Part shown: positions 1-64,000 of the stretch, one piece after another
Numbering within the stretch: the stretch's first letter is position 1
How the letters are laid out: each line of letters begins with the position of its first letter
Origin: Gammaproteobacteria bacterium
Lineage (GTDB): Bacteria > Pseudomonadota > Gammaproteobacteria > Steroidobacterales > UBA11654
Direction: 5' to 3'
Assembly (NCBI GenBank): GCA_029242945.1
Contig: JAQWSZ010000049.1
Location: 6,320-70,319, forward strand
Length of the DNA: 64,000 nucleotides
Notes under the pieces: model-generated
The model's database searches: none
The model's input: the letters and a program-made list of their open reading frames with translations, nothing else
What the model was told of the DNA's origin: nothing
Position numbers and translations under genes: made by a program

Positions 1-1
1 G

Positions 2-142
2 TTAATAAAAGATCAAAGCATTGTTGGAATCATAACAAGAAAAGACTTAGCTCAATTGACTGTTGAGTGTATTTTAAAGAGTCAGTGTTTCAATAATATC
101 TATCATGCATACGATTCATCTTTAGGGACTGCAATCGAATAA
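2..142 (+). CDS. C-terminal fragment of a gene that starts upstream of the window (product unknown; tail vaguely resembles NAD(P)-binding NmrA/SDR-type oxidoreductases)
   Basis: Frame 2 is open from the window edge to TAA at 140-142 (LIKDQSIVGIITRKDLAQLTVECILKS...GTAIE*). The next gene starts 2 nt later. Confidence 0.3.
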   Translation, partial: LIKDQSIVGIITRKDLAQLTVECILKSQCFNNIYHAYDSSLGTAIE

Positions 143-144
143 CA

Positions 145-1689
145 ATGCCAATAAAACGAAGAGAATTATTAAAGGCAACAATCTTAGGATCAGGTGCTGC
201 TATCAGCACAATAAACTCAAAAAATAGCGCTGCTCATGAAGTAAACACTCAAGCTGATGTGTTAATTATAGGTGCTGGGAATGCAGGCATTCCAGCTGCT
301 ATTCAAGCATCAGATATGGGAGCAAAGGTTATTTTGATTGATAAAAATTCATTTGTTGGAGGTATGTTAATTATTTCAGGTGGGCATATCAGCGGTGCCA
401 ATGCCAAAATTCAAATGCGAAAAAACATCAAAGACTCTTACGAAAAACATTATCAGGATGCAATGCGTATTGGAAAATACAAGGCTAATTCAGAGCTTTT
501 AGCATTGGCTACTGAGCATGCTGCTTCGATGATAGATTGGCTTGAAGAGATAGGAGTTGAATTCACTGATGAATCACCAATCTTGGTTGATGATCATGAT
601 CATTATTCAGTACCAAGAACCTATGTGGGAACTAACCTAGCTCGCTCATTACTTTTACCACTAAAAAAAGAACTGGACAAAAGAATTAAGAGAGGTGATT
701 TAGAATTAAGATTAAATACAAAGGTTTTAAGTTTAATTCAAAGTAAAAATAAAAAAATTATTGGAGTGCAAGTTAAAAATACAAATGGTGAAATCCTAGA
801 TATTTTAGCAAAAACAGTAATCCTTGCATCAGGAGGCTATGGTGCAAATAAAGAGATGCAAAAAAAATACAACCCTAAAGTAGTATCAGCAAAATATGTA
901 GGACTTCCTCATGCCACAGGTGATGGTATTAATATGGCAAAACAAGTTGGTGCTCGCCTTTCAAATATGGATCATTTAATTTCATATCCTGGTACTGTTT
1001 TCAATCTAAAAGGAGTCCCCACAGAAATCTCAACACGATTACAATATCCTCCGCAACATTTTACTAAAAGCATATGGGTTAATAAAAAAGGAGACAGATT
1101 TGTCAATGAGCACACTACGCCCGATAATCGAGAGGTTGCTTTTCTTTCACAAGAAGAATTATTTTTCTATGTCTTATTTGATGACAATATCCGACTAGAG
1201 AACAATTCATTAGACATTAGAAATTGGACTCCAAAACAAATGGATGAAGTTATAAACCAAGGAAATCTAATAGTAAAAGCGAATTCAATTAACGAGTTAG
1301 CAAAAAAAATTAATATAAATACAAAAAATTTATCAAAGACGATAGCTAAATATAATGAGAATATAGACTCAAATAAAAGTGATGAGTTTGATAGAAAAAG
1401 AGAACGTTTAAAGATCACAAAAGCACCCTATTATGCTTTTGGTGTTGGAGGGAGTGTTTTAACCACTCATGGTGGAATCTCTGTTAATTCCTCATTGGAG
1501 GTTATAGATAAAAACGCTAGAGTAATTCCTGGATTATATGCTGTAGGAGAAGTTATGGGAAATGGTCATCTTATGGGTAAAAGTGTGGTCAGTGGAATGA
1601 GTGTTGGACCTGCGATAACTTTTGGGAGGATTGCTGCTAAAACAGCATTTCGTTATGCTCAGTGCTTTAATGACAGCGAAAACGATTAA
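145..1689 (+). CDS. Tat-signal FAD-dependent oxidoreductase, soluble fumarate reductase/KstD-like flavoprotein family
   Basis: N-terminal twin-arginine motif KRRELLK followed by a hydrophobic stretch. Dinucleotide-binding fold VLIIGAGNAGIPAA. C-terminal TTHGGI and PGLYAVGE motifs typical of FAD_binding_2 flavoproteins. Confidence 0.8.
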   Translation: MPIKRRELLKATILGSGAAISTINSKNSAAHEVNTQADVLIIGAGNAGIPAAIQASDMGAKVILIDKNSFVGGMLIISGGHISGANAKIQMRKNIKDSYEKHYQDAMRIGKYKANSELLALATEHAASMIDWLEEIGVEFTDESPILVDDHDHYSVPRTYVGTNLARSLLLPLKKELDKRIKRGDLELRLNTKVLSLIQSKNKKIIGVQVKNTNGEILDILAKTVILASGGYGANKEMQKKYNPKVVSAKYVGLPHATGDGINMAKQVGARLSNMDHLISYPGTVFNLKGVPTEISTRLQYPPQHFTKSIWVNKKGDRFVNEHTTPDNREVAFLSQEELFFYVLFDDNIRLENNSLDIRNWTPKQMDEVINQGNLIVKANSINELAKKININTKNLSKTIAKYNENIDSNKSDEFDRKRERLKITKAPYYAFGVGGSVLTTHGGISVNSSLEVIDKNARVIPGLYAVGEVMGNGHLMGKSVVSGMSVGPAITFGRIAAKTAFRYAQCFNDSEND

Positions 1690-1743
1690 AGAATTAATAT
1701 TATTAAAGTTTTAAAATAACTTTAGTTATAAGGAGAGATTTAT

Positions 1744-2700
1744 ATGAAACAAGCTAAGCAGTTTGTAAAAAATTATTTTTTGATATCACTTATTAGCCTT
1801 TTTATTACCAGTGTTGCAATTGCCAATACAGCCATTCAAATTATTGACGTTAATCAATTACCATGGGATGAAAGGTTTCGAATGGGTAATAAAGGGACGA
1901 CTAATGGAAAATTACTATTCTCCTTAAAAAATGGTGGCACCCTTTTATATGTAAAATTCAACCCAGGCTGGAATGCTGATGGGACCGAAGCACACTACCA
2001 TACCTTTCATGAATGGGGCTATGTTTTGGATGGAGACTTTCCACTCTATGAGTTTGTTAGCCCAAACCAAAAAAAAGGGACTCTTATGAATATGAGGCCA
2101 GGAACTTTTATGGATCGTCCAGCTTTCAGTATTCATGGCAATCGAGCAAGCACAATGGAAAAACAAATTGTAACCCCTGGATCAACTCAATTAATATTCT
2201 ATGAAACTGGAAAAACAGTTTCATTAAATCCATTAAATCGCTCCCACAGTGATGAATGGAAATTAGTGGAAGAATTCTTTTCAGCAAATTTTCAACACAC
2301 AGCTGATACTAATATTATGGAGTGGGAAGAAGATGAAATGCTACCAGGTGTCTTTGTTAAATGGTTAAGTGATCATACAGCAAAAGGATTCACTGCAAAA
2401 CTTAGGTATGCACCTGCCGGCTGGGCACACCCAAAGAAAAATCTACAAAGCTACAATAAGGAAGGTTATCGATTCTTATATATTTTATCGGGGGATATGA
2501 ATGTAGTTGTAAATAATGACGATGCAATTAAAAAAATAGAAGCAACAAAAGACTTCTTTATCAATCAACCGCCGATGAGTATATGGAATTGGGGAGATAA
2601 TGAATTAACAAAATCTGGAGTGACTTGGCTGGAAGTTCAATATGGTAAAGGAACAACCATAGGGAATGGTCCCATCTTTCCATCTTCAATAATAAAATAA
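1744..2700 (+). CDS. Secreted cupin-like protein (possibly bicupin), function unknown
   Basis: AAGGAGAG ribosome-binding site upstream. Sec-type signal (hydrophobic N-terminus ending VAIANTA). HYHTFHEWGYVLDG resembles cupin motif 1. A second cupin-like segment is YRFLYILSGDMNV. Confidence 0.55.
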   Translation: MKQAKQFVKNYFLISLISLFITSVAIANTAIQIIDVNQLPWDERFRMGNKGTTNGKLLFSLKNGGTLLYVKFNPGWNADGTEAHYHTFHEWGYVLDGDFPLYEFVSPNQKKGTLMNMRPGTFMDRPAFSIHGNRASTMEKQIVTPGSTQLIFYETGKTVSLNPLNRSHSDEWKLVEEFFSANFQHTADTNIMEWEEDEMLPGVFVKWLSDHTAKGFTAKLRYAPAGWAHPKKNLQSYNKEGYRFLYILSGDMNVVVNNDDAIKKIEATKDFFINQPPMSIWNWGDNELTKSGVTWLEVQYGKGTTIGNGPIFPSSIIK

Positions 2701-2720
2701 CATTAAATTTATTAGTTTCT

Positions 2721-2740
2721 TATTTATCATTTGATTAATA
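2721..2740. promoter_or_regulatory. Putative operator, copy A of the TATTTATCA-NN-TGATAAATA palindrome
   Basis: tatttatcaTTtgattaata. Ends 58 nt upstream of the ATG of the BBE-like oxidase gene. Confidence 0.6.
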
Positions 2741-2797
2741 AGAAATTTAGTTTTATTATTACTCGATAATCCAATAGACAATGAGGATAATATTGAT

Positions 2798-4288
2798 ATG
2801 AAAAGAAGAGAATTTATTACTTCATCTACCGTTGCAGCTTCAACAATTCTTTTTCCTTCATGGAAGGGCTTTACTGCTGAAAGTCTAATTCCTTCAGAAT
2901 TATTGGCAATTAAAGGCAATAGAGAAAACTTCATAATAAAAGGAACAGATGTAGCAAACTTTAGGAATAGTCTTAAAGGTAAACTTCTTCTCAAAGATGA
3001 CTATGGCTATGAGGTAGCAAGGCTTGTTAGAAATAGAATTATTGATAAAAAACCTGCAATGATTGCACAGTGTGTGGATGAAAGTGATATACAAAAAGCT
3101 GTAAATTTTGCTAGAGATCATAGTTTATTAACAGCAGTAAAATGTGGTGGGCACAGTGTTTCAGGTAAAGGCACTTGTGACCAAGGTTTAATAATAGATT
3201 TATCACCTTTCAAAGGTTCTAGATTAGACAAAAAAAATAAAAGACTTTTCGTTAAGGGCGGCTCTTGGTTGGGTGAAGTTGATGCAGCTACCATTCCTCA
3301 TGGCCTGGGCACAACTGCTGGTACTGTTTCACATACCGGTGTAGGTGGCCTTGCAACAGGAGGTGGATTTGGCAGACTAGGAAGAAAATATGGTCTAACG
3401 ATTGATAACATCAAAAGTATTGAGATCATAAATGCAGATGGCGAACTGAGATATGCTGATGAAACACATAATCCAGATCTTTTATGGGCAGTTAAAGGTG
3501 GTGGCGGAAATTTTGGGATCGTAACTACATTTGAGTTTCAGCTTTACGAAATGAATAAGGATGTTATTGGTGGTCGAATCACATTTGACTTTTCAGATGT
3601 GAAACAGCTACTTAAATTTCATGGTGAACACTCTCTTGAATCATCAAACGAGATGTACCAAGATCCAGTCATTTTTGCACCTCCCGGCGGATTCGGCAAT
3701 ACAGTTTATTTTGATGTATGTTATTCAGGGCCACATAAAATGGCAGATAAAGCTTATGCGCCCCTAAGAAAAGCAGGAAAAGTAATACATGATGATATAG
3801 ACATTATTGATTACAGAGCTCTTCAGAAAAGTGGTGATGATAATGATCCGAGAGGACGATCTCAATATTTAAAAGGTGGTTTTACTAACGAAATCTCAGA
3901 TGGTTTGATTGACGCATTGGTAGGAAATTTAGAAGCCCATCCTGAAAGAGGCAGCATGGCATTCTTTCAGCAATCTGGTGGAAAAATAAATACAGTTGCG
4001 ACGGATGCAACAGCTTTTCCTCACAGATATGCACAGCAAAATTTAATTACAGGATCTTTCTGGCTGGAAGGAGTAGAGACAGCTCCACATATTGCCTGGT
4101 CAAGAAAATATTGGAAAAAAGTCTCTCCATATACAGATGGCTTTTATACAGTTGATGAATTTTCTGAAACTGCAGCAGAAGTGAATTCAAATTACCTAGG
4201 TAATTATGAAAAACTTGTAGAAATAAAGAATAAATATGATCCCACCAATTTATTCAGATTAAATGCAAATATCAAACCAACTGTTTAG
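2798..4288 (+). CDS. Tat-signal FAD-linked oxidase, PCMH/berberine-bridge-enzyme-like
   Basis: Twin-arginine motif MKRREFIT. FAD-binding segment AVKCGGHSVSGKG...GLIIDLS. C-terminal BBE-type tail NYLGNYEKLVEIKNKYDPTNLFRLNANIKP. Confidence 0.85.
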   Translation: MKRREFITSSTVAASTILFPSWKGFTAESLIPSELLAIKGNRENFIIKGTDVANFRNSLKGKLLLKDDYGYEVARLVRNRIIDKKPAMIAQCVDESDIQKAVNFARDHSLLTAVKCGGHSVSGKGTCDQGLIIDLSPFKGSRLDKKNKRLFVKGGSWLGEVDAATIPHGLGTTAGTVSHTGVGGLATGGGFGRLGRKYGLTIDNIKSIEIINADGELRYADETHNPDLLWAVKGGGGNFGIVTTFEFQLYEMNKDVIGGRITFDFSDVKQLLKFHGEHSLESSNEMYQDPVIFAPPGGFGNTVYFDVCYSGPHKMADKAYAPLRKAGKVIHDDIDIIDYRALQKSGDDNDPRGRSQYLKGGFTNEISDGLIDALVGNLEAHPERGSMAFFQQSGGKINTVATDATAFPHRYAQQNLITGSFWLEGVETAPHIAWSRKYWKKVSPYTDGFYTVDEFSETAAEVNSNYLGNYEKLVEIKNKYDPTNLFRLNANIKPTV

Positions 4289-4355
4289 TCTATAATTTAA
4301 ACCATAATTTAATTGAACCTTTGATATTAGGAGTAAAGGCAGAAATTAAAGTAAA

Positions 4356-5234
4356 TTAGGTTTGAGGCTCCCTCTGATCTTTGTAGGCTTGAAATGTACC
4401 TGTTCTTTTTTTCCAAGGTTTCTCTGATTCAAAGTAACCGGGTGATTCTTTTTCAATATAATTGATCAATACTGGAGGTACATCTTCCACTAAATTTTCA
4501 ACCTTCTTTCCAACAGCCTGCCAATAATGACCACCAGGTCTTTGTCCCATAAGAAAGAAAGGATACCAACTTGTATTATGAGTAGATGTTATTGTCATCG
4601 GAATACTATCTAGATCAGGATTGCTCAGATCAGATATTTTTCCATGATAGGTTTCAACATAAAGGAAGCTCAATTTATCTCCTGTGGATGCCTTTTTCCA
4701 AATCTTTGGATCAAGCTTATTCGCAAAATTTAAATAAGCAGGTTCTTCCAACCACAGTTCATCGCCTCTTGACTTGAATGGCCTTAAAGTGGGCTTGATA
4801 ACTCGATCAAATGGTCCACCAATAATCTTGACTGGTCGATTGATCTCACCTGTAAAAGGATTTTCAAATTCTTCAACTGGCCCTCCAGTCTCAAGATCCA
4901 TAAAATATCCACAATCATAAAGCGTGTAGTAGAAACTATTATCAAACCAAGGCTTCCAGACACCTTTCAAAACACCCGTATGTCCAATCATTGGCTTAAC
5001 ACCTTGCTCTGGTGTCATTCCAAATATGGTTCCTTTGTAGTAAATGTGCACCATACTCCTAGCAGAAGTGCCCACTAATTTAGCGTAAGCTAGAGCATTT
5101 TGTATTGGATCATTAAAATCAACCTTTTGATGAATAGAATGAAGTCCTTGTGCTGATACTAAATGCGGTGTAGCTGCTATAGCACCAATACCACCAATTA
5201 ATTCTCTTCTATTTATGTATTTTTTTATTGGCAT
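4356..5234 (-). CDS. Tat-signal protein of unknown function, paralog 1 of 3 in this window (possibly DUF1838-type; family name not verifiable here)
   Basis: NRRELIGGIGAIAATPHLVSA-QG is a Tat signal with an AxA-like cleavage site. Shares YAKLVGT...MVH...GTIF, WYPFF and YWQAVG blocks with 5239..6018, and more distantly with 27565..28554. Confidence 0.75.
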   Translation of the reverse strand: MPIKKYINRRELIGGIGAIAATPHLVSAQGLHSIHQKVDFNDPIQNALAYAKLVGTSARSMVHIYYKGTIFGMTPEQGVKPMIGHTGVLKGVWKPWFDNSFYYTLYDCGYFMDLETGGPVEEFENPFTGEINRPVKIIGGPFDRVIKPTLRPFKSRGDELWLEEPAYLNFANKLDPKIWKKASTGDKLSFLYVETYHGKISDLSNPDLDSIPMTITSTHNTSWYPFFLMGQRPGGHYWQAVGKKVENLVEDVPPVLINYIEKESPGYFESEKPWKKRTGTFQAYKDQREPQT

Positions 5235-5238
5235 TATA

Positions 5239-6018
5239 TTATTTACTGTTTTTTCTAAAATTCTTCAATGTACTTGTTGTTTCTGACCAAGGATTTGTTG
5301 ACTCAAAATAATTATCTGATTGTTGGTTTAAAAAATTCTTCATCGTCTCAGGGACATCCGACCAAGATTGTATTTTATTTCCTACTGCCTGCCAGTACAT
5401 ATTTCCATCGACGTCATCCATATCAAAGAATGGATACCATGGACTCAAATAATTATAGGTCATTATTGATGATGCTATGGTAGTTGAGTCATTCAACTCT
5501 GAGAGCTTTCCTTTAAAAATAACATTCGCAAATGAGGTCTGTTTTTTTTGTTCACCTGATTCTGAATTACCAAAGTATCCCTTTCTAGTTTTAGGTTCTT
5601 GAATCCATATATCATCCCCTGAAACAACCCAATCAAGTTGGTTCGGTTTAATAATAGACTCATAAGGTCCACCTTTTATATATGACAGTTGATTTTCTTT
5701 TTTTGTAATTGGATTTTGAAAAATCTCGATATGATTTTTAGAATCTAATGAATGAAAAAAACCAGATTCAAATAACGTATAGCGAAAAGAATCCTGCTCC
5801 AACTTTTCCCACACACCTTTTAAAATCGCCTGAAACCCTATAAATGGTATAGGCCCACCTGGTAAATATGCAAAAATCGTTCCTTCTAGACTGTAATGGA
5901 CCATTGCTTTATCAGCAGTACCTACAAGCTTTGCATAAGCATATGTGCTATCGATTGATTTACTTAAATCAAGTCTGTTTTTCGTATAGTTACCTGTTAA
6001 TAAATCTCTTCGATCCAT
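5239..6018 (-). CDS. Paralog 2 of the same unknown family; keeps an RR motif but lacks the hydrophobic signal core
   Basis: Starts MDRRDLLTGNYTKNRLDLSK, then aligns with paralog 1 (YAYAKLVGT, WYPFFDM, YWQAVGNK). Sits 4 nt downstream of... correction: its stop lies 4 nt upstream (in transcription order it precedes paralog 1). It starts only 9 nt after the upstream gene stop, so there is no room for a longer N-terminus. Confidence 0.75.
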   Translation of the reverse strand: MDRRDLLTGNYTKNRLDLSKSIDSTYAYAKLVGTADKAMVHYSLEGTIFAYLPGGPIPFIGFQAILKGVWEKLEQDSFRYTLFESGFFHSLDSKNHIEIFQNPITKKENQLSYIKGGPYESIIKPNQLDWVVSGDDIWIQEPKTRKGYFGNSESGEQKKQTSFANVIFKGKLSELNDSTTIASSIMTYNYLSPWYPFFDMDDVDGNMYWQAVGNKIQSWSDVPETMKNFLNQQSDNYFESTNPWSETTSTLKNFRKNSK

Positions 6019-6027
6019 TTTTTAATC

Positions 6028-6597
6028 CTAAAATTGACAATAATCCTCTTTTTCAACTAAATCAAAAACAAAGGTAAATTTGGCTACCCCTATAAGCACT
6101 GCCATAATCATTCCAAGCTCATAGAGTTCGCCATCATTAAAATCTGATTTTAATTTTTCATACAATGATTGATCTAATACACCTTTATTATTAGTTAGAA
6201 CCATTTGATCTGCTAGCTCTAATGCTCCTTTCTCTCTTGTGGTAAAAGGACCATTCTTATAATCATTCAATGAACTAATTTGCTCTTTTGTCACTCCAGA
6301 TTCTAGTGCATGGACGGTATCGCCTTTATTGCAAAATGCACAACCATGAACATTGGCTAATCTCAGTCTTACCAATTCTACCAAAGTTTTCTCAAAGCGA
6401 CCTGAATAGAAAAGCTTTTTATAAAAATCCTTAAAATACCACTCATAAACTTCAGGATTATTACCTGAAACTTCAACAAATGTTGCATCGCCTGTCAGCT
6501 CTACTGCCTGATCCCATCCCTGTTTCATATTGTCAGGTAAGTACTCTCGCTCTACCTTCTTTATCTGTGGTTGTGGTTTAGACATGATTATTCTCAT
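6028..6597 (-). CDS. Carboxymuconolactone decarboxylase/AhpD-like family protein
   Basis: About 190-aa helical protein with an HGCAFC (CxxC-type) motif, characteristic of the CMD/AhpD fold. The start may instead be the internal Met (MSKPQ) 4 codons downstream. Confidence 0.6.
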   Translation of the reverse strand: MRIIMSKPQPQIKKVEREYLPDNMKQGWDQAVELTGDATFVEVSGNNPEVYEWYFKDFYKKLFYSGRFEKTLVELVRLRLANVHGCAFCNKGDTVHALESGVTKEQISSLNDYKNGPFTTREKGALELADQMVLTNNKGVLDQSLYEKLKSDFNDGELYELGMIMAVLIGVAKFTFVFDLVEKEDYCQF

Positions 6598-6639
6598 TGA
6601 TTATGAAATCTAACCTTATAACAACAACCTTCATAATGT

Positions 6640-7512
6640 CTACGATGCTTTTCTATTATTTTTTAACATCTCTTCAGTTTGAGGCTTCATTGGTTTATTA
6701 AAATGATGAATAACATCTTGAGTTAAACCTTTTCTATTGAGTGTATAGAGATGGAAGTTATCAATCCCTTCCTTTTGTAAATTTTCAATTTGATCAATAG
6801 CAATGCTCTGCCCTAGCTCTTGGATACCCAATGCATCATTATCACTGATTGCGTCATATTTTTGTTGTAGTGATTGTGGAATGTTTGCACCACATACTGC
6901 TGCAAATTTTTTAACTTTCTCAAAGTCGCTTATCGGTAATATACCAGCTGAGATAGGGGTATCTATGCCGAAAGCACTAACATTATCTCGATACATCAAA
7001 AAATCTTTATTGCTGAAGAACCATTGTGTAATTATCTCATCTATACCTATGAGGCATTTTTCTTTCAAATAGCCCATGTCCTTTTCTAGACTAACTGACT
7101 CAGGATGACCCTCTGGGTATCCTGCAGTCAATAATCGAAAATTGAATTGATCTGAAAGAGCTTGGGTAAACTCTTTAGCATCAGTATATCTATCCAGATC
7201 ATCATGATTCTTAGAATCTCCTCTTAAAGCTACCACTGACTCTAATCCTAGATTGTGATAATCATGAGCCATTGAGAGGATATCGTCTTTTGAATATTTA
7301 GCGCAAGTCATATGAGGTATAACTGGTGTATTAATTCTTGATGTGATTTCTTCTGCCATTTCTAATGTGTTGTTATGTCCTTCAACATTGAAACTATGCG
7401 TGATACTCATATACTTCGGCTGATACATAGACATACTCTCAGCTTGAGCAATAAGATCAAGCTTTTCGGATTCCACTTGAGGTGGAAAGTATTCAAGAGA
7501 GAATGAGACCAT
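6640..7512 (-). CDS. metF: Methylenetetrahydrofolate reductase homolog
   Basis: 290 aa. N-terminal FSLEYFPP and the PHMTC and ALRGD blocks are typical of MetF/MTHFR. First gene of a minus-strand operon with the CMD-like gene and paralogs 2 and 1. Confidence 0.7.
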   Translation of the reverse strand: MVSFSLEYFPPQVESEKLDLIAQAESMSMYQPKYMSITHSFNVEGHNNTLEMAEEITSRINTPVIPHMTCAKYSKDDILSMAHDYHNLGLESVVALRGDSKNHDDLDRYTDAKEFTQALSDQFNFRLLTAGYPEGHPESVSLEKDMGYLKEKCLIGIDEIITQWFFSNKDFLMYRDNVSAFGIDTPISAGILPISDFEKVKKFAAVCGANIPQSLQQKYDAISDNDALGIQELGQSIAIDQIENLQKEGIDNFHLYTLNRKGLTQDVIHHFNKPMKPQTEEMLKNNRKAS

Positions 7513-7524
7513 ATAATTATTTAC

Positions 7525-7544
7525 TATTTATCATTTGATAAATA
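7525..7544. promoter_or_regulatory. Putative operator, copy B1 (perfect 9-2-9 inverted repeat)
   Basis: tatttatcaTTtgataaata, in the 88-nt divergent region between the metF-like operon and the acetoacetyl-CoA synthetase operon. Confidence 0.65.
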
Positions 7545-7564
7545 AGCATTATAATATCTCTCTT

Positions 7565-7584
7565 TAATTTATCAACTGATTAAC
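7565..7584. promoter_or_regulatory. Putative operator, copy B2 (weaker)
   Basis: taatttatcaACtgattaac, in the same divergent region 40 nt from B1. Core ATTTATCA-NN-TGATTAA. Confidence 0.45.
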
Positions 7585-7600
7585 ACATACTTTATTCAAT

Positions 7601-9547
7601 ATGTCAGAACAACCTCATTTAAATTGGCAACCTAACAATCAGGATACAACTCTACTCTCTGAATTTATTTATTATCTAGAGAAGAATAAAGATCTCAGTT
7701 TTGATGACTATGAGCAATTGCATTCTTGGTCAATCAATCAAGCTGAAGAGTTTTGGAGTTCTTTTGCAAAATACTCCAATATAAATTTTACAACTGCACC
7801 TATAACAACACTGAATAAAGCTGACCATATCATGAATGATGAATGGTTCTCAGGCGCATCATTAAACTTTGCCCATCACCTACTCCAAAGGCAAGACAAT
7901 CAAGCCGCTATTATCTATCGAGATGAAACAGGAAAACGAATGGAGATGAGTCATCAAGAACTTTATAGCTCTGTCGCTAATTTATCTGGTTCACTCAAAG
8001 AAATGGGTGTCAAAAAAGGCGATGTGGTTGCTGCAGTGATGACTAATAGACCTGAGACAGTAGTAGCTATGCTCGCTACTTCTAGCATCGGTGCTATATG
8101 GACTTCTTGCTCTCCTGATTTTGGTACAGAGGGGGTTATTGATCGTATTGGTCAGGTTAAACCTAAAATATTATTCACCACTGATGGCTACCAATATGGA
8201 GGAAAGCATTTTGACCTGACTGAGAATATATTAACTCTTGAAAAGAAGCTGGATAGCCTGAATAAAATTATCTTAATTCACGAAAAAGAATCCAAAGAGA
8301 TCGGGCAATTGGTCAATACAATTAACTATGAGGAATGTCTACTTGAAGAACATAATCTAGAATTTGTATCGTTGCCTTTTAACCACCCACTTTTCATAAT
8401 GTATTCCTCTGGAACAACAGGGAAACCAAAATGCATAATACATGGTGCTGGAGGAACTCTTCTGCAACATCTAAAAGAACATCGCTTGCATACAAATATA
8501 AGAAAAAATGATCGTGTTTTCTTTTTTACTACTTGTGGTTGGATGATGTGGAATTGGTTAATCAGCGCATTAGCCAGTGAAGCAACCATCATACTTTATG
8601 AAGGCTCTCCACTCTATCCAGATACTAATCATTTATGGAGCATTGCTGAAGAAGAAAAAATTAATGTCTTTGGTATCAGCCCTGGATACTTAAGTTCGCT
8701 AATGAATCAAGAGCATAAACCAAAAAATTATAATAATTTAAGTGCTATTAATACTATTTTATCCACTGGATCTCCTTTGCTAATGGATCATTTCGAATAC
8801 ATTAATAACTCTGTAAAAGATGATGTGCAAATTTCAAGCATTTCTGGTGGAACCGATATTATTTCATGTTTTGCTTTAGGCAATGCAAATCAACCAGTAT
8901 ATAAAGGAGAAATTCAGTCAATAGGATTAGGTATGGCTGTCAAAGTTTTTGATGATTTAGGAAAGGAAGTGAAAAAAGATGAGAAAGGTGAGTTAGTATG
9001 CACCCAATCCTTTCCCTCCATGCCAATAGGATTCTTTGGTGACCCTAAAAAAGAAAAATACAAGGATACTTATTTTGATAAATATAATAATGTTTGGGCG
9101 CATGGAGATTATGCCACAATCACTAAAAATAATGGTCTCATTATCTTTGGTAGATCAGACACGACACTCAACGCTGGTGGGGTAAGAATTGGTACTGCTG
9201 AAATTTATAGACAATTGGAAAAATTCCCTACTATACTCCAATCGGTTGTCATTGATGAGATCGATGGCAATAACTCTTTTGTATCTCTTTTTGTAGTTCT
9301 AAAAGAAGGTGTATTTTTGACTCAAGACTTAATCAATAAGATAAAAAAAGAGCTTAAGCTAAAAGCAAGCCCTAGACATGTTCCTAAAAAAATAACATCT
9401 GTTCCTGATATTCCAAAGACAAGAAGTGGAAAGATTTCAGAACTATCAGTGAAAGCAGCAATTAATGGAAATGTAATAAAAAATATAGAGGCTCTTGATA
9501 ATCCTCATTCTTTAGATTTTTATAGAAAAATTAGGAAACAAAACTGA
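7601..9547 (+). CDS. Acetoacetate-CoA ligase (acetoacetyl-CoA synthetase) family
   Basis: 648 aa. AMP-binding motif YSSGTTGKPKCIIHGAGG. Length and C-terminal PKTRSGKI are typical of acetoacetyl-CoA synthetases. Confidence 0.8.
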   Translation: MSEQPHLNWQPNNQDTTLLSEFIYYLEKNKDLSFDDYEQLHSWSINQAEEFWSSFAKYSNINFTTAPITTLNKADHIMNDEWFSGASLNFAHHLLQRQDNQAAIIYRDETGKRMEMSHQELYSSVANLSGSLKEMGVKKGDVVAAVMTNRPETVVAMLATSSIGAIWTSCSPDFGTEGVIDRIGQVKPKILFTTDGYQYGGKHFDLTENILTLEKKLDSLNKIILIHEKESKEIGQLVNTINYEECLLEEHNLEFVSLPFNHPLFIMYSSGTTGKPKCIIHGAGGTLLQHLKEHRLHTNIRKNDRVFFFTTCGWMMWNWLISALASEATIILYEGSPLYPDTNHLWSIAEEEKINVFGISPGYLSSLMNQEHKPKNYNNLSAINTILSTGSPLLMDHFEYINNSVKDDVQISSISGGTDIISCFALGNANQPVYKGEIQSIGLGMAVKVFDDLGKEVKKDEKGELVCTQSFPSMPIGFFGDPKKEKYKDTYFDKYNNVWAHGDYATITKNNGLIIFGRSDTTLNAGGVRIGTAEIYRQLEKFPTILQSVVIDEIDGNNSFVSLFVVLKEGVFLTQDLINKIKKELKLKASPRHVPKKITSVPDIPKTRSGKISELSVKAAINGNVIKNIEALDNPHSLDFYRKIRKQN

Positions 9548-9586
9548 CATAAAATGAAATGAATTTAATAGTAAAATAAAGATAAT

Positions 9587-10633
9587 ATGACAAAAAAAAT
9601 AACAGTAAACGATACATTAGACTATCCATACTCAAAAAGACCTCCCAATGGAGAAGTGCTAGAAGTATCACCAAACCTCTATTGGTTAAGAATGCCACTA
9701 CCAATAGCTCTCAATCATATTAATTTATGGCTTTTAGAAGGTAAAAATGGATGGACCATTATTGATAGTGGAATGGCAAATGATGAATCCAAGGACATTT
9801 GGATTAATCTATTTGAAACGATTTTCAAAGGTAAAGCTTTAGAAGATCTCCTAATTACTCATATGCATCTGGATCATTCAGGTTTAGCAGGATGGCTTTC
9901 TGATTACTGGGAAGTGGATCCACATTTCACAGAAAAAGAATATCAAGAAACCCAATTATTAAGCAAAGGCATAGAAAAATCACAAGAATTTATTGCACTG
10001 GATTTCTATAAGAGTTGTGGCTATGACGATGCATCCATCAAACGTTATTTGGAAAGAGTCACATACAGAAAAACACTGGTGACCCCAATTAATAGGAATT
10101 ACAAAAAAATAAAAAATAATGAAATTATTACTCTTGGTGATAATGAGTGGGAAGTGGTTATTGCTAATGGGCATTCTCCAGAGCATGCTTGCTTATACTC
10201 CAAAGAAAATAATATCTTTATTTGTGGAGATGTCATCTTACCCAGAATTACACCTAATATTAGTGTTAGACCTTTCCATGCCGATAGCAATCCACTTGAT
10301 GATTGGATAAACAGTCTAAAAAATATCAAAAAAAGAATTCCAGATGATGCATTGATACTACCATCTCATGGTTACCCTTATTATGGCGCTCATAAAAGAA
10401 TTGATTCAATCATTGAAGATCATATGGAGAAGCTTGAAAGTCTGTATGCATTTTGTAATCAGTCAAAGAATGTCATTGAAGTTTTTCCTGCATTATTCGC
10501 AAATAAAATTAATGAAAATGCTCTCATATTGGCTGTGGGAGAGAGCCTTGCACATTTAAATTATTTAATTGGTGAAGGCAGAATGGAAATGAAAAAAAAT
10601 AATGATGGCATCAATTATTATAAAAGTATTTGA
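9587..10633 (+). CDS. MBL-fold metallo-hydrolase
   Basis: HxHxDH motif (ITHMHLDHSG) plus a later GHSPEH segment. 348 aa. Confidence 0.8.
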   Translation: MTKKITVNDTLDYPYSKRPPNGEVLEVSPNLYWLRMPLPIALNHINLWLLEGKNGWTIIDSGMANDESKDIWINLFETIFKGKALEDLLITHMHLDHSGLAGWLSDYWEVDPHFTEKEYQETQLLSKGIEKSQEFIALDFYKSCGYDDASIKRYLERVTYRKTLVTPINRNYKKIKNNEIITLGDNEWEVVIANGHSPEHACLYSKENNIFICGDVILPRITPNISVRPFHADSNPLDDWINSLKNIKKRIPDDALILPSHGYPYYGAHKRIDSIIEDHMEKLESLYAFCNQSKNVIEVFPALFANKINENALILAVGESLAHLNYLIGEGRMEMKKNNDGINYYKSI

Positions 10634-10646
10634 TTAGGGGTAAGTA

Positions 10647-12041
10647 TTGACTGTAATTTTTGATGATAAAAAAACTTTCGAGTACTCAATACCAGTCCTT
10701 GTAATAGGCTCCGGAGGCTGTGGTCTAACCGCTGCACTAGCTGCTAAAGAAAATAAAACAGAAGTACTGGTGATTGAAAGAGATTCAACACCTCTGGGGA
10801 CAACAGCTATGTCCACAGGATTAATACCTGGTGCAAATACAAGGTTTCAAAGAGAAGCGGGAATTAAAGACGATGCTGATTTATTTACAAAAGATATTAT
10901 AGATAAAGCTAGAGGACAAACAGATGAAAATATTGCCCATTGTCTAGCAAATGAATCATCAAAAACTATAGAATGGTTGGTTGATCAACATCGTATTCCT
11001 TTGAGTCTAGTAGATAGTTTTCTCTATCCTGGGCACACTGTTATGAGAATGCATGGAACACCTAATCGAACAGGCAGTGAGTTAATGGGAGCGTTGTGTA
11101 GAGCAGCTGAAAGATCAGAAATTGACATATTAACAAATTCTCTAGTAACGGATTTATATGCGGATAATAATAAAAAGATTATTGGTGTAAAGGTTCTAGG
11201 AGGAGATGGAGAGGTTGAAGAAATAGGTTGTGAAGCATTAATTCTTGCATGTTGTGGTTTTGCAGGAAACCCTGAAATGCTAGAAGAATATATCCCACAA
11301 ATAAAAGAAGCTGAATTTTTTGGGCATCCTGGAAACAAAGGGGATGCCATTATATGGGGTAAAGCTCTTGGAGCAGGTTTAGCGGATATATCTTCTTTCC
11401 AAGGTCATGGCGGATTAGCTGCTGGTAGAGGTGTACCTATTTTATGGCCGATGATTATGGAAGGCGCATTTCAAATTAATGAAAATGGAGAACGATTCTC
11501 AGACGAGTCTAAAGGTTACTCTGAACAAGCTGTTGAAGTTGTGAGTCAACCAAACAAAATTGCTTGGAATATTTTTGATGAGAGGCTGCATAAATTAATG
11601 ATGGAATTTGAGGATTATCATAATGCAATAGAAGCTAAAGCGATTGTCCACGCAAAGACAATGAATGAATTGAGCCAACTGACTGGAATAACAGAAGCAG
11701 CACTTACAAATACTATACAAAAGGTTGAAGAAATGGTTGATGGTGAAAGAGACGATGTATTTGGTAGAAACTTCAAAGGCAAACCAAAATTAGAATCGCC
11801 CTACTACGCTGTTAAAGTAACTGGAGCTTTGTTTCATACTCAGGGAGGATTAGTTGTTGATGAAACAGCTAGAGTTTTAGATAAAAAGGGTACACCTTTA
11901 CCCAACTTATATGCTGGAGGAGGATCTGCAAGAGGAATTTCTGGACCTTCAGACTGGGGATATATGGCTGGTAATGGTCTGTTAACTGCAACCACATTTG
12001 GAAGGCTAGCTGGTTTAGCTGCATCTGAGCTTTTGAAATAA
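10647..12041 (+). CDS. Cytoplasmic FAD-binding oxidoreductase, fumarate reductase/KstD-like (paralog type of 145..1689, without a signal)
   Basis: TTG start with GGGG/GGGT 6-10 nt upstream. VLVIGSGGCGLTAA dinucleotide fold. C-terminal FHTQGGL...PNLYAGGG. Confidence 0.8.
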   Translation: MTVIFDDKKTFEYSIPVLVIGSGGCGLTAALAAKENKTEVLVIERDSTPLGTTAMSTGLIPGANTRFQREAGIKDDADLFTKDIIDKARGQTDENIAHCLANESSKTIEWLVDQHRIPLSLVDSFLYPGHTVMRMHGTPNRTGSELMGALCRAAERSEIDILTNSLVTDLYADNNKKIIGVKVLGGDGEVEEIGCEALILACCGFAGNPEMLEEYIPQIKEAEFFGHPGNKGDAIIWGKALGAGLADISSFQGHGGLAAGRGVPILWPMIMEGAFQINENGERFSDESKGYSEQAVEVVSQPNKIAWNIFDERLHKLMMEFEDYHNAIEAKAIVHAKTMNELSQLTGITEAALTNTIQKVEEMVDGERDDVFGRNFKGKPKLESPYYAVKVTGALFHTQGGLVVDETARVLDKKGTPLPNLYAGGGSARGISGPSDWGYMAGNGLLTATTFGRLAGLAASELLK

Positions 12042-12086
12042 AGCTCTTAAATCATAAATAATAGGAGTATATATATAACAAATCAC

Positions 12087-12106
12087 TATTTATCATATGA
12101 TAAATT
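12087..12106. promoter_or_regulatory. Putative operator, copy C
   Basis: tatttatcaTAtgataaatt. The 18-nt core ATTTATCATATGATAAAT is a perfect palindrome. Ends 35 nt upstream of the CoA-transferase ATG. Confidence 0.65.
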
Positions 12107-12140
12107 AATGATATATTAACCGGATTTACACGGAGACATC

Positions 12141-14432
12141 ATGAAAGATAATAAAGGACCGCTTAATGGAATAAAGGTTTTAAGTATTGGTACTTCAATA
12201 GTGGGTCCTTGGGCTGCAACATTACTTGGGTATCTTGGAGCTGAAGTATTCAAAGTTGAGCCTCCTAAAGGTGAATTTTTGAGAATGCTCTACCCTCATC
12301 AAAATAAACTTGCTACCGCATACAGTTCTACCAATCTTAATCAAAAATCTGCTGGTCTTAATACCAAAGAAGAAGAAGGAATGAATGCTATGCTAGGGTT
12401 GGCACATAAAGCTGATATTCTGATTGAAAATTTTAGACCGGGCGTAGCAGACCGAATTGGTCTTGGTTTTGAAAAATTACACGAGTCCAATCCAAATTTG
12501 GTTTTTGGTTCTAGTTCTGGTTATGGTGATGATGGACCTATGAAAAACTTAGCAGCTCTTGAACCACACCTGCAGGCTTTCAGTGGGATGAGCGGAGTAA
12601 CAGGCTACCCAGGTGATGATGGACAGTTAATTAGATTCACTCATCTGGACCCTACCGGTGCAGTTTTCTTTTGTGGCCTACTGATGCTTGGATTGATAGA
12701 AAGAGAACGTTTTGGACATTCATGTTGGGTTAAGACATCTCATTTAGCTAATGCTATAGCAAATATGAATAATAAAATTTCTGAAGTTTTATTAGCAAAT
12801 TCTCCAGGAGAACCATTGGGTAGTAGTTCTTCAACCTCTGCACCAAACCGTTGCTATCACTGTGAAGATAAACGATACATTGCAATTTCTTGTGATAATC
12901 AAACACAGTGGGAAGGCTTCTGTATTGCTGTAGGACTAGAGAATTTAACTGAAGATGTCAGATTTTTGACCAATGCAGAAAGGGTTAATAATCGTGATGA
13001 GTTAGATGAAATTCTAGAAACTCATTTTCTTGAAAAACCATCTAGATGGTGGTCTTTGAGACTCGACAAATATAAAGTACCCAATAGTTTTGATCTAAGT
13101 TTTGATGATCTTCAGTACCACCAACAAATTATTGAAAATAATTTCTTGGTAGAAGTTGATGGTGAGCATACTGGACCATTCTATGTGGGAGGTCTACCTT
13201 GGGAATTTAGTGAGACCCCTGCTCAAATAAACACATCAATTCCAGTTCCCGGCAAAGACACAGAAACTGCAATGAAAAAAGGTTTTGAGACTGACTCAAC
13301 AAATACTAGATCACCAAATTCTGAATCCCCAGAGTATCCGTTAAAAGGAATTCGTGTGTTGGATGTCACTCAAGGTTACACAGGACCTTATCTCAGTTTT
13401 ATGCTGGCTGAAGCTGGAGCAGAAGTGACAAAAATTGAGCCCAAAGGTGGTGACTGGTCAAAAGAACTAAGCCCACAAACAAAGAAAGGGGTAAGTGCTC
13501 TATATCAATCTTTTAATAGAAATAAAAAGATCATTGAAATGGATATTCAATCCGAAGAGGGTTCAAAAGATTTTGAATCTCTTTTAAGTCAAACTGATAT
13601 GCTCATAGAAGATTGGTCGAAAGATTCCATTGAAGCCATCAAATATGACTATGAAAAAATAAAACTAAACAATTCAGACATAATTCACTATTCATTATCT
13701 TCATTTGGACATTATGGCCCAATGAAAAATAAACCAGGTAGTGATCTAGTCATTCAGGCCATGTCAGGATACCTTAGAACATTAGGTGATGTGGGAGAAA
13801 AACCCATAAGAGTAGGAGCAGATGTAGTCTCGACATGCACTGCTGCTATGAGCCTAATTGCAATTCTTGCAGCACTTTATCATCGAATCCAAACCGGTGA
13901 AGGCCAAAAAGTTTCTGCCAGTATGCTTGGAACAATGATGACTCTAAAGACACTCCAGTGGTCAGGCTTCAGTGACCCAGATAGTTGGGATGGAAATTTT
14001 TGTAAAAATGAAACAGATGGTTCAAATTATGGTCAAAGAACAAGTGATAAATCTATTTTTGCAACTCCCTCCCCTGCACTTACAGAAGATAAGTTTTATG
14101 AAATGATTAAAGAATTTGGTATGTATGATGATTTTATGAAGGATGAAGTGTTAGTTCAGAACTGGTGGAACTCATTTGGAGTAGGAACAAAAGCAAGCCA
14201 TGCCAGACCATTATGGGATAAATATTTAACTCAGATGTCTTCCGATCAAGTACTAGAAATTTTTAATCGTTATGAAGTATGGGCAGTCGAATTTTCTAAT
14301 ATCGAAGAATTAATCAACCATCCACAAATAGAGTTCCTAGGAATGTTTGATAAAAGTGGAGATGATACTTATCTCAGATCACCATGGAAAACGCCATGGG
14401 GTTTTCCAGAAATTGATCCCATTAAGTCTTAA
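12141..14432 (+). CDS. Tandem-fused family III (CaiB/BaiF) CoA-transferase, two complete domains in one 763-aa chain
   Basis: Domain 1 starts PLNGIKVLSIGTSIVGPWAATLLGYLGAEVFKVEPP. Domain 2 starts about aa 400 with YPLKGIRVLDVTQGYTGPYLSFMLAEAGAEVTKIEP. Each carries an Asp-containing catalytic-loop segment (LDPTG; GADVVS). Confidence 0.85.
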   Translation: MKDNKGPLNGIKVLSIGTSIVGPWAATLLGYLGAEVFKVEPPKGEFLRMLYPHQNKLATAYSSTNLNQKSAGLNTKEEEGMNAMLGLAHKADILIENFRPGVADRIGLGFEKLHESNPNLVFGSSSGYGDDGPMKNLAALEPHLQAFSGMSGVTGYPGDDGQLIRFTHLDPTGAVFFCGLLMLGLIERERFGHSCWVKTSHLANAIANMNNKISEVLLANSPGEPLGSSSSTSAPNRCYHCEDKRYIAISCDNQTQWEGFCIAVGLENLTEDVRFLTNAERVNNRDELDEILETHFLEKPSRWWSLRLDKYKVPNSFDLSFDDLQYHQQIIENNFLVEVDGEHTGPFYVGGLPWEFSETPAQINTSIPVPGKDTETAMKKGFETDSTNTRSPNSESPEYPLKGIRVLDVTQGYTGPYLSFMLAEAGAEVTKIEPKGGDWSKELSPQTKKGVSALYQSFNRNKKIIEMDIQSEEGSKDFESLLSQTDMLIEDWSKDSIEAIKYDYEKIKLNNSDIIHYSLSSFGHYGPMKNKPGSDLVIQAMSGYLRTLGDVGEKPIRVGADVVSTCTAAMSLIAILAALYHRIQTGEGQKVSASMLGTMMTLKTLQWSGFSDPDSWDGNFCKNETDGSNYGQRTSDKSIFATPSPALTEDKFYEMIKEFGMYDDFMKDEVLVQNWWNSFGVGTKASHARPLWDKYLTQMSSDQVLEIFNRYEVWAVEFSNIEELINHPQIEFLGMFDKSGDDTYLRSPWKTPWGFPEIDPIKS

Positions 14433-14452
14433 AATATAAATATGGTGATAAT

Positions 14453-15235
14453 TTGAGAAAACATTACGCAGAGACAAGCTTGGGGCAAGTGCATTATTTG
14501 ACTTGTGGCGAAGGTGAGCCTCTTCTAATGTTGCATATGACACCTCAGTCTTCACTGCAATTTCTCCATACCTTTGAACAATTAAATACACTTGGATATC
14601 AAGTCATAGCTCCGGATACCCTAGGCTATGGTATGTCAGACAAACCTGATGATCCTTTAACTATTGAAGAATATGCATCTGTCATACCAGAATTATTAGA
14701 GCAGATTAATGTAGATAAAGTCACAGTTCTAGGTCATCACACCGGAGCTTCTATTGCTTGTGAGTTTGCAAAATCTTGCCCGAATAAGGTTAAAAAAATT
14801 ATTTTGCACGGCGTACCTCTTTACACTGAAGAAGAAAAAAATGAAAGAATGGATAACCTAAAAGCAGATTTATCACCAAAAAAAGATGGTACACACCTCT
14901 TGGATTATTGGAATTGGATACAAAGCAGAGTTGGCGATAGAGCTAGTTTAGAATCATGTCATATGTCTTTACTCCATGTATTTCTTGCAGGTGAAAATGA
15001 ATGGTTTTGTCATCATGCTGCATTTGCATATAATCTTGAACAAACTATATTAGAATTAGAACAACCTTGTTTAGTGATTACTAATACAGGAGATCCGCTG
15101 CATTATATTGTGCCTAGAGTAAAAAATTTAAGAGAAGACTTTAATTACAATGAAATAGAAGGTGGATCAGTATTTATAATAAGAGATAAACCTACACAAT
15201 GGGTTGAATCCTTTATCGATTTTTTAAAACAATAA
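14453..15235 (+). CDS. Alpha/beta-hydrolase-fold protein with an atypical catalytic signature
   Basis: TTG start with GGTGA 5 nt upstream. Alpha/beta-fold pattern (PLLMLHM..., VTVLGHHTGASIA, ...EGGSVF). The nucleophile-elbow and catalytic-His positions look non-canonical (see findings). Confidence 0.7.
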   Translation: MRKHYAETSLGQVHYLTCGEGEPLLMLHMTPQSSLQFLHTFEQLNTLGYQVIAPDTLGYGMSDKPDDPLTIEEYASVIPELLEQINVDKVTVLGHHTGASIACEFAKSCPNKVKKIILHGVPLYTEEEKNERMDNLKADLSPKKDGTHLLDYWNWIQSRVGDRASLESCHMSLLHVFLAGENEWFCHHAAFAYNLEQTILELEQPCLVITNTGDPLHYIVPRVKNLREDFNYNEIEGGSVFIIRDKPTQWVESFIDFLKQ

Positions 15236-15277
15236 TTTTCAATATAGAATTCAATACAAGATAAGAGAGACGAGATA

Positions 15278-16420
15278 ATGCAATACAAATTACCAGATGA
15301 AACTTTAATGCTACAAGATACGGTAAAACGCTTTGTTGATAAAGAATTAATTCCACTGGAAACACAGTTACCGGAAAGACCTAATTCATATGAATTGCCT
15401 CAAGAACTACACTTGGATTTAACTGGAAAAATCCATGAAATGGGGCTGACTGCAAGAGAGACTCCAGAAGATGCAGGTGGAGCAGGACTCGGGCCTCTCG
15501 ACAATTGTATAATCACTGAACAAGTCCATAGATCAACAGCAGGATGTGGTGTTTTCTCAGCTACTTTTGCATCGATGCTTTATGAATTAGGAACGGAAGA
15601 GCAAAAAAATAAATACATGGTCCCTTCAGTTAAAGGAGAGTTTCATGGAAGCAGTGCCTTTAGTGAACCAGTTGCAGGTGGAGATATGGCTGGTATTCAA
15701 ACAACCATTGAAGAGAAAGATGGGGGATGGGTAATTAATGGCAATAAATGCTGGATCTTTAAAGCTAACACAGCAAGATTTATACTCGTTTTAACTAGAT
15801 TGAAAGGCACAAAACGACATGATGGAATGCAATGGGTCATCGTTGATGCTGATACTCCTGGCTTTAAGGTAGGTAGAGAACAAAAAATGATTCATGGTCA
15901 AAACACTTATGAGCTTTTCTTTGATAATTGCTGGGTTAATAAAGATCAACTTTTAGGTAAACCTGGAGAAGCTTGGAGTTCTGGCACAGACTATCTCTTT
16001 TCAGGAAGAATTCAAATTGCAGCAAGAGCAATGGGTATTGCAGATCGTTGCCTTGAAATGGCAATTGACTATGCAAAAATAAGACATACCTTCGGAAAAC
16101 CTCTGTCTTCAAGGCAAGCAATTCAATGGATGATAGCCGACTCAGCGATTGAATTACATACGTGTAGATTAATGGTCTATGATGCTGCCTTAAGAGCACA
16201 AGAAGGTGAAAAAGTCTTTATACAAACAGCAATGGCTAAAATCTATGCAACAGAAATGGTCGCTAAAATTGTCGATCGCGCCATGCAAATTCATGGTGCT
16301 GCTGGATTATCTGATGAAACAATATTAGAGCGTTGCTATCGAGATATAAGACCTATGAGAATATATGAAGGTACTTCTGAAGCTATGAGAAGTATGATTG
16401 CTAAAGACTTATTACGTTAA
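15278..16420 (+). CDS. Acyl-CoA dehydrogenase
   Basis: 380 aa. Blocks SAFSEP..GGD, QIHGAAG and the C-terminal IYEGTSEAMR containing the catalytic Glu. Confidence 0.9.
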   Translation: MQYKLPDETLMLQDTVKRFVDKELIPLETQLPERPNSYELPQELHLDLTGKIHEMGLTARETPEDAGGAGLGPLDNCIITEQVHRSTAGCGVFSATFASMLYELGTEEQKNKYMVPSVKGEFHGSSAFSEPVAGGDMAGIQTTIEEKDGGWVINGNKCWIFKANTARFILVLTRLKGTKRHDGMQWVIVDADTPGFKVGREQKMIHGQNTYELFFDNCWVNKDQLLGKPGEAWSSGTDYLFSGRIQIAARAMGIADRCLEMAIDYAKIRHTFGKPLSSRQAIQWMIADSAIELHTCRLMVYDAALRAQEGEKVFIQTAMAKIYATEMVAKIVDRAMQIHGAAGLSDETILERCYRDIRPMRIYEGTSEAMRSMIAKDLLR

Positions 16421-16435
16421 TCAAAGGAAAGATAT

Positions 16436-17755
16436 ATGCTGCCTTTTAAAATACGATTTGGTTGGGGTATTGGAACATTAACTGTTTCTTTAATGTTCCA
16501 AGCAACTGGATTACTTCTGCTTCTTTATTTAACTGATTTTGTTAAGCTCGATGCTACAACCGCTGGACTGCTTATCGGCTTGTCTAAAATTTATGATGCC
16601 TTAACGGATCCCATTATGGGGAGAATCAGTGATCGAACTAAGAGTCCTTGGGGTAAAAGAAGGCCTTATGTTTTTCTTGGTACGCTTATGTGTGCTGGAT
16701 CTTTTATTTTGCTTTTTAACTTAGCAGCATTTTCTGATTCCCCTAATATTGTAATGATTACATTATTTGCACTCATCCTTAATGCAACTGGTTATACTGT
16801 TTTCAATGTGCCCTACTTGGCAATGCCATCAGAAATAACAACGGACTATAATGCTAGAACAGATTTGATGTCCTATCGTGTTATGGCAGTGGCTGCTGGA
16901 CAACTGGGAGGATCTGCTCTAGGTCCAGCTTTAGTTGTTTATTTTGGAAGTGGTGTCACTGGACATACTGGGATGGCAAACTCATTGGCAATCATTATGA
17001 TTTTTGCAGGAATGATTTGTTTCCAATTAACTAAAAGTGCTTCGTATACAAAAACAACTGCAATTCAACAAAATACCTCTTCTTTTTTTAAACAATTTAA
17101 AACTGCATTTCAAATCAAACCGTTTGCAATATTATTAGGTATCAAAGTTACTCAACTGACCGGTTTCGCTATTTTTCTAGGCTCACTCCCCTACCTTTTT
17201 ACAAGAGTTATGGGGCTCTCTCTTAGTTATATTGGCTTCTATTTTCTCATCCAAGGAAGTGTGATGTTTATCTCTCAACCTATTTGGGTTCGTGTTGTTT
17301 CTAGAATTGGTAAGAAAAATGCATATTATCTTGCTTCATTATTATGGGGTCTAGGAGCATTATCTTGGATACTAGCAGGTGAAGGCGAAACTAATATTGA
17401 GATTATAGCGAGGGGTATATTTTTAGGTACTGGAGCTGGTGGTTTATTATTGGTAGGACAATCAATGCTGCCTGACACCATGCAATACGATTTTCAAAAT
17501 AGCGGTCAACGCAGAGAAGGTATTTTAGCTGGAGTATACACAACAGTTGAAAAACTTTCATTTGCTATAGGTCCTTCTATTTTAGGGTTGATACTAGGTT
17601 CTTCTGGCTATAATGCCAGTGAAATAACACAATCTGATAATGTAATTAGCATGATATATTTTTCAGCTGCAGGCTTTCCTGTCATAACATTAATTATTAG
17701 TTGTCTCTTAATGTTTCTCTATAATGTGGATCAAGATACATTGAAAGAGAATTAA
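16436..17755 (+). CDS. MFS transporter, glycoside-pentoside-hexuronide (GPH/MelB-like) family
   Basis: 12-TM-like profile. GPH signature DALTDPIMGRISDRTKSPWGKRRPY after TM2. Confidence 0.85.
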   Translation: MLPFKIRFGWGIGTLTVSLMFQATGLLLLLYLTDFVKLDATTAGLLIGLSKIYDALTDPIMGRISDRTKSPWGKRRPYVFLGTLMCAGSFILLFNLAAFSDSPNIVMITLFALILNATGYTVFNVPYLAMPSEITTDYNARTDLMSYRVMAVAAGQLGGSALGPALVVYFGSGVTGHTGMANSLAIIMIFAGMICFQLTKSASYTKTTAIQQNTSSFFKQFKTAFQIKPFAILLGIKVTQLTGFAIFLGSLPYLFTRVMGLSLSYIGFYFLIQGSVMFISQPIWVRVVSRIGKKNAYYLASLLWGLGALSWILAGEGETNIEIIARGIFLGTGAGGLLLVGQSMLPDTMQYDFQNSGQRREGILAGVYTTVEKLSFAIGPSILGLILGSSGYNASEITQSDNVISMIYFSAAGFPVITLIISCLLMFLYNVDQDTLKEN

Positions 17756-17783
17756 TAGATAATATTTAGCCCAAAGGAATCCA

Positions 17784-19223
17784 ATGAAAACATGTGATAA
17801 ATTAATGAGAGGAATAGTAATCTCTATGGATGAAAACCGTCGAGTATTTATGGACGGTTATGTAGCAATTAATAATGGCAAAATAGAATCTGTAGGAGCT
17901 TACAGCGAATGCATCTATCAATCTGATACTAACTTAGGAGGGGAAAATTTTGTTATTCTACCTGGTCTAGTCAATGTGCATTCTCATCTGATTCAAGGAT
18001 GCATGAGAGGAATGGCGGAAGGCACCACTTTTGAGGAACGTCTGTTTGGATTCTATTATCCAATGACGGGTGCTTGCGATGAAGAAAGATCTTACGATGC
18101 AGCGATGCCCTCTATCATGGATTTAGCCTTAAGAGGAGTAACAACTACTGCCGATGATCATTTTACCCATTTGCATAAAAAATCCATTGATGGAGTTTTA
18201 GCGGCGGTTAATGATTCTGGTATTCGGTGTCGAATGGCTAGATTAACAATCAATGATAAAGATGCAGTTCCTGAAGGATTTGGGGAAACACTTGATGCAG
18301 GTATAGCTGAAACAGAGAGAGTTAAGTCAAAATGGGAAAATGAAAAAATCTCAGTGACAGCTTCCACTATCGGTATTACCTATTGTGAACCTGATCAGTT
18401 AATAGAGTTATGGAAATGGACTGATGAAAATGATCGACAGTTTGATATTCATGCTCCTGCAGTGTTTGATCAGAAATATCTAGCAGCAAGAAGAGGTTGG
18501 GAAGGTGGGTCTTTTGAGTGGTTGGACCATGTTGGAATACTCGGTCCCAATCTAATTGCAGCACATGCTCAAAACTTAAGACCTGGGGAAGAAAAGCTAA
18601 TAGCTAATGCAGGTGCCTCGATTGCTTTAGTTCCTGACATGGAACAAGTGTTAGGCCTGGTGAATTTCAATGCTAGACCATTTTTAGATTCTAATATAAC
18701 TTGCGGTATCGGTCTTGATGGAGCTGTTGTAGCTTATGGGCATAATATTTGGACCGCAATGCGAGGTTATCTAACTGCTCAAAGAATGGGTGATCAGCAT
18801 AGATTAATGATGTCTGAGACGGACATTAAGTGGACTGGAGAGGAAATACTCTATGGCAGTGCTGAACAAGCTCTAGAACTGGCTACTATTGATGGTGCTA
18901 AAGCTCTGATGATGGATGATCAAATAGGCTCAATTGAAGCTGGAAAAGAAGCTGACCTTGTTTTAATCGACCGTACAGAAGAAAGTCATCTCACCCCTAT
19001 GGGCTCATTAATTGCTAGTTTAGTTTATGGCAATGGTCCAAATCAAAATGCAATAGAAGCGGTTATGGTTCATGGGGAAGTCATAGTAAAAAAAGGACAA
19101 CACCAATCTTTAAATCACCAAAGAATAGTTGAGAAATCAGACCAAGTACAAGAAATACTTCTAGACGAAACCAATGCAAGACAGTATCTAAGAAAGAGAA
19201 GTCGTTTTACTTGGATTGACTAA
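17784..19223 (+). CDS. Amidohydrolase, ATZ/TRZ (chlorohydrolase/deaminase)-like
   Basis: Metal-binding VNVHSHL near the N-terminus. 479 aa. A DLVLID segment near the C-terminus is typical of this amidohydrolase subfamily. Confidence 0.75.
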   Translation: MKTCDKLMRGIVISMDENRRVFMDGYVAINNGKIESVGAYSECIYQSDTNLGGENFVILPGLVNVHSHLIQGCMRGMAEGTTFEERLFGFYYPMTGACDEERSYDAAMPSIMDLALRGVTTTADDHFTHLHKKSIDGVLAAVNDSGIRCRMARLTINDKDAVPEGFGETLDAGIAETERVKSKWENEKISVTASTIGITYCEPDQLIELWKWTDENDRQFDIHAPAVFDQKYLAARRGWEGGSFEWLDHVGILGPNLIAAHAQNLRPGEEKLIANAGASIALVPDMEQVLGLVNFNARPFLDSNITCGIGLDGAVVAYGHNIWTAMRGYLTAQRMGDQHRLMMSETDIKWTGEEILYGSAEQALELATIDGAKALMMDDQIGSIEAGKEADLVLIDRTEESHLTPMGSLIASLVYGNGPNQNAIEAVMVHGEVIVKKGQHQSLNHQRIVEKSDQVQEILLDETNARQYLRKRSRFTWID

Positions 19224-19228
19224 GATAA

Positions 19229-19891
19229 TTAACTGTCTAACAACCTTTTCAGTCCTAATACAGATGAGTCAGGTGTTGTAAGAACTTTCAACTCAGGATT
19301 TTCTGCTTTGATACTTGGCAATGCAGAAGCCATAGAAAATTGACCCAAAATAATTGTGCTGTCATCTTTCTGATTCAATGCAATACTTGAAATCAATTTG
19401 TTGTGCTCATCTAATAAACCACTTTGTAGTAAATTTAGAGCTTCTTTTACGTAAAGTCCTTCAACCTCTATTTCAATATTAGACTCTTTCATCATAGTTT
19501 TTATTTCTTTAGTCAATAAATCTAATGAAGGTAAGAATGTGACCAATAACTTTATTTTTTGCTTCAATTGTATGGCCTCATAAAATGCGGCTTCATTGGG
19601 TCTAAAAATTGGAATATTATATTGTTCTTTTACTAGGTTGATTTCATCGCCAAATGCAGAGCAAGTATATAAAATGGCATCAGTATTCTCAGTCACAGCT
19701 ATTTTTGCTAACTCACTAATTCTTTGACTAATTGTATGTTCATTTTGACCAAGATTACGATCTATTGACAAAGATAGATCAGAATAATTACTTAAAACTG
19801 CATCAGGCCAAAGATGTTGAAAAGATTTCCAAATAGGTTCTTTAGATTCTTCTAATGCATGAATAAGAGCTATTTTTTTGGCACCCTTCAT
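19229..19891 (-). CDS. Asp/Glu/hydantoin racemase-fold protein
   Basis: 220 aa. ILYTCSAFG and ILGQFSMAS align with the two active-site segments of this fold. Only the first carries Cys. Confidence 0.6.
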   Translation of the reverse strand: MKGAKKIALIHALEESKEPIWKSFQHLWPDAVLSNYSDLSLSIDRNLGQNEHTISQRISELAKIAVTENTDAILYTCSAFGDEINLVKEQYNIPIFRPNEAAFYEAIQLKQKIKLLVTFLPSLDLLTKEIKTMMKESNIEIEVEGLYVKEALNLLQSGLLDEHNKLISSIALNQKDDSTIILGQFSMASALPSIKAENPELKVLTTPDSSVLGLKRLLDS

Positions 19892-19895
19892 TTGT

Positions 19896-21632
19896 TCACT
19901 TCTTAGGAATAATAGGTACTAAAAGATAAGGAGCCTGATCTGGATTAAATTGAATTGTTGTTTTCCCATCAAAAGTAGCATTTCTGTCTAATGGATCATT
20001 ATGCAGAAAGGGTCCGCATCCAGTGAGTTGATTTTTAAAATTAGATAAAGTTTGATTCTCAGCTAAAGGATATTCATAGTCTTTACCTTGTATGGATAAA
20101 ACTAAATAATAATTTTCTGGTATTACTATAGATGTTGGCCATATTTCGATATCCATCTCTACAGTTTCATTCGGCTCCAAAGGCCATGATTCATCGTGTG
20201 TATGAAAAGGTCTCCAAGGTTTAGACTCCACTCGATCTAATTTTCGATGGGAAGCTCTAAGCCAGCCTTGTGCAATAGGAGTATTAGGGTCCACAGCCCC
20301 CTGGTAAACAATTTCATTATCTGTAGGCCCAAATAAACGAAGCACTACAAAGATATCAGCATCGTTAGTTGAAGAAGAGACAAATATTTTTAGTGCCAGT
20401 GGTCCTGTAATCTCAGTTTCTTTTTTGAATGGTTCTGAACGAAAATCAATCCCTTCTCCCATTGCATTGAAAACTAAACTATTTGACTCTTTTTCTTCAT
20501 ATTCTGCTGATATTTTTTTATCTGAACTTAAATATAATTTCTTCCACTGAGTTCTTTCAATGGGCCACTGCTCTTCATTTCTTTGCTGAAAACCATTCAA
20601 ATGCCTAACCTGTAATTGAACTTTTGGTTGATTAACCCAATCATTATTCTCGCCTTTAAGAAAATGACCAAAAAATCTTTTTTGTAATTTAACCCCATAG
20701 TCAGTATAAAATTCAGTCCAATGCTCTAACCCATGAATTTCAAGCCATTTCTGATTGGATGCTGCTCTTAAATAACCTTCAGTATTTCCTCTTAAATGAA
20801 GTCCTTGCCCACCCCAATTGGCTGCTGACAAAAGAGGAACTTTGATATTCTCCCAAACTGCTGATCGCTCATGATGATAATCATCTTCCAATGGATGATC
20901 TCTAATTTCATCACCAAACTGACATCTATTTAAAATCAATTCTTCTTCTGTTAGTGTTTCATTTCCACAAATTAATTCGCCAGTTAACTCGTTTCTAGGT
21001 CCATTTTCACCTAAGCCATATTGAACTGTTTTTACTTGCATATCGAACCAATTAGCCCAAAAAGTACTCAAAATACCACCGTGGTGTGTCATGTCTCTGT
21101 ACCAGTCGCTTGCCCCTTCCCAAATACAAATCGCCTCTAAATACTTAGGCTGTTTTGAAGCCACCAGCCATTGATTGATACCAAAATAGGAAACACCATT
21201 TAGACCTACTTTTCCATTACTCCATTCCTGTTCGCCTGCCCATTCAATGCAATTGGAGAAATCCAATGTTTCTCTAGGTGAAAAGTGATCAACATAGCCT
21301 GGAGAACAACCACAGCCCCTAGAATCAACTCTGATACAAATATAACCATCAGGTACCCATTTCTCGGGATCCACAACTTCCCAGTTTTGATACTTATTGG
21401 TTGAACCATGAGTGACATCAGGATGTTTCTCTGCCATTCTATCCCAAGCACTAGGATAACCTTGCTGAAAAGGAAGGCCTTTTGCATAAGGGCCATAAGT
21501 CATTAAGACAGGATATTGTCCAGTTCCGATAGGTCTAAAAATATCTGCTCGTAATATTAAACCATCGTCCATCTTAATTGGATGATTCCATTCAATTTGC
21601 ATACCATCTCTTATTTCTGATTTCTGCTTCAT
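19896..21632 (-). CDS. CocE/NonD-family hydrolase (S15 X-Pro dipeptidyl-peptidase/acyl esterase type)
   Basis: 578 aa. Blocks YPVLMTYGPY and DSRG, the nucleophile elbow GVSYFG, and a long C-terminal beta domain. Confidence 0.8.
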   Translation of the reverse strand: MKQKSEIRDGMQIEWNHPIKMDDGLILRADIFRPIGTGQYPVLMTYGPYAKGLPFQQGYPSAWDRMAEKHPDVTHGSTNKYQNWEVVDPEKWVPDGYICIRVDSRGCGCSPGYVDHFSPRETLDFSNCIEWAGEQEWSNGKVGLNGVSYFGINQWLVASKQPKYLEAICIWEGASDWYRDMTHHGGILSTFWANWFDMQVKTVQYGLGENGPRNELTGELICGNETLTEEELILNRCQFGDEIRDHPLEDDYHHERSAVWENIKVPLLSAANWGGQGLHLRGNTEGYLRAASNQKWLEIHGLEHWTEFYTDYGVKLQKRFFGHFLKGENNDWVNQPKVQLQVRHLNGFQQRNEEQWPIERTQWKKLYLSSDKKISAEYEEKESNSLVFNAMGEGIDFRSEPFKKETEITGPLALKIFVSSSTNDADIFVVLRLFGPTDNEIVYQGAVDPNTPIAQGWLRASHRKLDRVESKPWRPFHTHDESWPLEPNETVEMDIEIWPTSIVIPENYYLVLSIQGKDYEYPLAENQTLSNFKNQLTGCGPFLHNDPLDRNATFDGKTTIQFNPDQAPYLLVPIIPKK

Positions 21633-21635
21633 TTA

Positions 21636-22529
21636 CTATTTGCCTTTTTTTGATTTTAATTTATTGTTTAAATAATTCACTACAGCCACAGCATCTTTAT
21701 CTCCCATATTACCCTTTTCAATAGCTTCAGAATAACTTCTCAATGTGGATGCTGTTGTCGGTAAATCAAGATCTAAGGTTTGTGCTGTAGCCAATATAGA
21801 ATTTATATCTTTTTCCATGCTTTTCATATCAAAAGCCACAGGAAGATCAACTCCTAAAATGGTGGGTATTTTCATAGATAGCACTGCTAATGCTGCAGAA
21901 CTATCAGCAATAGCATCAAGCATTAAATCTTCATCCAACCCCCCTGATGCTCCTAAACTGATTGCTTCTGCAAGGGACTGCCAGTAAACCGCTAAAGGTA
22001 AATTTACAACAAGCTTTAATAAAGCACCAGAACCAACATCACCAGCATGGATAATTCTTCTAGAGAGAATTTCTAACAATGGTCTTACCCGCTCGATCAC
22101 TGCAGCTTCCCCACCACAGAAAAACATTAATTTGCCTTCGGCGGCAGGAGCAACTGTCCCAGATACAGGGGCATCTATGAAATCAGCTCCTTGCTTAATG
22201 GCTGCGTTGGAGAGTATTTTTACTGTTTCAACTTGCAAAGTACTCATATCGATAAATATTTTTCCTTCTACATTAGTACTTAGCAAACCTTTGTCATCAA
22301 AAAAAACAGATTGTATGGCTTTATCATTGCTGAGCATGGTGAAAATAAATTCCGAAGAATCACATGCCTCTTGTGGAGTTGATGCTAAATGAGCACCGTC
22401 ATCAACCAAAGCGATGGTCTTTTTTGCATTACGATTATATACAGTAAGCTGATGACCTGCTTGTAGAAATAAAGGAGCCATCACTATACCCATTTTACCC
22501 AAACCAAGAAAACTAATTGTTTTTTTCAT
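21636..22529 (-). CDS. NAD(P)-dependent oxidoreductase, 3-hydroxyisobutyrate dehydrogenase-like
   Basis: ISFLGLGKMGIVMA Rossmann motif, then DAPVSG and GSGALLKLVVN blocks. Confidence 0.85.
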   Translation of the reverse strand: MKKTISFLGLGKMGIVMAPLFLQAGHQLTVYNRNAKKTIALVDDGAHLASTPQEACDSSEFIFTMLSNDKAIQSVFFDDKGLLSTNVEGKIFIDMSTLQVETVKILSNAAIKQGADFIDAPVSGTVAPAAEGKLMFFCGGEAAVIERVRPLLEILSRRIIHAGDVGSGALLKLVVNLPLAVYWQSLAEAISLGASGGLDEDLMLDAIADSSAALAVLSMKIPTILGVDLPVAFDMKSMEKDINSILATAQTLDLDLPTTASTLRSYSEAIEKGNMGDKDAVAVVNYLNNKLKSKKGK

Positions 22530-22544
22530 GATAATTTAAAGGTA

Positions 22545-23858
22545 TTAATTACTATCTGGCACATAAGCTATCAAATCCAATGAAGTATTAGCTCCTTCAA
22601 TGCCTAATGAATGATTCAATCCAATTGTGGTTGATGCAGGTTTATCATCAGGAAAATAACTTGCCCAAGCTTCTATAGATTCAGCAAACCACTGCAGATC
22701 GTTATGAAAACACGCACGTCTTACAATATTTTCAACCGTTGTTCCAGCGGCCTCAGAAATTGCATTAATATTCTCCATCATATACCTCATTTGCATCTGA
22801 GCAGGTCTTCCATACCATGGTGCTGCTGGATTCCTAATCATTCCTTCTGCTATTTTACCACTATTATCAAAAGCCATTTGAGTACTAAAAAACAATAAAT
22901 TTCCAACTTTTACAGCTTGTGATTCATGTCCCATAGGAATTGGAGCATTGGAGGTCTCAATAATGTCTTTCTGCAACTTACTATCATTACTCAATAGTAT
23001 CAATGAGGCTTCAACTTTAATGTCATTTGCATTCATACCTGAATGAGGAAGAACAAATCGAGCAGGAGGATTATTAGGAAACCATTTTTTCCATATCTTA
23101 TCAACAACCGCAAAATCCCTTGTATCGCCAATAAATAATTCTGCTTTAATCGCTTGATCTAAACTGCTACCCGTTTTTTCTGCGATTTTTAATAGTTTTT
23201 CCATCAAACACTCTGTTTGATCCTCAATTGATACAGAAGAAGTATCTTTACTCATTCCATTCTGATTACTAATAAAAATCCAGTCTCCTTTTCTAACAGC
23301 ATCTGTTTGCGCTGAAGCATTTTCTAATCCATCAGCTTCCAATGAATAATAAGTGGAATTGCCTTGATTGGTTAGACAAATAACCTCTAATTCAATCTGT
23401 GTACCAACCCACATTAGTTCACCAATTCCTATAGAAGATCTTGGAGGTAAATAATCTTTAAAATTATTATTCATAGATGACTCATATGGTCTAATATCTA
23501 ATTGATGATGGTTATCACCCAATAAAAAATCGTTCTGATTGGGACGATCCGATACAAACCACTCCCATAGTTTAACCGTATCATTTTTCATATTACAGCC
23601 AGCTGCTTGTAGTGTTTGAGCCATATTTCTAAATACAAACTCAGATTGAAGTTCCAAACCACTGATTCCATTTTTACTATTTGGAATGACTTCTTTTGGA
23701 AGGCCAGTTTTGAAATCACTGGCCAATTGACCAGCGACGAAAATCCAATCCCCCACCTTAATTGCAGGACTATAGGGCATAACTGGCTTAGGCACTCCGT
23801 CTTCCAATCCAGGCCAAATAGCTATTGGTTTTGTTATTTCTTTTGATTTATCACTCAT
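22545..23858 (-). CDS. Triple-domain RidA/YjgF-family protein (three RidA-like modules in one 437-aa chain)
   Basis: Three consecutive modules of about 110-140 aa. Each begins (V/I)(K/R)xGDWIF / VKVGNLLFFS and ends with a beta-strand (IELEVICL; VEASLILL; LDLIAYV), as in single-domain RidA. Confidence 0.75.
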   Translation of the reverse strand: MSDKSKEITKPIAIWPGLEDGVPKPVMPYSPAIKVGDWIFVAGQLASDFKTGLPKEVIPNSKNGISGLELQSEFVFRNMAQTLQAAGCNMKNDTVKLWEWFVSDRPNQNDFLLGDNHHQLDIRPYESSMNNNFKDYLPPRSSIGIGELMWVGTQIELEVICLTNQGNSTYYSLEADGLENASAQTDAVRKGDWIFISNQNGMSKDTSSVSIEDQTECLMEKLLKIAEKTGSSLDQAIKAELFIGDTRDFAVVDKIWKKWFPNNPPARFVLPHSGMNANDIKVEASLILLSNDSKLQKDIIETSNAPIPMGHESQAVKVGNLLFFSTQMAFDNSGKIAEGMIRNPAAPWYGRPAQMQMRYMMENINAISEAAGTTVENIVRRACFHNDLQWFAESIEAWASYFPDDKPASTTIGLNHSLGIEGANTSLDLIAYVPDSN

Positions 23859-23943
23859 TAATTCACCATTGATAATTCATTGCCATAAAGATATTACACA
23901 ATATTAAACAATGTTAATTGTTAAATTCCTCAAGATATAATAC

Positions 23944-23963
23944 TATTTATCAATTGATCAATA
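23944..23963. promoter_or_regulatory. Putative operator, copy D
   Basis: tatttatcaATtgatcaata, in the 131-nt divergent region between the triple-RidA operon and the LLM operon. Confidence 0.55.
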
Positions 23964-23989
23964 AATAAACTTCTCTAAAAATATAAAAA

Positions 23990-25066
23990 ATGAAATTATC
24001 ACTTTTTACAATGCCCTTGCATCCACCAGATAGAAACTACACAGAAGTTCTACGAGAAGACAGAGAAGCTATCATTCTGGCAGATCAATTGGGATTTGAA
24101 GAAGCTTTTATAGGAGAGCATGTCACTGATAAAGCAGAAGCAGTTACTTCCTGTCTTATATTCATTGCTAGCTTAATAAATGCCACAAAAACAATTAAAC
24201 TTGGCAGTGGAACTGTCAATCTTCCCAGTACTCACCCAGCAGCAGTAGCAGCTCAAGTTTCGATGATAGATAATATGTTGGAAGGTAGATTTATCTTTGG
24301 TATTAGCCCAGGTGGCCTTTTATCAGATGCTGAAATATTTGGAAATTTAGATAAAGACAGAACCGAGATGTTTGTTGAATCAATCAATCACATCTTAGAT
24401 ATTTGGGACAAAGAGGCTCCATATAACCTAGAAGGTAAATATTGGAATATTACAACTGAAAAAAACCTCGATAAAGAGACAGGACAAGGCATTATAGTGT
24501 CGCCTTTTCAAAAACCTCATCCACCTATTGTTGTTACTGTGGTAGCGCCTTTCTCAAAAGGAGTGGTAGCAGCTGCTCAAAGAGGATGGACTCCTATTTC
24601 AGCGAATTTCCTTCAACCAATATGGGTGGCTTCTCATTGGCCTATGTATCAAAAAGGTTGTGAACTGGGTGGTTATGAAGCAAAAACTGAAGATTGGAAG
24701 GTAGCTAAAAGTATTTTCGTAGCCGACGATGAAAAAACTGCTCAGCGCTATGGTAAAGGACCTGATGGCCCTTATCATTTTTATTTTAAACAAATAATGA
24801 AGAAACTAATTGGGAATGGTAGACCTGATTTATTTAAACATGACAGAGAGATGTCTGACTCAGATGTGACCCTTGACTATGTTCTTGACTCATTGGTAAT
24901 TGCAGGCACAGTAGATAGCGTCGTTGAACAAATTGAATCCTTTAGAGAAATTACTGGTGATTTTGGCACTCTTGTTTATGCAGCTCACGATTGGGTTGAA
25001 CCCGAACTTTCAAAAAGATCTATGGAGTTGATGTCAAAGGAAGTTATGCCTAAACTCAATCAATAA
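23990..25066 (+). CDS. LLM-class (luciferase-like) flavin-dependent monooxygenase/oxidoreductase
   Basis: 358 aa. MKLSLFTMPLHPP start, then EEAFIGEH and GRFIFGISPG blocks typical of LLM enzymes (LimB-like subgroup by eye). Confidence 0.8.
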   Translation: MKLSLFTMPLHPPDRNYTEVLREDREAIILADQLGFEEAFIGEHVTDKAEAVTSCLIFIASLINATKTIKLGSGTVNLPSTHPAAVAAQVSMIDNMLEGRFIFGISPGGLLSDAEIFGNLDKDRTEMFVESINHILDIWDKEAPYNLEGKYWNITTEKNLDKETGQGIIVSPFQKPHPPIVVTVVAPFSKGVVAAAQRGWTPISANFLQPIWVASHWPMYQKGCELGGYEAKTEDWKVAKSIFVADDEKTAQRYGKGPDGPYHFYFKQIMKKLIGNGRPDLFKHDREMSDSDVTLDYVLDSLVIAGTVDSVVEQIESFREITGDFGTLVYAAHDWVEPELSKRSMELMSKEVMPKLNQ

Positions 25067-25097
25067 GATTGAAACTAAAAGAATTAGGCTCACTATC

Positions 25098-26003
25098 ATG
25101 CAAGATACATCTTTTAAAATCGGAGTTGTTGGTTTAGGTATTATTGGATCTGCAATTTCAAAACACTTACTTTCAAGCAATAATCAAGTTATTGGTTTTG
25201 ATATTGATCAAACAAAATCTATTAAAAACAATGGAAAACAACTGAGTATTTGTTCAAGCCTCGAAGAGTTGTTGAATAGTTGTGAGGTCATTATAACTTG
25301 TTTACCAAGCGAAAAATCACTCAGCGATACTATTGATCAACTAGTTTCTATGAATATTTCAACAGTGAAAACTATCGTAGAAATGAGCACTCTTAGTATT
25401 GCTTGTAAGACTAAAAACAAAGAAAAATTAAACTCTTTGAGTACTTATTTATTAGATTGTCCGATTAGCGGAACAGGAGAACAAGCCTCTCAAGCTGATA
25501 TTGTGATTTATGCTAGTGGTAATGAACAAAACTATAAAGAAATTGAATCAATTTTTAGCTCTTTTTCTAAAGACTGCTTTTTTGTAGGAGACTTTGGTAA
25601 CGGTAGTAAAATTAAACTAATAGCGAATTTTTTAGTATCTATACATAACGTAGCATCTGCTGAAGCTATTTTATTGGCTGAACAAACTGGCATCAATCTT
25701 GATCAAATATTCGAAGTGATCTCCTCAGGTGCTGGTACTTCTAAGATATTTGAACTGCGAGCACCCATGATGATGAAAAGAGAATACAAACCAGCAACCA
25801 TGAAAATGAATGTCTGGAAAAAAGACATGGCTTTAATCAGAGAATTTATCAATCTTTATAATATTCCTACTCCTTTGTTTTCTGCCACAGAAGAACTTTA
25901 TAAGTCAGCCTCAGAGAAAGGCTTAGAGGATGAAGATACAGCAGCTGTTTACGAAATTTTACAAAGCATTAATCAAAAAACAGGAGATAAAAGTGACTCA
26001 TGA
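25098..26003 (+). CDS. NAD(P)-dependent oxidoreductase, 3-hydroxyisobutyrate dehydrogenase-like (second copy)
   Basis: IGVVGLGIIGSAIS Rossmann motif, then DCPISG and GNGSKIKLIAN blocks. Confidence 0.85.
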   Translation: MQDTSFKIGVVGLGIIGSAISKHLLSSNNQVIGFDIDQTKSIKNNGKQLSICSSLEELLNSCEVIITCLPSEKSLSDTIDQLVSMNISTVKTIVEMSTLSIACKTKNKEKLNSLSTYLLDCPISGTGEQASQADIVIYASGNEQNYKEIESIFSSFSKDCFFVGDFGNGSKIKLIANFLVSIHNVASAEAILLAEQTGINLDQIFEVISSGAGTSKIFELRAPMMMKREYKPATMKMNVWKKDMALIREFINLYNIPTPLFSATEELYKSASEKGLEDEDTAAVYEILQSINQKTGDKSDS

Positions 26004-26757
26004 AATTGATTTCCACATTCGTGGTAATGGTCAGCCAACTGTTTTTATTCATTCATTAGGACTTGATCATAAGTTATGGGACTTTTGTATCGAAGAATTA
26101 TCAGCAACATCTAAAACATTATCATATGACTTACCAGGTCATGGAAATAATCCCCCGCCAAGTCACTCATATGAAATAAAAAATCTCTCAAATGATCTTG
26201 TTGAGTCTCTGAAAAGACATGGCATAGTAAAAGCTAACTTTGTAGGTTTATCAATTGGTGGGATGATTGCTCAACATTTGGCTGCTAACAATCCTGAAAT
26301 AGTTGAAAAACTTGTTTTAATAGACACCACACCAACGTACTCTGAAGAATGGAAAAAAAATTGGGCAGAAAGAGCAAGTATTGCAAGAACTAGAGGTGTT
26401 AAGGTTATGCGGGAAAAGCTCTTAGAAGCATTCTTTACTACTGATTTTTTAACACAAGATTCTGCTGAAATTGAATATTGCAGATCAGCAATCAATTCTA
26501 TCTCAGCTGAAGGGTATGCACTAGCCTGTGAAGCATTAGCTTTAGGTGAAATGGAAAAATATGCTCCCTTGATAGTTGCCAATACATTAATTATGTGTGG
26601 TGATCAGGATAATATTCTGTTCAAGGAGGCAGTACATTGGTTTAATGAAAATATTCAAAATACAAAGGTAGAGTGGCTATCTCCTGCACAACATGTATCA
26701 CCACTTGAGTGTCAAAAAGATTTTATAATGCATTTAAAAAAGTTTTTAGAACTATAA
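25993..26757 (+). CDS. Alpha/beta hydrolase (3-oxoadipate enol-lactonase-like)
   Basis: I place the start at GTG 25993, with AGGAG 7 nt upstream and an 11-nt overlap with the preceding stop, rather than the ORF-track ATG at 25930. Canonical VFIHSLG oxyanion segment and GLSIGG nucleophile elbow. Confidence 0.8.
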   Translation: MTHEIDFHIRGNGQPTVFIHSLGLDHKLWDFCIEELSATSKTLSYDLPGHGNNPPPSHSYEIKNLSNDLVESLKRHGIVKANFVGLSIGGMIAQHLAANNPEIVEKLVLIDTTPTYSEEWKKNWAERASIARTRGVKVMREKLLEAFFTTDFLTQDSAEIEYCRSAINSISAEGYALACEALALGEMEKYAPLIVANTLIMCGDQDNILFKEAVHWFNENIQNTKVEWLSPAQHVSPLECQKDFIMHLKKFLEL

Positions 26758-26760
26758 ACC

Positions 26761-27450
26761 CTACAAATCTAATTCTTTTACACTAATAGCTTTTGCGCCT
26801 TCAAGCATTACTCTTACAGAACTAGTAACTATTGCCTCATAGTCAGCTAATACATTTGAATGATAGATATTTTTTCTCACAGCATAATAGAATAAACCGC
26901 CATGCATCACCCACAATCTCTCTAATTCAAGAGGAGTAATTGGTACTTTCTTTACATCAGGTAAATTACACTCCACTCTAATTTCTCCACATATTGGTTT
27001 TAAAAACTCATCCTCTGCTAACCTGATATACCTTCTATTAAGAGGCTTACCCATTAAACCCGAGAAAAAATATATTCTTATCCACTCATAACGATGAACT
27101 GTTGTGGCATATGAAAGATAAAAATCAACCAACCTTTGATCTAGTGGTACAGACCTATCCTTAATTTTTAGAGACCATTCAGGATTAATCCAATTTAAAA
27201 AAACTTCTTTATAGACGCGTTCTATTAGATCTTCTTTATTAGGAAAATATCGATATAAAAGTGGTTGAGTAATACCAATGCGTTTTGCTAAGTCTCTTGT
27301 TTTTCCTTCAAAGCCAACCTCAGCAAAAAACTGTACAGCTTCTTCAATTATTTCTTTCTCGCGGTCACTAGGTGTTAGTCTTTTCTTTGAGTTTGACTTT
27401 GGCTTTGTTTTTAATTTTAAATTTGTTTTTGGCATTCTATTTTTATCCAA
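26761..27450 (-). CDS. TetR/AcrR-family transcriptional regulator
   Basis: Lys-rich N-terminal tail, then the HTH segment EEAVQFFAEVGFEGKTRDLAKRIGITQPLLYRYFPNKEDL. It is the only regulator gene in the accessory half. Confidence 0.9.
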   Translation of the reverse strand: MDKNRMPKTNLKLKTKPKSNSKKRLTPSDREKEIIEEAVQFFAEVGFEGKTRDLAKRIGITQPLLYRYFPNKEDLIERVYKEVFLNWINPEWSLKIKDRSVPLDQRLVDFYLSYATTVHRYEWIRIYFFSGLMGKPLNRRYIRLAEDEFLKPICGEIRVECNLPDVKKVPITPLELERLWVMHGGLFYYAVRKNIYHSNVLADYEAIVTSSVRVMLEGAKAISVKELDL

Positions 27451-27564
27451 TATATCTAATCTTATATCAAGAAACTAAAAAATGTCTAAGTTGCACGAAT
27501 TTTATCTAGAATAACAATAGCTTTAATTAGCAAACTTAAAAAACTTCCTGATAAAACAAAGAGT

Positions 27565-28554
27565 TTATTCTGCCGGCTCTTGCTCTAAGGAATAAAGTTC
27601 TAGGCTAGAAAGACTAGGTGTTTTAGGATCATAAGTTTCAGGAGCTGTGAAATATTTATTATAATTTTTCTCAACATAATCTAAAAGCTGTCTGCTATGT
27701 ACCTGCTCTAAATCTTCACCTGAGCCCATAAATGCACTATAGAGCATATGACCAGGCGTTTGACCCATATGCAACCAAGGCAGCCATGGTGTTACTCTAT
27801 TCCATGTCCCGTTATAGGGCAATGTTGTCATAGTACTATCTTGCATATGATTAGCATCAATATGATATGCAAAAGCCTCCGATACTTGAACCATGGGTCC
27901 TGAGGATTCCTTAACCCATTTTTTTGGATTGAGCGCATTGGGATAAAAAAGATTAATATGAATTTCCATATCCAAACGATTTCCCCTTTGCTGCCATGGC
28001 AATATAAAAGGAATTCTAGGGGGTTCTTCTTGGTTTAAATCACCAAATTTTGGAGGAGCTGGAAAATAGTCTTCAATTACATAATTAAAAGGGTCATTAG
28101 CTATATGGACGACATCTACCCATTCATTAGTCATGGGGTTTTTAAATTCTTCAAGAATCTCGCCAGAGCGAAGATCAGTATAAAAACCAACCTCACGAAG
28201 AATTTTTGCAAAAGACCCATCAGCTTGTTGCTCTAAACGTGAAACACCAAAACCTGCAAATCCTACAACATCCAATATGGGTTTATTCGGTCTGATAGCC
28301 ATAACATAGCCCTTAAACCATCCATATTTCTGATTGGCTTCATTCAAGTCTCCATTTAACCTAGCATAAGCATATTTATTACCTTCCCCAGTAGCTAAAT
28401 CTAGATATGGGCCTTTTAAGGCAGCACCCGAAGATCCTCCATAAGCAGATGGTAGATCTGCCCTTGCACTTTCTGTGAACATACTAAGTGCTGTAGATCC
28501 AGCACTGAAAGCGCCTAGAGTACCAACATTTTTAAAAAATTGTCTTCGTTTCAT
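27565..28554 (-). CDS. Tat-signal protein of unknown function, divergent paralog 3 of the 4356/5239 family
   Basis: MKRRQFFKNVGTLGAFSAGSTALS...ARA-D is a strong Tat signal. Shares YAYARL, FKNP, TPWLPWLHMGQTPGH and YF...P blocks with paralogs 1 and 2. Starts 9 nt after the MFS gene stop. Confidence 0.75.
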   Translation of the reverse strand: MKRRQFFKNVGTLGAFSAGSTALSMFTESARADLPSAYGGSSGAALKGPYLDLATGEGNKYAYARLNGDLNEANQKYGWFKGYVMAIRPNKPILDVVGFAGFGVSRLEQQADGSFAKILREVGFYTDLRSGEILEEFKNPMTNEWVDVVHIANDPFNYVIEDYFPAPPKFGDLNQEEPPRIPFILPWQQRGNRLDMEIHINLFYPNALNPKKWVKESSGPMVQVSEAFAYHIDANHMQDSTMTTLPYNGTWNRVTPWLPWLHMGQTPGHMLYSAFMGSGEDLEQVHSRQLLDYVEKNYNKYFTAPETYDPKTPSLSSLELYSLEQEPAE

Positions 28555-28563
28555 TTTTTTCCC

Positions 28564-29901
28564 CTATGTTTGAGAATTTTTTTTCTTCTTTTCTATAAAT
28601 AGCACGAATAAAGCAAGTACTAATAAACCAATATTAGCAATGCCCACCATTGTAAATGGTGCAGTTGGACTAATGGAATCAAATAAACGCCCGCCAGCAA
28701 AGGCAACAATAAATATGCCCAGTGCTCCAAAAAAACTAAAGCCTCCAATAACAGCTCCTCGACCTTTCGCGGGTGCTGCACTACCAATGAGAGATATCGC
28801 TGATAAATTAGCAAAAATTTCTCCTAGTCCAAGTAAGGCAGCGCCAAAGTACATTTGGCTACTCAAGGGATTGTCGATATAGCCTAAATATAAATAGCCA
28901 CATGCCGCTACAGCCATAGCTATTGCAAGATTGACCACGCGATCTATTTTATCTATAAAAGTACTAATTAAAAATGCGCCAGGAAGTGCAAATGCTTGTA
29001 CCATTACATAAAACCCGCCTGCCGTTTTTATGGCTTCGGGTCCTGAGAGTCCTTGAGATGTTCCTACCTGATAAAGCCATAAAGTAAAAAAAGTACTAAC
29101 AACAGATAAATCTCCTCTTGAAACAACTCCAGCAGTATAGGCCAGTGCAATTCTTGGATTTTTAGCTGCCTTGAAAGCAATTTTAAGTGTTGCAAAGTAA
29201 GGTTCTTTGTTAGAAACCTGGGCTGGAGCTCCTTTTTTTAGATTAAAGAATAGTACTGCTGATACAAAAACTACTAAGACAGCAACGAACCAAGACGTAT
29301 AAATACCTGACCAAACTGGATCAAATCCCCATCTCTCACTAAATTCAGTCGGTAGATTTCTGAAGGTACTAATCAAAAGAACTAAGCCAAGTCCATTAAA
29401 AATAGAAGTAGTTGCAATCATCTTACCCCGAGTTACCTCATGAGTATAATCGTTAGCTACAGTAGGCAGCATCACAGTATTACAAGCGCAACCAAGTGCT
29501 ACAATCATTCTAAATATTATTAGTTCAGTTGAAGTAGAAGCCAATGGGTATAAGAAATAACCTATTCCTAAAATTAAAAAACCGATAGAGTAGACCAATC
29601 TCCTACCAACTCGATCAGACAAAGCACCGCAGAAGCCAATTACTGAAAGCACGACTATTTCTTGTACTGCAGTCAAGTTGCCTGCTAACCTTCCTTGCTC
29701 TGATTTAGGAATATTCAGTATATTGTCAAAAATATATGGCCCAAAAACATTAACAAAAGCCATGGTTGCGATGCCAAAAAAAGCTCCAAAAAATAAGGTG
29801 AATAAATGCCTCTTTTCAATATCAGGCATTAGTTGCCAAGGTCCAAATTTTATTCCAAATTCTTCAGGAGAGTAATTAGATGGTTTTGATTGAATTTTCA
29901 T
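28564..29901 (-). CDS. MFS transporter
   Basis: 445 aa and multi-TM. GALSDRVGRR motif between TM2 and TM3. Confidence 0.85.
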   Translation of the reverse strand: MKIQSKPSNYSPEEFGIKFGPWQLMPDIEKRHLFTLFFGAFFGIATMAFVNVFGPYIFDNILNIPKSEQGRLAGNLTAVQEIVVLSVIGFCGALSDRVGRRLVYSIGFLILGIGYFLYPLASTSTELIIFRMIVALGCACNTVMLPTVANDYTHEVTRGKMIATTSIFNGLGLVLLISTFRNLPTEFSERWGFDPVWSGIYTSWFVAVLVVFVSAVLFFNLKKGAPAQVSNKEPYFATLKIAFKAAKNPRIALAYTAGVVSRGDLSVVSTFFTLWLYQVGTSQGLSGPEAIKTAGGFYVMVQAFALPGAFLISTFIDKIDRVVNLAIAMAVAACGYLYLGYIDNPLSSQMYFGAALLGLGEIFANLSAISLIGSAAPAKGRGAVIGGFSFFGALGIFIVAFAGGRLFDSISPTAPFTMVGIANIGLLVLALFVLFIEKKKKNSQT

Positions 29902-29987
29902 AGAATCAAATATTGCTCGATAGTGACCAGAATAACAAGTAAGATTTTAAACTTATTTAATTTAAGAAAAGCGAAGAGATGTAATAT

Positions 29988-31061
29988 ATGTTTAAAATAA
30001 TAATTAAAGGACTGCTATTAATAATTGCTCTGGTTGTACTTTTTTCACTCTACATGGCTAATAGAATGGATGTTTTTAAGACTTTAACAGTCAAGACACC
30101 AGATGTCTGTTCGGCTTTACCAATCAATGGAAGCGCTGAAGATCTTGAAATAGATTTTGAAAGAGGAATAGCTTACCTCTCTCTTGAAGACCGTGCTGCT
30201 CTTATCACAGGGGATGATATTCAAGGCACTGTAGTTAAAATTAATCTCAAAAAAACTCCTTATAAAGTAGAGCTGGCATTAAATCAACAACCGCCTCATT
30301 TTCGACCACATGGTATTAGTCTATATATTGATACTAATGGTAAAAGACATTTAGGAATTATCAATCACCCTAAAAATAGAGAGTTGGAACCTGAAAATGT
30401 TGAACTTTTTTCAGAAGATGAAAATGGTTTATTTATGCATCAGCAAACGATAACTGATCCTCTTTTTAAAAGCCCTAATGCTCTTGTATTAATGGCACAA
30501 AATAAGTTCTATTTAGGAAACGATAAAGGTGCTGAGACAGCATTTGGCAAAATTCAAGAACAACTCGGTAGACCTATGTCAAAGATTATTTATTTTAATG
30601 GAGATTCAGCAAGTGTTGCTGCTGAAAATTTATCGCAAATTTCTGGTATTAATACTTCTAAAAATAACAAATATTTATTTGCATCAGAAACAGCTGCTAA
30701 AAGAATCGCTATCTTCTCTATCAATGAAAATAATGGAGTATTGAAAAAACTAGAAACCATAAAAATAAATGGTTCGCCTGATAATATTAATGTTTCTTCT
30801 AATGATGATTTAATTGTTGCTGCTATACCCAAAGTTATGGCCTTAATTCAACATTTTATATCCTTTCAAAAGGAAGAAATTATGCCTGCTCCCTCACAAG
30901 TATTTCAAATTAAATGGGATTTTAATTCAGAGGCAACAATAGAGGAGCTTTTTTTAAGTAATGGAGAAGACATTTCTACAACAAGTGTGGGTGCAATTTT
31001 TGATAGTAAATTATTTATGGGATCAATTACTGACAAAAAATTATTAATATGTGATCTATAA
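29988..31061 (+). CDS. Paraoxonase/arylesterase (PON)-family six-bladed propeller lactonase homolog with an N-terminal membrane anchor
   Basis: Collinear with mammalian PON1 from my memory of that sequence. Matches: GSAEDLE (PON1 GSEDLE), FRPHGIS...IINHP (NPHGIS...VVNHP, the His-His dyad), SGIN (ANGIN), PDNINV (VDNISV) and the C-terminal LLICDL (ALYCEL). A single N-terminal TM helix is present. Confidence 0.75.
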   Translation: MFKIIIKGLLLIIALVVLFSLYMANRMDVFKTLTVKTPDVCSALPINGSAEDLEIDFERGIAYLSLEDRAALITGDDIQGTVVKINLKKTPYKVELALNQQPPHFRPHGISLYIDTNGKRHLGIINHPKNRELEPENVELFSEDENGLFMHQQTITDPLFKSPNALVLMAQNKFYLGNDKGAETAFGKIQEQLGRPMSKIIYFNGDSASVAAENLSQISGINTSKNNKYLFASETAAKRIAIFSINENNGVLKKLETIKINGSPDNINVSSNDDLIVAAIPKVMALIQHFISFQKEEIMPAPSQVFQIKWDFNSEATIEELFLSNGEDISTTSVGAIFDSKLFMGSITDKKLLICDL

Positions 31062-31068
31062 TAGATCT

Positions 31069-31665
31069 ATGAAGAAATCAGTCAGTAAAAATTATCAAAC
31101 TCATGTAATGACTGAGCGAACACATCTATCGCAGGTAAGAAGAGCATTTACAAAAAGTTTGGATAAGAGTCATATTGATCCAGGATTAATTAATTTTTAT
31201 GTAGTGAGTTGCGATTATTTAGACTTCTCTCTCAATCGCTTGGTAGCTCAAGATTACATTCTGCATGATCTATTAGTCCCTCATGTAGAATCGAATAATC
31301 AAGAATATCTAGATAAATTAGACAGTCTAAATACTGGACTAAAAGCAATGGAAGAAGCATTAAAAAAACTGAACCAGTCCAAGGAAAACCTCATTAGATC
31401 AGGATTATATGAAGTCAATGATTTTAAAAAGGAAGCTCATGATTTTTTGGATATTTTTCTCAATATGCTAGCTACTAATAGACATTCTACATTTGACCTT
31501 GAAGAAGAAGTCTTTGAGCCAAGTGATTGGGAGAAGATAGCTGGGGTCACTCAAGAAAGTGTAGAAACTGAAGAAAAACTGTATCAAGGTGTTATCTTAG
31601 CAGCACCTCAAGAGTGTGATCCTAGTAGTTTTCCACCAATAGGGCATAATCAAAAGCCTCAATAA
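31069..31665 (+). CDS. Hypothetical protein
   Basis: Open frame with the coding bias of its neighbours. I prefer ATG 31069 over the ORF-track GTG 31051, which overlaps the preceding stop. No recognisable motif. Confidence 0.5.
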   Translation: MKKSVSKNYQTHVMTERTHLSQVRRAFTKSLDKSHIDPGLINFYVVSCDYLDFSLNRLVAQDYILHDLLVPHVESNNQEYLDKLDSLNTGLKAMEEALKKLNQSKENLIRSGLYEVNDFKKEAHDFLDIFLNMLATNRHSTFDLEEEVFEPSDWEKIAGVTQESVETEEKLYQGVILAAPQECDPSSFPPIGHNQKPQ

Positions 31666-31677
31666 AATATTATAAAG

Positions 31678-32481
31678 ATGCAGAATAAAATAACATTTAA
31701 CATTTACATAGTGATATTTGGCATCCTCACTAATTTTTTATCTTTTCAATTAGAAGCTTTTGATAACAAACAACCGACTCTATTAATTACTGGATCAAAT
31801 AGAAATATCGGGCTTGAGTTTGTTAAACAATACAGTGAAAAAAATTGGAATATTATTGCAACAACCCGTCAACCAGAAACCTCTTTAGAATTGAATACTT
31901 TTGCAAAAGATAAACCCAATATTGTAGTTGAAAAACTAGATGTCACTGACAATGAAGACATCAGTGCTTTGGCAAAAAAATACAGCAATCAAACTATTGA
32001 TCTCCTTTTAAGTAATGCAGCATTGACTCCTAGATATCGATCTAGTTTCAAAAAAATTTCAGGAGTCGAAGAAGACATTACTAGACAAAGCTTTGAAATT
32101 AATGCACTTGGTCCATTAAAAATAATTCAAGCTTTCATACCAAATGTAAAAAAGTCTCAAAATGGAAAGATAATCGCTTTATCTAGTAAAGCAAGTTCTT
32201 TTGGTGAAAGGCTAAAAATACCTATGATGTATAGCTATGCAATGAGCAAATCAGCTCTGAATAGTATGATGTATACCTTATCATTTGAAACAAAAAAGCA
32301 AGGTATTACAGCCGTTGTTTTATCTCCAGGAATGGTTAATACAACTCCTGGAATTAAATTACCTGGTGCCATTGAAACTCAAGAAAGTGTCACTAAAATG
32401 GTCGAATTGATTGAGGAAATAAATATGGACGATAATGGAAAATTCATTGATTACGAAGATGGAAGAGTCATTCCATGGTGA
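31678..32481 (+). CDS. Short-chain dehydrogenase/reductase (SDR) with a hydrophobic N-terminal segment
   Basis: LITGSNRNIGLEF cofactor motif and YSYAMSK catalytic YxxxK. The first ~25 aa (IYIVIFGILTNFLSFQL) are hydrophobic. Confidence 0.8.
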   Translation: MQNKITFNIYIVIFGILTNFLSFQLEAFDNKQPTLLITGSNRNIGLEFVKQYSEKNWNIIATTRQPETSLELNTFAKDKPNIVVEKLDVTDNEDISALAKKYSNQTIDLLLSNAALTPRYRSSFKKISGVEEDITRQSFEINALGPLKIIQAFIPNVKKSQNGKIIALSSKASSFGERLKIPMMYSYAMSKSALNSMMYTLSFETKKQGITAVVLSPGMVNTTPGIKLPGAIETQESVTKMVELIEEINMDDNGKFIDYEDGRVIPW

Positions 32482-32484
32482 TAA

Positions 32485-33921
32485 TTAAATAATTCCCATA
32501 ATCTCAAATGCAGCTCTCTCTCCAGATTCCATAGCACCCTCCATACCTCTATTCGATACAGCAGTATGCTCACCACAAAAATGAATTTGTCCATGTCTAT
32601 TCCCAATATGTCGTCCAAATGCTGTAATCTGTCCTGGTCCCCAGTAGGACCAATCACCCTGAGAAAAAGGGTTCAATGACCATGAATGATAAGCCACTGC
32701 TTCTAATTTATTTTTTGCCGCTGGCCTTAACTCTTCAATAGAATTCATTACGGTTTTAATAGCATCTTTTGTTGTCATCAAATCTAATTTTTCAGCAATA
32801 CCGCCTCTTAACCAGGCTGTTAAACTCGTTACAGTTTGAGGATTTTCTCCTTTTCTTTCTGCCAGAACCATGCCTGCATAACTGTCTGTATACATGCTTG
32901 GACTCATGCCATCTTCTTCCCAAAAATTAGATTTAGGTACAAGGTGTAACATATTGATTTTTTGAGAACGAAGCTTTTGAATTGCTTCAGCCTGAGGTCC
33001 TTGGATAATTGGAGCAATATCAATATTTTTTAAGACTGAAAATGGGATGGAGCAAATCACATGGTCAGCTCGATACTTTGTCCCATCTCCACAAACCACT
33101 TCAGCTTTTGTGGATTGTGTTGAAATAGCTCTTACTGACTTATTCATCAGTACGGGTTTATATAAATTATCGGCCATTGCTTCAGGGATACTCATGTTCC
33201 CCCCTTTCGCAGTATAACTGGTACTCAAACCAAGTCGGCTTTGAGAATTGCTAAATGCATTAACAAACATCAGCATTAAAATTGAAACATCTTTTGCAGT
33301 ATGCCCATGGCTGATATTTAGATTATAAACCAGATCAATAAAATCAGAATTAAAACCCTCACTTATCAACCAATCATGGACAGAAATATCATGAATGTAA
33401 TACTTTGGATTCATCCATTCATTGTTTGCCTCTAATGGGTTTCGCTCTCCTAAATATTGATGAAAAAAAGCATTGGGTGGTAATTGCTTCATTTCTCTTG
33501 GTAGTAAATTTTTTGGATGATCAGGCCATTCATTCATTGGAATAATTGTCTGATCCAATGCCAGCTCTCTTTTTCTAAAATAAGGAATGATTGGATTGAG
33601 ATCTATAAGCTCAACACCCAATCGCTCAGAAATATCAATAATTCTAGCATAACCAGAACCAAAAGCTGTTCCTCCAGTTTCAGGGCTACCAGGCACTCCT
33701 CTTTCTGATAATACCCTTCCACCAACTCTATTATCAGCCTCAAGAACTGTTACCTTATAACCTTCATCTTGTAAAATTAATGCTGCTGTTAGCCCAGATA
33801 ATCCTGCGCCAATAATGATAATATCTGAACTTGTTTCAGCTTTTAGTCCATTATTAAAAAGTGCCGAAGCAGGTAGTGCAGCTAATGATTTTAAAGCTAA
33901 TCTTCTTTTGTATGAAATCAT
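32485..33921 (-). CDS. Tat-signal flavin amine oxidase family protein
   Basis: YKRRLALKSLAALPASA Tat-like signal. IIIIGAGLSGLTAALILQDEGYKVTVLEADNRVGGR is the classical amine-oxidase FAD fold. C-terminal FCGEHT. Confidence 0.85.
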   Translation of the reverse strand: MISYKRRLALKSLAALPASALFNNGLKAETSSDIIIIGAGLSGLTAALILQDEGYKVTVLEADNRVGGRVLSERGVPGSPETGGTAFGSGYARIIDISERLGVELIDLNPIIPYFRKRELALDQTIIPMNEWPDHPKNLLPREMKQLPPNAFFHQYLGERNPLEANNEWMNPKYYIHDISVHDWLISEGFNSDFIDLVYNLNISHGHTAKDVSILMLMFVNAFSNSQSRLGLSTSYTAKGGNMSIPEAMADNLYKPVLMNKSVRAISTQSTKAEVVCGDGTKYRADHVICSIPFSVLKNIDIAPIIQGPQAEAIQKLRSQKINMLHLVPKSNFWEEDGMSPSMYTDSYAGMVLAERKGENPQTVTSLTAWLRGGIAEKLDLMTTKDAIKTVMNSIEELRPAAKNKLEAVAYHSWSLNPFSQGDWSYWGPGQITAFGRHIGNRHGQIHFCGEHTAVSNRGMEGAMESGERAAFEIMGII

Positions 33922-33939
33922 AAGGTGTTCTTATATTTT

Positions 33940-35595
33940 TTATTCTTCAATAGATAATGTCTGATTAACTGCAATATCTGTTAAAAGATCTCTCTCGCCA
34001 CTTGGCCAAATAATTTCGATCAAATCGATATGCTCTTCATCTGCCAAGCCAAAATGCAGTCTATAATCATTTGCCGAATTATACCCATGAGCACTTGTGT
34101 GTTCTCGATACTGAATAGAGTCTCCAGCCATCACTTTGACTCTAGCTCCATAAGCATTGGTATTACTTTTGGTTCCAGTAAGTTCAATCTTTATCCAATT
34201 ATTATCATTACCTTTATTCCTTAAAAGATAATTACGATCAGATTCTGTAATTTGTTTTTCTGAATTATAAAATGTTCTATTGGTTAAAAATAGATCCAGA
34301 AAACCATCATCATCTAAATCTGCATTCCCCACACCGCTTCCTATACCTAGAATATTTGAACCAGAACCTTCTGTTATATCACTGAAAGTTAAATTACCAT
34401 TATTTTTAAATAATTTGTTATAAGCTGGCTCAATTGCAATATAGAATTGGACAAAAATTGGTAAATTAATAACATCATTGATTAAAGTATTTTGTAGTCC
34501 GCCATTATTCACATAAATGTCTATCAATCCATCGTTATCAAAATCTCCCATAGTGCATCCTCTTGCACCTGATTTATGATCAATACCAGAAGAAAGTGAT
34601 ATATCTTTATAAGACAAGCTTCCAGTATCACTTAGAAGACTGATATAAAGCCTATTGGACTGGTCTGCTGTTGGTAGAAAAACATCCATATCACCATCAT
34701 TATCTATATCTCCAATACAAGCTCCATTAGCATTACCTGGATTTAAAAAAACAGTACCACTTGGAGGCCTAAAAGACCTTGTAATATTTTTAAAAGTTCC
34801 ATTTGCTTGATTTAGAAATAATATCTTTTCAGACCCTTCATTTGTGACTAAGAGATCTATCCAACCATCTTGATTAACGTCAGTCCAATTGGGTGAACCT
34901 TGAGAACCGGCCTCTACAACCAAATCTATTATTCCAGCTCCTGCCTCTTCGGTCACATCAGTAAACGTTCCATCTCCATTATTACGAAACAATGCATTAT
35001 CAATATCATAATCAGCACATTTCCAATAAAGATCTAAATCGCCATCATTATCATAGTCAGCCCAAGCAACACCAGCACCTGTATCACCGATGCCGCCAAT
35101 CTCTCGATCTTCTTTAACATTAGCTCTAAATAACTCTGACTGTATGGTGACATTTTTAAAATTAGCAGCTCCAGTTTCCACTAATAGGTTTTTAAAAAGA
35201 CTTGTAGGTGGTATTTTAGGTTCCCCTGATGAAGGTAGGTTTGATACAACTAAGTCCATGTCGCCATCATTATCGTAATCCCCCCAAGATGCACCTCGAC
35301 CTAGAGCATTCTTGTTATCTGCCCCTCTCTCAACTGCAACATTAATAAAACTTCCACTCCCATTATTTTCATATAATCGATTACCCTGACCATCCCCGTG
35401 ATACTCAGTATTAACATATATATCAATATCACCATCATTGTCATAATCAATAAATGAGGGTCCTGAACTATTAACACCAACATCAGCTACTCCTGCTTCA
35501 AAACTAATGTCTTCAAATTTAATGCTTTGCTGAAAAGAACAGGATGTTGAACCAAGAACAGCTATATAAAAGAATACTTTAATTGTTTTGTACAT
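33940..35595 (-). CDS. Secreted FG-GAP/VCBS-repeat propeller protein with an ASPIC/UnbV-like C-terminal domain (CRTAC1 family)
   Basis: N-terminal signal. Seven D-x-D/N-x-D-G-x-x-D repeats (DYDNDGDIDIYV, DYDNDGDMDLVV, DYDNDGDLDLYW, DVNQDGWIDLLV, DIDNDGDMDVFL, DFDNDGLIDIYV, DLDDDGFLDLFL). C-terminal GARVKV...HGYNS...HFGL block. Confidence 0.8.
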   Translation of the reverse strand: MYKTIKVFFYIAVLGSTSCSFQQSIKFEDISFEAGVADVGVNSSGPSFIDYDNDGDIDIYVNTEYHGDGQGNRLYENNGSGSFINVAVERGADNKNALGRGASWGDYDNDGDMDLVVSNLPSSGEPKIPPTSLFKNLLVETGAANFKNVTIQSELFRANVKEDREIGGIGDTGAGVAWADYDNDGDLDLYWKCADYDIDNALFRNNGDGTFTDVTEEAGAGIIDLVVEAGSQGSPNWTDVNQDGWIDLLVTNEGSEKILFLNQANGTFKNITRSFRPPSGTVFLNPGNANGACIGDIDNDGDMDVFLPTADQSNRLYISLLSDTGSLSYKDISLSSGIDHKSGARGCTMGDFDNDGLIDIYVNNGGLQNTLINDVINLPIFVQFYIAIEPAYNKLFKNNGNLTFSDITEGSGSNILGIGSGVGNADLDDDGFLDLFLTNRTFYNSEKQITESDRNYLLRNKGNDNNWIKIELTGTKSNTNAYGARVKVMAGDSIQYREHTSAHGYNSANDYRLHFGLADEEHIDLIEIIWPSGERDLLTDIAVNQTLSIEE

Positions 35596-35619
35596 GAAGC
35601 AATCAACCTTAAATATTTA

Positions 35620-36504
35620 TTAGTCAAATATCATAGCATCAAACATGGTACCTAATAAAAGAAGTCCTAGATGAAATATTGAAGCAAAAAATGTTTTCCT
35701 CGCTAAAGCTTTTGATTGATCCTTTAAAAGTAAAAAAGAACAATAGAGAAAATAACTGCCTCCACTCAAAGCAAAAATAAAATAAATCCAACTCATTTTA
35801 TAAAGAATTAATGATAATGAGAGAAGAACTAAAACTAATGTGTGCCAAAAAATAGCCTGGCTTGTAATCTTATTTCCAACAACTACAGGTAACATTGGTA
35901 TATTGGCCTTAGCATACTCTTCCTTATACCCAATGGCTAGAGCCCAGAAATGAGGTGGAGTCCATAAAAATAAAACAACAGAGAGTATTAATGGACCCAT
36001 AGCAAATGTATTACCTGCTGCTGCCGAACCGACCAATACTGCAAAACTACCCGCCAACCCACCAATTACAATATTCATCCACGTTCTTCTTTTGAGCCAA
36101 ACAGTATAGACAATACCGTAAGTAAAAATACCTGCAAATAAATAAATTGCTGCCTCTAGATTACTCACTTTATAAGTGGCGTATAGAGCTAGTAAACTAA
36201 TGATAATTAACCATAAATTCCAAAGTTTTGTTGGGGAAAGCTCCTTAGTGACAAATGGTCTATCTTTAGTTCTTTCCATCACGGCATCTATATCTCTTTC
36301 ATACCATTGGTTGAACGCACCAGAAGCTGATGAGGCAACAAGCACATAGACAGCTAGAGCAAAAATTTCTAAACCATTTAAATTTGTGGATGGAGAAACA
36401 GCTATTCCAGCAAGAGCACAGGCCATAATTAAAAAACCTAGCCTAACTTTACCGGCATTATAGATTAGTGCTAAATATTTGGTAATTGGTTTATGTTGAG
36501 GCAT
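35620..36504 (-). CDS. cyoE: Protoheme IX farnesyltransferase (heme O synthase)
   Basis: UbiA-fold polytopic protein with the NQWYERDIDAVMERTKDRP motif. Confidence 0.9.
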   Translation of the reverse strand: MPQHKPITKYLALIYNAGKVRLGFLIMACALAGIAVSPSTNLNGLEIFALAVYVLVASSASGAFNQWYERDIDAVMERTKDRPFVTKELSPTKLWNLWLIIISLLALYATYKVSNLEAAIYLFAGIFTYGIVYTVWLKRRTWMNIVIGGLAGSFAVLVGSAAAGNTFAMGPLILSVVLFLWTPPHFWALAIGYKEEYAKANIPMLPVVVGNKITSQAIFWHTLVLVLLSLSLILYKMSWIYFIFALSGGSYFLYCSFLLLKDQSKALARKTFFASIFHLGLLLLGTMFDAMIFD

Positions 36505-36588
36505 CTCAGTGATTTTTCAGTATAAAATTCAGGACTATTATCAATGATCTACAAACAAATTAGAATGAAAATTTTCAATTCTTTATAT

Positions 36589-38373
36589 TTATTTTTGTTC
36601 TTTTGTTGAAATTCCTAATTCTTTTAGTTGTCCTTTTCCTGCTTGACTTGGTGCATCAGTTAATAGGCAACTTGCCGTTTGAGTTTTTGGAAAAGCAATG
36701 ACCTCACGAATGCTAGTGGATCCAGTCATAAGCATCACTATTCGATCAATGCCAAAGGCAATCCCCCCATGAGGTGGACAACCATATTTTAGTGCTTCAA
36801 GAAAAAATCCAAATTTCTCATTGGCCTCTTCTGGATCAATTCCAAGAACTTGAAAAACAGCTTGTTGCATTGCTTGAGAGTGGATTCTTATCGATCCTCC
36901 GCCAATTTCACTGCCATTCAATACCAAGTCATACCCTCTTGATAAAGCATCGCCTGGATTTTCTATCAATGCATCATCTGATAAGTTAATGGGTGAAGTG
37001 AAAGGATGATGTTCGGACATCCATCTCTTATCTTTAGGATCCCAATGAAACATAGGAAAATCAATAACCCAAACAGGAAACCAACCTTCATTAATTAAAT
37101 TAAAATCTTCAGCCAACTTTACCCTAAGAGCGCCTAAAGAGGCATTTACAATATTTGACTGATCCGCTCCAAAGAAAATAATATCTCCATCATGAGGATC
37201 AAGCCTTTCAATGAGAGCATTAATAGTCGAATCATCTAAAAACTTAAGTATAGGAGATTGCAGACCCTCAAGACCTTGACCGATATTCTGTACTTTTATG
37301 TAAGCTAATCCTTTTGCGCCATAGTCACCTACAAAAGTTGTATAGTCATCGATTTGTTTCCTTGTGATTTCAGAAGCATTTTCTAGTTTCAAACAAGCAA
37401 CTCTAGAATCGTTCCTATTCGCGGGGCCTGAAAATACCTTAAATTCAACCTCTTTCATCAAATCACTGACATCTTGTAACTCCATGTCAATTCCTATATG
37501 AGGGCGATCAGTACCAAATCGTTGCATTGCATCTTGATAAGAAATTTTCTCAAAATTACTATCAAACTGATAATTCAAAACTTCGTCAAAAAGGTTTTTA
37601 ACCATAGCCTCCATAGTGTCTCTGACTTCGTCTTGATCTATAAAAGACATCTCAATATCTAATTGTGTGAATTCAGGCTGTCTGTCTGCCCTTAAATCCT
37701 CATCTCTGAAGCATCGAGCTACTTGATAATATTTATCAAATCCTGACATCATAATCAGTTGCTTGAACAGTTGTGGTGATTGAGGCAGAGCAAAGAATTC
37801 ACCTTTCTGTGTTCTACTAGGAACAAGATAATCTCTTGCACCCTCAGGAGTGGCTTTTGTGAGTATTGGAGTTTCAATCTCTATAAATTCTTTTTGATCT
37901 AAAAAATTTCTCAATGAACGAATGATGTTATGACGAATTTTGAGTTTATCCGCCATTTCACTTCTTCGAAGATCTAAATAACGATATTTTAATCGCGTGT
38001 CTTCATTCGTATTTTCATCATGATGAAATGGTGGGGTTAATGATGTGTTCAAAACACTCATATCACTGACAAGAATTTCTATCGCACCTGTTGGCATATC
38101 GTCATTAATGGTACCTTCTGGCCTATCTCTAACTACACCATTAACAGAAATAACAAACTCGCTTCTTATCTTTTCAGCTTGTTGAAACAGTTCAATATTT
38201 TCAGGATTAAAAACTAATTGCAGTAAGCCACTGGTATCTCGTAAATCAACAAAAATAACGCCCCCATGATCTCTTCTTCTGTGCACCCAGCCAGCTACTG
38301 TGACTTTATCCCCAATAACTTTTTTTCCTACTTGATTGCAGTAGTTTGATCTCATTATTTTATTTTCTGACAT
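36589..38373 (-). CDS. aspS: Aspartate--tRNA ligase
   Basis: [37 protein letters not shown] and GGIAFGIDR class II motifs. The true start may be the internal MRSNYC at 38355. Confidence 0.95.
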
Positions 38374-38375
38374 AT

Positions 38376-39002
38376 TTAATCTATTTTCTGTATTTTTTCT
38401 AACTGCTCGCCAGGAACAACCACACCCAATGAAATAATCATTTTCAATCCATCTTCTACGCTCATATCTAACTCAATAACATCACTTTGAGGAACCATTA
38501 AGATCAAACCTGAAGTTGGATTAGGAGTTGTTGGAACAAAAACACAAACCACATCTACACCACTCTTTTCTTCTATCTCTCCAAGATTCTTTGATGTTTG
38601 AAAGCACAGGCTATACAAGCCCTTCCTGGGGTATTCTATCAAAAGTACTTTAGAAAAGGATTGGGTTTGGTCTGACAACACTAGTTCAGCAAATTTCTTC
38701 AACGGTGAATATATACTGCGGACGAAAGGAATCTTATCCAGAAATGACTCCCACCAATCAACAAGGCTTTTACCAATAAAATTTGCAGCAATCAGCCCAG
38801 TAACGAAAATGATGACAACTGCTAAAAGAATTCCAAATCCTGGAATTGAAAAACCAAGTAGGTTCTCCGGTCTAAAAAATTCTGGAATAATCTTATAAGT
38901 TTGTCCTAAAAGATCCAGTAAAACTCTGATAATAAATATTGTGACGCCCAGCGGCAACCAAACCAACAGGCCTGCTACAATGATGCGTCTTATTCTCTTC
39001 AT
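38376..39002 (-). CDS. DUF502-family membrane protein
   Basis: Two N-terminal TM helices followed by [13 protein letters not shown], typical of DUF502. Conserved neighbour of aspS in gammaproteobacteria. Confidence 0.7.
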
Positions 39003-39061
39003 ATAAATGTTTTAACTACTCTTTAGATTACAAATAATTTCAACTTTAATTAACTAGTATA

Positions 39062-39379
39062 TTACTCTTTACCTTTTGGTGCTTTATCTTTGCTTGCTTT
39101 CTTTTTTTCAGGTTTTTCTAATTTTTTCTTCTTTGCACCCTTTTCGTCCTTCTTTTTTGGCTTATCTTCTTTGCTATCTGCTAAATTTTTTTGGTTTTCT
39201 TTTTTGAAGTCTGTCTCATACCAACCCTGTCCTTTCAATCTAAAATTTGGAGCTGAAATCAAACGTTTGAGGGCAGAACCACCACAATTAGGACAATCAA
39301 TGAGAGGTTCTTCATTAATTTTCTGCAACGCATCTAAAAGATGATTGCATTCCCGACATTGATATTCATAAATAGGCAT
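39062..39379 (-). CDS. FmdB-family zinc-ribbon protein with a Lys-rich tail
   Basis: MPIYEYQCRECNH...CPNCGG is the CxxC...CxxC ribbon. Confidence 0.8.
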   Translation of the reverse strand: MPIYEYQCRECNHLLDALQKINEEPLIDCPNCGGSALKRLISAPNFRLKGQGWYETDFKKENQKNLADSKEDKPKKKDEKGAKKKKLEKPEKKKASKDKAPKGKE

Positions 39380-39455
39380 AAACTTATAATTTCTTACTTT
39401 CGGTTAAAATATGTCTCTAAATTTGCAGTATCTTACTCCAGTGCTAAAAAAATAT

Positions 39456-40448
39456 CTAAACTTTAGCTTCAGGATAAATTAATTTATTCATTGAATCCTT
39501 TGTTAAAGACCCTTCAGACATCTCTATTAAAATAGATTCCATATCCTCTGGTAGCGCAGCTTCGAATTTCATTCTCTTCTTTTCGATAGGATGATCAAAT
39601 AAAAGCAGACAAGCATGTAAGGCCTGTCTTTTAAAATATTTAAGTTTTGTGATTAATTCTTCTTTCGCTCCTTTGGGGGTATAAAATCTTCCACCATATA
39701 GTGGATCGCCTATTAAAGGATATTTTATATGTGAAAGATGAGCTCTGATTTGATGAGTTCTTCCTGTTTCTAGCCTTAATCCTAAAAAAGTATGATGCTT
39801 GAATTTTTTCAGAACACGATAATGAGTCACTGCCCTTTTACCTTGAGTCATGATTTTAAATCGTATTCTATTATTAGGATCTCTCGATAAATTAGCATCA
39901 ACTGTCCCTCCACTAGTCATAACGCCAATGCAAATGGCACGATATTCTCTAGTAATAAGTCTCTCTTGCAAGTCAGATACTAATATTTTATATGATAGGT
40001 TTGTTTTTGCGATGATTAAGAGACCGCTTGTATTTTTATCAAGTCTATGAATTAAACCCGCTCTAGGCAACTTACTCAAAGCAGGATGATGATATAAAAG
40101 TCCATTTTGCAATGTTCCTTCCATATTACCCGTGCCTGGATGCACGACCAGTCCATAAGGCTTATTAATAATAATTATATGGTCGTCTTCAAATACAATA
40201 TTAAGATCCATTGATTCAGAAACCGTTTCTTTTCTATTCTCAAAAACAGGTTCAATACTAATAATTTGTCCAATAACTAATTTTGTCTTGGGCTCAACTT
40301 TCCTTTCATTGACTAGAATATTTCCAGAATGGATCCACTGTTTAATATTCATTCTAGAATATTCATTCAAAATACCGCTGATTGCTTTATCGATTCTTAT
40401 CTCTGCTAAGCTTTCATCAACAGTAATTATTATCTTCTTTTGGTCCAT
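39456..40448 (-). CDS. rluD: 23S rRNA pseudouridine synthase, RluA family (RluD)
   Basis: S4-like N-terminus and catalytic HRLDKNTSGLLIIAK. Divergent from bamD, as in E. coli. Confidence 0.9.
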   Translation of the reverse strand: MDQKKIIITVDESLAEIRIDKAISGILNEYSRMNIKQWIHSGNILVNERKVEPKTKLVIGQIISIEPVFENRKETVSESMDLNIVFEDDHIIIINKPYGLVVHPGTGNMEGTLQNGLLYHHPALSKLPRAGLIHRLDKNTSGLLIIAKTNLSYKILVSDLQERLITREYRAICIGVMTSGGTVDANLSRDPNNRIRFKIMTQGKRAVTHYRVLKKFKHHTFLGLRLETGRTHQIRAHLSHIKYPLIGDPLYGGRFYTPKGAKEELITKLKYFKRQALHACLLLFDHPIEKKRMKFEAALPEDMESILIEMSEGSLTKDSMNKLIYPEAKV

Positions 40449-40536
40449 ATCTTTATTAGTAGAATTCCTTTAATCTAATTTTAAGCTATAATTCCATATA
40501 ATTTTACAACTTAAATAAATAACTACTTTTAGAATA

Positions 40537-41328
40537 TTGAAATCACGATCAAAAATATTATTAATATCTATAGTTTCATGCTTTTATATTGCGGGATGTA
40601 GTAAAGACGAAGTTACTGACTTAAGATCATCTGCTGATATTATTTATGAAAAAGCATCTAATTCCATGGGAAATGGTAACTATAGAAATGCAACCAATTA
40701 CCTAGAGGTACTAACAACTTCATTTCCATTTAGCAATCAAGCGAAACAAGCTCAGCTAGATCTTATATTTGCTCATTATAGAAGTTCAGCATTTGAAGAA
40801 GCCATCGATGAAGCCAAACAATTTGAAAAAGAAAACCCAACTCATCCACGAGTGGATTATGCATTATACATGAGAGGGTTAGCTCTTTTTGAAGGTCAGC
40901 ATTCTTGGTACCATGATGTTTTTGATGTCGATCTAACAAAAAGATCGCCAAATAAAACAGAAGAATCTTTTTCAGTATTTTCTCAACTTATTCGTAGGTA
41001 TCCAAACAGTGTTTATGTTGATGAATCTAGACAAAGAATGGTCTTTCTTAGAAATAGACTAGCAAAATATGAAAATCATGTGGCCCAACATTATATGGAA
41101 AGAGGCGCCTATGTTGCAGCAATCAATAGAGCAAAGTTTTCTATCGAACAATACAATGGTGCTCCAGCTACAATTGAATCTTTAAAAATTATTGCGGATG
41201 GTTATAGAAATTTAGGGATGACTGATTTAGCAGAAAATGCCAATAGTATTTATTTAGCTAATGCTCCTAATTCATTAATCCAAACAATTGACAATGAAGA
41301 AAAAAAGCCTTGGTATAAAATCTGGTAA
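40537..41328 (+). CDS. bamD: Outer membrane protein assembly factor BamD (lipoprotein)
   Basis: TTG start, lipobox YIAGC and TPR-like repeats. rluD synteny. Confidence 0.85.
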   Translation: MKSRSKILLISIVSCFYIAGCSKDEVTDLRSSADIIYEKASNSMGNGNYRNATNYLEVLTTSFPFSNQAKQAQLDLIFAHYRSSAFEEAIDEAKQFEKENPTHPRVDYALYMRGLALFEGQHSWYHDVFDVDLTKRSPNKTEESFSVFSQLIRRYPNSVYVDESRQRMVFLRNRLAKYENHVAQHYMERGAYVAAINRAKFSIEQYNGAPATIESLKIIADGYRNLGMTDLAENANSIYLANAPNSLIQTIDNEEKKPWYKIW

Positions 41329-41333
41329 AAAAC

Positions 41334-42203
41334 CTATTTTAGAACTGAATGCATTTTCTTACCGATCAAGGCTAAAGAATCAACAGTATGGACTCCTGCT
41401 TCATTTAAAGCTTCATATTTAGCAGATGCTGTACCTTCCTTACCAGTAACAATTGCACCAGCATGGCCCATTCTTTTTCCCGGAGGTGCTGAAACTCCAG
41501 CAATATAAGCTACTACGGGTTTTGAAATATTATCTTTGATAAACATGGCAGCCTTTTCCTCATCGGATCCACCAATTTCTCCAACCATCACAATACCCTT
41601 AGTATCAGAGTCGGCTTCAAATAACTCCAAACAATCAATAAAGTTTAATCCCTTAATTGGATCACCGCCAATACCAATACAAGTACTCTGTCCTAGGCCA
41701 TAATGTGTTGTCTGATGAACAGCTTCATAAGTCAAAGTCCCTGATCTTGAAATAATACCAATAGAGCCTTTTTGATGAATAAATCCTGGCATAATTCCAA
41801 CTTTAGATTCCTCAGGTGTAATAATTCCAGGACAATTAGGTCCAATTAACTTTGAGTTAGAATCTTGCATTTTTGCTTTAACAGCAATCATGTCTTGCAC
41901 GGGTATTCCTTCTGTTATACAAACAATCAATCCAATTTCAGCATCTATTGCGGCAATAACTGCTTCGGATGCAAATTTTGCAGGAACGAAAATCATGCTA
42001 ACATCTATCTCTAAATTTTCTCTAGCTTCTCTAACGGAATCAAAAACAGGCACACCTAAATGCTCTTGTCCTCCTCTTCCTGGAGTGACTCCTGCAACAA
42101 CATTACTACCATATTCTATACATTGATCAGTATGAAATGTCCCCTGACTCCCTGTAATACCTTGGCATAATATTTTTGAAGAAGAGTTAATCAATACGCT
42201 CAT
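41334..42203 (-). CDS. sucD: Succinate--CoA ligase subunit alpha
   Basis: [23 protein letters not shown] and the phosphohistidine segment MGHAGAI. Confidence 0.95.
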
Positions 42204-42205
42204 AA

Positions 42206-43369
42206 TTATAGTCCAACAGATTCAACTACTTTAACTGCGGCATCCGTAAGGTCATTAGCCGAAATTATTTTTAAACCAGACTCTTCCAATCTCAGTTTTC
42301 CATTTTCAACATTAGTGCCTTCCAATCTAACAATAATGGGTATGGATATATTAGAAGTTCTGACAGCATTAATGATGCCATCAGCAATAACATCACATCT
42401 GACAATACCACCAAAAATATTTACTAAAATGGATTTAACATTTGGGTTTTCTAAAATTATTTCAAATGCAGCAGTCACCCTTTCAGTAGTTGCTCCCCCT
42501 CCCACATCGAGAAAATTTGCCGGATTACCTCCATGAATTTTAATAAGGTCCATGGTCGCCATAGCTAAGCCAGCTCCATTGACCATGCATGCAATATTGC
42601 CATCTAAGGAAACATAACTTAGATCATTGTTAGATGCTTTCTCTTCTAACTTATTTTCTTGCTCTGGATCTCTCATTTTATACAATTCAGGCTGTCTAAA
42701 AAGAGCATTATCTTCAATCGCTATTTTTGAATCCAACGCCATCAAATGATTGTCTCCATCAATAATTAATGGATTAACTTCAATTAGGTTTGCATCAATT
42801 TTCTTAGCTAGCGTAAATATCTTGCTTGAAAAATCAATAAATTCATCGGATAGATGACTCTTAAAGTTTAGTTTATCTGCTAAGGAGCGCAATGAATCAT
42901 TGCATAAACCTTTACTTGGATCTACTGAGTATTTAATTATTTTTTCTGGTGTATCCTCAGCTACTGCTTCTATATCCATGCCTCCCTCAGTTGAAGCAAT
43001 AAAAGTCCATGTTTCCTGGGCTCTGTCAATAACCAAACTAAAATAATACTCTGCAACAATTTCAGTTCCTGCTTCTATATAGACATGATTAATTGGAAGG
43101 CCATCTCCATCTGTTTGTTTTGTAATAAGCTTCTTGCCTAACATGTTTTCAGCTAAGCCCTTAACCTCATCCAGATCCTTAGTAATTTTTACACCACCCA
43201 CTTTACCCCTTCCTCCAGCATGAACTTGTGCCTTGACAGCCCAAATATTTGTGGAAAGATTTTTAGCAACTTCTAAAGCTTCATCTGGACTTATTGCTAC
43301 TCCGCCTTCCAAGACAGGCATACCTGATTCTAAAAATATTTGCTTCGATTGATACTCGTGTAAATTCAT
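42206..43369 (-). CDS. sucC: Succinate--CoA ligase subunit beta
   Basis: [22 protein letters not shown] and [10 protein letters not shown] blocks. Confidence 0.95.
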
Positions 43370-43468
43370 AAAGTGAGAAAAAATAATTATTTAAAACAGA
43401 ACTTATTACAACTACGCTATTTTGATCTAAACTAGGGTGTAATTAAACAAATATTTTAGTTATTTTTT

Positions 43469-44089
43469 ATGAATAATAATTTGATTATAGGACTTACAGG
43501 AGGAATTGCCTCTGGCAAAAGTACTGTGTGTAAATTTTTTTCAGATTTATCAATACCAATTATTGATGCAGATAAGATTTCACATAATTTGACAAAAAAA
43601 AATGGCTTAGCATACCCAGAAATTATTGAACATTTTGGAAAAGAAATTACTGAAGAAAATGGTGATATCGATAGAAAGAAATTAAGTGCTATTGTTTTTT
43701 CGAATAAAAGAGAGAAAGAAAAACTTGAATCTATAATACATCCAAAAGTGCTTGATATTATTAAAACTGAGCTAGCAATAAAAGAGGGAGAATATAAAAT
43801 CATTGAGGTACCTCTTTTGATTGAGTCAGGATTTCATAATTTTACCGATAGAATTTTGGTAGTAGACTGCTCAACTGAGACTCAAATAGATAGATTAATT
43901 GAACGAGATGGAATTACAAAAGAACATGCTAGAAATATACTGGATAATCAAATTGATAGAGAAAAAAGATTAGAATTTGCCACCGAGATAGTGACAAATG
44001 AAAAAGAGAATTTACTCATTGAGATAAAGGAACAAGTTAAGAGTATACATGACTTATATTTAGATTTGATTAGAACACAAGAAAAGTAA
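43469..44089 (+). CDS. coaE: Dephospho-CoA kinase
   Basis: P-loop IGLTGGIASGKST. Followed by zapD, as in E. coli. Confidence 0.9.
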   Translation: MNNNLIIGLTGGIASGKSTVCKFFSDLSIPIIDADKISHNLTKKNGLAYPEIIEHFGKEITEENGDIDRKKLSAIVFSNKREKEKLESIIHPKVLDIIKTELAIKEGEYKIIEVPLLIESGFHNFTDRILVVDCSTETQIDRLIERDGITKEHARNILDNQIDREKRLEFATEIVTNEKENLLIEIKEQVKSIHDLYLDLIRTQEK

Positions 44090-44125
44090 ATACTAAATGA
44101 TCCTTTTAAAACAATAAGAAAATAT

Positions 44126-44887
44126 ATGACAAAAGGAATTTATGAATTACCACTAAATGAAAGGTTAAGAACTTTCATGAGAATTGAATTTTTATATGAG
44201 AGACTCAAGTATTTCTCACAAGAATCTTCAGGGCCTTGGGCAATTAGATCATCCATACACAGTTTGTTAGAAATATATTCTATCTTATCCAGAACAGATG
44301 TCAGAAGAGAAGTATTAGCAGATCTTGAAAGATTTATTGTGCAAATGGAAAGATTTCAAAATGTTCCAGATGCTGATTCAAAAATTGCAACAGATATACT
44401 TTTAGATCTTGAAAATATTAAAAATAATGTAGATTCTATTGGCACAGGTTATTTAGAACCACTAAGAAACAATGAATTTATCTCAAGCTTACTTCATCGT
44501 CATACCCTTCCGGGTGGAAAAGCAGAATTTGATATGCCAAAGTATAAACATTGGCTAGAGTCGGGTGATTTTAAGGTCAAACGGCTCCTTGATTCATGGA
44601 TTAATGAAATAGAACCAATTTGTATGGGCATTGAAAAACTTTTATGGTTGATTAGAGAAAGTGCAGAACCCATAGGAACTGTTGCGGTTGATGGTCTCTA
44701 TAATCATCAAATTGAAAGGAAAACTCAAATTTCACTCGTTAGAATTTTCTTGAAGGTTAAATCTATTTATCCTGAAATCAGCGGTGGAAAACATCTCATT
44801 GCTGTTCGATTTTTTGAATATGATTCTAAGTCTGATGAATCACATCAATACAAAAGTAATGTTAATTTTAAGATCTCTCTTTGCTAA
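44126..44887 (+). CDS. zapD: Cell division protein ZapD
   Basis: YELPLNERLRTFMRIEFL start, YPEISGGKH...AVRF and the C-terminal FKISLC all match the ZapD pattern. Confidence 0.85.
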   Translation: MTKGIYELPLNERLRTFMRIEFLYERLKYFSQESSGPWAIRSSIHSLLEIYSILSRTDVRREVLADLERFIVQMERFQNVPDADSKIATDILLDLENIKNNVDSIGTGYLEPLRNNEFISSLLHRHTLPGGKAEFDMPKYKHWLESGDFKVKRLLDSWINEIEPICMGIEKLLWLIRESAEPIGTVAVDGLYNHQIERKTQISLVRIFLKVKSIYPEISGGKHLIAVRFFEYDSKSDESHQYKSNVNFKISLC

Positions 44888-45267
44888 TTATTGTCTTCCA
44901 AATATTTAATAACAGGTTTGCTAGCAGGCATCATTTTTGTCTGATTTAGTTGTCCCAAGGAAACCCATTTTAACGCCTGGTCCTCTTTATTTATTATGAC
45001 TCCTGAATAATCTATTACTAAAAAAGGTATAAGCAGAATCGTAAAGTCACTGTACTTGTATTTTACATTCTCAATTTGTTGTATTTGGGTTGCAACGATG
45101 CCCAACTCCTCATTTAATTCTCTACCCAATGCCTCTTCTGATGATTCTTCACCTTTAAGCTTACCACCTGGAAATTCCCAGTGATCATTGAATATTTTAT
45201 TATTTTTTCTATTGCTTATAAGAATTTGATCTCTAGAATTTTTTATTATTCCAACCGATACCTTCAT
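44884..45267 (-). CDS. mutT: Nudix hydrolase, MutT-type 8-oxo-dGTP diphosphatase
   Basis: Nudix box GGKLKGEESSEEALGRELNEELGI. Located immediately downstream of secA. Confidence 0.8.
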   Translation of the reverse strand: MKVSVGIIKNSRDQILISNRKNNKIFNDHWEFPGGKLKGEESSEEALGRELNEELGIVATQIQQIENVKYKYSDFTILLIPFLVIDYSGVIINKEDQALKWVSLGQLNQTKMMPASKPVIKYLEDNN

Positions 45268-45301
45268 AGTATTCTTCTAGACAATAAATACTTAGAGGAG
45301 A

Positions 45302-48028
45302 TTAAAGGGGAATACCATGGCATTTCTTATACTTTTTCCCCGATCCGCAAGGACATGGTTCATTTCTTCCAACTTTCTTATTCTCTCTAATAAAAGTTGA
45401 CTGCATCACTTTCTCTTTGTTTTCATCTTTTTGTTGTGACGGAGTGTTAAAGACTGAGGATTCTTGATGTTTTAATTCAGCATCATCAAAACTTGGTAAT
45501 TGATCATTGACAGCTGTGGCATCTTCCTCCCCCTTAAACTTAGCTCTGGATAAAATGCTAATCACATTAAATTTTAATTGATCCATCATATATGCAAACA
45601 TTTCGAAAGACTCTCTCTTATATTCTTGCTTAGGATTTTTTTGTGCATAACCTCTTAAATGTATCCCTTGCCTTAAATGATCCATAGCAGCCAAATGTTC
45701 TCGCCAATAAAAATCTAACTGTTGAAGCATAACTGCTTTTTCAATTTCTCTCATTGGCTTTTGGCCAATAGAATGTTCTTTTGCATTGTAGTTTTTTTTA
45801 AACTCATCATGAATTATCTTCCAAATTCCATCAGAGCCAATGGAATCATCTTGGTTGATTATTGTTTCTAAATCTAGAGTAATCAAAAAATCATTAAAAA
45901 TGGACTGAGATAGCCCCTCAAGATCCCATTCTTCTTCTTGTGAATCTTGACTGACATACTGAGTTGTTAATTCTTTAATAGATTCTTCACTGATACCAGA
46001 TATTATGTCTTCAATACTCTCAGATGATAAAATATCATTTCTTAACTGATATATGACTGATCTTTGGTCATTAGCAACATCATCATATTCTAGAAGATTT
46101 TTCCTTATATCAAAATTATGTGACTCAACCTTTCTTTGAGCTCTTTCTATTTGCTTTGTTAATAATTTACTCTCAATAGCTTCTCCTTCTTCCATGCCAA
46201 CTCTTGATAACATTGTTTTAGTCCTCTCAGGATCACCGAATATTCTTAGAAGATCATCCTCCATTGACAAATAAAATCTTGTTGAACCTGGATCGCCTTG
46301 TCTACCGGACCTTCCTCTGAGCTGATTATCAATTCTTCTGGATTCATGTCTTTCTGTTCCAATAATATGCAATCCTCCGGATTCAATTACTTGTCTATTT
46401 CTTTCTTTCCACTCTTGTCTTAATGCTTTAATATTTTCATCATCTACTTTCTTACCAGATAGTTTTATTTCTGCTTCAAAATTACCGCCCAACACTATAT
46501 CTGTTCCTCTTCCAGCCATATTAGTGGCTATTGTCACAGCTCCAGGTTTGCCAGCTTGGGCAATAATAATTGATTCTTTTTTATGCTGTTTAGCATTTAA
46601 AACTTCATGCTTTATGTTCTCTTTTAAGAGTAAGCTTGAAATATATTCGCTGTTTTCGATTGAAGCTGTACCAACTAAAGTAGGCTGACCTTTGGATTTC
46701 CTTTGTTTTATGTCTTTGATGATATTTTCAAATTTCCCCTTTCTATTTAAATAAACAAGATCTGATGAATCATCTCTTATCATTTCTTCATGAGTAGGAA
46801 TAACAACAACTTCCAATCCATAAATTTGTTGGAATTCAAAAGCCTCTGTATCAGCTGTACCTGTCATTCCTGATAGTTTTTCATACAATCTGAAATAATT
46901 TTGAAAGGTAATGGATGCTACCGTTTGGTTTTCTTCCTTAATATTTAATCCCTCTTTTGCTTCAACAGCTTGATGTAATCCATCTGACCACCTTCTTCCT
47001 GTCATTGTTCTTCCGGTGAATTCATCAACTATAATCACTTCACCATCTTTAACAATATAGTCAACATCTTTGTTGAATAATTTATGTGCTCTTATCGCTG
47101 CATTAATATGATGCATTAGCTTTATATTTTTAGGATCGTATAAACTTTCGCCAAAACTGAGAATTTTTAGTTCGATAAGAATATTTTCAAGATTACTATG
47201 TCCTTCTTCAGTTAAATAGACTTGTTTTGATTTCTCATCGATCGTGTAATCCATCGTCAGATCTTCATTTACTGCTGGTTCTAGCTTATCCACAATTTTA
47301 TTCATTCTAAGATACAAGTCTGTGCCTTGATCTGCTTGACCTGAGATAATTAACGGAGTTCTTGCTTCATCAATCAAGATAGAATCAACCTCATCTACAA
47401 TAGCAAAGCCAAGCTGACCTTGTGCTTGAGAGTGCTCATCATAAGATAAATTATCTCTTAAATAATCAAACCCAAATTCATTATTGGTTCCATAAGTAAT
47501 ATCACAACTATAAGCTGCTCTTTTATCCGCTTGTGTTTGTGAAGAATGAATAAAACCCACTGATAGCCCTAAGAATTCATAAATAGGCCTCATCCAATCA
47601 GAATCTCTTTCTGCTAAATATTCATTAACAGTGACAATATGAACTCCTGTACCTGTAAGTGCATTCAGATATGCAGGTAACGTCGAGACTAAAGTTTTTC
47701 CCTCTCCTGTTTTCATTTCAGAGATCTTGCCATTATGCAAAGCTAAACCACCGATTAGTTGAACATCATAATGCCTGAGCCCAATAGTTCTTTGTGATGC
47801 CTCTCTAACTATTGCGAAAGCTTCAGGAAGAATTTTTTCTAAATTCTTATTTTGACTATACTCTGTTTTAAGCTGATCAGATTTAGTTCTTAGGTCTTCA
47901 TCACTAAGATTCTTCAAAGATTCCTCTAGATCATTAATTTTATCAACAGTCTTAGAATACTGACTTAGTAGCCTCTCATTACTACTGCCAAATATCTTCT
48001 TAAAAATGTTAGTGAAACTATTACTCAT
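45302..48028 (-). CDS. secA: Preprotein translocase ATPase SecA
   Basis: 908 aa. MKTGEGKT Walker [20 protein letters not shown], and the C-terminal zinc finger [14 protein letters not shown]. Confidence 0.97.
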
Positions 48029-48150
48029 AAAATTAAATTAATATTTTTAGATGTTCTTCCAATCTAATTCTTTTATAGGTTTGTTTAGAACGCTATTATA
48101 CCTAGATAGAACAAAATTTAATTACCTAGTTATGAGAATTACCAACAGTA

Positions 48151-48441
48151 ATGAAGCATATATCAGAAATAATTGGAAAAGGATTTAAAAAAATAGATAA
48201 TTTTAGCGATTTTCTTAAAGACAAGACACTCCTTACTAAATATTTACAAAAAAATATCAAAACCTATGGAAAGTTTATAGTTGCAGCCTATTTAGATGAG
48301 AACAAGACGTTGATTATTGAAACTCAAAGCAATGAAATTTCAGCAAGACTGAGATATGAAGACACTAATATAAGAAAAATATGTAGAAATTTAGATATTA
48401 ACCCTAAAAAAATAAAATATAGGACCTTTACTAAAAGTTAA
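48151..48441 (+). CDS. Small conserved hypothetical protein, possibly DUF721/DciA-like
   Basis: 96-aa basic protein between secA and lpxC, the position a DUF721 gene occupies in Pseudomonas-type genomes. No strong motif visible. Confidence 0.4.
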   Translation: MKHISEIIGKGFKKIDNFSDFLKDKTLLTKYLQKNIKTYGKFIVAAYLDENKTLIIETQSNEISARLRYEDTNIRKICRNLDINPKKIKYRTFTKS

Positions 48442-49352
48442 ATTTTTCCTAATGCAGCCGTCCAGTATGAGATTGGAATATCTTTAATATCTGATTCATC
48501 TATTTCCTCCCAAGCTGAAGCATCTTGATATAATTTCATTATCAATCGGTTATTCAAATCATGCCCCGATTTAAATCCGTTAAATTCTCCTACAAGGATA
48601 TGTCCCATTAAATAGAGATCGCCGACAGCATCTAAAATCTTATGTCTTACTAATTCATCGTCAAACCTCAATCCATCTTGATTTAATATTCTATAATCAT
48701 CAAGCACTATGGCATTGTCTAAACTTCCCCCTAATGCCAAATTATTAGATCGTAATGTTTCTATTTCTTTCAAAAATCCAAATGTTCTGGCACGACTAAT
48801 TTCTTTTAAAAAAGTCATAGTAGAAAAATCTAGACTCAATTGGGTTATCTTATTTTTTATCATTGGGTGGTCAAATTCAATCTCAAATGAAATTCGATAC
48901 CCATCAAATGGTTTAAATTCAGCAAACTTTTCTCCATCTTCAACACGTATATTTTTCTTAATACGAAGAAATTTTTTTGGAGAGTCTTGCTCCTTGATTC
49001 CAGCTAATTCAATTAATAATATAAATGAAATACAACTCCCATCCATTATTGGTATCTCAGGACCTTTTAGATCAACATAAACATTGTCTATTCCTAACCC
49101 AGAAAAAGCAGCTAAAAGATGTTCAACTGTCATCACTGAAACATTATTTTTAGTAATAGTAGTCCCAAGCATTGTATCTGAAACAAGCTCTGCCCTAGCC
49201 TCAATCTCTTGAACTGGCTCCAAATCAACTCGCCTAAAAACTATACCTATGTTTTCATTTGCAGGACGAAGTGTCATATTAACCTTCTTACCTGAATGCA
49301 AGCCTACACCAGATGCTGATATACTTTTTCCTATTGTTCGTTGTTGAAGCAT
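48438..49352 (-). CDS. lpxC: UDP-3-O-acyl-N-acetylglucosamine deacetylase
   Basis: MLQQRTIGKSISASGVGLHSGKKV start, plus TVEHLLAA and HKILDAVGDLYL blocks. Confidence 0.95.
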   Translation of the reverse strand: MLQQRTIGKSISASGVGLHSGKKVNMTLRPANENIGIVFRRVDLEPVQEIEARAELVSDTMLGTTITKNNVSVMTVEHLLAAFSGLGIDNVYVDLKGPEIPIMDGSCISFILLIELAGIKEQDSPKKFLRIKKNIRVEDGEKFAEFKPFDGYRISFEIEFDHPMIKNKITQLSLDFSTMTFLKEISRARTFGFLKEIETLRSNNLALGGSLDNAIVLDDYRILNQDGLRFDDELVRHKILDAVGDLYLMGHILVGEFNGFKSGHDLNNRLIMKLYQDASAWEEIDESDIKDIPISYWTAALGKI

Positions 49353-49439
49353 TTAAATAAATTCATTTAAATCATATAAATAAAGCAGTTCAAGATACCA
49401 CAAAGAAAGTATTACAAACATATTTATGCTATATAATTT

Positions 49440-50669
49440 TTATAAATTTGAGTCAAACCATGATTTTACTTTTTCAAAAATAGACTGTGATATCTTTTGT
49501 TGTTCGAAGCTAAGAGGATTTGTTTTATATTTATTGAGGGCATACAACAATAAGCCTGCTCCCGTTGAATGAAGTGGACTGTCTATCGTCTCAAAGGCTC
49601 CACTCATTGGTCTCGGTGAGCCAAGCCTCACATCTGATTGAAATATTTCTTCGGCTATCTTTATGCACCCATTTAACTGAGAGGTACCTCCCGTTAGAAC
49701 AATTCCTGCTCTTAGACTCTCAAAATTTATTTTACCTACTTCAGATAAAATGACTTCAAATAACTCCTTATATCTTTGCTCAACTACCTTCGCTAGAACC
49801 ATTAAATCAGTTCTTCTAGGTGCCCTATCTCCAAGACTTGGTATTTCGATAGTCTGAAGCTTATCTAACATTTCAGGTATACACGCATATTTTAGTTTTA
49901 ACTCTTCAGCTTCATCTTGAGGTGTTCGTAGTTCATGTGCAATATCCTTAGTGACATGGTCTCCTCCGATAGGTATGACTCTCGTAGTAATTATTTGACC
50001 ATCCTTAAAAACAGCAATATCTGATGTACCACCTCCAATATCAACCAAGCAGACACCAAGATCTTTCTCATCTTCTGATAAAACTGAAAGACTGGAAGCT
50101 AACGGTTCTAAAACAAGCTCTTGTACTTCTAAGTCACAATGTTGCAGAGATTTAATAATATTTTCTTCAGCACTCTTAGAGACAGTTACTATATGTACAT
50201 CCGCCTCCAATCTAACTCCTGACATGCCCATTGGATCACTAATCCCATCCTGGCCATCTATAGTATAATCTTTAGGCAAGACATGAAGTATGTGCTCCTC
50301 ATCTGGAATTTTCATAGCCTTGGATGCATCTATTGCCCCATCAATATCAGTCTGGGATACTTCTCCTTGGCTGATTCTAACAAAACCATGTCCATCATAA
50401 CTTCTAACATGATTTCCAGCTATACCAGCAAAGACAGTATTAATCTCACACCCAGCCAATTCTTCTGCTTGACTTATAGCACTATGAATTGAATCAATAG
50501 TGGCTTCGATATTTACCACAACTCCTTTTTTTAGTCCTTTTGACTTTTCCATACCCATGCCAATAATCTTTAGTTGATTTTCTTGATTAGTTTCTGCAAT
50601 TAGAACAACTATTTTAGATGTACCTATATCAACTGCTGCAATAATCTCGTTTGTTTTGTGCTTAGACAT
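49440..50669 (-). CDS. ftsA: Cell division protein FtsA
   Basis: Actin-fold motifs VDIGTSKI and DIGGGTSD. C-terminal amphipathic helix KVKSWFDSNL. Confidence 0.95.
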   Translation of the reverse strand: MSKHKTNEIIAAVDIGTSKIVVLIAETNQENQLKIIGMGMEKSKGLKKGVVVNIEATIDSIHSAISQAEELAGCEINTVFAGIAGNHVRSYDGHGFVRISQGEVSQTDIDGAIDASKAMKIPDEEHILHVLPKDYTIDGQDGISDPMGMSGVRLEADVHIVTVSKSAEENIIKSLQHCDLEVQELVLEPLASSLSVLSEDEKDLGVCLVDIGGGTSDIAVFKDGQIITTRVIPIGGDHVTKDIAHELRTPQDEAEELKLKYACIPEMLDKLQTIEIPSLGDRAPRRTDLMVLAKVVEQRYKELFEVILSEVGKINFESLRAGIVLTGGTSQLNGCIKIAEEIFQSDVRLGSPRPMSGAFETIDSPLHSTGAGLLLYALNKYKTNPLSFEQQKISQSIFEKVKSWFDSNL

Positions 50670-50671
50670 TC

Positions 50672-51424
50672 TTATTCTTTTCTCTTGATTGCAAAACCTT
50701 CAGTGTACCTAAAATCAATATATGATATTTGATCATAATTATCTAAAAGTGATTCATCCCAAACCAGTAAAAATCGATCAAATCTTTCACTTAGATTGCT
50801 TTTACCCAATTTTATCTCGACTCTTGGCCTTATTACAAAAGACCATGATCCAAGTAAACTATACGTCATTGACTCTAATATCAACCCTCTTGCGACAAGC
50901 TCTTTATAAAAAATATTATATCTCTCAAAAACAGTTACATTAGTTCCTTCGGGACCATAAAATTTTATTAAATTGGAAGGAATAGTCCGCTTATCTACAT
51001 CAAAAACTTTGCCTGATGAATTTAATACTAATTGATCATTCCACAATCCAACAACATCATCCTCAAAAATAGTAATATCAATTGTATCCGGCCACTTCCT
51101 CTCAACCGTAACTAATTGAACCCAACTAATTGATTCTATTTCTAACTTCACTTCTTTGAGATTAAAATTTAAATAACCTTGTCCATTGATATTGGAAATT
51201 TTTTGTTGAACAACTTTCTTTGATACACGCTTGAAATCTCCATTCAAATTAATAATCTCTATGGGTCTATTCATGACTAAATAAAAAGACAGTAATAAGG
51301 CTAAAAACAAAATACTTAAAAAATATTTAATTGGTTTTATTGTTTTAGAAGTATTTTTTCTTTTTGAAAAATAATTGTTTTTAATTTTTTTGTTTTTAGC
51401 CTTATTTTGTCTGAATATTTTCAC
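50672..51424 (-). CDS. ftsQ: Cell division protein FtsQ
   Basis: Basic N-terminus, a single TM, then a POTRA-like region (VERKWPDTIDITI). Located between ddl and ftsA. Confidence 0.85.
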   Translation of the reverse strand: MKIFRQNKAKNKKIKNNYFSKRKNTSKTIKPIKYFLSILFLALLLSFYLVMNRPIEIINLNGDFKRVSKKVVQQKISNINGQGYLNFNLKEVKLEIESISWVQLVTVERKWPDTIDITIFEDDVVGLWNDQLVLNSSGKVFDVDKRTIPSNLIKFYGPEGTNVTVFERYNIFYKELVARGLILESMTYSLLGSWSFVIRPRVEIKLGKSNLSERFDRFLLVWDESLLDNYDQISYIDFRYTEGFAIKRKE

Positions 51425-51425
51425 T

Positions 51426-52358
51426 TCAATTAATACTAGTTCTTAAGATTTCCAAACATAGATTATCAAAATTAATACCCATTTCTTTTGCTGCCATAGG
51501 TACTAAACTATGGGAAGTCATGCCTGGTACAGTATTAAGTTCAAGAAAAACAGGTTGATTATCATCATTAATAAAAAAATCTAATCGACCCCAACTATTG
51601 ATATTAAATAAATTGAATACATCCGAACAAGTTTCTTTAACTTTACTTTCTATACTTTCAGCTAATTGGCTCGGACATATATATGTAGTATCTTCGCTAA
51701 AATACTTAGCTTCATAATTATAAAATTCTTCATTGCTAGCATTAATTTTTACCAATGGTAATACCTCACCATTTAATAATCCTGCTGTGTATTCAGAGCC
51801 TTTATAATATTTTTCTGCAATAATCCAATCGTTAAATTGTAAAAGCGTTTTTAATTTTTCTTTAAAATCTTTCTTTTCTTTAATAATAAAAACTCCGATG
51901 CTAGAACCTTGAGAACATGGCTTTATAACAAAAGGTATTTCTAATCTATGTTCAATAAACTCATAGTCTTTTTCATCGTCTATAAGAACAAAATCAGGAG
52001 TTTGGAAGCCATTCGAAATAAGAATATTTTTTGAAAATAGCTTATTCATAGTCATTGAACAGCTTAAAGTATTAGCCCCTGTATATTTGATACCCAATAA
52101 ATTAAGTATGCTTTGTATTTTTCCATCTTCTCCATCAGAACCATGGAGAGCAATCCAAGCGGATTTAAAATCTTCTTGAACCAATTGATCAATAAACCCA
52201 CCCCTAGTATCAATTAGATGTGAATCTACAGTGCAATTAAGTAATGCTTCATGAACTGCTTTACCAGTAATTAGAGAAATATCTCTCTCTGAAGAATAAC
52301 CTCCATAAAGAACGGCTACTTTACCAAACTTATCTTCATTTTCTTCTTTTAAGCCCAT
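51426..52358 (-). CDS. ddl: D-alanine--D-alanine ligase
   Basis: VAVLYGGYSSERDISL, HGSDGEDG and LELNTVPGMT blocks. Confidence 0.95.
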   Translation of the reverse strand: MGLKEENEDKFGKVAVLYGGYSSERDISLITGKAVHEALLNCTVDSHLIDTRGGFIDQLVQEDFKSAWIALHGSDGEDGKIQSILNLLGIKYTGANTLSCSMTMNKLFSKNILISNGFQTPDFVLIDDEKDYEFIEHRLEIPFVIKPCSQGSSIGVFIIKEKKDFKEKLKTLLQFNDWIIAEKYYKGSEYTAGLLNGEVLPLVKINASNEEFYNYEAKYFSEDTTYICPSQLAESIESKVKETCSDVFNLFNINSWGRLDFFINDDNQPVFLELNTVPGMTSHSLVPMAAKEMGINFDNLCLEILRTSIN

Positions 52359-52361
52359 TAT

Positions 52362-53243
52362 CTAACCCTCTCCTAGGATTCGAACTTCAGTTTCTAAGTC
52401 TATATTATGTTTCTTTCTAACGGCCTTTTGAACATACTTAATTAAATCTTCTATATTTTTTGATGTGGCACTCCCTTCATTCACGATGAAATTTGCATGC
52501 TTGGTTGATATTGAACAGCCGCCAATTTTATGTCCCTTAAGGCCAGCTCTTTCTATGAGATCTCCGGCATGTCCTTTTTTATGGTTCTTAAAAACTGATC
52601 CACAAGTATCTTCACTTAGAGGCTGTGTTTTAAGCCTCTGATTTCGATAATCCTTCAATTCAGATTTGGTCGTTATTACAGATTCAGAAAATTGCATTAG
52701 GCAAGATAAAAACCAGAGAGGAAAGGGGAACTTCACTGTTCTGTAAGAAAATTTGAAATCCTTTGGGTTTAAGTGATGTATAGTTCCAGTTTGGTCAATA
52801 ACCTCTAAAGATTCGACAAAATCCCAAGTTTCATGGCCAAAAGAGCCTGCATTCATTACTAGAGCCCCTCCGATTGATCCTGGAATTCCAGAAAAGAATG
52901 CTGCTGGACCTAATTTATTCTTCTCAGCAAACAATGCTAAATCCATACATGAAGCTCCTGCTTCCACTCTACAAGAATTTTGAGCTTCCATCTTTATCTT
53001 ATTTAGAGATTTCTTAGTAGAAATAACAGAACCTCTAATACCCTCATCTCTAACTAAAACATTGGTTCCATTACCTAGCCATGTAATAGGCTTATTATGG
53101 TTTGATTTCAGAAAGTCAGACAAATCACTGCGACTTTGAGGGATAAAGAAAACATCTGCTGGTCCACCAACTTTCCATGAGGTATGTTTCGATAGCAGTT
53201 CATTGTAATAGCAATTATCTGCTTGTTTTAAAACTTTAGTCAT
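52362..53243 (-). CDS. murB: UDP-N-acetylenolpyruvoylglucosamine reductase
   Basis: HTSWKVGGPADVFF, LGNGTNVLVRDEGIRG and GSVFKN blocks of short-type MurB. Confidence 0.9.
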   Translation of the reverse strand: MTKVLKQADNCYYNELLSKHTSWKVGGPADVFFIPQSRSDLSDFLKSNHNKPITWLGNGTNVLVRDEGIRGSVISTKKSLNKIKMEAQNSCRVEAGASCMDLALFAEKNKLGPAAFFSGIPGSIGGALVMNAGSFGHETWDFVESLEVIDQTGTIHHLNPKDFKFSYRTVKFPFPLWFLSCLMQFSESVITTKSELKDYRNQRLKTQPLSEDTCGSVFKNHKKGHAGDLIERAGLKGHKIGGCSISTKHANFIVNEGSATSKNIEDLIKYVQKAVRKKHNIDLETEVRILGEG

Positions 53244-54433
53244 TAGTATTCAGGGTAAATTGAACTTACAAGAGGTGATTTTTCAATCATCTTATAACAA
53301 AATTGTGTGATATTTTCGGAAGCATTGACGAAAGTTTCATCAAACGCTGCCTCTGCCATATCTTTGAGAACTTCATCCTTTGAAAGGATCCTCTTTATTG
53401 TTTCTGTTAAATATAAAGAATTAAGCTTTTTATCCTCAATGATGACTGCGGCTTTCTTTTCCTCTAAGAATCGTGCATTGAAAAGTTGATGATTGTCCAT
53501 AGCATGGGGATAAGGAATTAGAATAGATGGTATACCGACTGCTGAGAGTTCTGAAATCGTCATAGCTCCGGACCTTCCTATGACTAAATCAGCCCATGCA
53601 TAAGCTTGAGCCATATCTTTAATGAAAGGGTATATATCTGCAGAAAATTCATTCTCTTTATACATTTCACATATTTTGACATAGTCAAGTTCACCTGTTT
53701 GGTGCAGGACCTCAACATCCATTTCTCTAGAAAGTTCTTGAACCGCATCTGGTATTGTATAATTGATTGAACGGGCTCCTTGACTTCCTCCCAATACTAA
53801 GATTCTAGGATTTTTTGAGTACTCAGAATAAGATCTAACACATCGTTTCACATCTAGGATCTCACTCCTGACTGGATTACCCAGAAAGATAAGATCATCA
53901 GTCGATGTTTGAAGAAACCTTGTTTTCCAATCAAAGGCACCTGGAAATCCCTCTATAACACCTCTCGCACGTGAATTTGCAATATATCTGTTTGCTCTGC
54001 CTGCCTTTGAATTTTGTTCATGAATAGCTATATAAGGCCTAATCATATTGTGCATCATGAAATGATCATCAGAATCTTCAGCCTCAAGGATATAACCAGC
54101 AGACTTACAAACATCTAAGGATGCATAACCGCCCATTCCTAGAACTAAATTAGGTTTAAAGTCTCTCACATAGATAGATAGATCTGCCTTTGGTGGGGTA
54201 AACAATGAAATATATTTTCTGAATCGGGAAACATCTTTAAATCTACTCTCAAAATAAACTACATCTATCTGATCTTGTGAGAATATCTTCTTTTCCAAAT
54301 CATTCCCAGTAGCAATAATAACAACCCGATGACCATCGGACTCAAATTTTTTAGCAAGGGCAATCGCTGGGTAAATATGGCCACCTGTACCTCCAGCAGC
54401 AATAATAATTTTATATTTTTTCTTTTTAAACAT
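53243..54433 (-). CDS. murG: Undecaprenyldiphospho-muramoylpentapeptide beta-N-acetylglucosaminyltransferase
   Basis: IAAGGTGGHIYPAIALA, HEQN, LGGSQGA and GRSGAMTISE blocks. At 396 aa it is longer than usual because of two insertions. Confidence 0.93.
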   Translation of the reverse strand: MFKKKKYKIIIAAGGTGGHIYPAIALAKKFESDGHRVVIIATGNDLEKKIFSQDQIDVVYFESRFKDVSRFRKYISLFTPPKADLSIYVRDFKPNLVLGMGGYASLDVCKSAGYILEAEDSDDHFMMHNMIRPYIAIHEQNSKAGRANRYIANSRARGVIEGFPGAFDWKTRFLQTSTDDLIFLGNPVRSEILDVKRCVRSYSEYSKNPRILVLGGSQGARSINYTIPDAVQELSREMDVEVLHQTGELDYVKICEMYKENEFSADIYPFIKDMAQAYAWADLVIGRSGAMTISELSAVGIPSILIPYPHAMDNHQLFNARFLEEKKAAVIIEDKKLNSLYLTETIKRILSKDEVLKDMAEAAFDETFVNASENITQFCYKMIEKSPLVSSIYPEY

Positions 54434-55583
54434 TGATTTTTTTATTTATTTTTTCTCTAGGAATCTCACAGCCTATCCTCAATACAATTGCTAAGGTTGT
54501 TAATGTCATTATCATGCTACTACTTCCATAACTAATTAGAGGCAAGATGAGTCCTTTTGTTGGCAATAGTCCCATATTTACACCTAAATTAATGATCACC
54601 TGAATTGAAATCCATATTCCAATAGAAAAACAAAGATAACCTTGAAATAATCTATCTACAGTTATCGCCTTAAAAGCTATTATAAAAATTCTAGAAATTA
54701 ATAGAGTATAGAAAGATAAAAATAGTATTGTCCCCATTAAGCCTAACTCTTCAGCAATAATTGCAAAAATAAAATCAGTATGTGCCTCTGGTAGATAAAA
54801 AAGTTTTTGAATTCCCTCTCCCAATCCAACTCCAAAAAAACCACCTGACCCAATTGCAATAAGTGAATTAACTAACTGGTAGCCTCCTTTATCAGCCATC
54901 GACCATGGATCCATAAAAGAAACTACTCTGGCTAACTTGTAAGGTGAAAAATAAACTAGTGCTGAAAATAATAAAGCCAAAATTATTATCAATAAAAAGA
55001 AATACCTTAATTTAAACCCAGCGAGAAAAAAGAGAGCAGCAGTTACAGTCAAGAGTACTACCGTCGATCCAAAATCTGGTTGTAAAAGAAGAAGAATGCA
55101 AGCTGGAAAAATGAAGATCATAGGCTTAAGAAGGCTTAAAAATCCCTCTCTAAGTTCTTTTTGTTGTCGGTAACAATAGCCCGCAATATAAATCAAAAAC
55201 AATAGCCTAGCTGGATCAACTACCTGAATATTAGGTCCAACACCCAAATTGATCCATCTTGTAGCTCCATTTACCTTTATTCCTATTTCTGGAATATAAA
55301 CCATAGACAATAAAAATATTGCAATAATAGGCAGTATGATTCCAAGCTTCTCTAATAAAAAACTCGGAATATAGAAAAAAATTAGACCAGACAGTAAGCC
55401 CAATAATATTGCGAATGATTGTTTGTACACATAGCCATAAGGCTCTCCTAAATCTCTATCAGCAATAGGCATTGAGGCTGATGCAAGCATCAAAATTCCT
55501 CCAAAAAGTAAAAAAATAATTGCAATCAAGAAGAATTTATCTAGCCCTTCCCAAAGTTGATATTGTTTTCTATTAGGACTCAA
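54426..55583 (-). CDS. ftsW: Peptidoglycan glycosyltransferase FtsW (SEDS family)
   Basis: TTG start, 10-TM SEDS profile, and LPEAHTDFIF and LLPTKG motifs. Confidence 0.92.
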   Translation of the reverse strand: MSPNRKQYQLWEGLDKFFLIAIIFLLFGGILMLASASMPIADRDLGEPYGYVYKQSFAILLGLLSGLIFFYIPSFLLEKLGIILPIIAIFLLSMVYIPEIGIKVNGATRWINLGVGPNIQVVDPARLLFLIYIAGYCYRQQKELREGFLSLLKPMIFIFPACILLLLQPDFGSTVVLLTVTAALFFLAGFKLRYFFLLIIILALLFSALVYFSPYKLARVVSFMDPWSMADKGGYQLVNSLIAIGSGGFFGVGLGEGIQKLFYLPEAHTDFIFAIIAEELGLMGTILFLSFYTLLISRIFIIAFKAITVDRLFQGYLCFSIGIWISIQVIINLGVNMGLLPTKGLILPLISYGSSSMIMTLTTLAIVLRIGCEIPREKINKKINV

Positions 55584-55611
55584 ATTATTTTCAATAAATA
55601 TTTTATTACTT

Positions 55612-56691
55612 TTATCTAATTTTCAAGCTTGATAATGCTATTAGAACTAAAAAAACTGTAATGATCCAAAAACGAACAATCACTTTGGGCTCAGTCCATC
55701 CTTTAAGCTCAAAATGATGATGTATTGGAGCCATATTGAAAATTCTTTTGCCTCTCAGTTTGAATGAACCAACTTGAAGAATAACTGAAAAAGTTTCAAT
55801 AATAAAAATACCACCCATAATTGCTAGCACTAACTCTTGCTTCACAATCACTGCAATCAAACCTAAAGCTGCTCCTAATGCCAAAGCTCCAACATCACCC
55901 ATAAAAACTTCAGCTGGATAAGTATTAAACCAAAGAAAACCCAACCCAGACCCTGCAATAGCACAACAAATAACAAAAACTTCACCAGAATCATTCAAGA
56001 AAGGTAAATCTAGGTAATTTGCAAAATTAATATTGCCAGTAACATACGCAAATACTCCTAATGCTATTGCTATCATTGAAACTGGCATGATTGCTAGGCC
56101 ATCAAGTCCATCTGTTAAATTAACAGCATTGCTTGCACCTACAATAACGAAAACAATGAATGGGAAAAATAACACACCTAGATCTATATTAAAGTTATTG
56201 GTAAAAGGGATAAGTAGTTCTGTATTTATTTCAGTCCCACTATAAAAATTTAAAAAATAGACCGAAGAAGACGCAATCAAAATTTGTAGAGAAATCTTAA
56301 CAGAGGGTTTCATACCGTTAGGGTTGCCTTTCAGTTTAGATAGATCATCTATGAAACCTATGAGTCCGAAGAGTAAAGTCGATATTAATATATTGAGAAT
56401 ATATGGATTGCTCAAATCACTCCATATCAGAGTACTCACAGTTATCGATAATAATATAATCAAGCCGCCCATAGTTGGCGTTCCTGATTTTGATGAATGC
56501 GTTGATGGACCATCCGATCTTATTTTTTCACCAATTTTATTATTACTAAGAGCTCTAATTAATTTTGGTCCAAAAACAAATGAAATTACTAGGGCGGATA
56601 AAGCACTTAAAATACCTCTAGTAGTGATATAGGTGAACGCATTAAAGGCCGAAAAAAAATCAGTTAGCTGTTCTGAGAAAAATAAAAACAA
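55612..56691 (-). CDS. mraY: Phospho-N-acetylmuramoyl-pentapeptide-transferase
   Basis: TTG start. Motifs KSGTPTMGG, NAVNLTDGLDGLA and APIHHHFE. Confidence 0.95.
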   Translation of the reverse strand: MFLFFSEQLTDFFSAFNAFTYITTRGILSALSALVISFVFGPKLIRALSNNKIGEKIRSDGPSTHSSKSGTPTMGGLIILLSITVSTLIWSDLSNPYILNILISTLLFGLIGFIDDLSKLKGNPNGMKPSVKISLQILIASSSVYFLNFYSGTEINTELLIPFTNNFNIDLGVLFFPFIVFVIVGASNAVNLTDGLDGLAIMPVSMIAIALGVFAYVTGNINFANYLDLPFLNDSGEVFVICCAIAGSGLGFLWFNTYPAEVFMGDVGALALGAALGLIAVIVKQELVLAIMGGIFIIETFSVILQVGSFKLRGKRIFNMAPIHHHFELKGWTEPKVIVRFWIITVFLVLIALSSLKIR

Positions 56692-56753
56692 TTGTTATCC
56701 TTTTTAGTAATTTAATACACTATTATTCTATATAAATGACTCATGTATAGTTT

Positions 56754-58442
56754 TTAATTATTAACCTTATCGGGTGCAATTCCTAGTATTCTTAAAGTAC
56801 CAGATGTAATAGATGAAAATATAGGGGCAGCAACTTGTCCTCCATAATACTGTTCGCCACCTGGCTCATTGACAATAACTGCTGTTACAATTCTAGGCTT
56901 ACTTATTGGTGCAATTCCTACAAATATTCCGTTATGAGATTCATTAGAATAACCCGATGAATAAATTTGAACTGTCCCAGTTTTGCCGCCAACTCTATAG
57001 CCATTTACCTTGGCTCTTCTGACTCCATTTTCAACAACCTGCTCTAACATAAGTAATAGTTCTTTAGATGTCTCTTCAGAAAGAACTCTTTCTGAAATTG
57101 GTTTTCCGTCTATTCTTTCAATACTTACATGATTTTTAATTCCCTGATTGGCTATTACAGAATAAATACTTGCTAACTGCAATAGAGTTACATCCACTCC
57201 ATATCCATATGAAAGAGATACCCGCCTAATATCTCTCCATCGATCATAATTATTATCAAGGGTTCCTGATGCCTCTCCAGGAAATCCAGAAGCTGTAATA
57301 CTTCCTATACCTAAACTCTCAAGCATTTGAGAAAATAATTTACTTTCAGTTTGCAAAGACATCCTAGCTGTACCAGCATTACAAGAATTAATTAATATTT
57401 TTTCAGGTTTAACTTTTTGGCTTGAACAACGGTTATCCTCACCAATTAATTTTTTTCCAATATAAAATGGGGTTGTATCTATCATATCTTTAGAGCTGAA
57501 TATTTTATTTTCGATGCCAGTTGCTACTATTAGAGGCTTAAAAGTGGAGCCCGGCTCAAACTGATCAGTGACAACTCTATTTTTAAAGTATTTTGCCTGT
57601 CTCAAGCTTCTGTCATTAGGATCAGCAGAAGGTTGATTAACTATAGCTAGAATTTCTCCAGTTTTAATATCCATAACAATTGCAGAAGCACTCTTAGCCT
57701 TAAACTTTTTCAATCCATTATTAAGCGCTCTATGTGCAAGAAATTGAATACGTAGATCAATACTAGTATAAAAGTCGCTTCCATCCTTAGCTGCTTGTAG
57801 TAATTCTAAATCTCGCACTATATTTTGTTTTCTATCTTTCAATACTTTCTTAATACCATCTGTGCCCTCTAAGTAATCATTTAACATAAACTCAAGGCCC
57901 TCTTGTCCTTTGTCATTAATGTCTGTAAATCCTAATAACTGACCTGTCACTTCTCCAGATGGATTAAAACGCTTATAACTTTTTTCAAGATAGAGATAGT
58001 TTCTCCATTTATTTGCACGAATTTGATCAATTTGGCTATCAGTTATTTCTTTTTTAATTATCAAATGTCTTCTATTGGGTCTCTTTTTAATGGCACTATC
58101 AATATCATTAATTTTGATTGAAAGAATATTGCTTAATCTTTGGATCTGGCGTTTATATGTTTTAGACTCTATGAACTTTTTTGGATCCACAACAACATTG
58201 TAAGTAGGGGTACTTACTGCTAATAGAACTGATCTCCGATCAAAAATATTACCTCTATTTGAAGCAATTCTTTCATGCTTAATATGTCTTTTTTCACCTT
58301 CCATATTCAGGTAATCTCTTTCAATATACTGAAGATAAAAGGATCTTGATACCAACAAACCCAATGAAACAATTAGTATTAAAGAAAGAAAAAGAAATCG
58401 ATTCCTAACGAATTTATTTTTATTTTTCAGTTTTTTTCTCAT
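56754..58442 (-). CDS. ftsI: Peptidoglycan D,D-transpeptidase FtsI (PBP3)
   Basis: N-terminal TM, then the STFK, SCN and KTGT penicillin-binding motifs in order. Confidence 0.93.
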   Translation of the reverse strand: MRKKLKNKNKFVRNRFLFLSLILIVSLGLLVSRSFYLQYIERDYLNMEGEKRHIKHERIASNRGNIFDRRSVLLAVSTPTYNVVVDPKKFIESKTYKRQIQRLSNILSIKINDIDSAIKKRPNRRHLIIKKEITDSQIDQIRANKWRNYLYLEKSYKRFNPSGEVTGQLLGFTDINDKGQEGLEFMLNDYLEGTDGIKKVLKDRKQNIVRDLELLQAAKDGSDFYTSIDLRIQFLAHRALNNGLKKFKAKSASAIVMDIKTGEILAIVNQPSADPNDRSLRQAKYFKNRVVTDQFEPGSTFKPLIVATGIENKIFSSKDMIDTTPFYIGKKLIGEDNRCSSQKVKPEKILINSCNAGTARMSLQTESKLFSQMLESLGIGSITASGFPGEASGTLDNNYDRWRDIRRVSLSYGYGVDVTLLQLASIYSVIANQGIKNHVSIERIDGKPISERVLSEETSKELLLMLEQVVENGVRRAKVNGYRVGGKTGTVQIYSSGYSNESHNGIFVGIAPISKPRIVTAVIVNEPGGEQYYGGQVAAPIFSSITSGTLRILGIAPDKVNN

Positions 58443-58713
58443 TCAATATCACAATTTTTGCTAAAGATGGATCTAAGATAATCATGTTTGCCTTTAACTT
58501 GGCATCTTTTTCTAAAGATAAACCTGAAGAAATTTCCGAGAGATCAAATTGTATTTTTCTCCAATCTATTTCTAGCTGAATCTTATCTTGCATCAAAGAT
58601 TCATATTTCTTGAAATACTCTCTTTTCTTAAAATGAACATCTACCTCAAATAATCCTGAAGCAAATACTGAAAGAAACATAAATAAAGACCTTTTATACC
58701 ATTTACTATTCAT
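58420..58713 (-). CDS. ftsL: Cell division protein FtsL
   Basis: 97-aa bitopic protein with a coiled-coil region, located between rsmH and ftsI. Overlaps both neighbours. Confidence 0.8.
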   Translation of the reverse strand: MNSKWYKRSLFMFLSVFASGLFEVDVHFKKREYFKKYESLMQDKIQLEIDWRKIQFDLSEISSGLSLEKDAKLKANMIILDPSLAKIVILNEKKTEK

Positions 58714-59648
58714 AATAATGAAGTCCTTTCTGCAACTCTAAGTACAGCACTTCTAGCTCTTGGATTGTGAATTATTTCAGATTCTGTAGGTTTAATCTTT
58801 TTAGCAATTACTTTAAGCATGCTAGTATCCTGCATATTAGGTAATTTTGCTAAATTTGGATCAATTCTTGAATTGTCTCTAAAAAAACGTTTCACTATTC
58901 TATCTTCCAATGAATGAAAGCTTATTATGCAAAGCCTGCCTTTTGGATTAAGCAGTTCTAAACTATTATCTAAAAATAATTTAAGCTCTTCTAATTCATT
59001 ATTAATAAAAATTCTTATACCTTGAAATGTTTTTGTAGCGGGATGTTTTTTATTTTTATAAGCAGTATTCTTTTTCACATCAGTAATAATTTCAGCAAGT
59101 TTTTCAGTTGTTTCGATTAATTTTTTCTTTCTTTTTTTCACTATCTCTTTAGCAATCTTTCTAGAAGAACTTTCCTCGCCAAATCGCCATATAACATTAG
59201 CGATTTCATTTTCTGGAGCAGTATTAATCCAGTCTTTTGCTATTAGATTCTGTTGTTGATCCATACGCATATCTAATTTTCCATTTCTCATAAAACTAAA
59301 CCCACGCTCAGAATTATCTAACTGAAAAGATGACATTCCAAGATCAGCAATTATTCCATCAAACTTGAATTCAATATTTTCTTTCTTTAAAGCCTGACAT
59401 ATTTGACTAAAATTGGATTTAATAATATTTATATTGGGATTTTCAGAGAATCTATTGTTTAAATAATTGATGGAATCTTGATCTCTGTCAGATGAAATTA
59501 ACCTCCCTTCATGACTAATAATATCCAGTATTCCTGATGAATGGCCCCCAAAACCAGCAGTCACATCAAGATAATTACCTGAATAATTGTCTATAAGGTT
59601 AGTTAAAGATTCTTCTAATAAAACAGGCTCATGAATGATATTGGACAT
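58710..59648 (-). CDS. rsmH: 16S rRNA (cytosine1402-N4)-methyltransferase
   Basis: HEPVLLEE, DVTAGFGGHS, DLGMSSFQLD and SFHSLEDRIVK blocks. Confidence 0.95.
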   Translation of the reverse strand: MSNIIHEPVLLEESLTNLIDNYSGNYLDVTAGFGGHSSGILDIISHEGRLISSDRDQDSINYLNNRFSENPNINIIKSNFSQICQALKKENIEFKFDGIIADLGMSSFQLDNSERGFSFMRNGKLDMRMDQQQNLIAKDWINTAPENEIANVIWRFGEESSSRKIAKEIVKKRKKKLIETTEKLAEIITDVKKNTAYKNKKHPATKTFQGIRIFINNELEELKLFLDNSLELLNPKGRLCIISFHSLEDRIVKRFFRDNSRIDPNLAKLPNMQDTSMLKVIAKKIKPTESEIIHNPRARSAVLRVAERTSLL

Positions 59649-59666
59649 TACTAACTACAAAACAAA

Positions 59667-60800
59667 TTAATCATCCTTTCTTTTTAGATACTCTGGTACA
59701 TTAAATAGTATTGAATCCTTATCATGGATAGGATTCACTTCTTGATCCTTAAATAGATCTTGTGTCTCTACTAATGGTTTCCTTTGTGTTATGGGGTTAT
59801 CGTAATTTCTAAAATTTGTTTTTTGATTTTCTGGTCTTTCGCCTAAACCAGTAGCAACAATTGTAACTCTTATAGAGTCTGACATAGACTCATCAACTGA
59901 AGTACCCACTATAACTTTTGCCTCATCTGAGGCATAACTTCTAACAATATTTCCAATTTCATTAAATTCTGATATTGCAAGATCATTGCCAAAAGTAACA
60001 TTTAAGAGTATGCCTTCAGCACCTTCTAAATTAGTATCTTCAAGCAATGGGCTATTGATGGCTTCCTCTATGGCTTTTTTAGCTCTATCAGGCCCAATTG
60101 CAATTGCAGATCCCATGATTCCTCTACCTTTATTTAGCATTACCGCTCTGACATCAGCAAAATCCAAATTAATTTTTCCAGGCACGGTAATAAGTTCAAC
60201 TATCCCCTGAACTGAATTCAGCAGAATATCATCGGCTGCCTCAAAGGCATTAATCATGCTTATTGTTTTTCCTAATTCCTGTAATTTATCATTGGGAACA
60301 ATAATTAAAGAATCTACATTTTTCTCCAACTCTTCTATACCATTTTCTGCATACTCAGATCTTAAGGCTCCTTCAAAATAAAAAGGTCTTGTTACGACTG
60401 CAACAGTCAATATATTCATATCTTTAGCAATTTTTGCAATAACAGGACTGGCTCCTGTTCCTGTACCTCCACCAAAACCTGCTGTAATAAAAAGCATATC
60501 AGCACCGTCAATAGCATTTTCGATATCTTTTCTACTTTCTTCAGCTGATGATCTTCCAACATTTGGATCCATACCAGCCCCTAAACCTTTTGTTGTTTCT
60601 ATGCCAATTTGTATTTTTGTTTCAACATTGGACTTACTTAAATCTTGAGCATCTGTGTTTGCACAAAGAAAATCTACTCCTTGAATACCATGATTAACCA
60701 TATGAGAAACTGCATTGCCTCCACTTCCACCAACTCCTATAACTTTTATATTTGCCTTTTGGCTTTCTGTGTCCATTAATTCAAAGGCAAATTCACTCAT
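59667..60800 (-). CDS. ftsZ: Cell division GTPase FtsZ, in a non-canonical position between mraZ and rsmH
   Basis: IKVIGVGGSGGNAV, tubulin signature GFGGGTGTGASPV, NDKL, and the C-terminal peptide VPEYLKRKDD. Full length at 377 aa. Confidence 0.95.
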   Translation of the reverse strand: MSEFAFELMDTESQKANIKVIGVGGSGGNAVSHMVNHGIQGVDFLCANTDAQDLSKSNVETKIQIGIETTKGLGAGMDPNVGRSSAEESRKDIENAIDGADMLFITAGFGGGTGTGASPVIAKIAKDMNILTVAVVTRPFYFEGALRSEYAENGIEELEKNVDSLIIVPNDKLQELGKTISMINAFEAADDILLNSVQGIVELITVPGKINLDFADVRAVMLNKGRGIMGSAIAIGPDRAKKAIEEAINSPLLEDTNLEGAEGILLNVTFGNDLAISEFNEIGNIVRSYASDEAKVIVGTSVDESMSDSIRVTIVATGLGERPENQKTNFRNYDNPITQRKPLVETQDLFKDQEVNPIHDKDSILFNVPEYLKRKDD

Positions 60801-60817
60801 TGATACTCTCCATTATC

Positions 60818-61267
60818 CTAAATTGATAAATCATTAAATTCTTTAGGTAGTTTAATTTCTTTACTCATTAGCCATTCATCTCTCAATGAACACCATTTTT
60901 TGTAATTCCATAACTCAAATTTATTACCTTGTCCCACAAACATAGCCTCTTTCTCTAAAGTAGCAAAATCTCTTAATTCTCTAGGTATTAAAATCCTTGA
61001 GCTTGAATCAATCTCTATTTCTACTGCATGCCCGATCAGAAGTCTTTGCAAATTTCTAGAAGCTCTATCTAATGAGGGCAATTCCAAAATATTTTTTTCA
61101 ATTTTTTCCCAATTCTTATATGGATAAAGTAATAAACAATTATCTACATCTATAGTGCATATCAATCTTTTTATTACTTTCTTTGTCAAAATCTCCCTAT
61201 AATTCGAAGGGATAGAAATTCTACCCTTGGAATCAAGATTTATTTTATTTAAGCCACGAAAAACCAT
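60818..61267 (-). CDS. mraZ: Transcriptional regulator MraZ
   Basis: MVFRGLNKINLDSKGRISIP matches the MraZ N-terminus. I place the start at ATG 61267, not 61309, because the 14 extra codons would run through the promoter and operator repeats. Confidence 0.9.
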   Translation of the reverse strand: MVFRGLNKINLDSKGRISIPSNYREILTKKVIKRLICTIDVDNCLLLYPYKNWEKIEKNILELPSLDRASRNLQRLLIGHAVEIEIDSSSRILIPRELRDFATLEKEAMFVGQGNKFELWNYKKWCSLRDEWLMSKEIKLPKEFNDLSI

Positions 61268-61294
61268 ATTTATTAATAGGATCAAGATGTTTAT

Positions 61295-61319
61295 CCCACT
61301 TTTTACCACTTAACAACAC
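61295..61319 (-). promoter_or_regulatory. Putative MraZ operator: three direct pentamer repeats at exact 10-bp spacing
   Basis: Minus strand reads GTGTT-gttaa-GTGGT-aaaaa-GTGGG (plus-strand aacac 61315-19, accac 61305-09, cccac 61295-99). It lies directly downstream of the -10 element. The layout matches the GTGGG-type direct repeats reported for E. coli MraZ. Confidence 0.5.
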
Positions 61320-61345
61320 TATATGTCATTGATTTATGATGTCAA
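61318..61345 (-). promoter_or_regulatory. Putative sigma70 promoter of the mraZ/dcw operon (Pmra)
   Basis: Minus strand reads TTGACA (61345-61340), a 16-nt spacer, then TATAGT (61323-61318). This is about 50 nt upstream of the mraZ ATG. Confidence 0.55.
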
Positions 61346-61380
61346 TTAAAAGATGGTAAAAAAGATATTAATATTAAAGA

Positions 61381-61718
61381 AAATGGAGTTGACCGGTAAG
61401 CCGGGTTCTGTCATGGACAATCATTCATCTGGGATACTTGTCACCAAGTACCTCTAGCAACTTACCCTGGAGTGATTACGGGAAATCATTACTCCTATAT
61501 TTAGTCTTGCTCTCGATGGGGTTTACAAAGCCATAAATGTTACCATTTATGCGGTGCGCTCTTACCACACCTTTTCACCCTTACTTTACATTAAAGCGGT
61601 TTATTTTCTGATGCACTTTCCATAGGCTCACGCCTTCCAGGTATTACCTGGCATCGTACCCGTTAGAGCCCGGACTTTCCTCCCAATAAACATTGGGCGA
61701 TTGTCTGGTCAACTCCAC
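61381..61718 (-). ncRNA. rnpB: RNase P RNA, bacterial type A
   Basis: On the minus strand: 5' GGAGTTGACCAGACAATCGCC ... GGGAGGAAAGTCCGGGCTC (plus-strand 61666-61683) ... GGTAAGAGCGCACC ... ACAGAACCCGGCTTACCGGTCAACTCC 3' (plus-strand 61385-61411). These are the universally conserved P4 strands, and the ends pair as P1. No ORF is present. GC content is locally raised. The ends are good to within about 5 nt. Confidence 0.93.
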
Positions 61719-61755
61719 GTGCGATTATTCAATAATCATCAACAAAATACAAGCT

Positions 61756-62589
61756 TCATATTTTTAACTCTAAAGCTCGCTTATATATTTTATTTTTATT
61801 ATAGCCTGTGGATATGGAGCATATTTTTACTGCAACCTTAACTGAGACTATAGGTAATAACTCCTTAAGAATGCTATCAATTTTCTCAGTATTATTAATT
61901 TCAGAAGATTTTTTACCATTTAAAATTACAGTAAACTCACCCTTTATTTTAGATGGATTTTCCATTAAAAATACTCTAATCTCTTCAAGGTTAACCCCTA
62001 TCAGCTCTTCATGTAATTTTGTTATCTCTTTGCATAAAACAGCAATATGCTTTTTACCAAAAACTTCAATCATGTCATTAATTGATGAACTTAATCTATG
62101 AACTGATTCATATACAATGATTGTCTCTTCTTTTTTGACTAATTTTTTGAGAACATCAAGGCGTTTATTTTTAGTTTTAGGTAAAAAGCCATAAAAATAG
62201 AATCTATCCGTGGGAATACCTGATACTGACAAAGCAGCAATAGCAGCCGAACAGCCAGGGATAGGTATCACTCTTAATGCTTCTTTTTTAGCCTGTTTAA
62301 CTAACTGAAATCCTGGATCACTAATCAAAGGTGTTCCTGCATCAGAGATAAGTGCAATATTCTTACCTTCTAATAAATGTTTTAATACGATAGGAATTTT
62401 TTTTAACTCATTGTGCTCATTAAGTGACTGAAGATTAGCTTTTATGCCAAGATGTTTTAATAATTTTTTAGCAACCCTTGTGTCTTCAGCAAGAATAAAG
62501 TCAATATTTTGGAGTGTTTGAATTGCTCTTAGAGTAATGTCATCCAGATTACCAATAGGTGTAGAGACTATAAATAATTCTCCTTTCAC
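61756..62589 (-). CDS. rsmI: 16S rRNA (cytidine1402-2'-O)-methyltransferase
   Basis: LFIVSTPIGNLDDITLRA, AEDTR and SDAGTPLISDPG blocks. rsmI-rnpB-mraZ order as in Pseudomonas. Confidence 0.92.
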   Translation of the reverse strand: MKGELFIVSTPIGNLDDITLRAIQTLQNIDFILAEDTRVAKKLLKHLGIKANLQSLNEHNELKKIPIVLKHLLEGKNIALISDAGTPLISDPGFQLVKQAKKEALRVIPIPGCSAAIAALSVSGIPTDRFYFYGFLPKTKNKRLDVLKKLVKKEETIIVYESVHRLSSSINDMIEVFGKKHIAVLCKEITKLHEELIGVNLEEIRVFLMENPSKIKGEFTVILNGKKSSEINNTEKIDSILKELLPIVSVKVAVKICSISTGYNKNKIYKRALELKI

Positions 62590-62617
62590 TAAGACATCTC
62601 AATGAAGTAAATAATAA

Positions 62618-63247
62618 TTATAGTTGCATTTCCTCTTCATCTTCACTAAGGCTTTCTTTGAAAGTGTCTCTCAAAAATACCCTTTCAGAATACTCATGTA
62701 TACTTTTATGATCATTAGACAATGTTATTCCAAAATAATCTAGCCTCCATAGTATAGGGGCTAAGACACAATCCACTATCGTAAAGTCATCACTAAGAAA
62801 ATATTTATTGGCATCAAACATATCAGCTGATGAGTTTAGTATTGATTTCAACTTTTTTCTTTGTGCATTTTCATTTCTTGTTCCGATAGCAAGATCCAGT
62901 TGCATGGCAGGCTCAACAATTTCTTTTTCAAGTGAAGCAAGCGCCAATCTAATTTTTGCTCTTTCTACAGGACTCACTGGCATTAAAGGGGGATGAGGAT
63001 ACCTTTCATCTAAGTATTCAATAATAACTGTTGAATCATACAAAACTAATTCTCGATCAATTAAAGTTGGTAATGTGGCAAAAGGATTTAATGCTATCAA
63101 ATCTTCAGGTACTTTTGATCCATCAATATTATTGATTTCAGTTAGTATTCCTTTCTCTGATAAAACAAATCTTACCTGATGCGAACGAATACAGGTATTA
63201 CCCGAATACAAACCCATCATAGACCTTCTATTTGAAACATTTGTCAT
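62618..63247 (-). CDS. sspA: Stringent starvation protein A (GST-like)
   Basis: RSMMGLYSG...SHQVRFVLSEKG and IIEYLDERYPHPPLMP closely follow E. coli SspA. Confidence 0.9.
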   Translation of the reverse strand: MTNVSNRRSMMGLYSGNTCIRSHQVRFVLSEKGILTEINNIDGSKVPEDLIALNPFATLPTLIDRELVLYDSTVIIEYLDERYPHPPLMPVSPVERAKIRLALASLEKEIVEPAMQLDLAIGTRNENAQRKKLKSILNSSADMFDANKYFLSDDFTIVDCVLAPILWRLDYFGITLSNDHKSIHEYSERVFLRDTFKESLSEDEEEMQL

Positions 63248-63279
63248 ACTTAACCTCTTAAAATCATTTCAATGATAAA

Positions 63280-63951
63280 CTATTTAACTTCCTTCCAGAT
63301 ATCTTTATACAGTGCAAAACTAAAAATTAGAAAAACAAATAAAAAACACATCACCCATATTCCTAAAGATTTCCTCTTTGCCTTAATTGGTTCTCCTGCA
63401 TAATCAAGAAAATTTACAATATCAAGAACGAATGAATCAAATTCTTTTTTGTTCATTTCATCTTGGAGAACCGATAGTACATTAGGCATACTTGTTCCAT
63501 CTTTAACTCTATTATTTGTTCCTGTAGGAGAACCTTTTTCAGGATAAAAAGATCTAAGAAAGTTATAGATATGTGTATTTGAATTAACTCTTGTGATCAT
63601 GGATAAATCAGGTGGAGCCTTTCCAAACCATCGATTGCCATCTTCTTCAAGCATATTGACAGAAATAACATCTTGAGGGGCTGAATCTGTAAATATGAGA
63701 TAACTATTTAATTCTTCTTCTGAAATACCAATATCTTTGGCCATTTGATTATATCTAACATATTTTAATGAATGACATCCAGCACAATAATTAAAGAAGT
63801 TTCTAGCTCCTCTTTGCAATGATTTTAAGTCTGTTACATCATTTAATGCTGGCATATAATCATCAGGCTTTTTCTCAACAGAAGCTGAGTTAGCAACACT
63901 AAATAGTGACAAAAATAGAGATATCATTATTAATTTTTTAAGTGTCTTCAT
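63280..63951 (-). CDS. petC: Cytochrome c1 subunit of ubiquinol-cytochrome c reductase
   Basis: Signal peptide, heme motif CAGCHS, PPDLS block and a C-terminal TM anchor. Precedes sspA, as in Pseudomonas-type genomes. Confidence 0.88.
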   Translation of the reverse strand: MKTLKKLIMISLFLSLFSVANSASVEKKPDDYMPALNDVTDLKSLQRGARNFFNYCAGCHSLKYVRYNQMAKDIGISEEELNSYLIFTDSAPQDVISVNMLEEDGNRWFGKAPPDLSMITRVNSNTHIYNFLRSFYPEKGSPTGTNNRVKDGTSMPNVLSVLQDEMNKKEFDSFVLDIVNFLDYAGEPIKAKRKSLGIWVMCFLFVFLIFSFALYKDIWKEVK

Positions 63952-64000
63952 TTTTTATATACAACTCTGTCTGGCACAGGTTTTGTTTTTTCTAAACGGG
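63948..64000 (-). CDS. 3' end of the upstream gene, presumably cytochrome b (petB); only about 17 codons are in the window
   Basis: The minus-strand frame is open from the window edge (...RLEKTKPVPDRVVYKK*). Its TGA overlaps the petC ATG (ATGA). Identity is inferred from petB-petC synteny only. Confidence 0.4.
   Translation of the reverse strand, partial: RLEKTKPVPDRVVYKK

Follow-up and report, generated by a model that had tools for sequence, protein, structure and literature searches.

In Mycobacterium and Rhodococcus, the TetR-family repressor KstR controls cholesterol catabolism through one short palindrome (TnnAACnnGTTnnA) that stands before many catabolic operons, and many of its sites are in divergent spacers. 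In the Vibrionaceae, the quorum-sensing proteins LuxR, HapR, SmcR and OpaR are global regulators whose sites of 20-22 bp have the half-sites TATTGATAAA...TTTATCAATA. CamR, encoded on the CAM plasmid of Pseudomonas putida, is a TetR repressor that acts in overlapping divergent promoters in camphor degradation. RutR (YcdC) regulates pyrimidine catabolism in E. coli, and its consensus is TTGACCAnnTGGTCAA, in which positions 4 and 13 have been called most important (PMC2475637).

Here, we analyzed a 64-kb stretch of gammaproteobacterial DNA (the window) in which a 20-bp palindrome recurs before catabolic operons. Our sequence comparisons make it very probable that its five copies are operators of a TetR-family repressor encoded at 26761-27435, which would control the whole island. 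This pair of regulator and site has not been described before; the type of switch is ordinary among bacteria.

The original prediction likened the half-site geometry to that of the RutR box. The geometry agrees: in both systems, the operator is a 16-bp 7-2-7 inverted repeat with a CA-NN-TG centre, and RutR TTGACCAnnTGGTCAA and island TTTATCAnnTGATAAA have 10 of the 14 specified positions in common, including 4 and 13. The two gene sets are also parallel (luciferase-like monooxygenase, RidA-family protein, alpha/beta-hydrolase, reductase/dehydrogenase, and transporter), and both proteins have the TetR fold, with RutR (4jyk) among the neighbours of our TetR model (TM 0.56-0.62). However, the regulator is not RutR. 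The structural alignment identity was 19%, and orthology was rejected, with a TIGR03613 score of 26.5 bits against a cut-off of 368 in the N-terminal domain only. The RutA model was absent among the 22 NCBIfam matches of the island luciferase-like monooxygenase (LLM), and the island RidA protein was below the RutC cut-off (76 versus 169 bits). Moreover, RutR has many intragenic sites and activates carAB, whereas the island sites are all at promoters.

The arrangement of one TetR repressor and one palindrome before many operons resembles that of KstR, with a relationship shown at the family level. However, the KstR motif is unlike the island box, KstR is autoregulated whereas the window tetR has no box, and KstR is actinobacterial with an established substrate. 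The best structural and profile matches of the window TetR outside HTH-only hits were in the LuxR/HapR group (8zf3/8zf2, E 6e-9 to 2e-8 over residues 10-130; Foldseek ranks 1 and 3), and the sites of this group likewise contain TGATAAA/TTTATCA words. However, identity to this group was just 18-20%, its half-sites are oppositely oriented relative to the island boxes, and it is not known to have a local catabolic regulon controlled by a small molecule. CamR is likened to the island regulator by analogy alone. Its pathway contains FMN-dependent diketocamphane (Baeyer-Villiger) monooxygenases, the closest solved relatives of the island LLM, among which 3,6-diketocamphane 1,6-monooxygenase ranked first (4uwm, 2e-34). 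However, LLM identity to 4uwm is moderate, and the nitrogen-related RidA and TRZ/ATZ amidohydrolase of the island are not known from the camphor pathway.

Palindromes and predicted promoters in the window

The lineage form of the palindrome is TATTTATCA-NN-TGATAAATA, and the core of the family is TTATCA-NN-TGATAA, a 7-2-7 inverted repeat. We searched the whole window with TATTTATCANNTGATAAATA at up to 3 mismatches and found exactly five sites, the number originally counted: box A at 2721-2740 (1 mismatch), B1 at 7525-7544 (0), B2 at 7566-7585 (3), C at 12087-12106 (1), and D at 23944-23963 (1). Whole-window shuffles gave an expectation of 0.31 sites. Intergenic DNA makes up only 2599 nt of the 64 kb and holds all five boxes; in the AT-matched background that had been proposed as a check, namely dinucleotide shuffles of this intergenic DNA alone at the same threshold, the mean was 0.04 and none of 2000 shuffles reached five. 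The window contained no site with 4 mismatches, and the next best sites, with 5, were all within coding sequence. As had been claimed, no copy was found at 35.6-64 kb or in the MFS/PON spacer. An unsupervised repeat search independently recovered the four strong copies as one family (D2), and it detected no long shared flanks around them, with nothing common beyond about 24 nt. Two measurements were corrected: B2 had been placed one position too low (7565-7584), and the distance from box centre to nearest ATG was 22-67 nt, not 37-68 nt. For B1 (to the MTHFR-like start) this distance is 22 nt, and for B2 (to the acetoacetyl-CoA synthetase start) 25 nt.

Profile searches upheld the gene identities given earlier. 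Box A (TATTTATCATTTGATTAATA) precedes a monocistronic gene for a BBE-like FAD-linked oxidase (2798-4288, plus strand; Pfam FAD_binding_4 and BBE) as a putative operator, and its right half overlaps a predicted -35 element (TTGATT, 2731-2736). Boxes B1, a perfect 9-2-9 palindrome, and B2 (AATTTATCAACTGATTAACA), 41 bp from it, separate two operons. The minus-strand operon (4356-7512) encodes MTHFR-like and CMD-family proteins and two DUF1838 proteins; the plus-strand operon (7601-12041) encodes acetoacetate-CoA ligase (NF002937, 883 bits), an MBL-fold hydrolase and a FAD_binding_2 flavoprotein. B1 contains the predicted -35 of the synthetase promoter (TTATCA, 7528-7533; -10 TATAAT, 7550-7555) and spans the +1 region predicted for the MTHFR-like promoter. 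Conversely, B2 contains the predicted -35 of the MTHFR-like promoter (TTGATA, 7575-7570; -10 TATAAT, 7553-7548; 11/12 matches) and spans the +1 region predicted for the synthetase promoter. The two boxes would thus lie in two interleaved divergent promoters sharing a palindromic -10, ATTATAAT.

Box C (TATTTATCATATGATAAATT) is the candidate operator of a plus-strand operon (12141-19223) for a double family-III CoA-transferase, an alpha/beta-hydrolase, an acyl-CoA dehydrogenase, an MFS_2 transporter, and a TRZ/ATZ-type amidohydrolase; its left half is the predicted -35 (TTATCA, 12090-12095), followed by a TG-extended -10 at 12112-12117. Box D (TATTTATCAATTGATCAATA), a putative operator within the divergent LLM/RidA spacer, is directly downstream of the LLM promoter TATAAT (23936-23941) and covers the predicted +1 region of the plus-strand operon for LLM, a HIBADH-like dehydrogenase and an alpha/beta-hydrolase (23990-26757). 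On the minus strand, 19229-23858 encodes a triple RidA, a HIBADH-like dehydrogenase, a CocE/NonD hydrolase and a racemase. The predicted RidA promoter has its -35 at 23917-23912 and its -10 at 23893-23888. The boxes had been proposed to serve six units, which our results support, but control of the RidA operon is the least certain because box D is about 27 nt outside its predicted core promoter and is centred at about -72 relative to the predicted transcription start. In L021, L024, L037 and Porticoccaceae-type loci, a box immediately precedes or adjoins the genes of this operon.

Predicted promoters in the spacers of 17-24% GC were no commoner than in shuffles. The overlap of the boxes with predicted -35, -10 or +1 elements fits repression. 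In Stellaceae, a conserved cTTGc -35-like element precedes the box by 11-12 nt, and the ribosome-binding site follows the box immediately.

Box A sits within a 30-nt extended palindrome, which is duplicated ahead of a paralogous gene.

The TetR gene and conservation of the boxes

The proposed box-binding repressor is a protein of 224 aa encoded on the minus strand at 26761-27435, with its true ATG at 27435 (Pfam TetR_N, 52 bits). The exact protein is present on 18 contigs. Its model has an all-helical TetR fold (pLDDT 80), and the structural neighbours were SmcR, BkaR, FadR, and RutR. The TetR had been described as the only regulator nearby, and it was the only classical regulator in the island by a Pfam scan of 51 of the 59 window ORFs, all but eight large ones in the second half (36589-38373, 42206-43369, 45302-48028, 49440-50669, 53243-54433, 54426-55583, 55612-56691, 56754-58442, and the 59667-60800 region). 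The only other DNA-binding protein in these 51 was MraZ of the dcw cluster.

The original prediction called for phylogenetic footprinting, and all five boxes proved to have counterparts in diverged relatives at orthologous positions. L091 and L092, whose proteins are 67-95% identical, have A, B1, B2, and C at the same positions and also keep the gene order of the MTHFR-like operon. Boxes A and C are identity islands inside diverged spacers: 19/20 columns of A were invariant versus 35/85 (41%) in the remaining spacer, and 18/20 of C versus 51/90 (57%). The B2 sequence is kept there with its deviations, at a B1-B2 spacing of 40-41 bp, and box pairs 41-42 bp apart are also found in L084 and L090. 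Box D is kept in L009 and L011-L017, with the exception of L015, which has 2 core mismatches.

To explore the association with tetR, we then turned to 71 distant loci, alpha- and gammaproteobacterial and of 42-70% GC, whose tetR orthologues are 47-60% identical. In their 1.09 Mb, 47 loci together had 52 perfect TTATCAnnTGATAA cores where shuffles gave 0.0; allowing up to 1 mismatch raised the count to 87, versus 0.8 in shuffles. Of the 80 loci whose TetR orthologue is 47-89% identical, nearly all have the core, genomes of 65-70% GC among them. In 17 loci, 50-150 nt separate the box from a downstream tetR, and box-to-tetR distances form discrete classes that match the operons box-tetR, box-LLM-tetR, box-LLM-CocE-tetR, and box-MFS-DUF1838-tetR. 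Most orthologues have exactly the recognition helix TQPLLYRYFP, and it is nearly unchanged in the remaining box carriers; four loci with a QPLIF or QPLLF helix have no box. This association supports the earlier proposal that the palindrome is probably the box of the nearby TetR.

The suggestion that the unrelated-looking enzymes are co-regulated is supported by other lineages, in which many of them are encoded near the tetR orthologue: LLM, CocE/NonD, two HIBADH-like dehydrogenases and triple RidA, and further the amidohydrolase, MBL, cupin, DUF1838, and BBE oxidase. Unlike most relatives, the window, L011, and L012 have no box ahead of tetR or of the MFS-DUF1838-tetR operon, and therefore the classical autoregulatory signature is missing in this genome. 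The MFS_1 and DUF1838 genes upstream of tetR (27565-29901, minus strand) have a box in L013-L015 and L017 and none here. With 72 kb of the lineage surveyed, additional sites may exist elsewhere in the genome, as may a paralogous regulator that shares the helix.

Proposed mechanism and alternative explanations

We infer binding by this TetR, repression rather than activation, an inducer, and the pathway chemistry. Each half-site would receive one of the two helix-turn-helix domains of a TetR dimer, and the bound repressor would keep RNA polymerase off the promoters because the boxes overlap the -35 (A, C), the -35 and +1 (B1, B2), or the +1 (D, LLM operon). On binding of a pathway substrate or intermediate to its C-terminal domain, the repressor would leave the boxes, and the whole island would be induced together. 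The island (roughly 35 kb) may serve the uptake and breakdown of an organic compound by a two-component-type flavin monooxygenase resembling Baeyer-Villiger enzymes, several ester/lactone/amide hydrolases, dehydrogenases, RidA deaminases, a CoA ligase, a CoA transferase, an acyl-CoA dehydrogenase, and transporters.

The missing box at the window tetR could mean that a different factor encoded elsewhere, a global regulator or a Fur-like protein, binds the boxes and that the TetR is nearby by coincidence; TGATAA/TTATCA words occur too in Fur and LuxR/HapR-type sites. We regard this as quite improbable. The 19-bp Fur consensus has no match in the window at up to 3 mismatches, half-sites are oppositely oriented in Fur 7-1-7 and LuxR sites, and the box follows tetR orthologues over two proteobacterial classes, at loci where no second conserved regulator gene was found. 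It is very improbable that the palindromes are promoter architecture alone (-35-like hexamers and AT-rich UP-like DNA) or a remnant of a repetitive extragenic palindrome or MITE, with no dedicated factor. The half-sites TTATCA, TTGATA, and TTGATT do coincide with predicted -35 hexamers, and a duplicated extended palindrome surrounds box A. However, dyad symmetry is kept in both halves even at 65-70% GC, where the box is the sole AT-rich element; flanks differ past about 24 nt, orthologous positions are occupied in diverged genomes, and housekeeping promoters at 36-64 kb have no copy.

RNA folding of A, B1, and C (-10.2, -5.4, and -6.0 kcal/mol; z -5.0, -3.5, and -2.3 against shuffles) and the location of A and C downstream of a co-directional gene would suit RNA or DNA hairpins, such as terminators, attenuators or 5'-UTR structures, in place of protein sites. 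But B2 and D do not fold (-1.1 and -1.3 kcal/mol; z -1.3 and 0.0), stems are all A-U with loops of 2-4 nt, promoter-region scans of the boxes found no terminator-like sites, and the B and D boxes are in divergent spacers upstream of both transcripts. The sequence itself is conserved without compensatory changes, the TTATCA/TGATAA letters being the same in all taxa, and hairpins can hardly be credited. An unlikely variant is that the TetR binds the boxes but is an activator or dual regulator at some, for example at the RidA operon, where box D is near -72, upstream of the predicted core promoter. Elsewhere, the boxes occupy the classical position of a repressor, overlapping the -35 or +1, and most TetR proteins are repressors. 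TetR-family activators are known, such as RutR (PMC2475637) and LuxR, with precedents in RutR at carAB and LuxR/HapR at many promoters.

Extent of the proposed regulon

A strain of a different genome (L093) overlaps the window by 4.2 kb at 94% identity and adds three boxes a short way beyond the left window edge; counting these, the regulon would comprise at least 8 boxes and some 10 transcription units. One of these boxes, TATTTATCATATGATAAATT at 7580-7599 of L093, corresponds to window position -677 (about 670 nt left of the window) and belongs to an NmrA-like operon, with an equivalent in L092 at 18146. The distal genes of this operon, a FAD_binding_2 flavoprotein and a DUF4437 cupin (145-2700, plus strand), are the first two of the window and probable members of the regulon, which probably reaches past the left edge.

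Palindromic boxes in the window and their conservation

We searched the 64-kb window for the palindrome TATTTATCANNTGATAAATA at up to three mismatches. Exactly five matches were found: box A (2721–2740, one mismatch), box B1 (7525–7544, no mismatch), box B2 (7566–7585, three mismatches), box C (12087–12106, one mismatch) and box D (23944–23963, one mismatch). The original prediction of five copies at these promoter regions was borne out, except that its coordinates for B2 were one off. It had also described an ‘AC’ flank common to B1, C and D, a housekeeping half and an MFS/PON spacer free of copies, and the identities of the genes, all of which agreed with our results. The operator can be described as a short inverted repeat, of the size (about 14–30 bp) expected for TetR-family operators, with a 9-2-9 palindrome as the form of this lineage and a family core TTATCAnnTGATAA with weaker W-rich flanks.

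Shuffles of the whole window gave 0.31 matches. The intergenic DNA of the window totals only 2599 nt, and all five boxes fall within it. Comparison with AT-matched intergenic DNA had been set beforehand as the refuting test; when the AT-rich intergenic DNA alone was shuffled with dinucleotides preserved (n = 2000), an average of 0.04 sites with three or fewer mismatches was obtained against the five observed, and no shuffle reached five. There were no sites with four mismatches in the window, and those with five were all in coding sequence.

Metagenomes were scanned with the MTHFR-like protein, and only two loci (L091 and L092) were obtained, both informative. The left half of the island is present in both, at 67–95% protein identity, and they carry boxes A, B1 plus B2 (40–41 bp apart) and C at matching places. 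In the spacer of box A, 19 of the 20 box columns are invariant, compared with 41% of the remaining spacer; the corresponding values for box C are 18 of 20 and 57%. Departures from perfect symmetry are also conserved, namely TGATTAATA in box A and B2 in its entirety. The 88-nt spacer B is 95% identical, whereas the flanking MTHFR-like and acetoacetyl-CoA synthetase genes show 70–73% protein identity. Box D is conserved in the loci whose TetR is 71–89% identical (L011–L017), together with two more blocks of the spacer between the luciferase-like monooxygenase (LLM) and RidA operons that coincide with predicted promoter hexamers.

The block GTTAATTGTTAA (23911–23922) of the same spacer is conserved in L011–L017. 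The two divergent promoters probably have their −35 regions overlapping here, but the block could also be a site for a second factor. Two candidates for further boxes were rejected: TTATTACTCGATAA at 2756 in spacer A, which is not conserved in L091, and a half-site near the RidA start (23862), which is likewise not conserved.

The probable TetR regulator and the identity of the box

The tetR gene (26761–27435, minus strand) is the sole classical regulator gene in the island, and MraZ is the only other DNA-binding protein among the window ORFs scanned. Its product has 224 aa. The true start is the ATG at 27435 and not the TTG at 27450, the mechanical ORF start being too far upstream; in an exact-sequence look-up the ATG-start protein was matched and the TTG-start protein was not. 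The N-terminal helix-turn-helix (HTH) scores 52 bits against the Pfam model PF00440 (cut-off 24). The AlphaFold model (pLDDT 80, pTM 0.72) has 10–11 helices with an all-helical ligand-binding domain, and its Foldseek matches are TetR proteins without exception.

We compared 80 genome loci with TetR orthologues (47–89% identity, 37–70% GC), which derive from marine gammaproteobacterial MAGs, Porticoccaceae, Stellaceae/Rhodospirillales, Rhizobiaceae and others. The core TTATCA-NN-TGATAA is present at one to three sites in nearly all of them. Among the 71 most distant loci (1.09 Mb), 47 carry perfect cores, 52 in total, against 0.0 in block shuffles; at up to one mismatch there are 87 sites against 0.8. 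The distances from box to tetR start form discrete classes consistent with operons: 50–150 nt where the box is directly upstream of tetR (17 loci), about 1.3 kb for the order box-LLM-tetR, about 2.37 kb for box-MFS-DUF1838-tetR and about 3.0 kb for box-LLM-CocE-tetR. Such co-occurrence is the standard comparative signature of a putative cognate regulator-operator pair. Comparative genomics supports the proposal that the nearby TetR regulates the putative regulon.

The recognition helix TQPLLYRYFP is practically invariant among the orthologues. Four loci (L081, L082, L083 and L088) have QPLIF or QPLLF rather than QPLLY, and the canonical box is absent in all four. Box variants of the TTATCG...CGATAA type are carried by L082 and L085. 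The helix and the innermost base of the operator may co-vary.

The comparative signature excludes a chance AT-rich motif, a Fur-type site and a repetitive element. A Fur box, either as GATAATGATAATCATTATC or as the 7-1-7 repeat TGATAATnATTATCA, has no match in the window at up to three mismatches, and the half-sites of the boxes are inverted in orientation relative to a Fur site. An unsupervised repeat search did group the four strong copies as a family; however, the shared length is only about 24 nt, without extended flanks, which led us to reject a REP/MITE or mobile element. Unlike lineage-specific REP/MITE copies at 3′ ends, the boxes sit at promoters and are conserved with tetR across classes. 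A palindrome could also act as an RNA hairpin or terminator, but no terminator-like sites were found, and this reading fails for the set of boxes because B2 and D do not fold.

The boxes had been likened to the RutR site, whose consensus is TTGACCAnnTGGTCAA (PMC2475637). This likeness held for the geometry, which is the same, with the letters here (TTTATCAnnTGATAAA) matching at 10 of 14 positions. The window TetR nevertheless falls outside the RutR orthologous group, with 26.5 bits to TIGR03613 against a cut-off of 368, and RutR orthology was rejected. The linkage to rutABCDEFG is also absent, since the RutA model is not among the matches of the LLM and the score of the RidA protein does not reach the RutC cut-off. 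The island enzymes are only functional analogues of the Rut enzymes. RutR is one of the structural neighbours of the TetR model at 15–21% identity, which also include SmcR/HapR, BkaR, FadR and CecR. There is no close solved structure or curated family for the TetR, as only the HTH domain was matched in PDB and NCBIfam. In scale and logic the system would resemble that of KstR, a single TetR repressor that acts through one palindrome on many operons of a catabolic cluster.

Plasmid homologues from cultured bacteria (Bosea, Sphingobium, Rhizobium) are 42–48% identical and annotated merely as ‘TetR/AcrR family’. On plasmid pTK3 of Sphingobium sp. TKS (L097), a 44%-identical homologue lies beside CocE/NonD and AMP-binding genes; plasmids carrying this type of homologue belong to HCH-degrading sphingomonads. 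This homologue has no TTATCA box; instead TTGACCAGCCGGTCA, a palindrome like the RutR consensus, lies about 40 nt upstream of its start (about 8900–8915). This hints at an operator continuum between the clade of the window TetR and RutR-type sites. In the searchable literature we found neither the operator core, in several spellings, nor any description of the window regulator, and nothing relevant on a TetR with a TTATCA palindrome or on the enzyme combination of the island; DUF1838 appeared solely in papers on Streptomyces biosynthetic clusters.

Predicted promoter anatomy and extent of the putative regulon

Consensus scans placed a −35 or +1 region within boxes A, B1, B2, C and D, although such matches are equally frequent in shuffles of these AT-rich spacers. 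In spacer B, two interleaved divergent promoters are predicted with a common palindromic −10, ATTATAAT, at 7548–7555. B1 contains the predicted −35 of the acetoacetyl-CoA synthetase promoter and covers the predicted +1 region of the MTHFR-like promoter, and B2 does the reverse. Some four helical turns (41 bp) separate their centres, a spacing that recurs in the alphaproteobacterial loci L084 and L090. A predicted −35 hexamer lies within each of boxes A and C, and box D begins 3 nt past the TATAAT of the predicted LLM promoter. In GC-rich Stellaceae the box is found 11–12 nt downstream of a conserved cTTGc element, immediately before the ribosome-binding site.

These predicted positions fit simple steric repression by TetR, which a ligand would relieve. 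Contact of an N-terminal tail with the minor groove is described for other TetR proteins, and the Lys-rich tail here (MPKTNLKLKTKPKSNSKKR) may contact the W-rich outer flanks of the box in this way. Control of six units by the boxes had been proposed, and the comparative evidence supports it overall; however, the operon RidA-HIBADH-CocE-racemase is uncertain, as box D lies outside its predicted core promoter. That promoter is 27 nt beyond the box, which is centred near −72, so direct control of the RidA unit in the window genome is the weakest link. In other lineages these genes lie behind or beside a box.

L093, a contig from a closely related strain, overlaps the window by 4.2 kb at 94% identity and reaches 8.3 kb further left, where it carries three more boxes. 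One separates a gene for a 603-aa MBL-fold protein from an NmrA-like gene, and the operon of the latter runs on into the first two genes of the window (145–2700); an exact-sequence look-up gave no match for the first flavoprotein of the window, and the cupin matched. The other two have a TonB-dependent receptor on one side and a second BBE-oxidase/UbiD operon on the other. If the boxes of this strain are counted, the regulon would span about 35 kb, with at least eight boxes and some 10 transcription units, and it is thus predicted to be larger than the window itself shows. The adjacent 28 kb of housekeeping genes contain no box.

A 30-nt extended palindrome, TTTCTTATTTATCAtTTGATtAATAAGAAA, with identical flanks is common to box A (2711–2750) and to positions 220–259 of L093, where the box precedes the second BBE-oxidase paralogue. 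The operator may have been duplicated along with the oxidase gene. As RNA, the palindrome would fold at −10.2 kcal/mol.

Autoregulation through an own operator is common in TetR systems and not obligatory. In L013–L015 and L017 a box overlaps the MFS_1 start, giving a predicted autoregulated MFS-DUF1838-tetR operon, and most distant loci also have a box for tetR. No such box was detected at up to three core mismatches in 27451–27564 or 29902–29987 of the window, nor in L011 and L012. In these three loci the gap before tetR has widened to 114 nt and contains a conserved promoter-like block of its own. By comparison with the relatives, they are predicted to have lost the box at the MFS_1 start, and this lineage seems to have abandoned autoregulation of tetR, in what looks like a change from autoregulated to independent expression. 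At the level of sequence, the observation is confirmed and the interpretation supported, with the refinements that the RidA unit is uncertain, that the regulon would extend beyond the window and that autoregulation appears absent here.

Genes and possible chemistry of the island

Several enzymes travel with tetR in the 80 loci: the HIBADH-like dehydrogenase (54), the CocE/NonD hydrolase (39), the LLM (32), the triple RidA (24) and the TRZ/ATZ-type amidohydrolase (22). MBL, DUF1838, cupin and BBE oxidase also co-occur with it. A cultured relative, Porticoccaceae bacterium nBUS_09 (CP179212), has the module as well. Among solved structures, 3,6-diketocamphane 1,6-monooxygenase is closest to the LLM. 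In Stellaceae L049, the first box is shared with a divergent Liv-type ABC transporter (3550–6752) and the second precedes a flavin reductase gene (12375–12947). By implication, the LLM is a two-component FMN monooxygenase; the island of the window showed no flavin reductase. More distant members of the clade are predicted to control molybdenum hydroxylase subunits, TRAP transporters, a 2OG oxygenase and an M24/creatinase-like enzyme. The gene set points to an alicyclic or N-heterocyclic compound whose ring is opened by oxygenation before hydrolysis, oxidation and CoA-dependent breakdown, and no substrate could be identified from the Pfam, NCBIfam and PDB neighbours of the island proteins.

The TetR/box pair of the window is well supported, and it is a known kind of system without a new regulatory principle. 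A broader reading, to which we give somewhat less than an even chance, is that the TetR clade with the near-invariant helix and TTATCA-NN-TGATAA form a widespread, undescribed, pathway-specific master repressor system, which may be shared by marine gammaproteobacteria, Porticoccaceae, Stellaceae/Rhodospirillales and others. The conserved module under its control may consist of a two-component luciferase-like (Baeyer-Villiger-type) monooxygenase with flavin reductase, CocE/NonD hydrolase, HIBADH-like dehydrogenases, RidA, amidohydrolase and interchangeable transporters. In the streamlined marine lineage it may have expanded to at least eight operators and about 10 units in about 35 kb, including the TonB-dependent receptor, while operator half-sites may have been co-opted as −35 hexamers and autoregulation lost. 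The inducer may be an abundant dissolved organic compound, possibly alicyclic/lactone-forming or N-heterocyclic.

The value of the pair is mainly as a handle on a widespread uncharacterised catabolic module. It offers a testable regulatory entry to a large conserved catabolic island of uncultured streamlined marine bacteria, in which one protein and one 20-bp site predict the set of about 35 genes that work together. The operator model lets the regulon be traced in hundreds of sea and soil genomes, and the TetR protein could act as substrate bait in ligand screening or as a biosensor.

Two unusual fusions in the island are conserved in relatives: three tandem RidA/YjgF domains in one protein (437 aa, 22545–23858, minus strand) and a double family-III CoA-transferase (763 aa, 12141–14432, plus strand). 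In relatives the alpha/beta-hydrolase is annotated with 254 aa, and its mechanical ORF start in the window is too far upstream; the 74-nt overlap with the preceding dehydrogenase (25930–26003) is therefore an artefact. The box-free housekeeping block (36500–64000) holds aspS, UbiA, DUF502, rluD-like, bamD/YfiO, sucD, coaE, zapD, a NUDIX gene, lpxC, the dcw cluster (mraZ, rsmH, ftsL ... murB, ddl, ftsQ), rsmI, a GST gene and cytochrome c1. The 446-nt intergenic gap that separates mraZ from rsmI, long at first sight, is occupied by a class A bacterial RNase P RNA (320 bits, 61381–61716, minus strand).

Follow-up and report, generated by a model that had tools for sequence, protein, structure and literature searches.

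In the gammaproteobacterial DNA analysed here, ftsZ is missing from its canonical position between ftsA and lpxC and lies instead between mraZ and rsmH, and this arrangement is a real, apparently undescribed departure from the layout of a gene cluster that is otherwise very conserved; no published description of the order mraZ-ftsZ-rsmH was found in the literature. In the E. coli 2-minute region the genes run mraZ-rsmH-ftsL-ftsI-murE-murF-mraY-murD-ftsW-murG-murC-ddlB-ftsQ-ftsA-ftsZ, followed by lpxC-secM-secA-mutT, and few bacterial gene neighbourhoods are as conserved as the adjacency of ftsA with ftsZ and the pairing of mraZ with rsmH, for reasons that are still debated. Both pairs are broken in the window (the whole 64-kb stretch of DNA that was analysed), where the order on the minus strand is rnpB, mraZ, ftsZ, rsmH, ftsL, ftsI, mraY, ftsW, murG, murB, ddl, ftsQ, ftsA, lpxC, secA (Table 1). 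The preliminary description had reported the move, and its coordinates are exact to the base: mraZ stops at 60818 and rsmH starts at 59648, giving the 17-nt and 18-nt spacers that it claimed around an intact ftsZ, and about 9 kb do separate ftsZ from ftsA. The 87-nt length that it gave for the ftsA-lpxC spacer is likewise correct, and the spacer holds no ftsZ remnant, yielding no FtsZ-like match in tblastn searches with four FtsZ queries at E ≤ 100.

The same description held that synteny with E. coli was otherwise preserved, which is true of the colinearity of the remaining genes but not of the gene content. As in clusters of the E. coli type, the genes share one strand, mraZ comes first behind the promoter Pmra and MraZ boxes, the colinear runs rsmH-ftsL-ftsI, mraY..ftsW-murG and ddl-ftsQ-ftsA are kept, and lpxC-secA-mutT, zapD and coaE lie downstream. 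The window cluster differs in having no secM and, as had been missed, in lacking all of murE, murF, murD and murC: there is no murE or murF between ftsI and mraY, no murD between mraY and ftsW, and no murC between murG and murB. The presence of murB is a feature of many non-enteric Proteobacteria. Mur ligase domains were found neither in the cluster genes nor in the window's 430-520 aa ORFs, and outgroup loci keep gaps of murD and murC size. The array from mraZ to ftsA spans ~12 kb on the same strand throughout, and its rsmH-ftsL-ftsI-mraY-ftsW-murG-murB-ddl-ftsQ-ftsA portion is colinear and tight, with internal gaps of ≤62 nt; the identities of all cluster genes are backed by Pfam and NCBIfam profiles. 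The start of mraZ was fixed at the ATG at 61267 by alignment of the MxFRG motif across the clade, in place of the GTG farther upstream that the mechanically called ORF had used. Two stretches of MraZ match PF02381 (DXXXR-type SpoVT/AbrB-like repeats).

Table 1. The rearranged dcw cluster and its flanks, listed in the direction of the minus strand.
Feature	Position	Strand	Evidence and remarks
rnpB (RNase P RNA, class A)	61381..61716	-	Rfam RF00010, 320 bits, E 5.7e-104
Pmra	61318..61345	-	-35 TTGACA (61345-61340), 16-nt spacer, -10 TATAGT (61323-61318); 11/12
Putative MraZ operator, overlapping/following -10	61296..61319	-	GTGT (61319-61316), N6, GTGG (61309-61306), N6, GTGG (61299-61296)
mraZ, 149 aa	60818..61267	-	PF02381; TIGR00242 138.6 bits (cut-off 98.35)
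mraZ-ftsZ spacer, 17 nt	60801..60817	-	Shine-Dalgarno GGAGAG
ftsZ, 377 aa, relocated	59667..60800	-	PF00091 + PF12327; TIGR00065
ftsZ-rsmH spacer, 18 nt	59649..59666	-	
rsmH (mraW)	58710..59648	-	PF01795, E 1.2e-103
ftsL	58420..58713	-	PF04999
ftsI (PBP3)	56754..58442	-	PF00905 + PF03717; mraY directly next
mraY	55612..56691	-	PF00953 + PF10555; ftsW directly next
ftsW	54426..55583	-	PF01098
murG	53243..54433	-	PF04101 + PF03033, TIGR01133; murB directly next
murB	52362..53243	-	PF02873 + PF01565
ddl	51426..52358	-	PF07478 + PF01820
ftsQ	50672..51424	-	PF08478 + PF03799
ftsA, last division gene of array	49440..50669	-	PF14450 + PF02491; TIGR01174 434.9 bits
ftsA-lpxC spacer, 87 nt	49353..49439	-	Empty canonical ftsZ slot
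lpxC	48438..49352	-	PF03331, E 3e-108
secA	45302..48028	-	Flanking synteny; then mutT, zapD, coaE

Comparison with related dcw clusters establishes the relocated order as the norm of a clade. In 18/18 related loci, comprising MAGs and SAGs (L001-L008), metagenome contigs (L081-L086 and L173) and three further loci (L087, L167, L168), ftsZ is interposed between mraZ and rsmH, and the encoded FtsZ proteins are 62-93% identical to that of the window. The relocated gene and the ftsA-lpxC junction are seen together in the last three loci, two of which (L167, L168) are long-read contigs. Spacer sequences have diverged across the clade and their lengths are still short, at 10-24 nt for mraZ-ftsZ (13 loci) and 13-42 nt for ftsZ-rsmH. 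Outside the clade the canonical arrangement dominates: ftsZ follows ftsA in all 58 control loci that have room after ftsA and in 60 of 72 loci from other species across phyla, so that ftsA-ftsZ was found in 118 of ~130 non-clade bacterial loci in total, none of which has ftsZ next to mraZ. The outgroup Gammaproteobacteria (L015, L021-L023) have canonical ftsA-ftsZ-lpxC-secA.

The reading that best fits these observations is a single ancient translocation of the native gene. The single native ftsZ would have moved within the dcw cluster, leaving its place behind ftsA for the mraZ-rsmH junction, in the ancestor of an uncultured marine gammaproteobacterial lineage with low GC and small genomes, which includes the MAG UBA11654, and the new order would then have become fixed. 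To the observed gene order and its conservation, the orthology of ftsZ and the conservation of its promoter and operator region, we add from the sequence that ftsZ, now second in an array led by mraZ, would be co-transcribed from Pmra and subject to MraZ autoregulation, with its dosage set by position; taken together, we consider this account probable.

Pmra, a strong promoter, is the best sigma-70-like site between positions 48000 and 62000, and its hexamers and spacing are identical in 13/13 clade loci, ~540 nt before the ftsZ ATG, where it is the only positionally conserved site of this type upstream of ftsZ. Just upstream, in the same orientation, is rnpB, whose 3' end lies ~35 nt from the -35 hexamer. 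The first gene behind this promoter and its GTG(G/T) repeats is mraZ. Within the putative operator, GTGGTAAAAAGTGGGAT is identical in 12 of the 13 clade loci, the exception (L084) deviating at two spacer positions, and the flanks diverge; the two downstream GTGG boxes, N6 apart, occur in 13/13 loci amid variable flanks, and conservation of the first box (GTGT) does not extend to the L003-L008 subclade. The GTG(G/T)-N6 boxes fit the published MraZ box pattern (PMC12957436). That ftsZ would stand directly downstream of Pmra and the putative operator, as the preliminary description had it, is thus borne out as to position, and a regulatory effect may follow from it. Standing second in a compact array on one strand, 10-42 nt from its neighbours, and with no above-chance terminators within the array, ftsZ is most likely co-transcribed from Pmra, and the boxes directly after the -10 would place it under MraZ autoregulation. 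A high level of FtsZ relative to FtsA could be set by the promoter-proximal position together with a good ribosome-binding site, the window ftsZ having one of the clearest Shine-Dalgarno sequences among the cluster genes (GGAGAG). In the L003-L008 subclade ftsZ is preceded by a weak Shine-Dalgarno sequence or none, so that ribosome-binding strength cannot be invoked for the clade as a whole. In E. coli, internal ftsZ promoters are located in ddlB, ftsQ and ftsA; these are no longer able to serve the relocated gene, and FtsZ dosage would be independent of ftsZ-specific promoters of that kind.

It might be argued that the move is real but neutral for regulation, ftsZ having its own promoter, either within mraZ or of a non-sigma-70 type, and the order having been fixed by drift, in which case the level of FtsZ would be independent of Pmra and MraZ. 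Our promoter scan used a sigma-70-type consensus only, such scans are weak evidence in AT-rich DNA (34% GC), and sigma-70-like sites number 52 in all, no more than the 64.8 expected by chance; moreover, scattered 9/12 sites do occur inside mraZ of L005, L007, L008, L081 and L085, and SAR86 is likewise without ftsZ after ftsA, as if the ftsA-ftsZ linkage could be lost in streamlined marine lineages with no special rewiring. However, the intragenic sites are never positionally conserved whereas Pmra is identical throughout, and spacers of 10-24 nt are too short for a separate control region. The order has also been kept across deep divergence (62% identity for FtsZ, about 66-70% for FtsA) and in very large populations, a pattern that speaks for selection, at least of the purifying kind, on gene order. 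We therefore regard a neutral move as improbable, if still worth bearing in mind.

The second alternative is a xenologous replacement: an ftsZ of foreign origin would have entered the cluster behind mraZ, and the native copy following ftsA would have been lost later. Insertion plus deletion would yield the same end state as translocation, and there has been time enough since the event for composition to equilibrate, but the remaining evidence makes this very unlikely. A simple NJ tree of this single protein unites all the relocated FtsZ proteins, with Methylococcaceae FtsZ of canonical position as their sister group, and so places them beside Methylococcaceae and Arenicellales and inside the Gammaproteobacteria; identity to these outgroups is 55-60% over the FtsZ core. 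In composition ftsZ is indistinguishable from its neighbours (GC 0.352, GC3 0.193, codon-usage r 0.90), and the spacers on its two sides carry no flanking repeats or mobile-element remnants.

It is likewise very unlikely that the gene described here is an extra or divergent paralogue, with a working ftsZ elsewhere in the genome. The protein scores 414.5 bits against the TIGR00065 equivalog (cut-off 295.2), an excess of 119 bits, and contains the Tubulin/FtsZ GTPase and FtsZ_C domains. The nucleotide-binding signature GGGTGTG is present (GFGGGTGTGASP) and is kept in all clade members, and the C-terminal partner-binding peptide ...NVPEYLKRKDD, whose VPEYLKRKDD the preliminary description had noted and which we take to be the FtsA/ZipA/ZapD-binding peptide, is intact. 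Of the 13 clade FtsZ proteins, 11 show a homologous tail peptide, (I/V)P.(F/Y)L(K/R)(R/K), the tails of L004 and L086 showing only ...LKRQ... before a C-terminal extension. Outside the clade, the nearest relatives of the window FtsZ are gammaproteobacterial FtsZ proteins of the canonical kind, the slot after ftsA is empty in each of the three members where it is seen (L087, L167, L168), and a permissive tblastn search (E ≤ 100, four FtsZ queries) found no second ftsZ within the 64-kb window. Eight clade MAGs and SAGs have one FtsZ locus apiece by a scan that relied on peptide patterns and could overlook a divergent second copy. Finally, although chimeric contigs do occur in the data, as in the 1.46-kb L169 (P0237), where the N-terminal half of a clade-A FtsA is joined to the C-terminal half of a SAR86 FtsA at the conserved DIGGGTTDIA motif, we reject an assembly artefact that put ftsZ into the mraZ-rsmH junction as having practically no chance of being correct, since the junctions recur in 18/18 loci that stem from different projects and were obtained variously as MAGs, single-cell genomes, short-read contigs and long-read contigs.

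An abundant uncultured marine lineage has thus broken both conserved pairs and placed ftsZ directly behind Pmra and the MraZ boxes. It offers a natural experiment on whether a correct FtsZ:FtsA dosage depends on dcw order, on whether MraZ, whose physiological role is unclear in the field, can regulate FtsZ directly, and on the effect of genome streamlining on essential operons. It is tempting to speculate that the relocation was an adaptive rewiring, with a high FtsZ:FtsA ratio obtained by gene position on one long transcript, direct feedback of MraZ on FtsZ, and expulsion of the Mur ligases, although we hold this to be possible rather than likely. Were it true, a cell with few regulators and one strong promoter would set the FtsZ:FtsA ratio purely through gene position, and the four cytoplasmic Mur ligases would have been expelled in the same remodelling to leave an operon of membrane-step and divisome genes only.

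Partial parallels exist in other bacteria. In the minimal dcw operon of Mollicutes such as Mycoplasma genitalium (mraZ-mraW-ftsA-ftsZ), ftsZ is expressed from an MraZ-controlled promoter with GTG(G/T) boxes (PMC8475190, PMC12957436). As in the window, ftsZ lies few genes from mraZ, but the Mollicutes have preserved the order mraZ-rsmH-ftsA-ftsZ and owe the closeness to loss of wall genes, whereas the window cluster keeps wall and divisome genes and has ftsZ itself moved in front of rsmH, distant from ftsA. A Spiroplasma locus (L066) has rsmH, a gap of ~1.2 kb and then ftsZ. Cyanobacteria, whose dcw genes are scattered and include neither mraZ nor ftsA (PMC8871954), likewise have ftsZ apart from ftsA-type neighbours, so that the order of the cluster can evidently be broken; there, however, the whole cluster is dispersed, whereas that of the window is compact with a single gene repositioned inside it. 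The SAR86 loci used for comparison (L170, from GCA_902600705.1, L171 and L172) also come from streamlined marine gammaproteobacteria and have neither ftsZ nor lpxC after ftsA, which is followed by rpsF-rpsR-rplI-dnaB, but they retain murE-murF-mraY-murD-ftsW-murG-murC-ddl-ftsQ-ftsA. The SAR86 dcw proteins show no particular affinity to those of the window (FtsA is 48% identical), ranking 40-95 among non-clade loci. Should ftsZ prove to have moved to the 5' end in SAR86 as well, this solution would either have two independent origins or go back to the ancestor of a very large share of marine Gammaproteobacteria.

Re-reading of the sequence reproduced exactly the coordinates on which the preliminary description had placed ftsZ between mraZ and rsmH instead of between ftsA and lpxC, together with the spacers of 17 nt (mraZ-ftsZ), 18 nt (ftsZ-rsmH) and 87 nt (ftsA-lpxC). 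From rnpB to mutT the genes form a compact array on one strand. The accompanying claim that synteny is otherwise like that of E. coli must be amended for murE, murF, murD and murC, which are gone from the cluster. An open reading frame of 96-98 aa lies on the plus strand between lpxC and secA (48151-48441), opposite in strand to both; it is also called as a gene in two distant clade members (L167, 12290-12586; L168, 12285-12581) and has no match in Pfam or NCBIfam. In E. coli the lpxC-secA interval contains secM, which shares the strand of secA.

Genes of the dcw cluster and its flanks, in window positions
Feature	Position	Strand
rnpB	61381-61716	minus
mraZ	60818-61267	minus
ftsZ	59667-60800	minus
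rsmH	58710-59648	minus
ftsL, ftsI, mraY, ftsW, murG, murB, ddl, ftsQ (in that order)	between rsmH and ftsA	minus
ftsA	49440-50669	minus
lpxC	48438-49352	minus
secA, mutT	beyond lpxC	minus
zapD, coaE		plus (opposite to the dcw array)

The same arrangement recurs in all eight MAGs and single-cell genomes recovered by a genome scan with one genome per species, whose FtsZ proteins are 62-93% identical to that of the window: as far as the contigs extend, each reads rsmI-(rnpB)-mraZ-ftsZ-rsmH-ftsL-ftsI-mraY-ftsW-murG-murB-ddl-ftsQ-ftsA. Gene order is identical on metagenome contigs of the 70%, 68%, 64% and 62% FtsZ identity groups, some of whose FtsZ proteins are found on dozens of contigs, and the adjacency of rnpB and mraZ is kept in all clade loci. 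Loci centred on ftsA, among them one with an FtsA 90% identical to that of the window and two long-read contigs at 66%, span both junctions, ftsZ-rsmH on the 5' side and ftsA-lpxC-secA on the 3' side. That a misassembly created the order, a concern raised at the outset, is effectively excluded by its conservation across independent assemblies that include single-cell genomes and long-read contigs. Gene order across the clade thus upholds the structural reading of a shift of ftsZ to the mraZ-rsmH junction, and also settles that this order is the norm clade-wide.

Outside the clade the picture is different. A metagenome scan with an FtsA alignment, dominated by matches to generic patterns, returned just one clade member (L087) and 79 loci that became canonical controls; wherever these had room past ftsA (58/58, from diverse Proteobacteria with FtsA 48-53% identical), ftsZ followed, and across phyla it did so in 60 of a further 72 species loci. 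Neither the control loci nor the 72 cross-phylum loci contained a single case of mraZ-ftsZ adjacency. No earlier description of mraZ-ftsZ-rsmH was found in the literature searched, a set that excluded the study of dcw evolution by Megrian et al. (2022), and the matches consisted solely of range notations of the 'mraZ-ftsZ operon' type for E. coli. The arrangement is an ancient, fixed and clade-wide variant of the dcw cluster that has apparently gone undocumented.

The window protein contains both a Tubulin/FtsZ and an FtsZ_C domain, carries the GGGTGTG signature and ends in NVPEYLKRKDD. It is unlikely to be a paralogue of a canonical ftsZ located elsewhere, since it scores 414.5 bits against the NCBIfam FtsZ equivalog model (cut-off 295.2), the C-terminal tail that binds partner proteins is conserved, the canonical slot after ftsA is empty and there is one ftsZ locus per MAG. 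Permissive tblastn with four FtsZ queries detected neither a second ftsZ in the 64 kb nor a remnant in the ftsA-lpxC spacer. In one subclade (L003-L008, L085 and L086; locus positions ~11100-11212), FtsZ extends beyond the conserved C-terminal peptide into an acidic tail ending in FLRRQDPDLDF, and in L004 and L086, at 403 aa, it contains a duplicated RQEKQDPEK segment. No obvious Shine-Dalgarno sequence precedes ftsZ in this subclade and the mraZ-ftsZ spacer is 10-11 nt, which suggests that translation of the two genes may be coupled there.

Replacement of the native gene by a foreign ftsZ is disfavoured by both phylogeny and composition. All relocated FtsZ proteins form one group in a neighbour-joining tree, with FtsZ of Methylococcaceae, encoded at the canonical ftsA-ftsZ position, as its sister, and with Arenicellales and other Gammaproteobacteria that have ftsA-ftsZ-lpxC-secA further out. 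The window gene resembles its neighbours (GC 0.352, GC3 0.193, and a codon usage that correlates with that of the remaining cluster at r = 0.90), and its spacers hold no repeats or traces of mobile elements. FtsA identity to the window runs from 92 to 65% within the clade and then drops directly to 53% outside it. The simplest reading of these sequence comparisons is one ancestral translocation of native ftsZ within the cluster, kept through deep divergence. A 61% identical FtsA, P0237, was considered as an evolutionary intermediate by which to date the event, and was rejected because its public 1.46-kb metagenome contig (L169; ENA ERZ908594, k127_134405) is chimeric: residues 1 to ~219 are identical to the clade protein P0183 and those beyond to the SAR86 FtsA P0278, with the join at the conserved DIGGGTTDIA motif.

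The host is an uncultured marine gammaproteobacterium of ~34% GC. A relative's FtsZ is carried on a 1.53-Mb contig, and the MAG UBA11654 (L008), from which lineage UBA11654, or 'Taraoceanobacteraceae', takes its name, has the same arrangement. In MurG (window 53243-54433; 16385-17560 in L001) the close relatives L001 and L002 match the window at just 62% identity, with the divergence mostly in the N-terminal domain, against 85-96% in the flanking MraY, FtsW, MurB and Ddl; MraZ, at 71-73%, is far more diverged than FtsZ, at 91-93%.

The direct junctions ftsI-mraY, mraY-ftsW and murG-murB (52362-58442) mean that all four ATP-dependent Mur ligase genes are absent from the cluster. None was found among window ORFs of 430-520 aa or in the 10-kb flanks of related loci. 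The absence is common to the whole clade (L001-L008, L081, L084-L087, L167 and L168), in which murB is present, so that remodelling of the cluster went further than the move of ftsZ; the nearest outgroups retain murD-sized and murC-sized gaps. Among known arrangements the canonical proteobacterial dcw cluster comes closest; the window keeps its first gene, mraZ, and its colinearity, but lacks three of its defining adjacencies, namely mraZ-rsmH, ftsA-ftsZ and the interleaved Mur ligases.

SAR86 loci (L170, GCA_902600705.1; L171; L172; around locus positions 10001-12500) read murE-murF-mraY-murD-ftsW-murG-murC-ddl-ftsQ-ftsA-rpsF-rpsR-rplI-dnaB, then alr. Mur ligases are kept and neither ftsZ nor lpxC follows ftsA; with rpsF in that place, the ftsA-ftsZ linkage is broken in this very abundant group too. 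Its dcw proteins show no special closeness to those of the window, and a scan of viral contigs gave no match to SAR86 ftsZ.

The strongest rival to our reading bears on function, not structure. In E. coli, ftsZ-specific promoters lie within ddlB, ftsQ and ftsA. The top sigma-70-like site in 48000-62000, where totals of promoter-like and terminator-like sites are not above shuffled expectation, is TTGACA-16-TATAGT (61345-61318, minus strand), some 50 nt ahead of the ATG start codon of mraZ. The hexamers and spacing of this promoter, Pmra, are the same in 13/13 clade loci, ~540 nt before the ftsZ start, and no other positionally conserved site was found between the two in these loci; inside the array there is no minus-strand promoter-like site matching at least 10 of 12 positions. 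Putative MraZ boxes, GTGT-N6-GTGG-N6-GTGG (61319-61296), directly follow the -10 hexamer. The sequence GTGGTAAAAAGTGGGAT does not vary among 12 of the 13 loci, although the flanks do, and all 13 have both of its GTGG boxes. Spacers are 10-24 nt (mraZ-ftsZ) and 13-42 nt (ftsZ-rsmH) in every clade member examined, and in the window a clear Shine-Dalgarno sequence, GGAGAG, precedes ftsZ. From this conservation we infer that ftsZ would share a transcript from Pmra with mraZ and rsmH and be subject to MraZ autoregulation, and that an excess of FtsZ over FtsA would come from its promoter-proximal position, not from ftsZ promoters of the E. coli kind. The most serious alternative is that the move was neutral for regulation, ftsZ having its own undetected promoter inside mraZ. 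A single promoter, MraZ control and dosage set by position make a plausible, testable regulatory hypothesis.

A dependence of ftsZ on an MraZ-controlled promoter has been described for the minimal mraZ-mraW-ftsA-ftsZ operon of Mollicutes (PMC8475190, PMC12957436). The window cluster may be functionally similar, but the Mollicutes order is unchanged and proximity there arose through gene loss. The finding would carry more weight if ftsZ does run off a single promoter, or if SAR86 ftsZ proves to be 5'-placed as well. The region upstream (61346-61716) contains rnpB, which has the orientation of Pmra, and a gap of only ~35 nt, including a T-rich stretch, that separates the end of rnpB from the -35 hexamer; read-through from the highly expressed rnpB into mraZ-ftsZ is conceivable.
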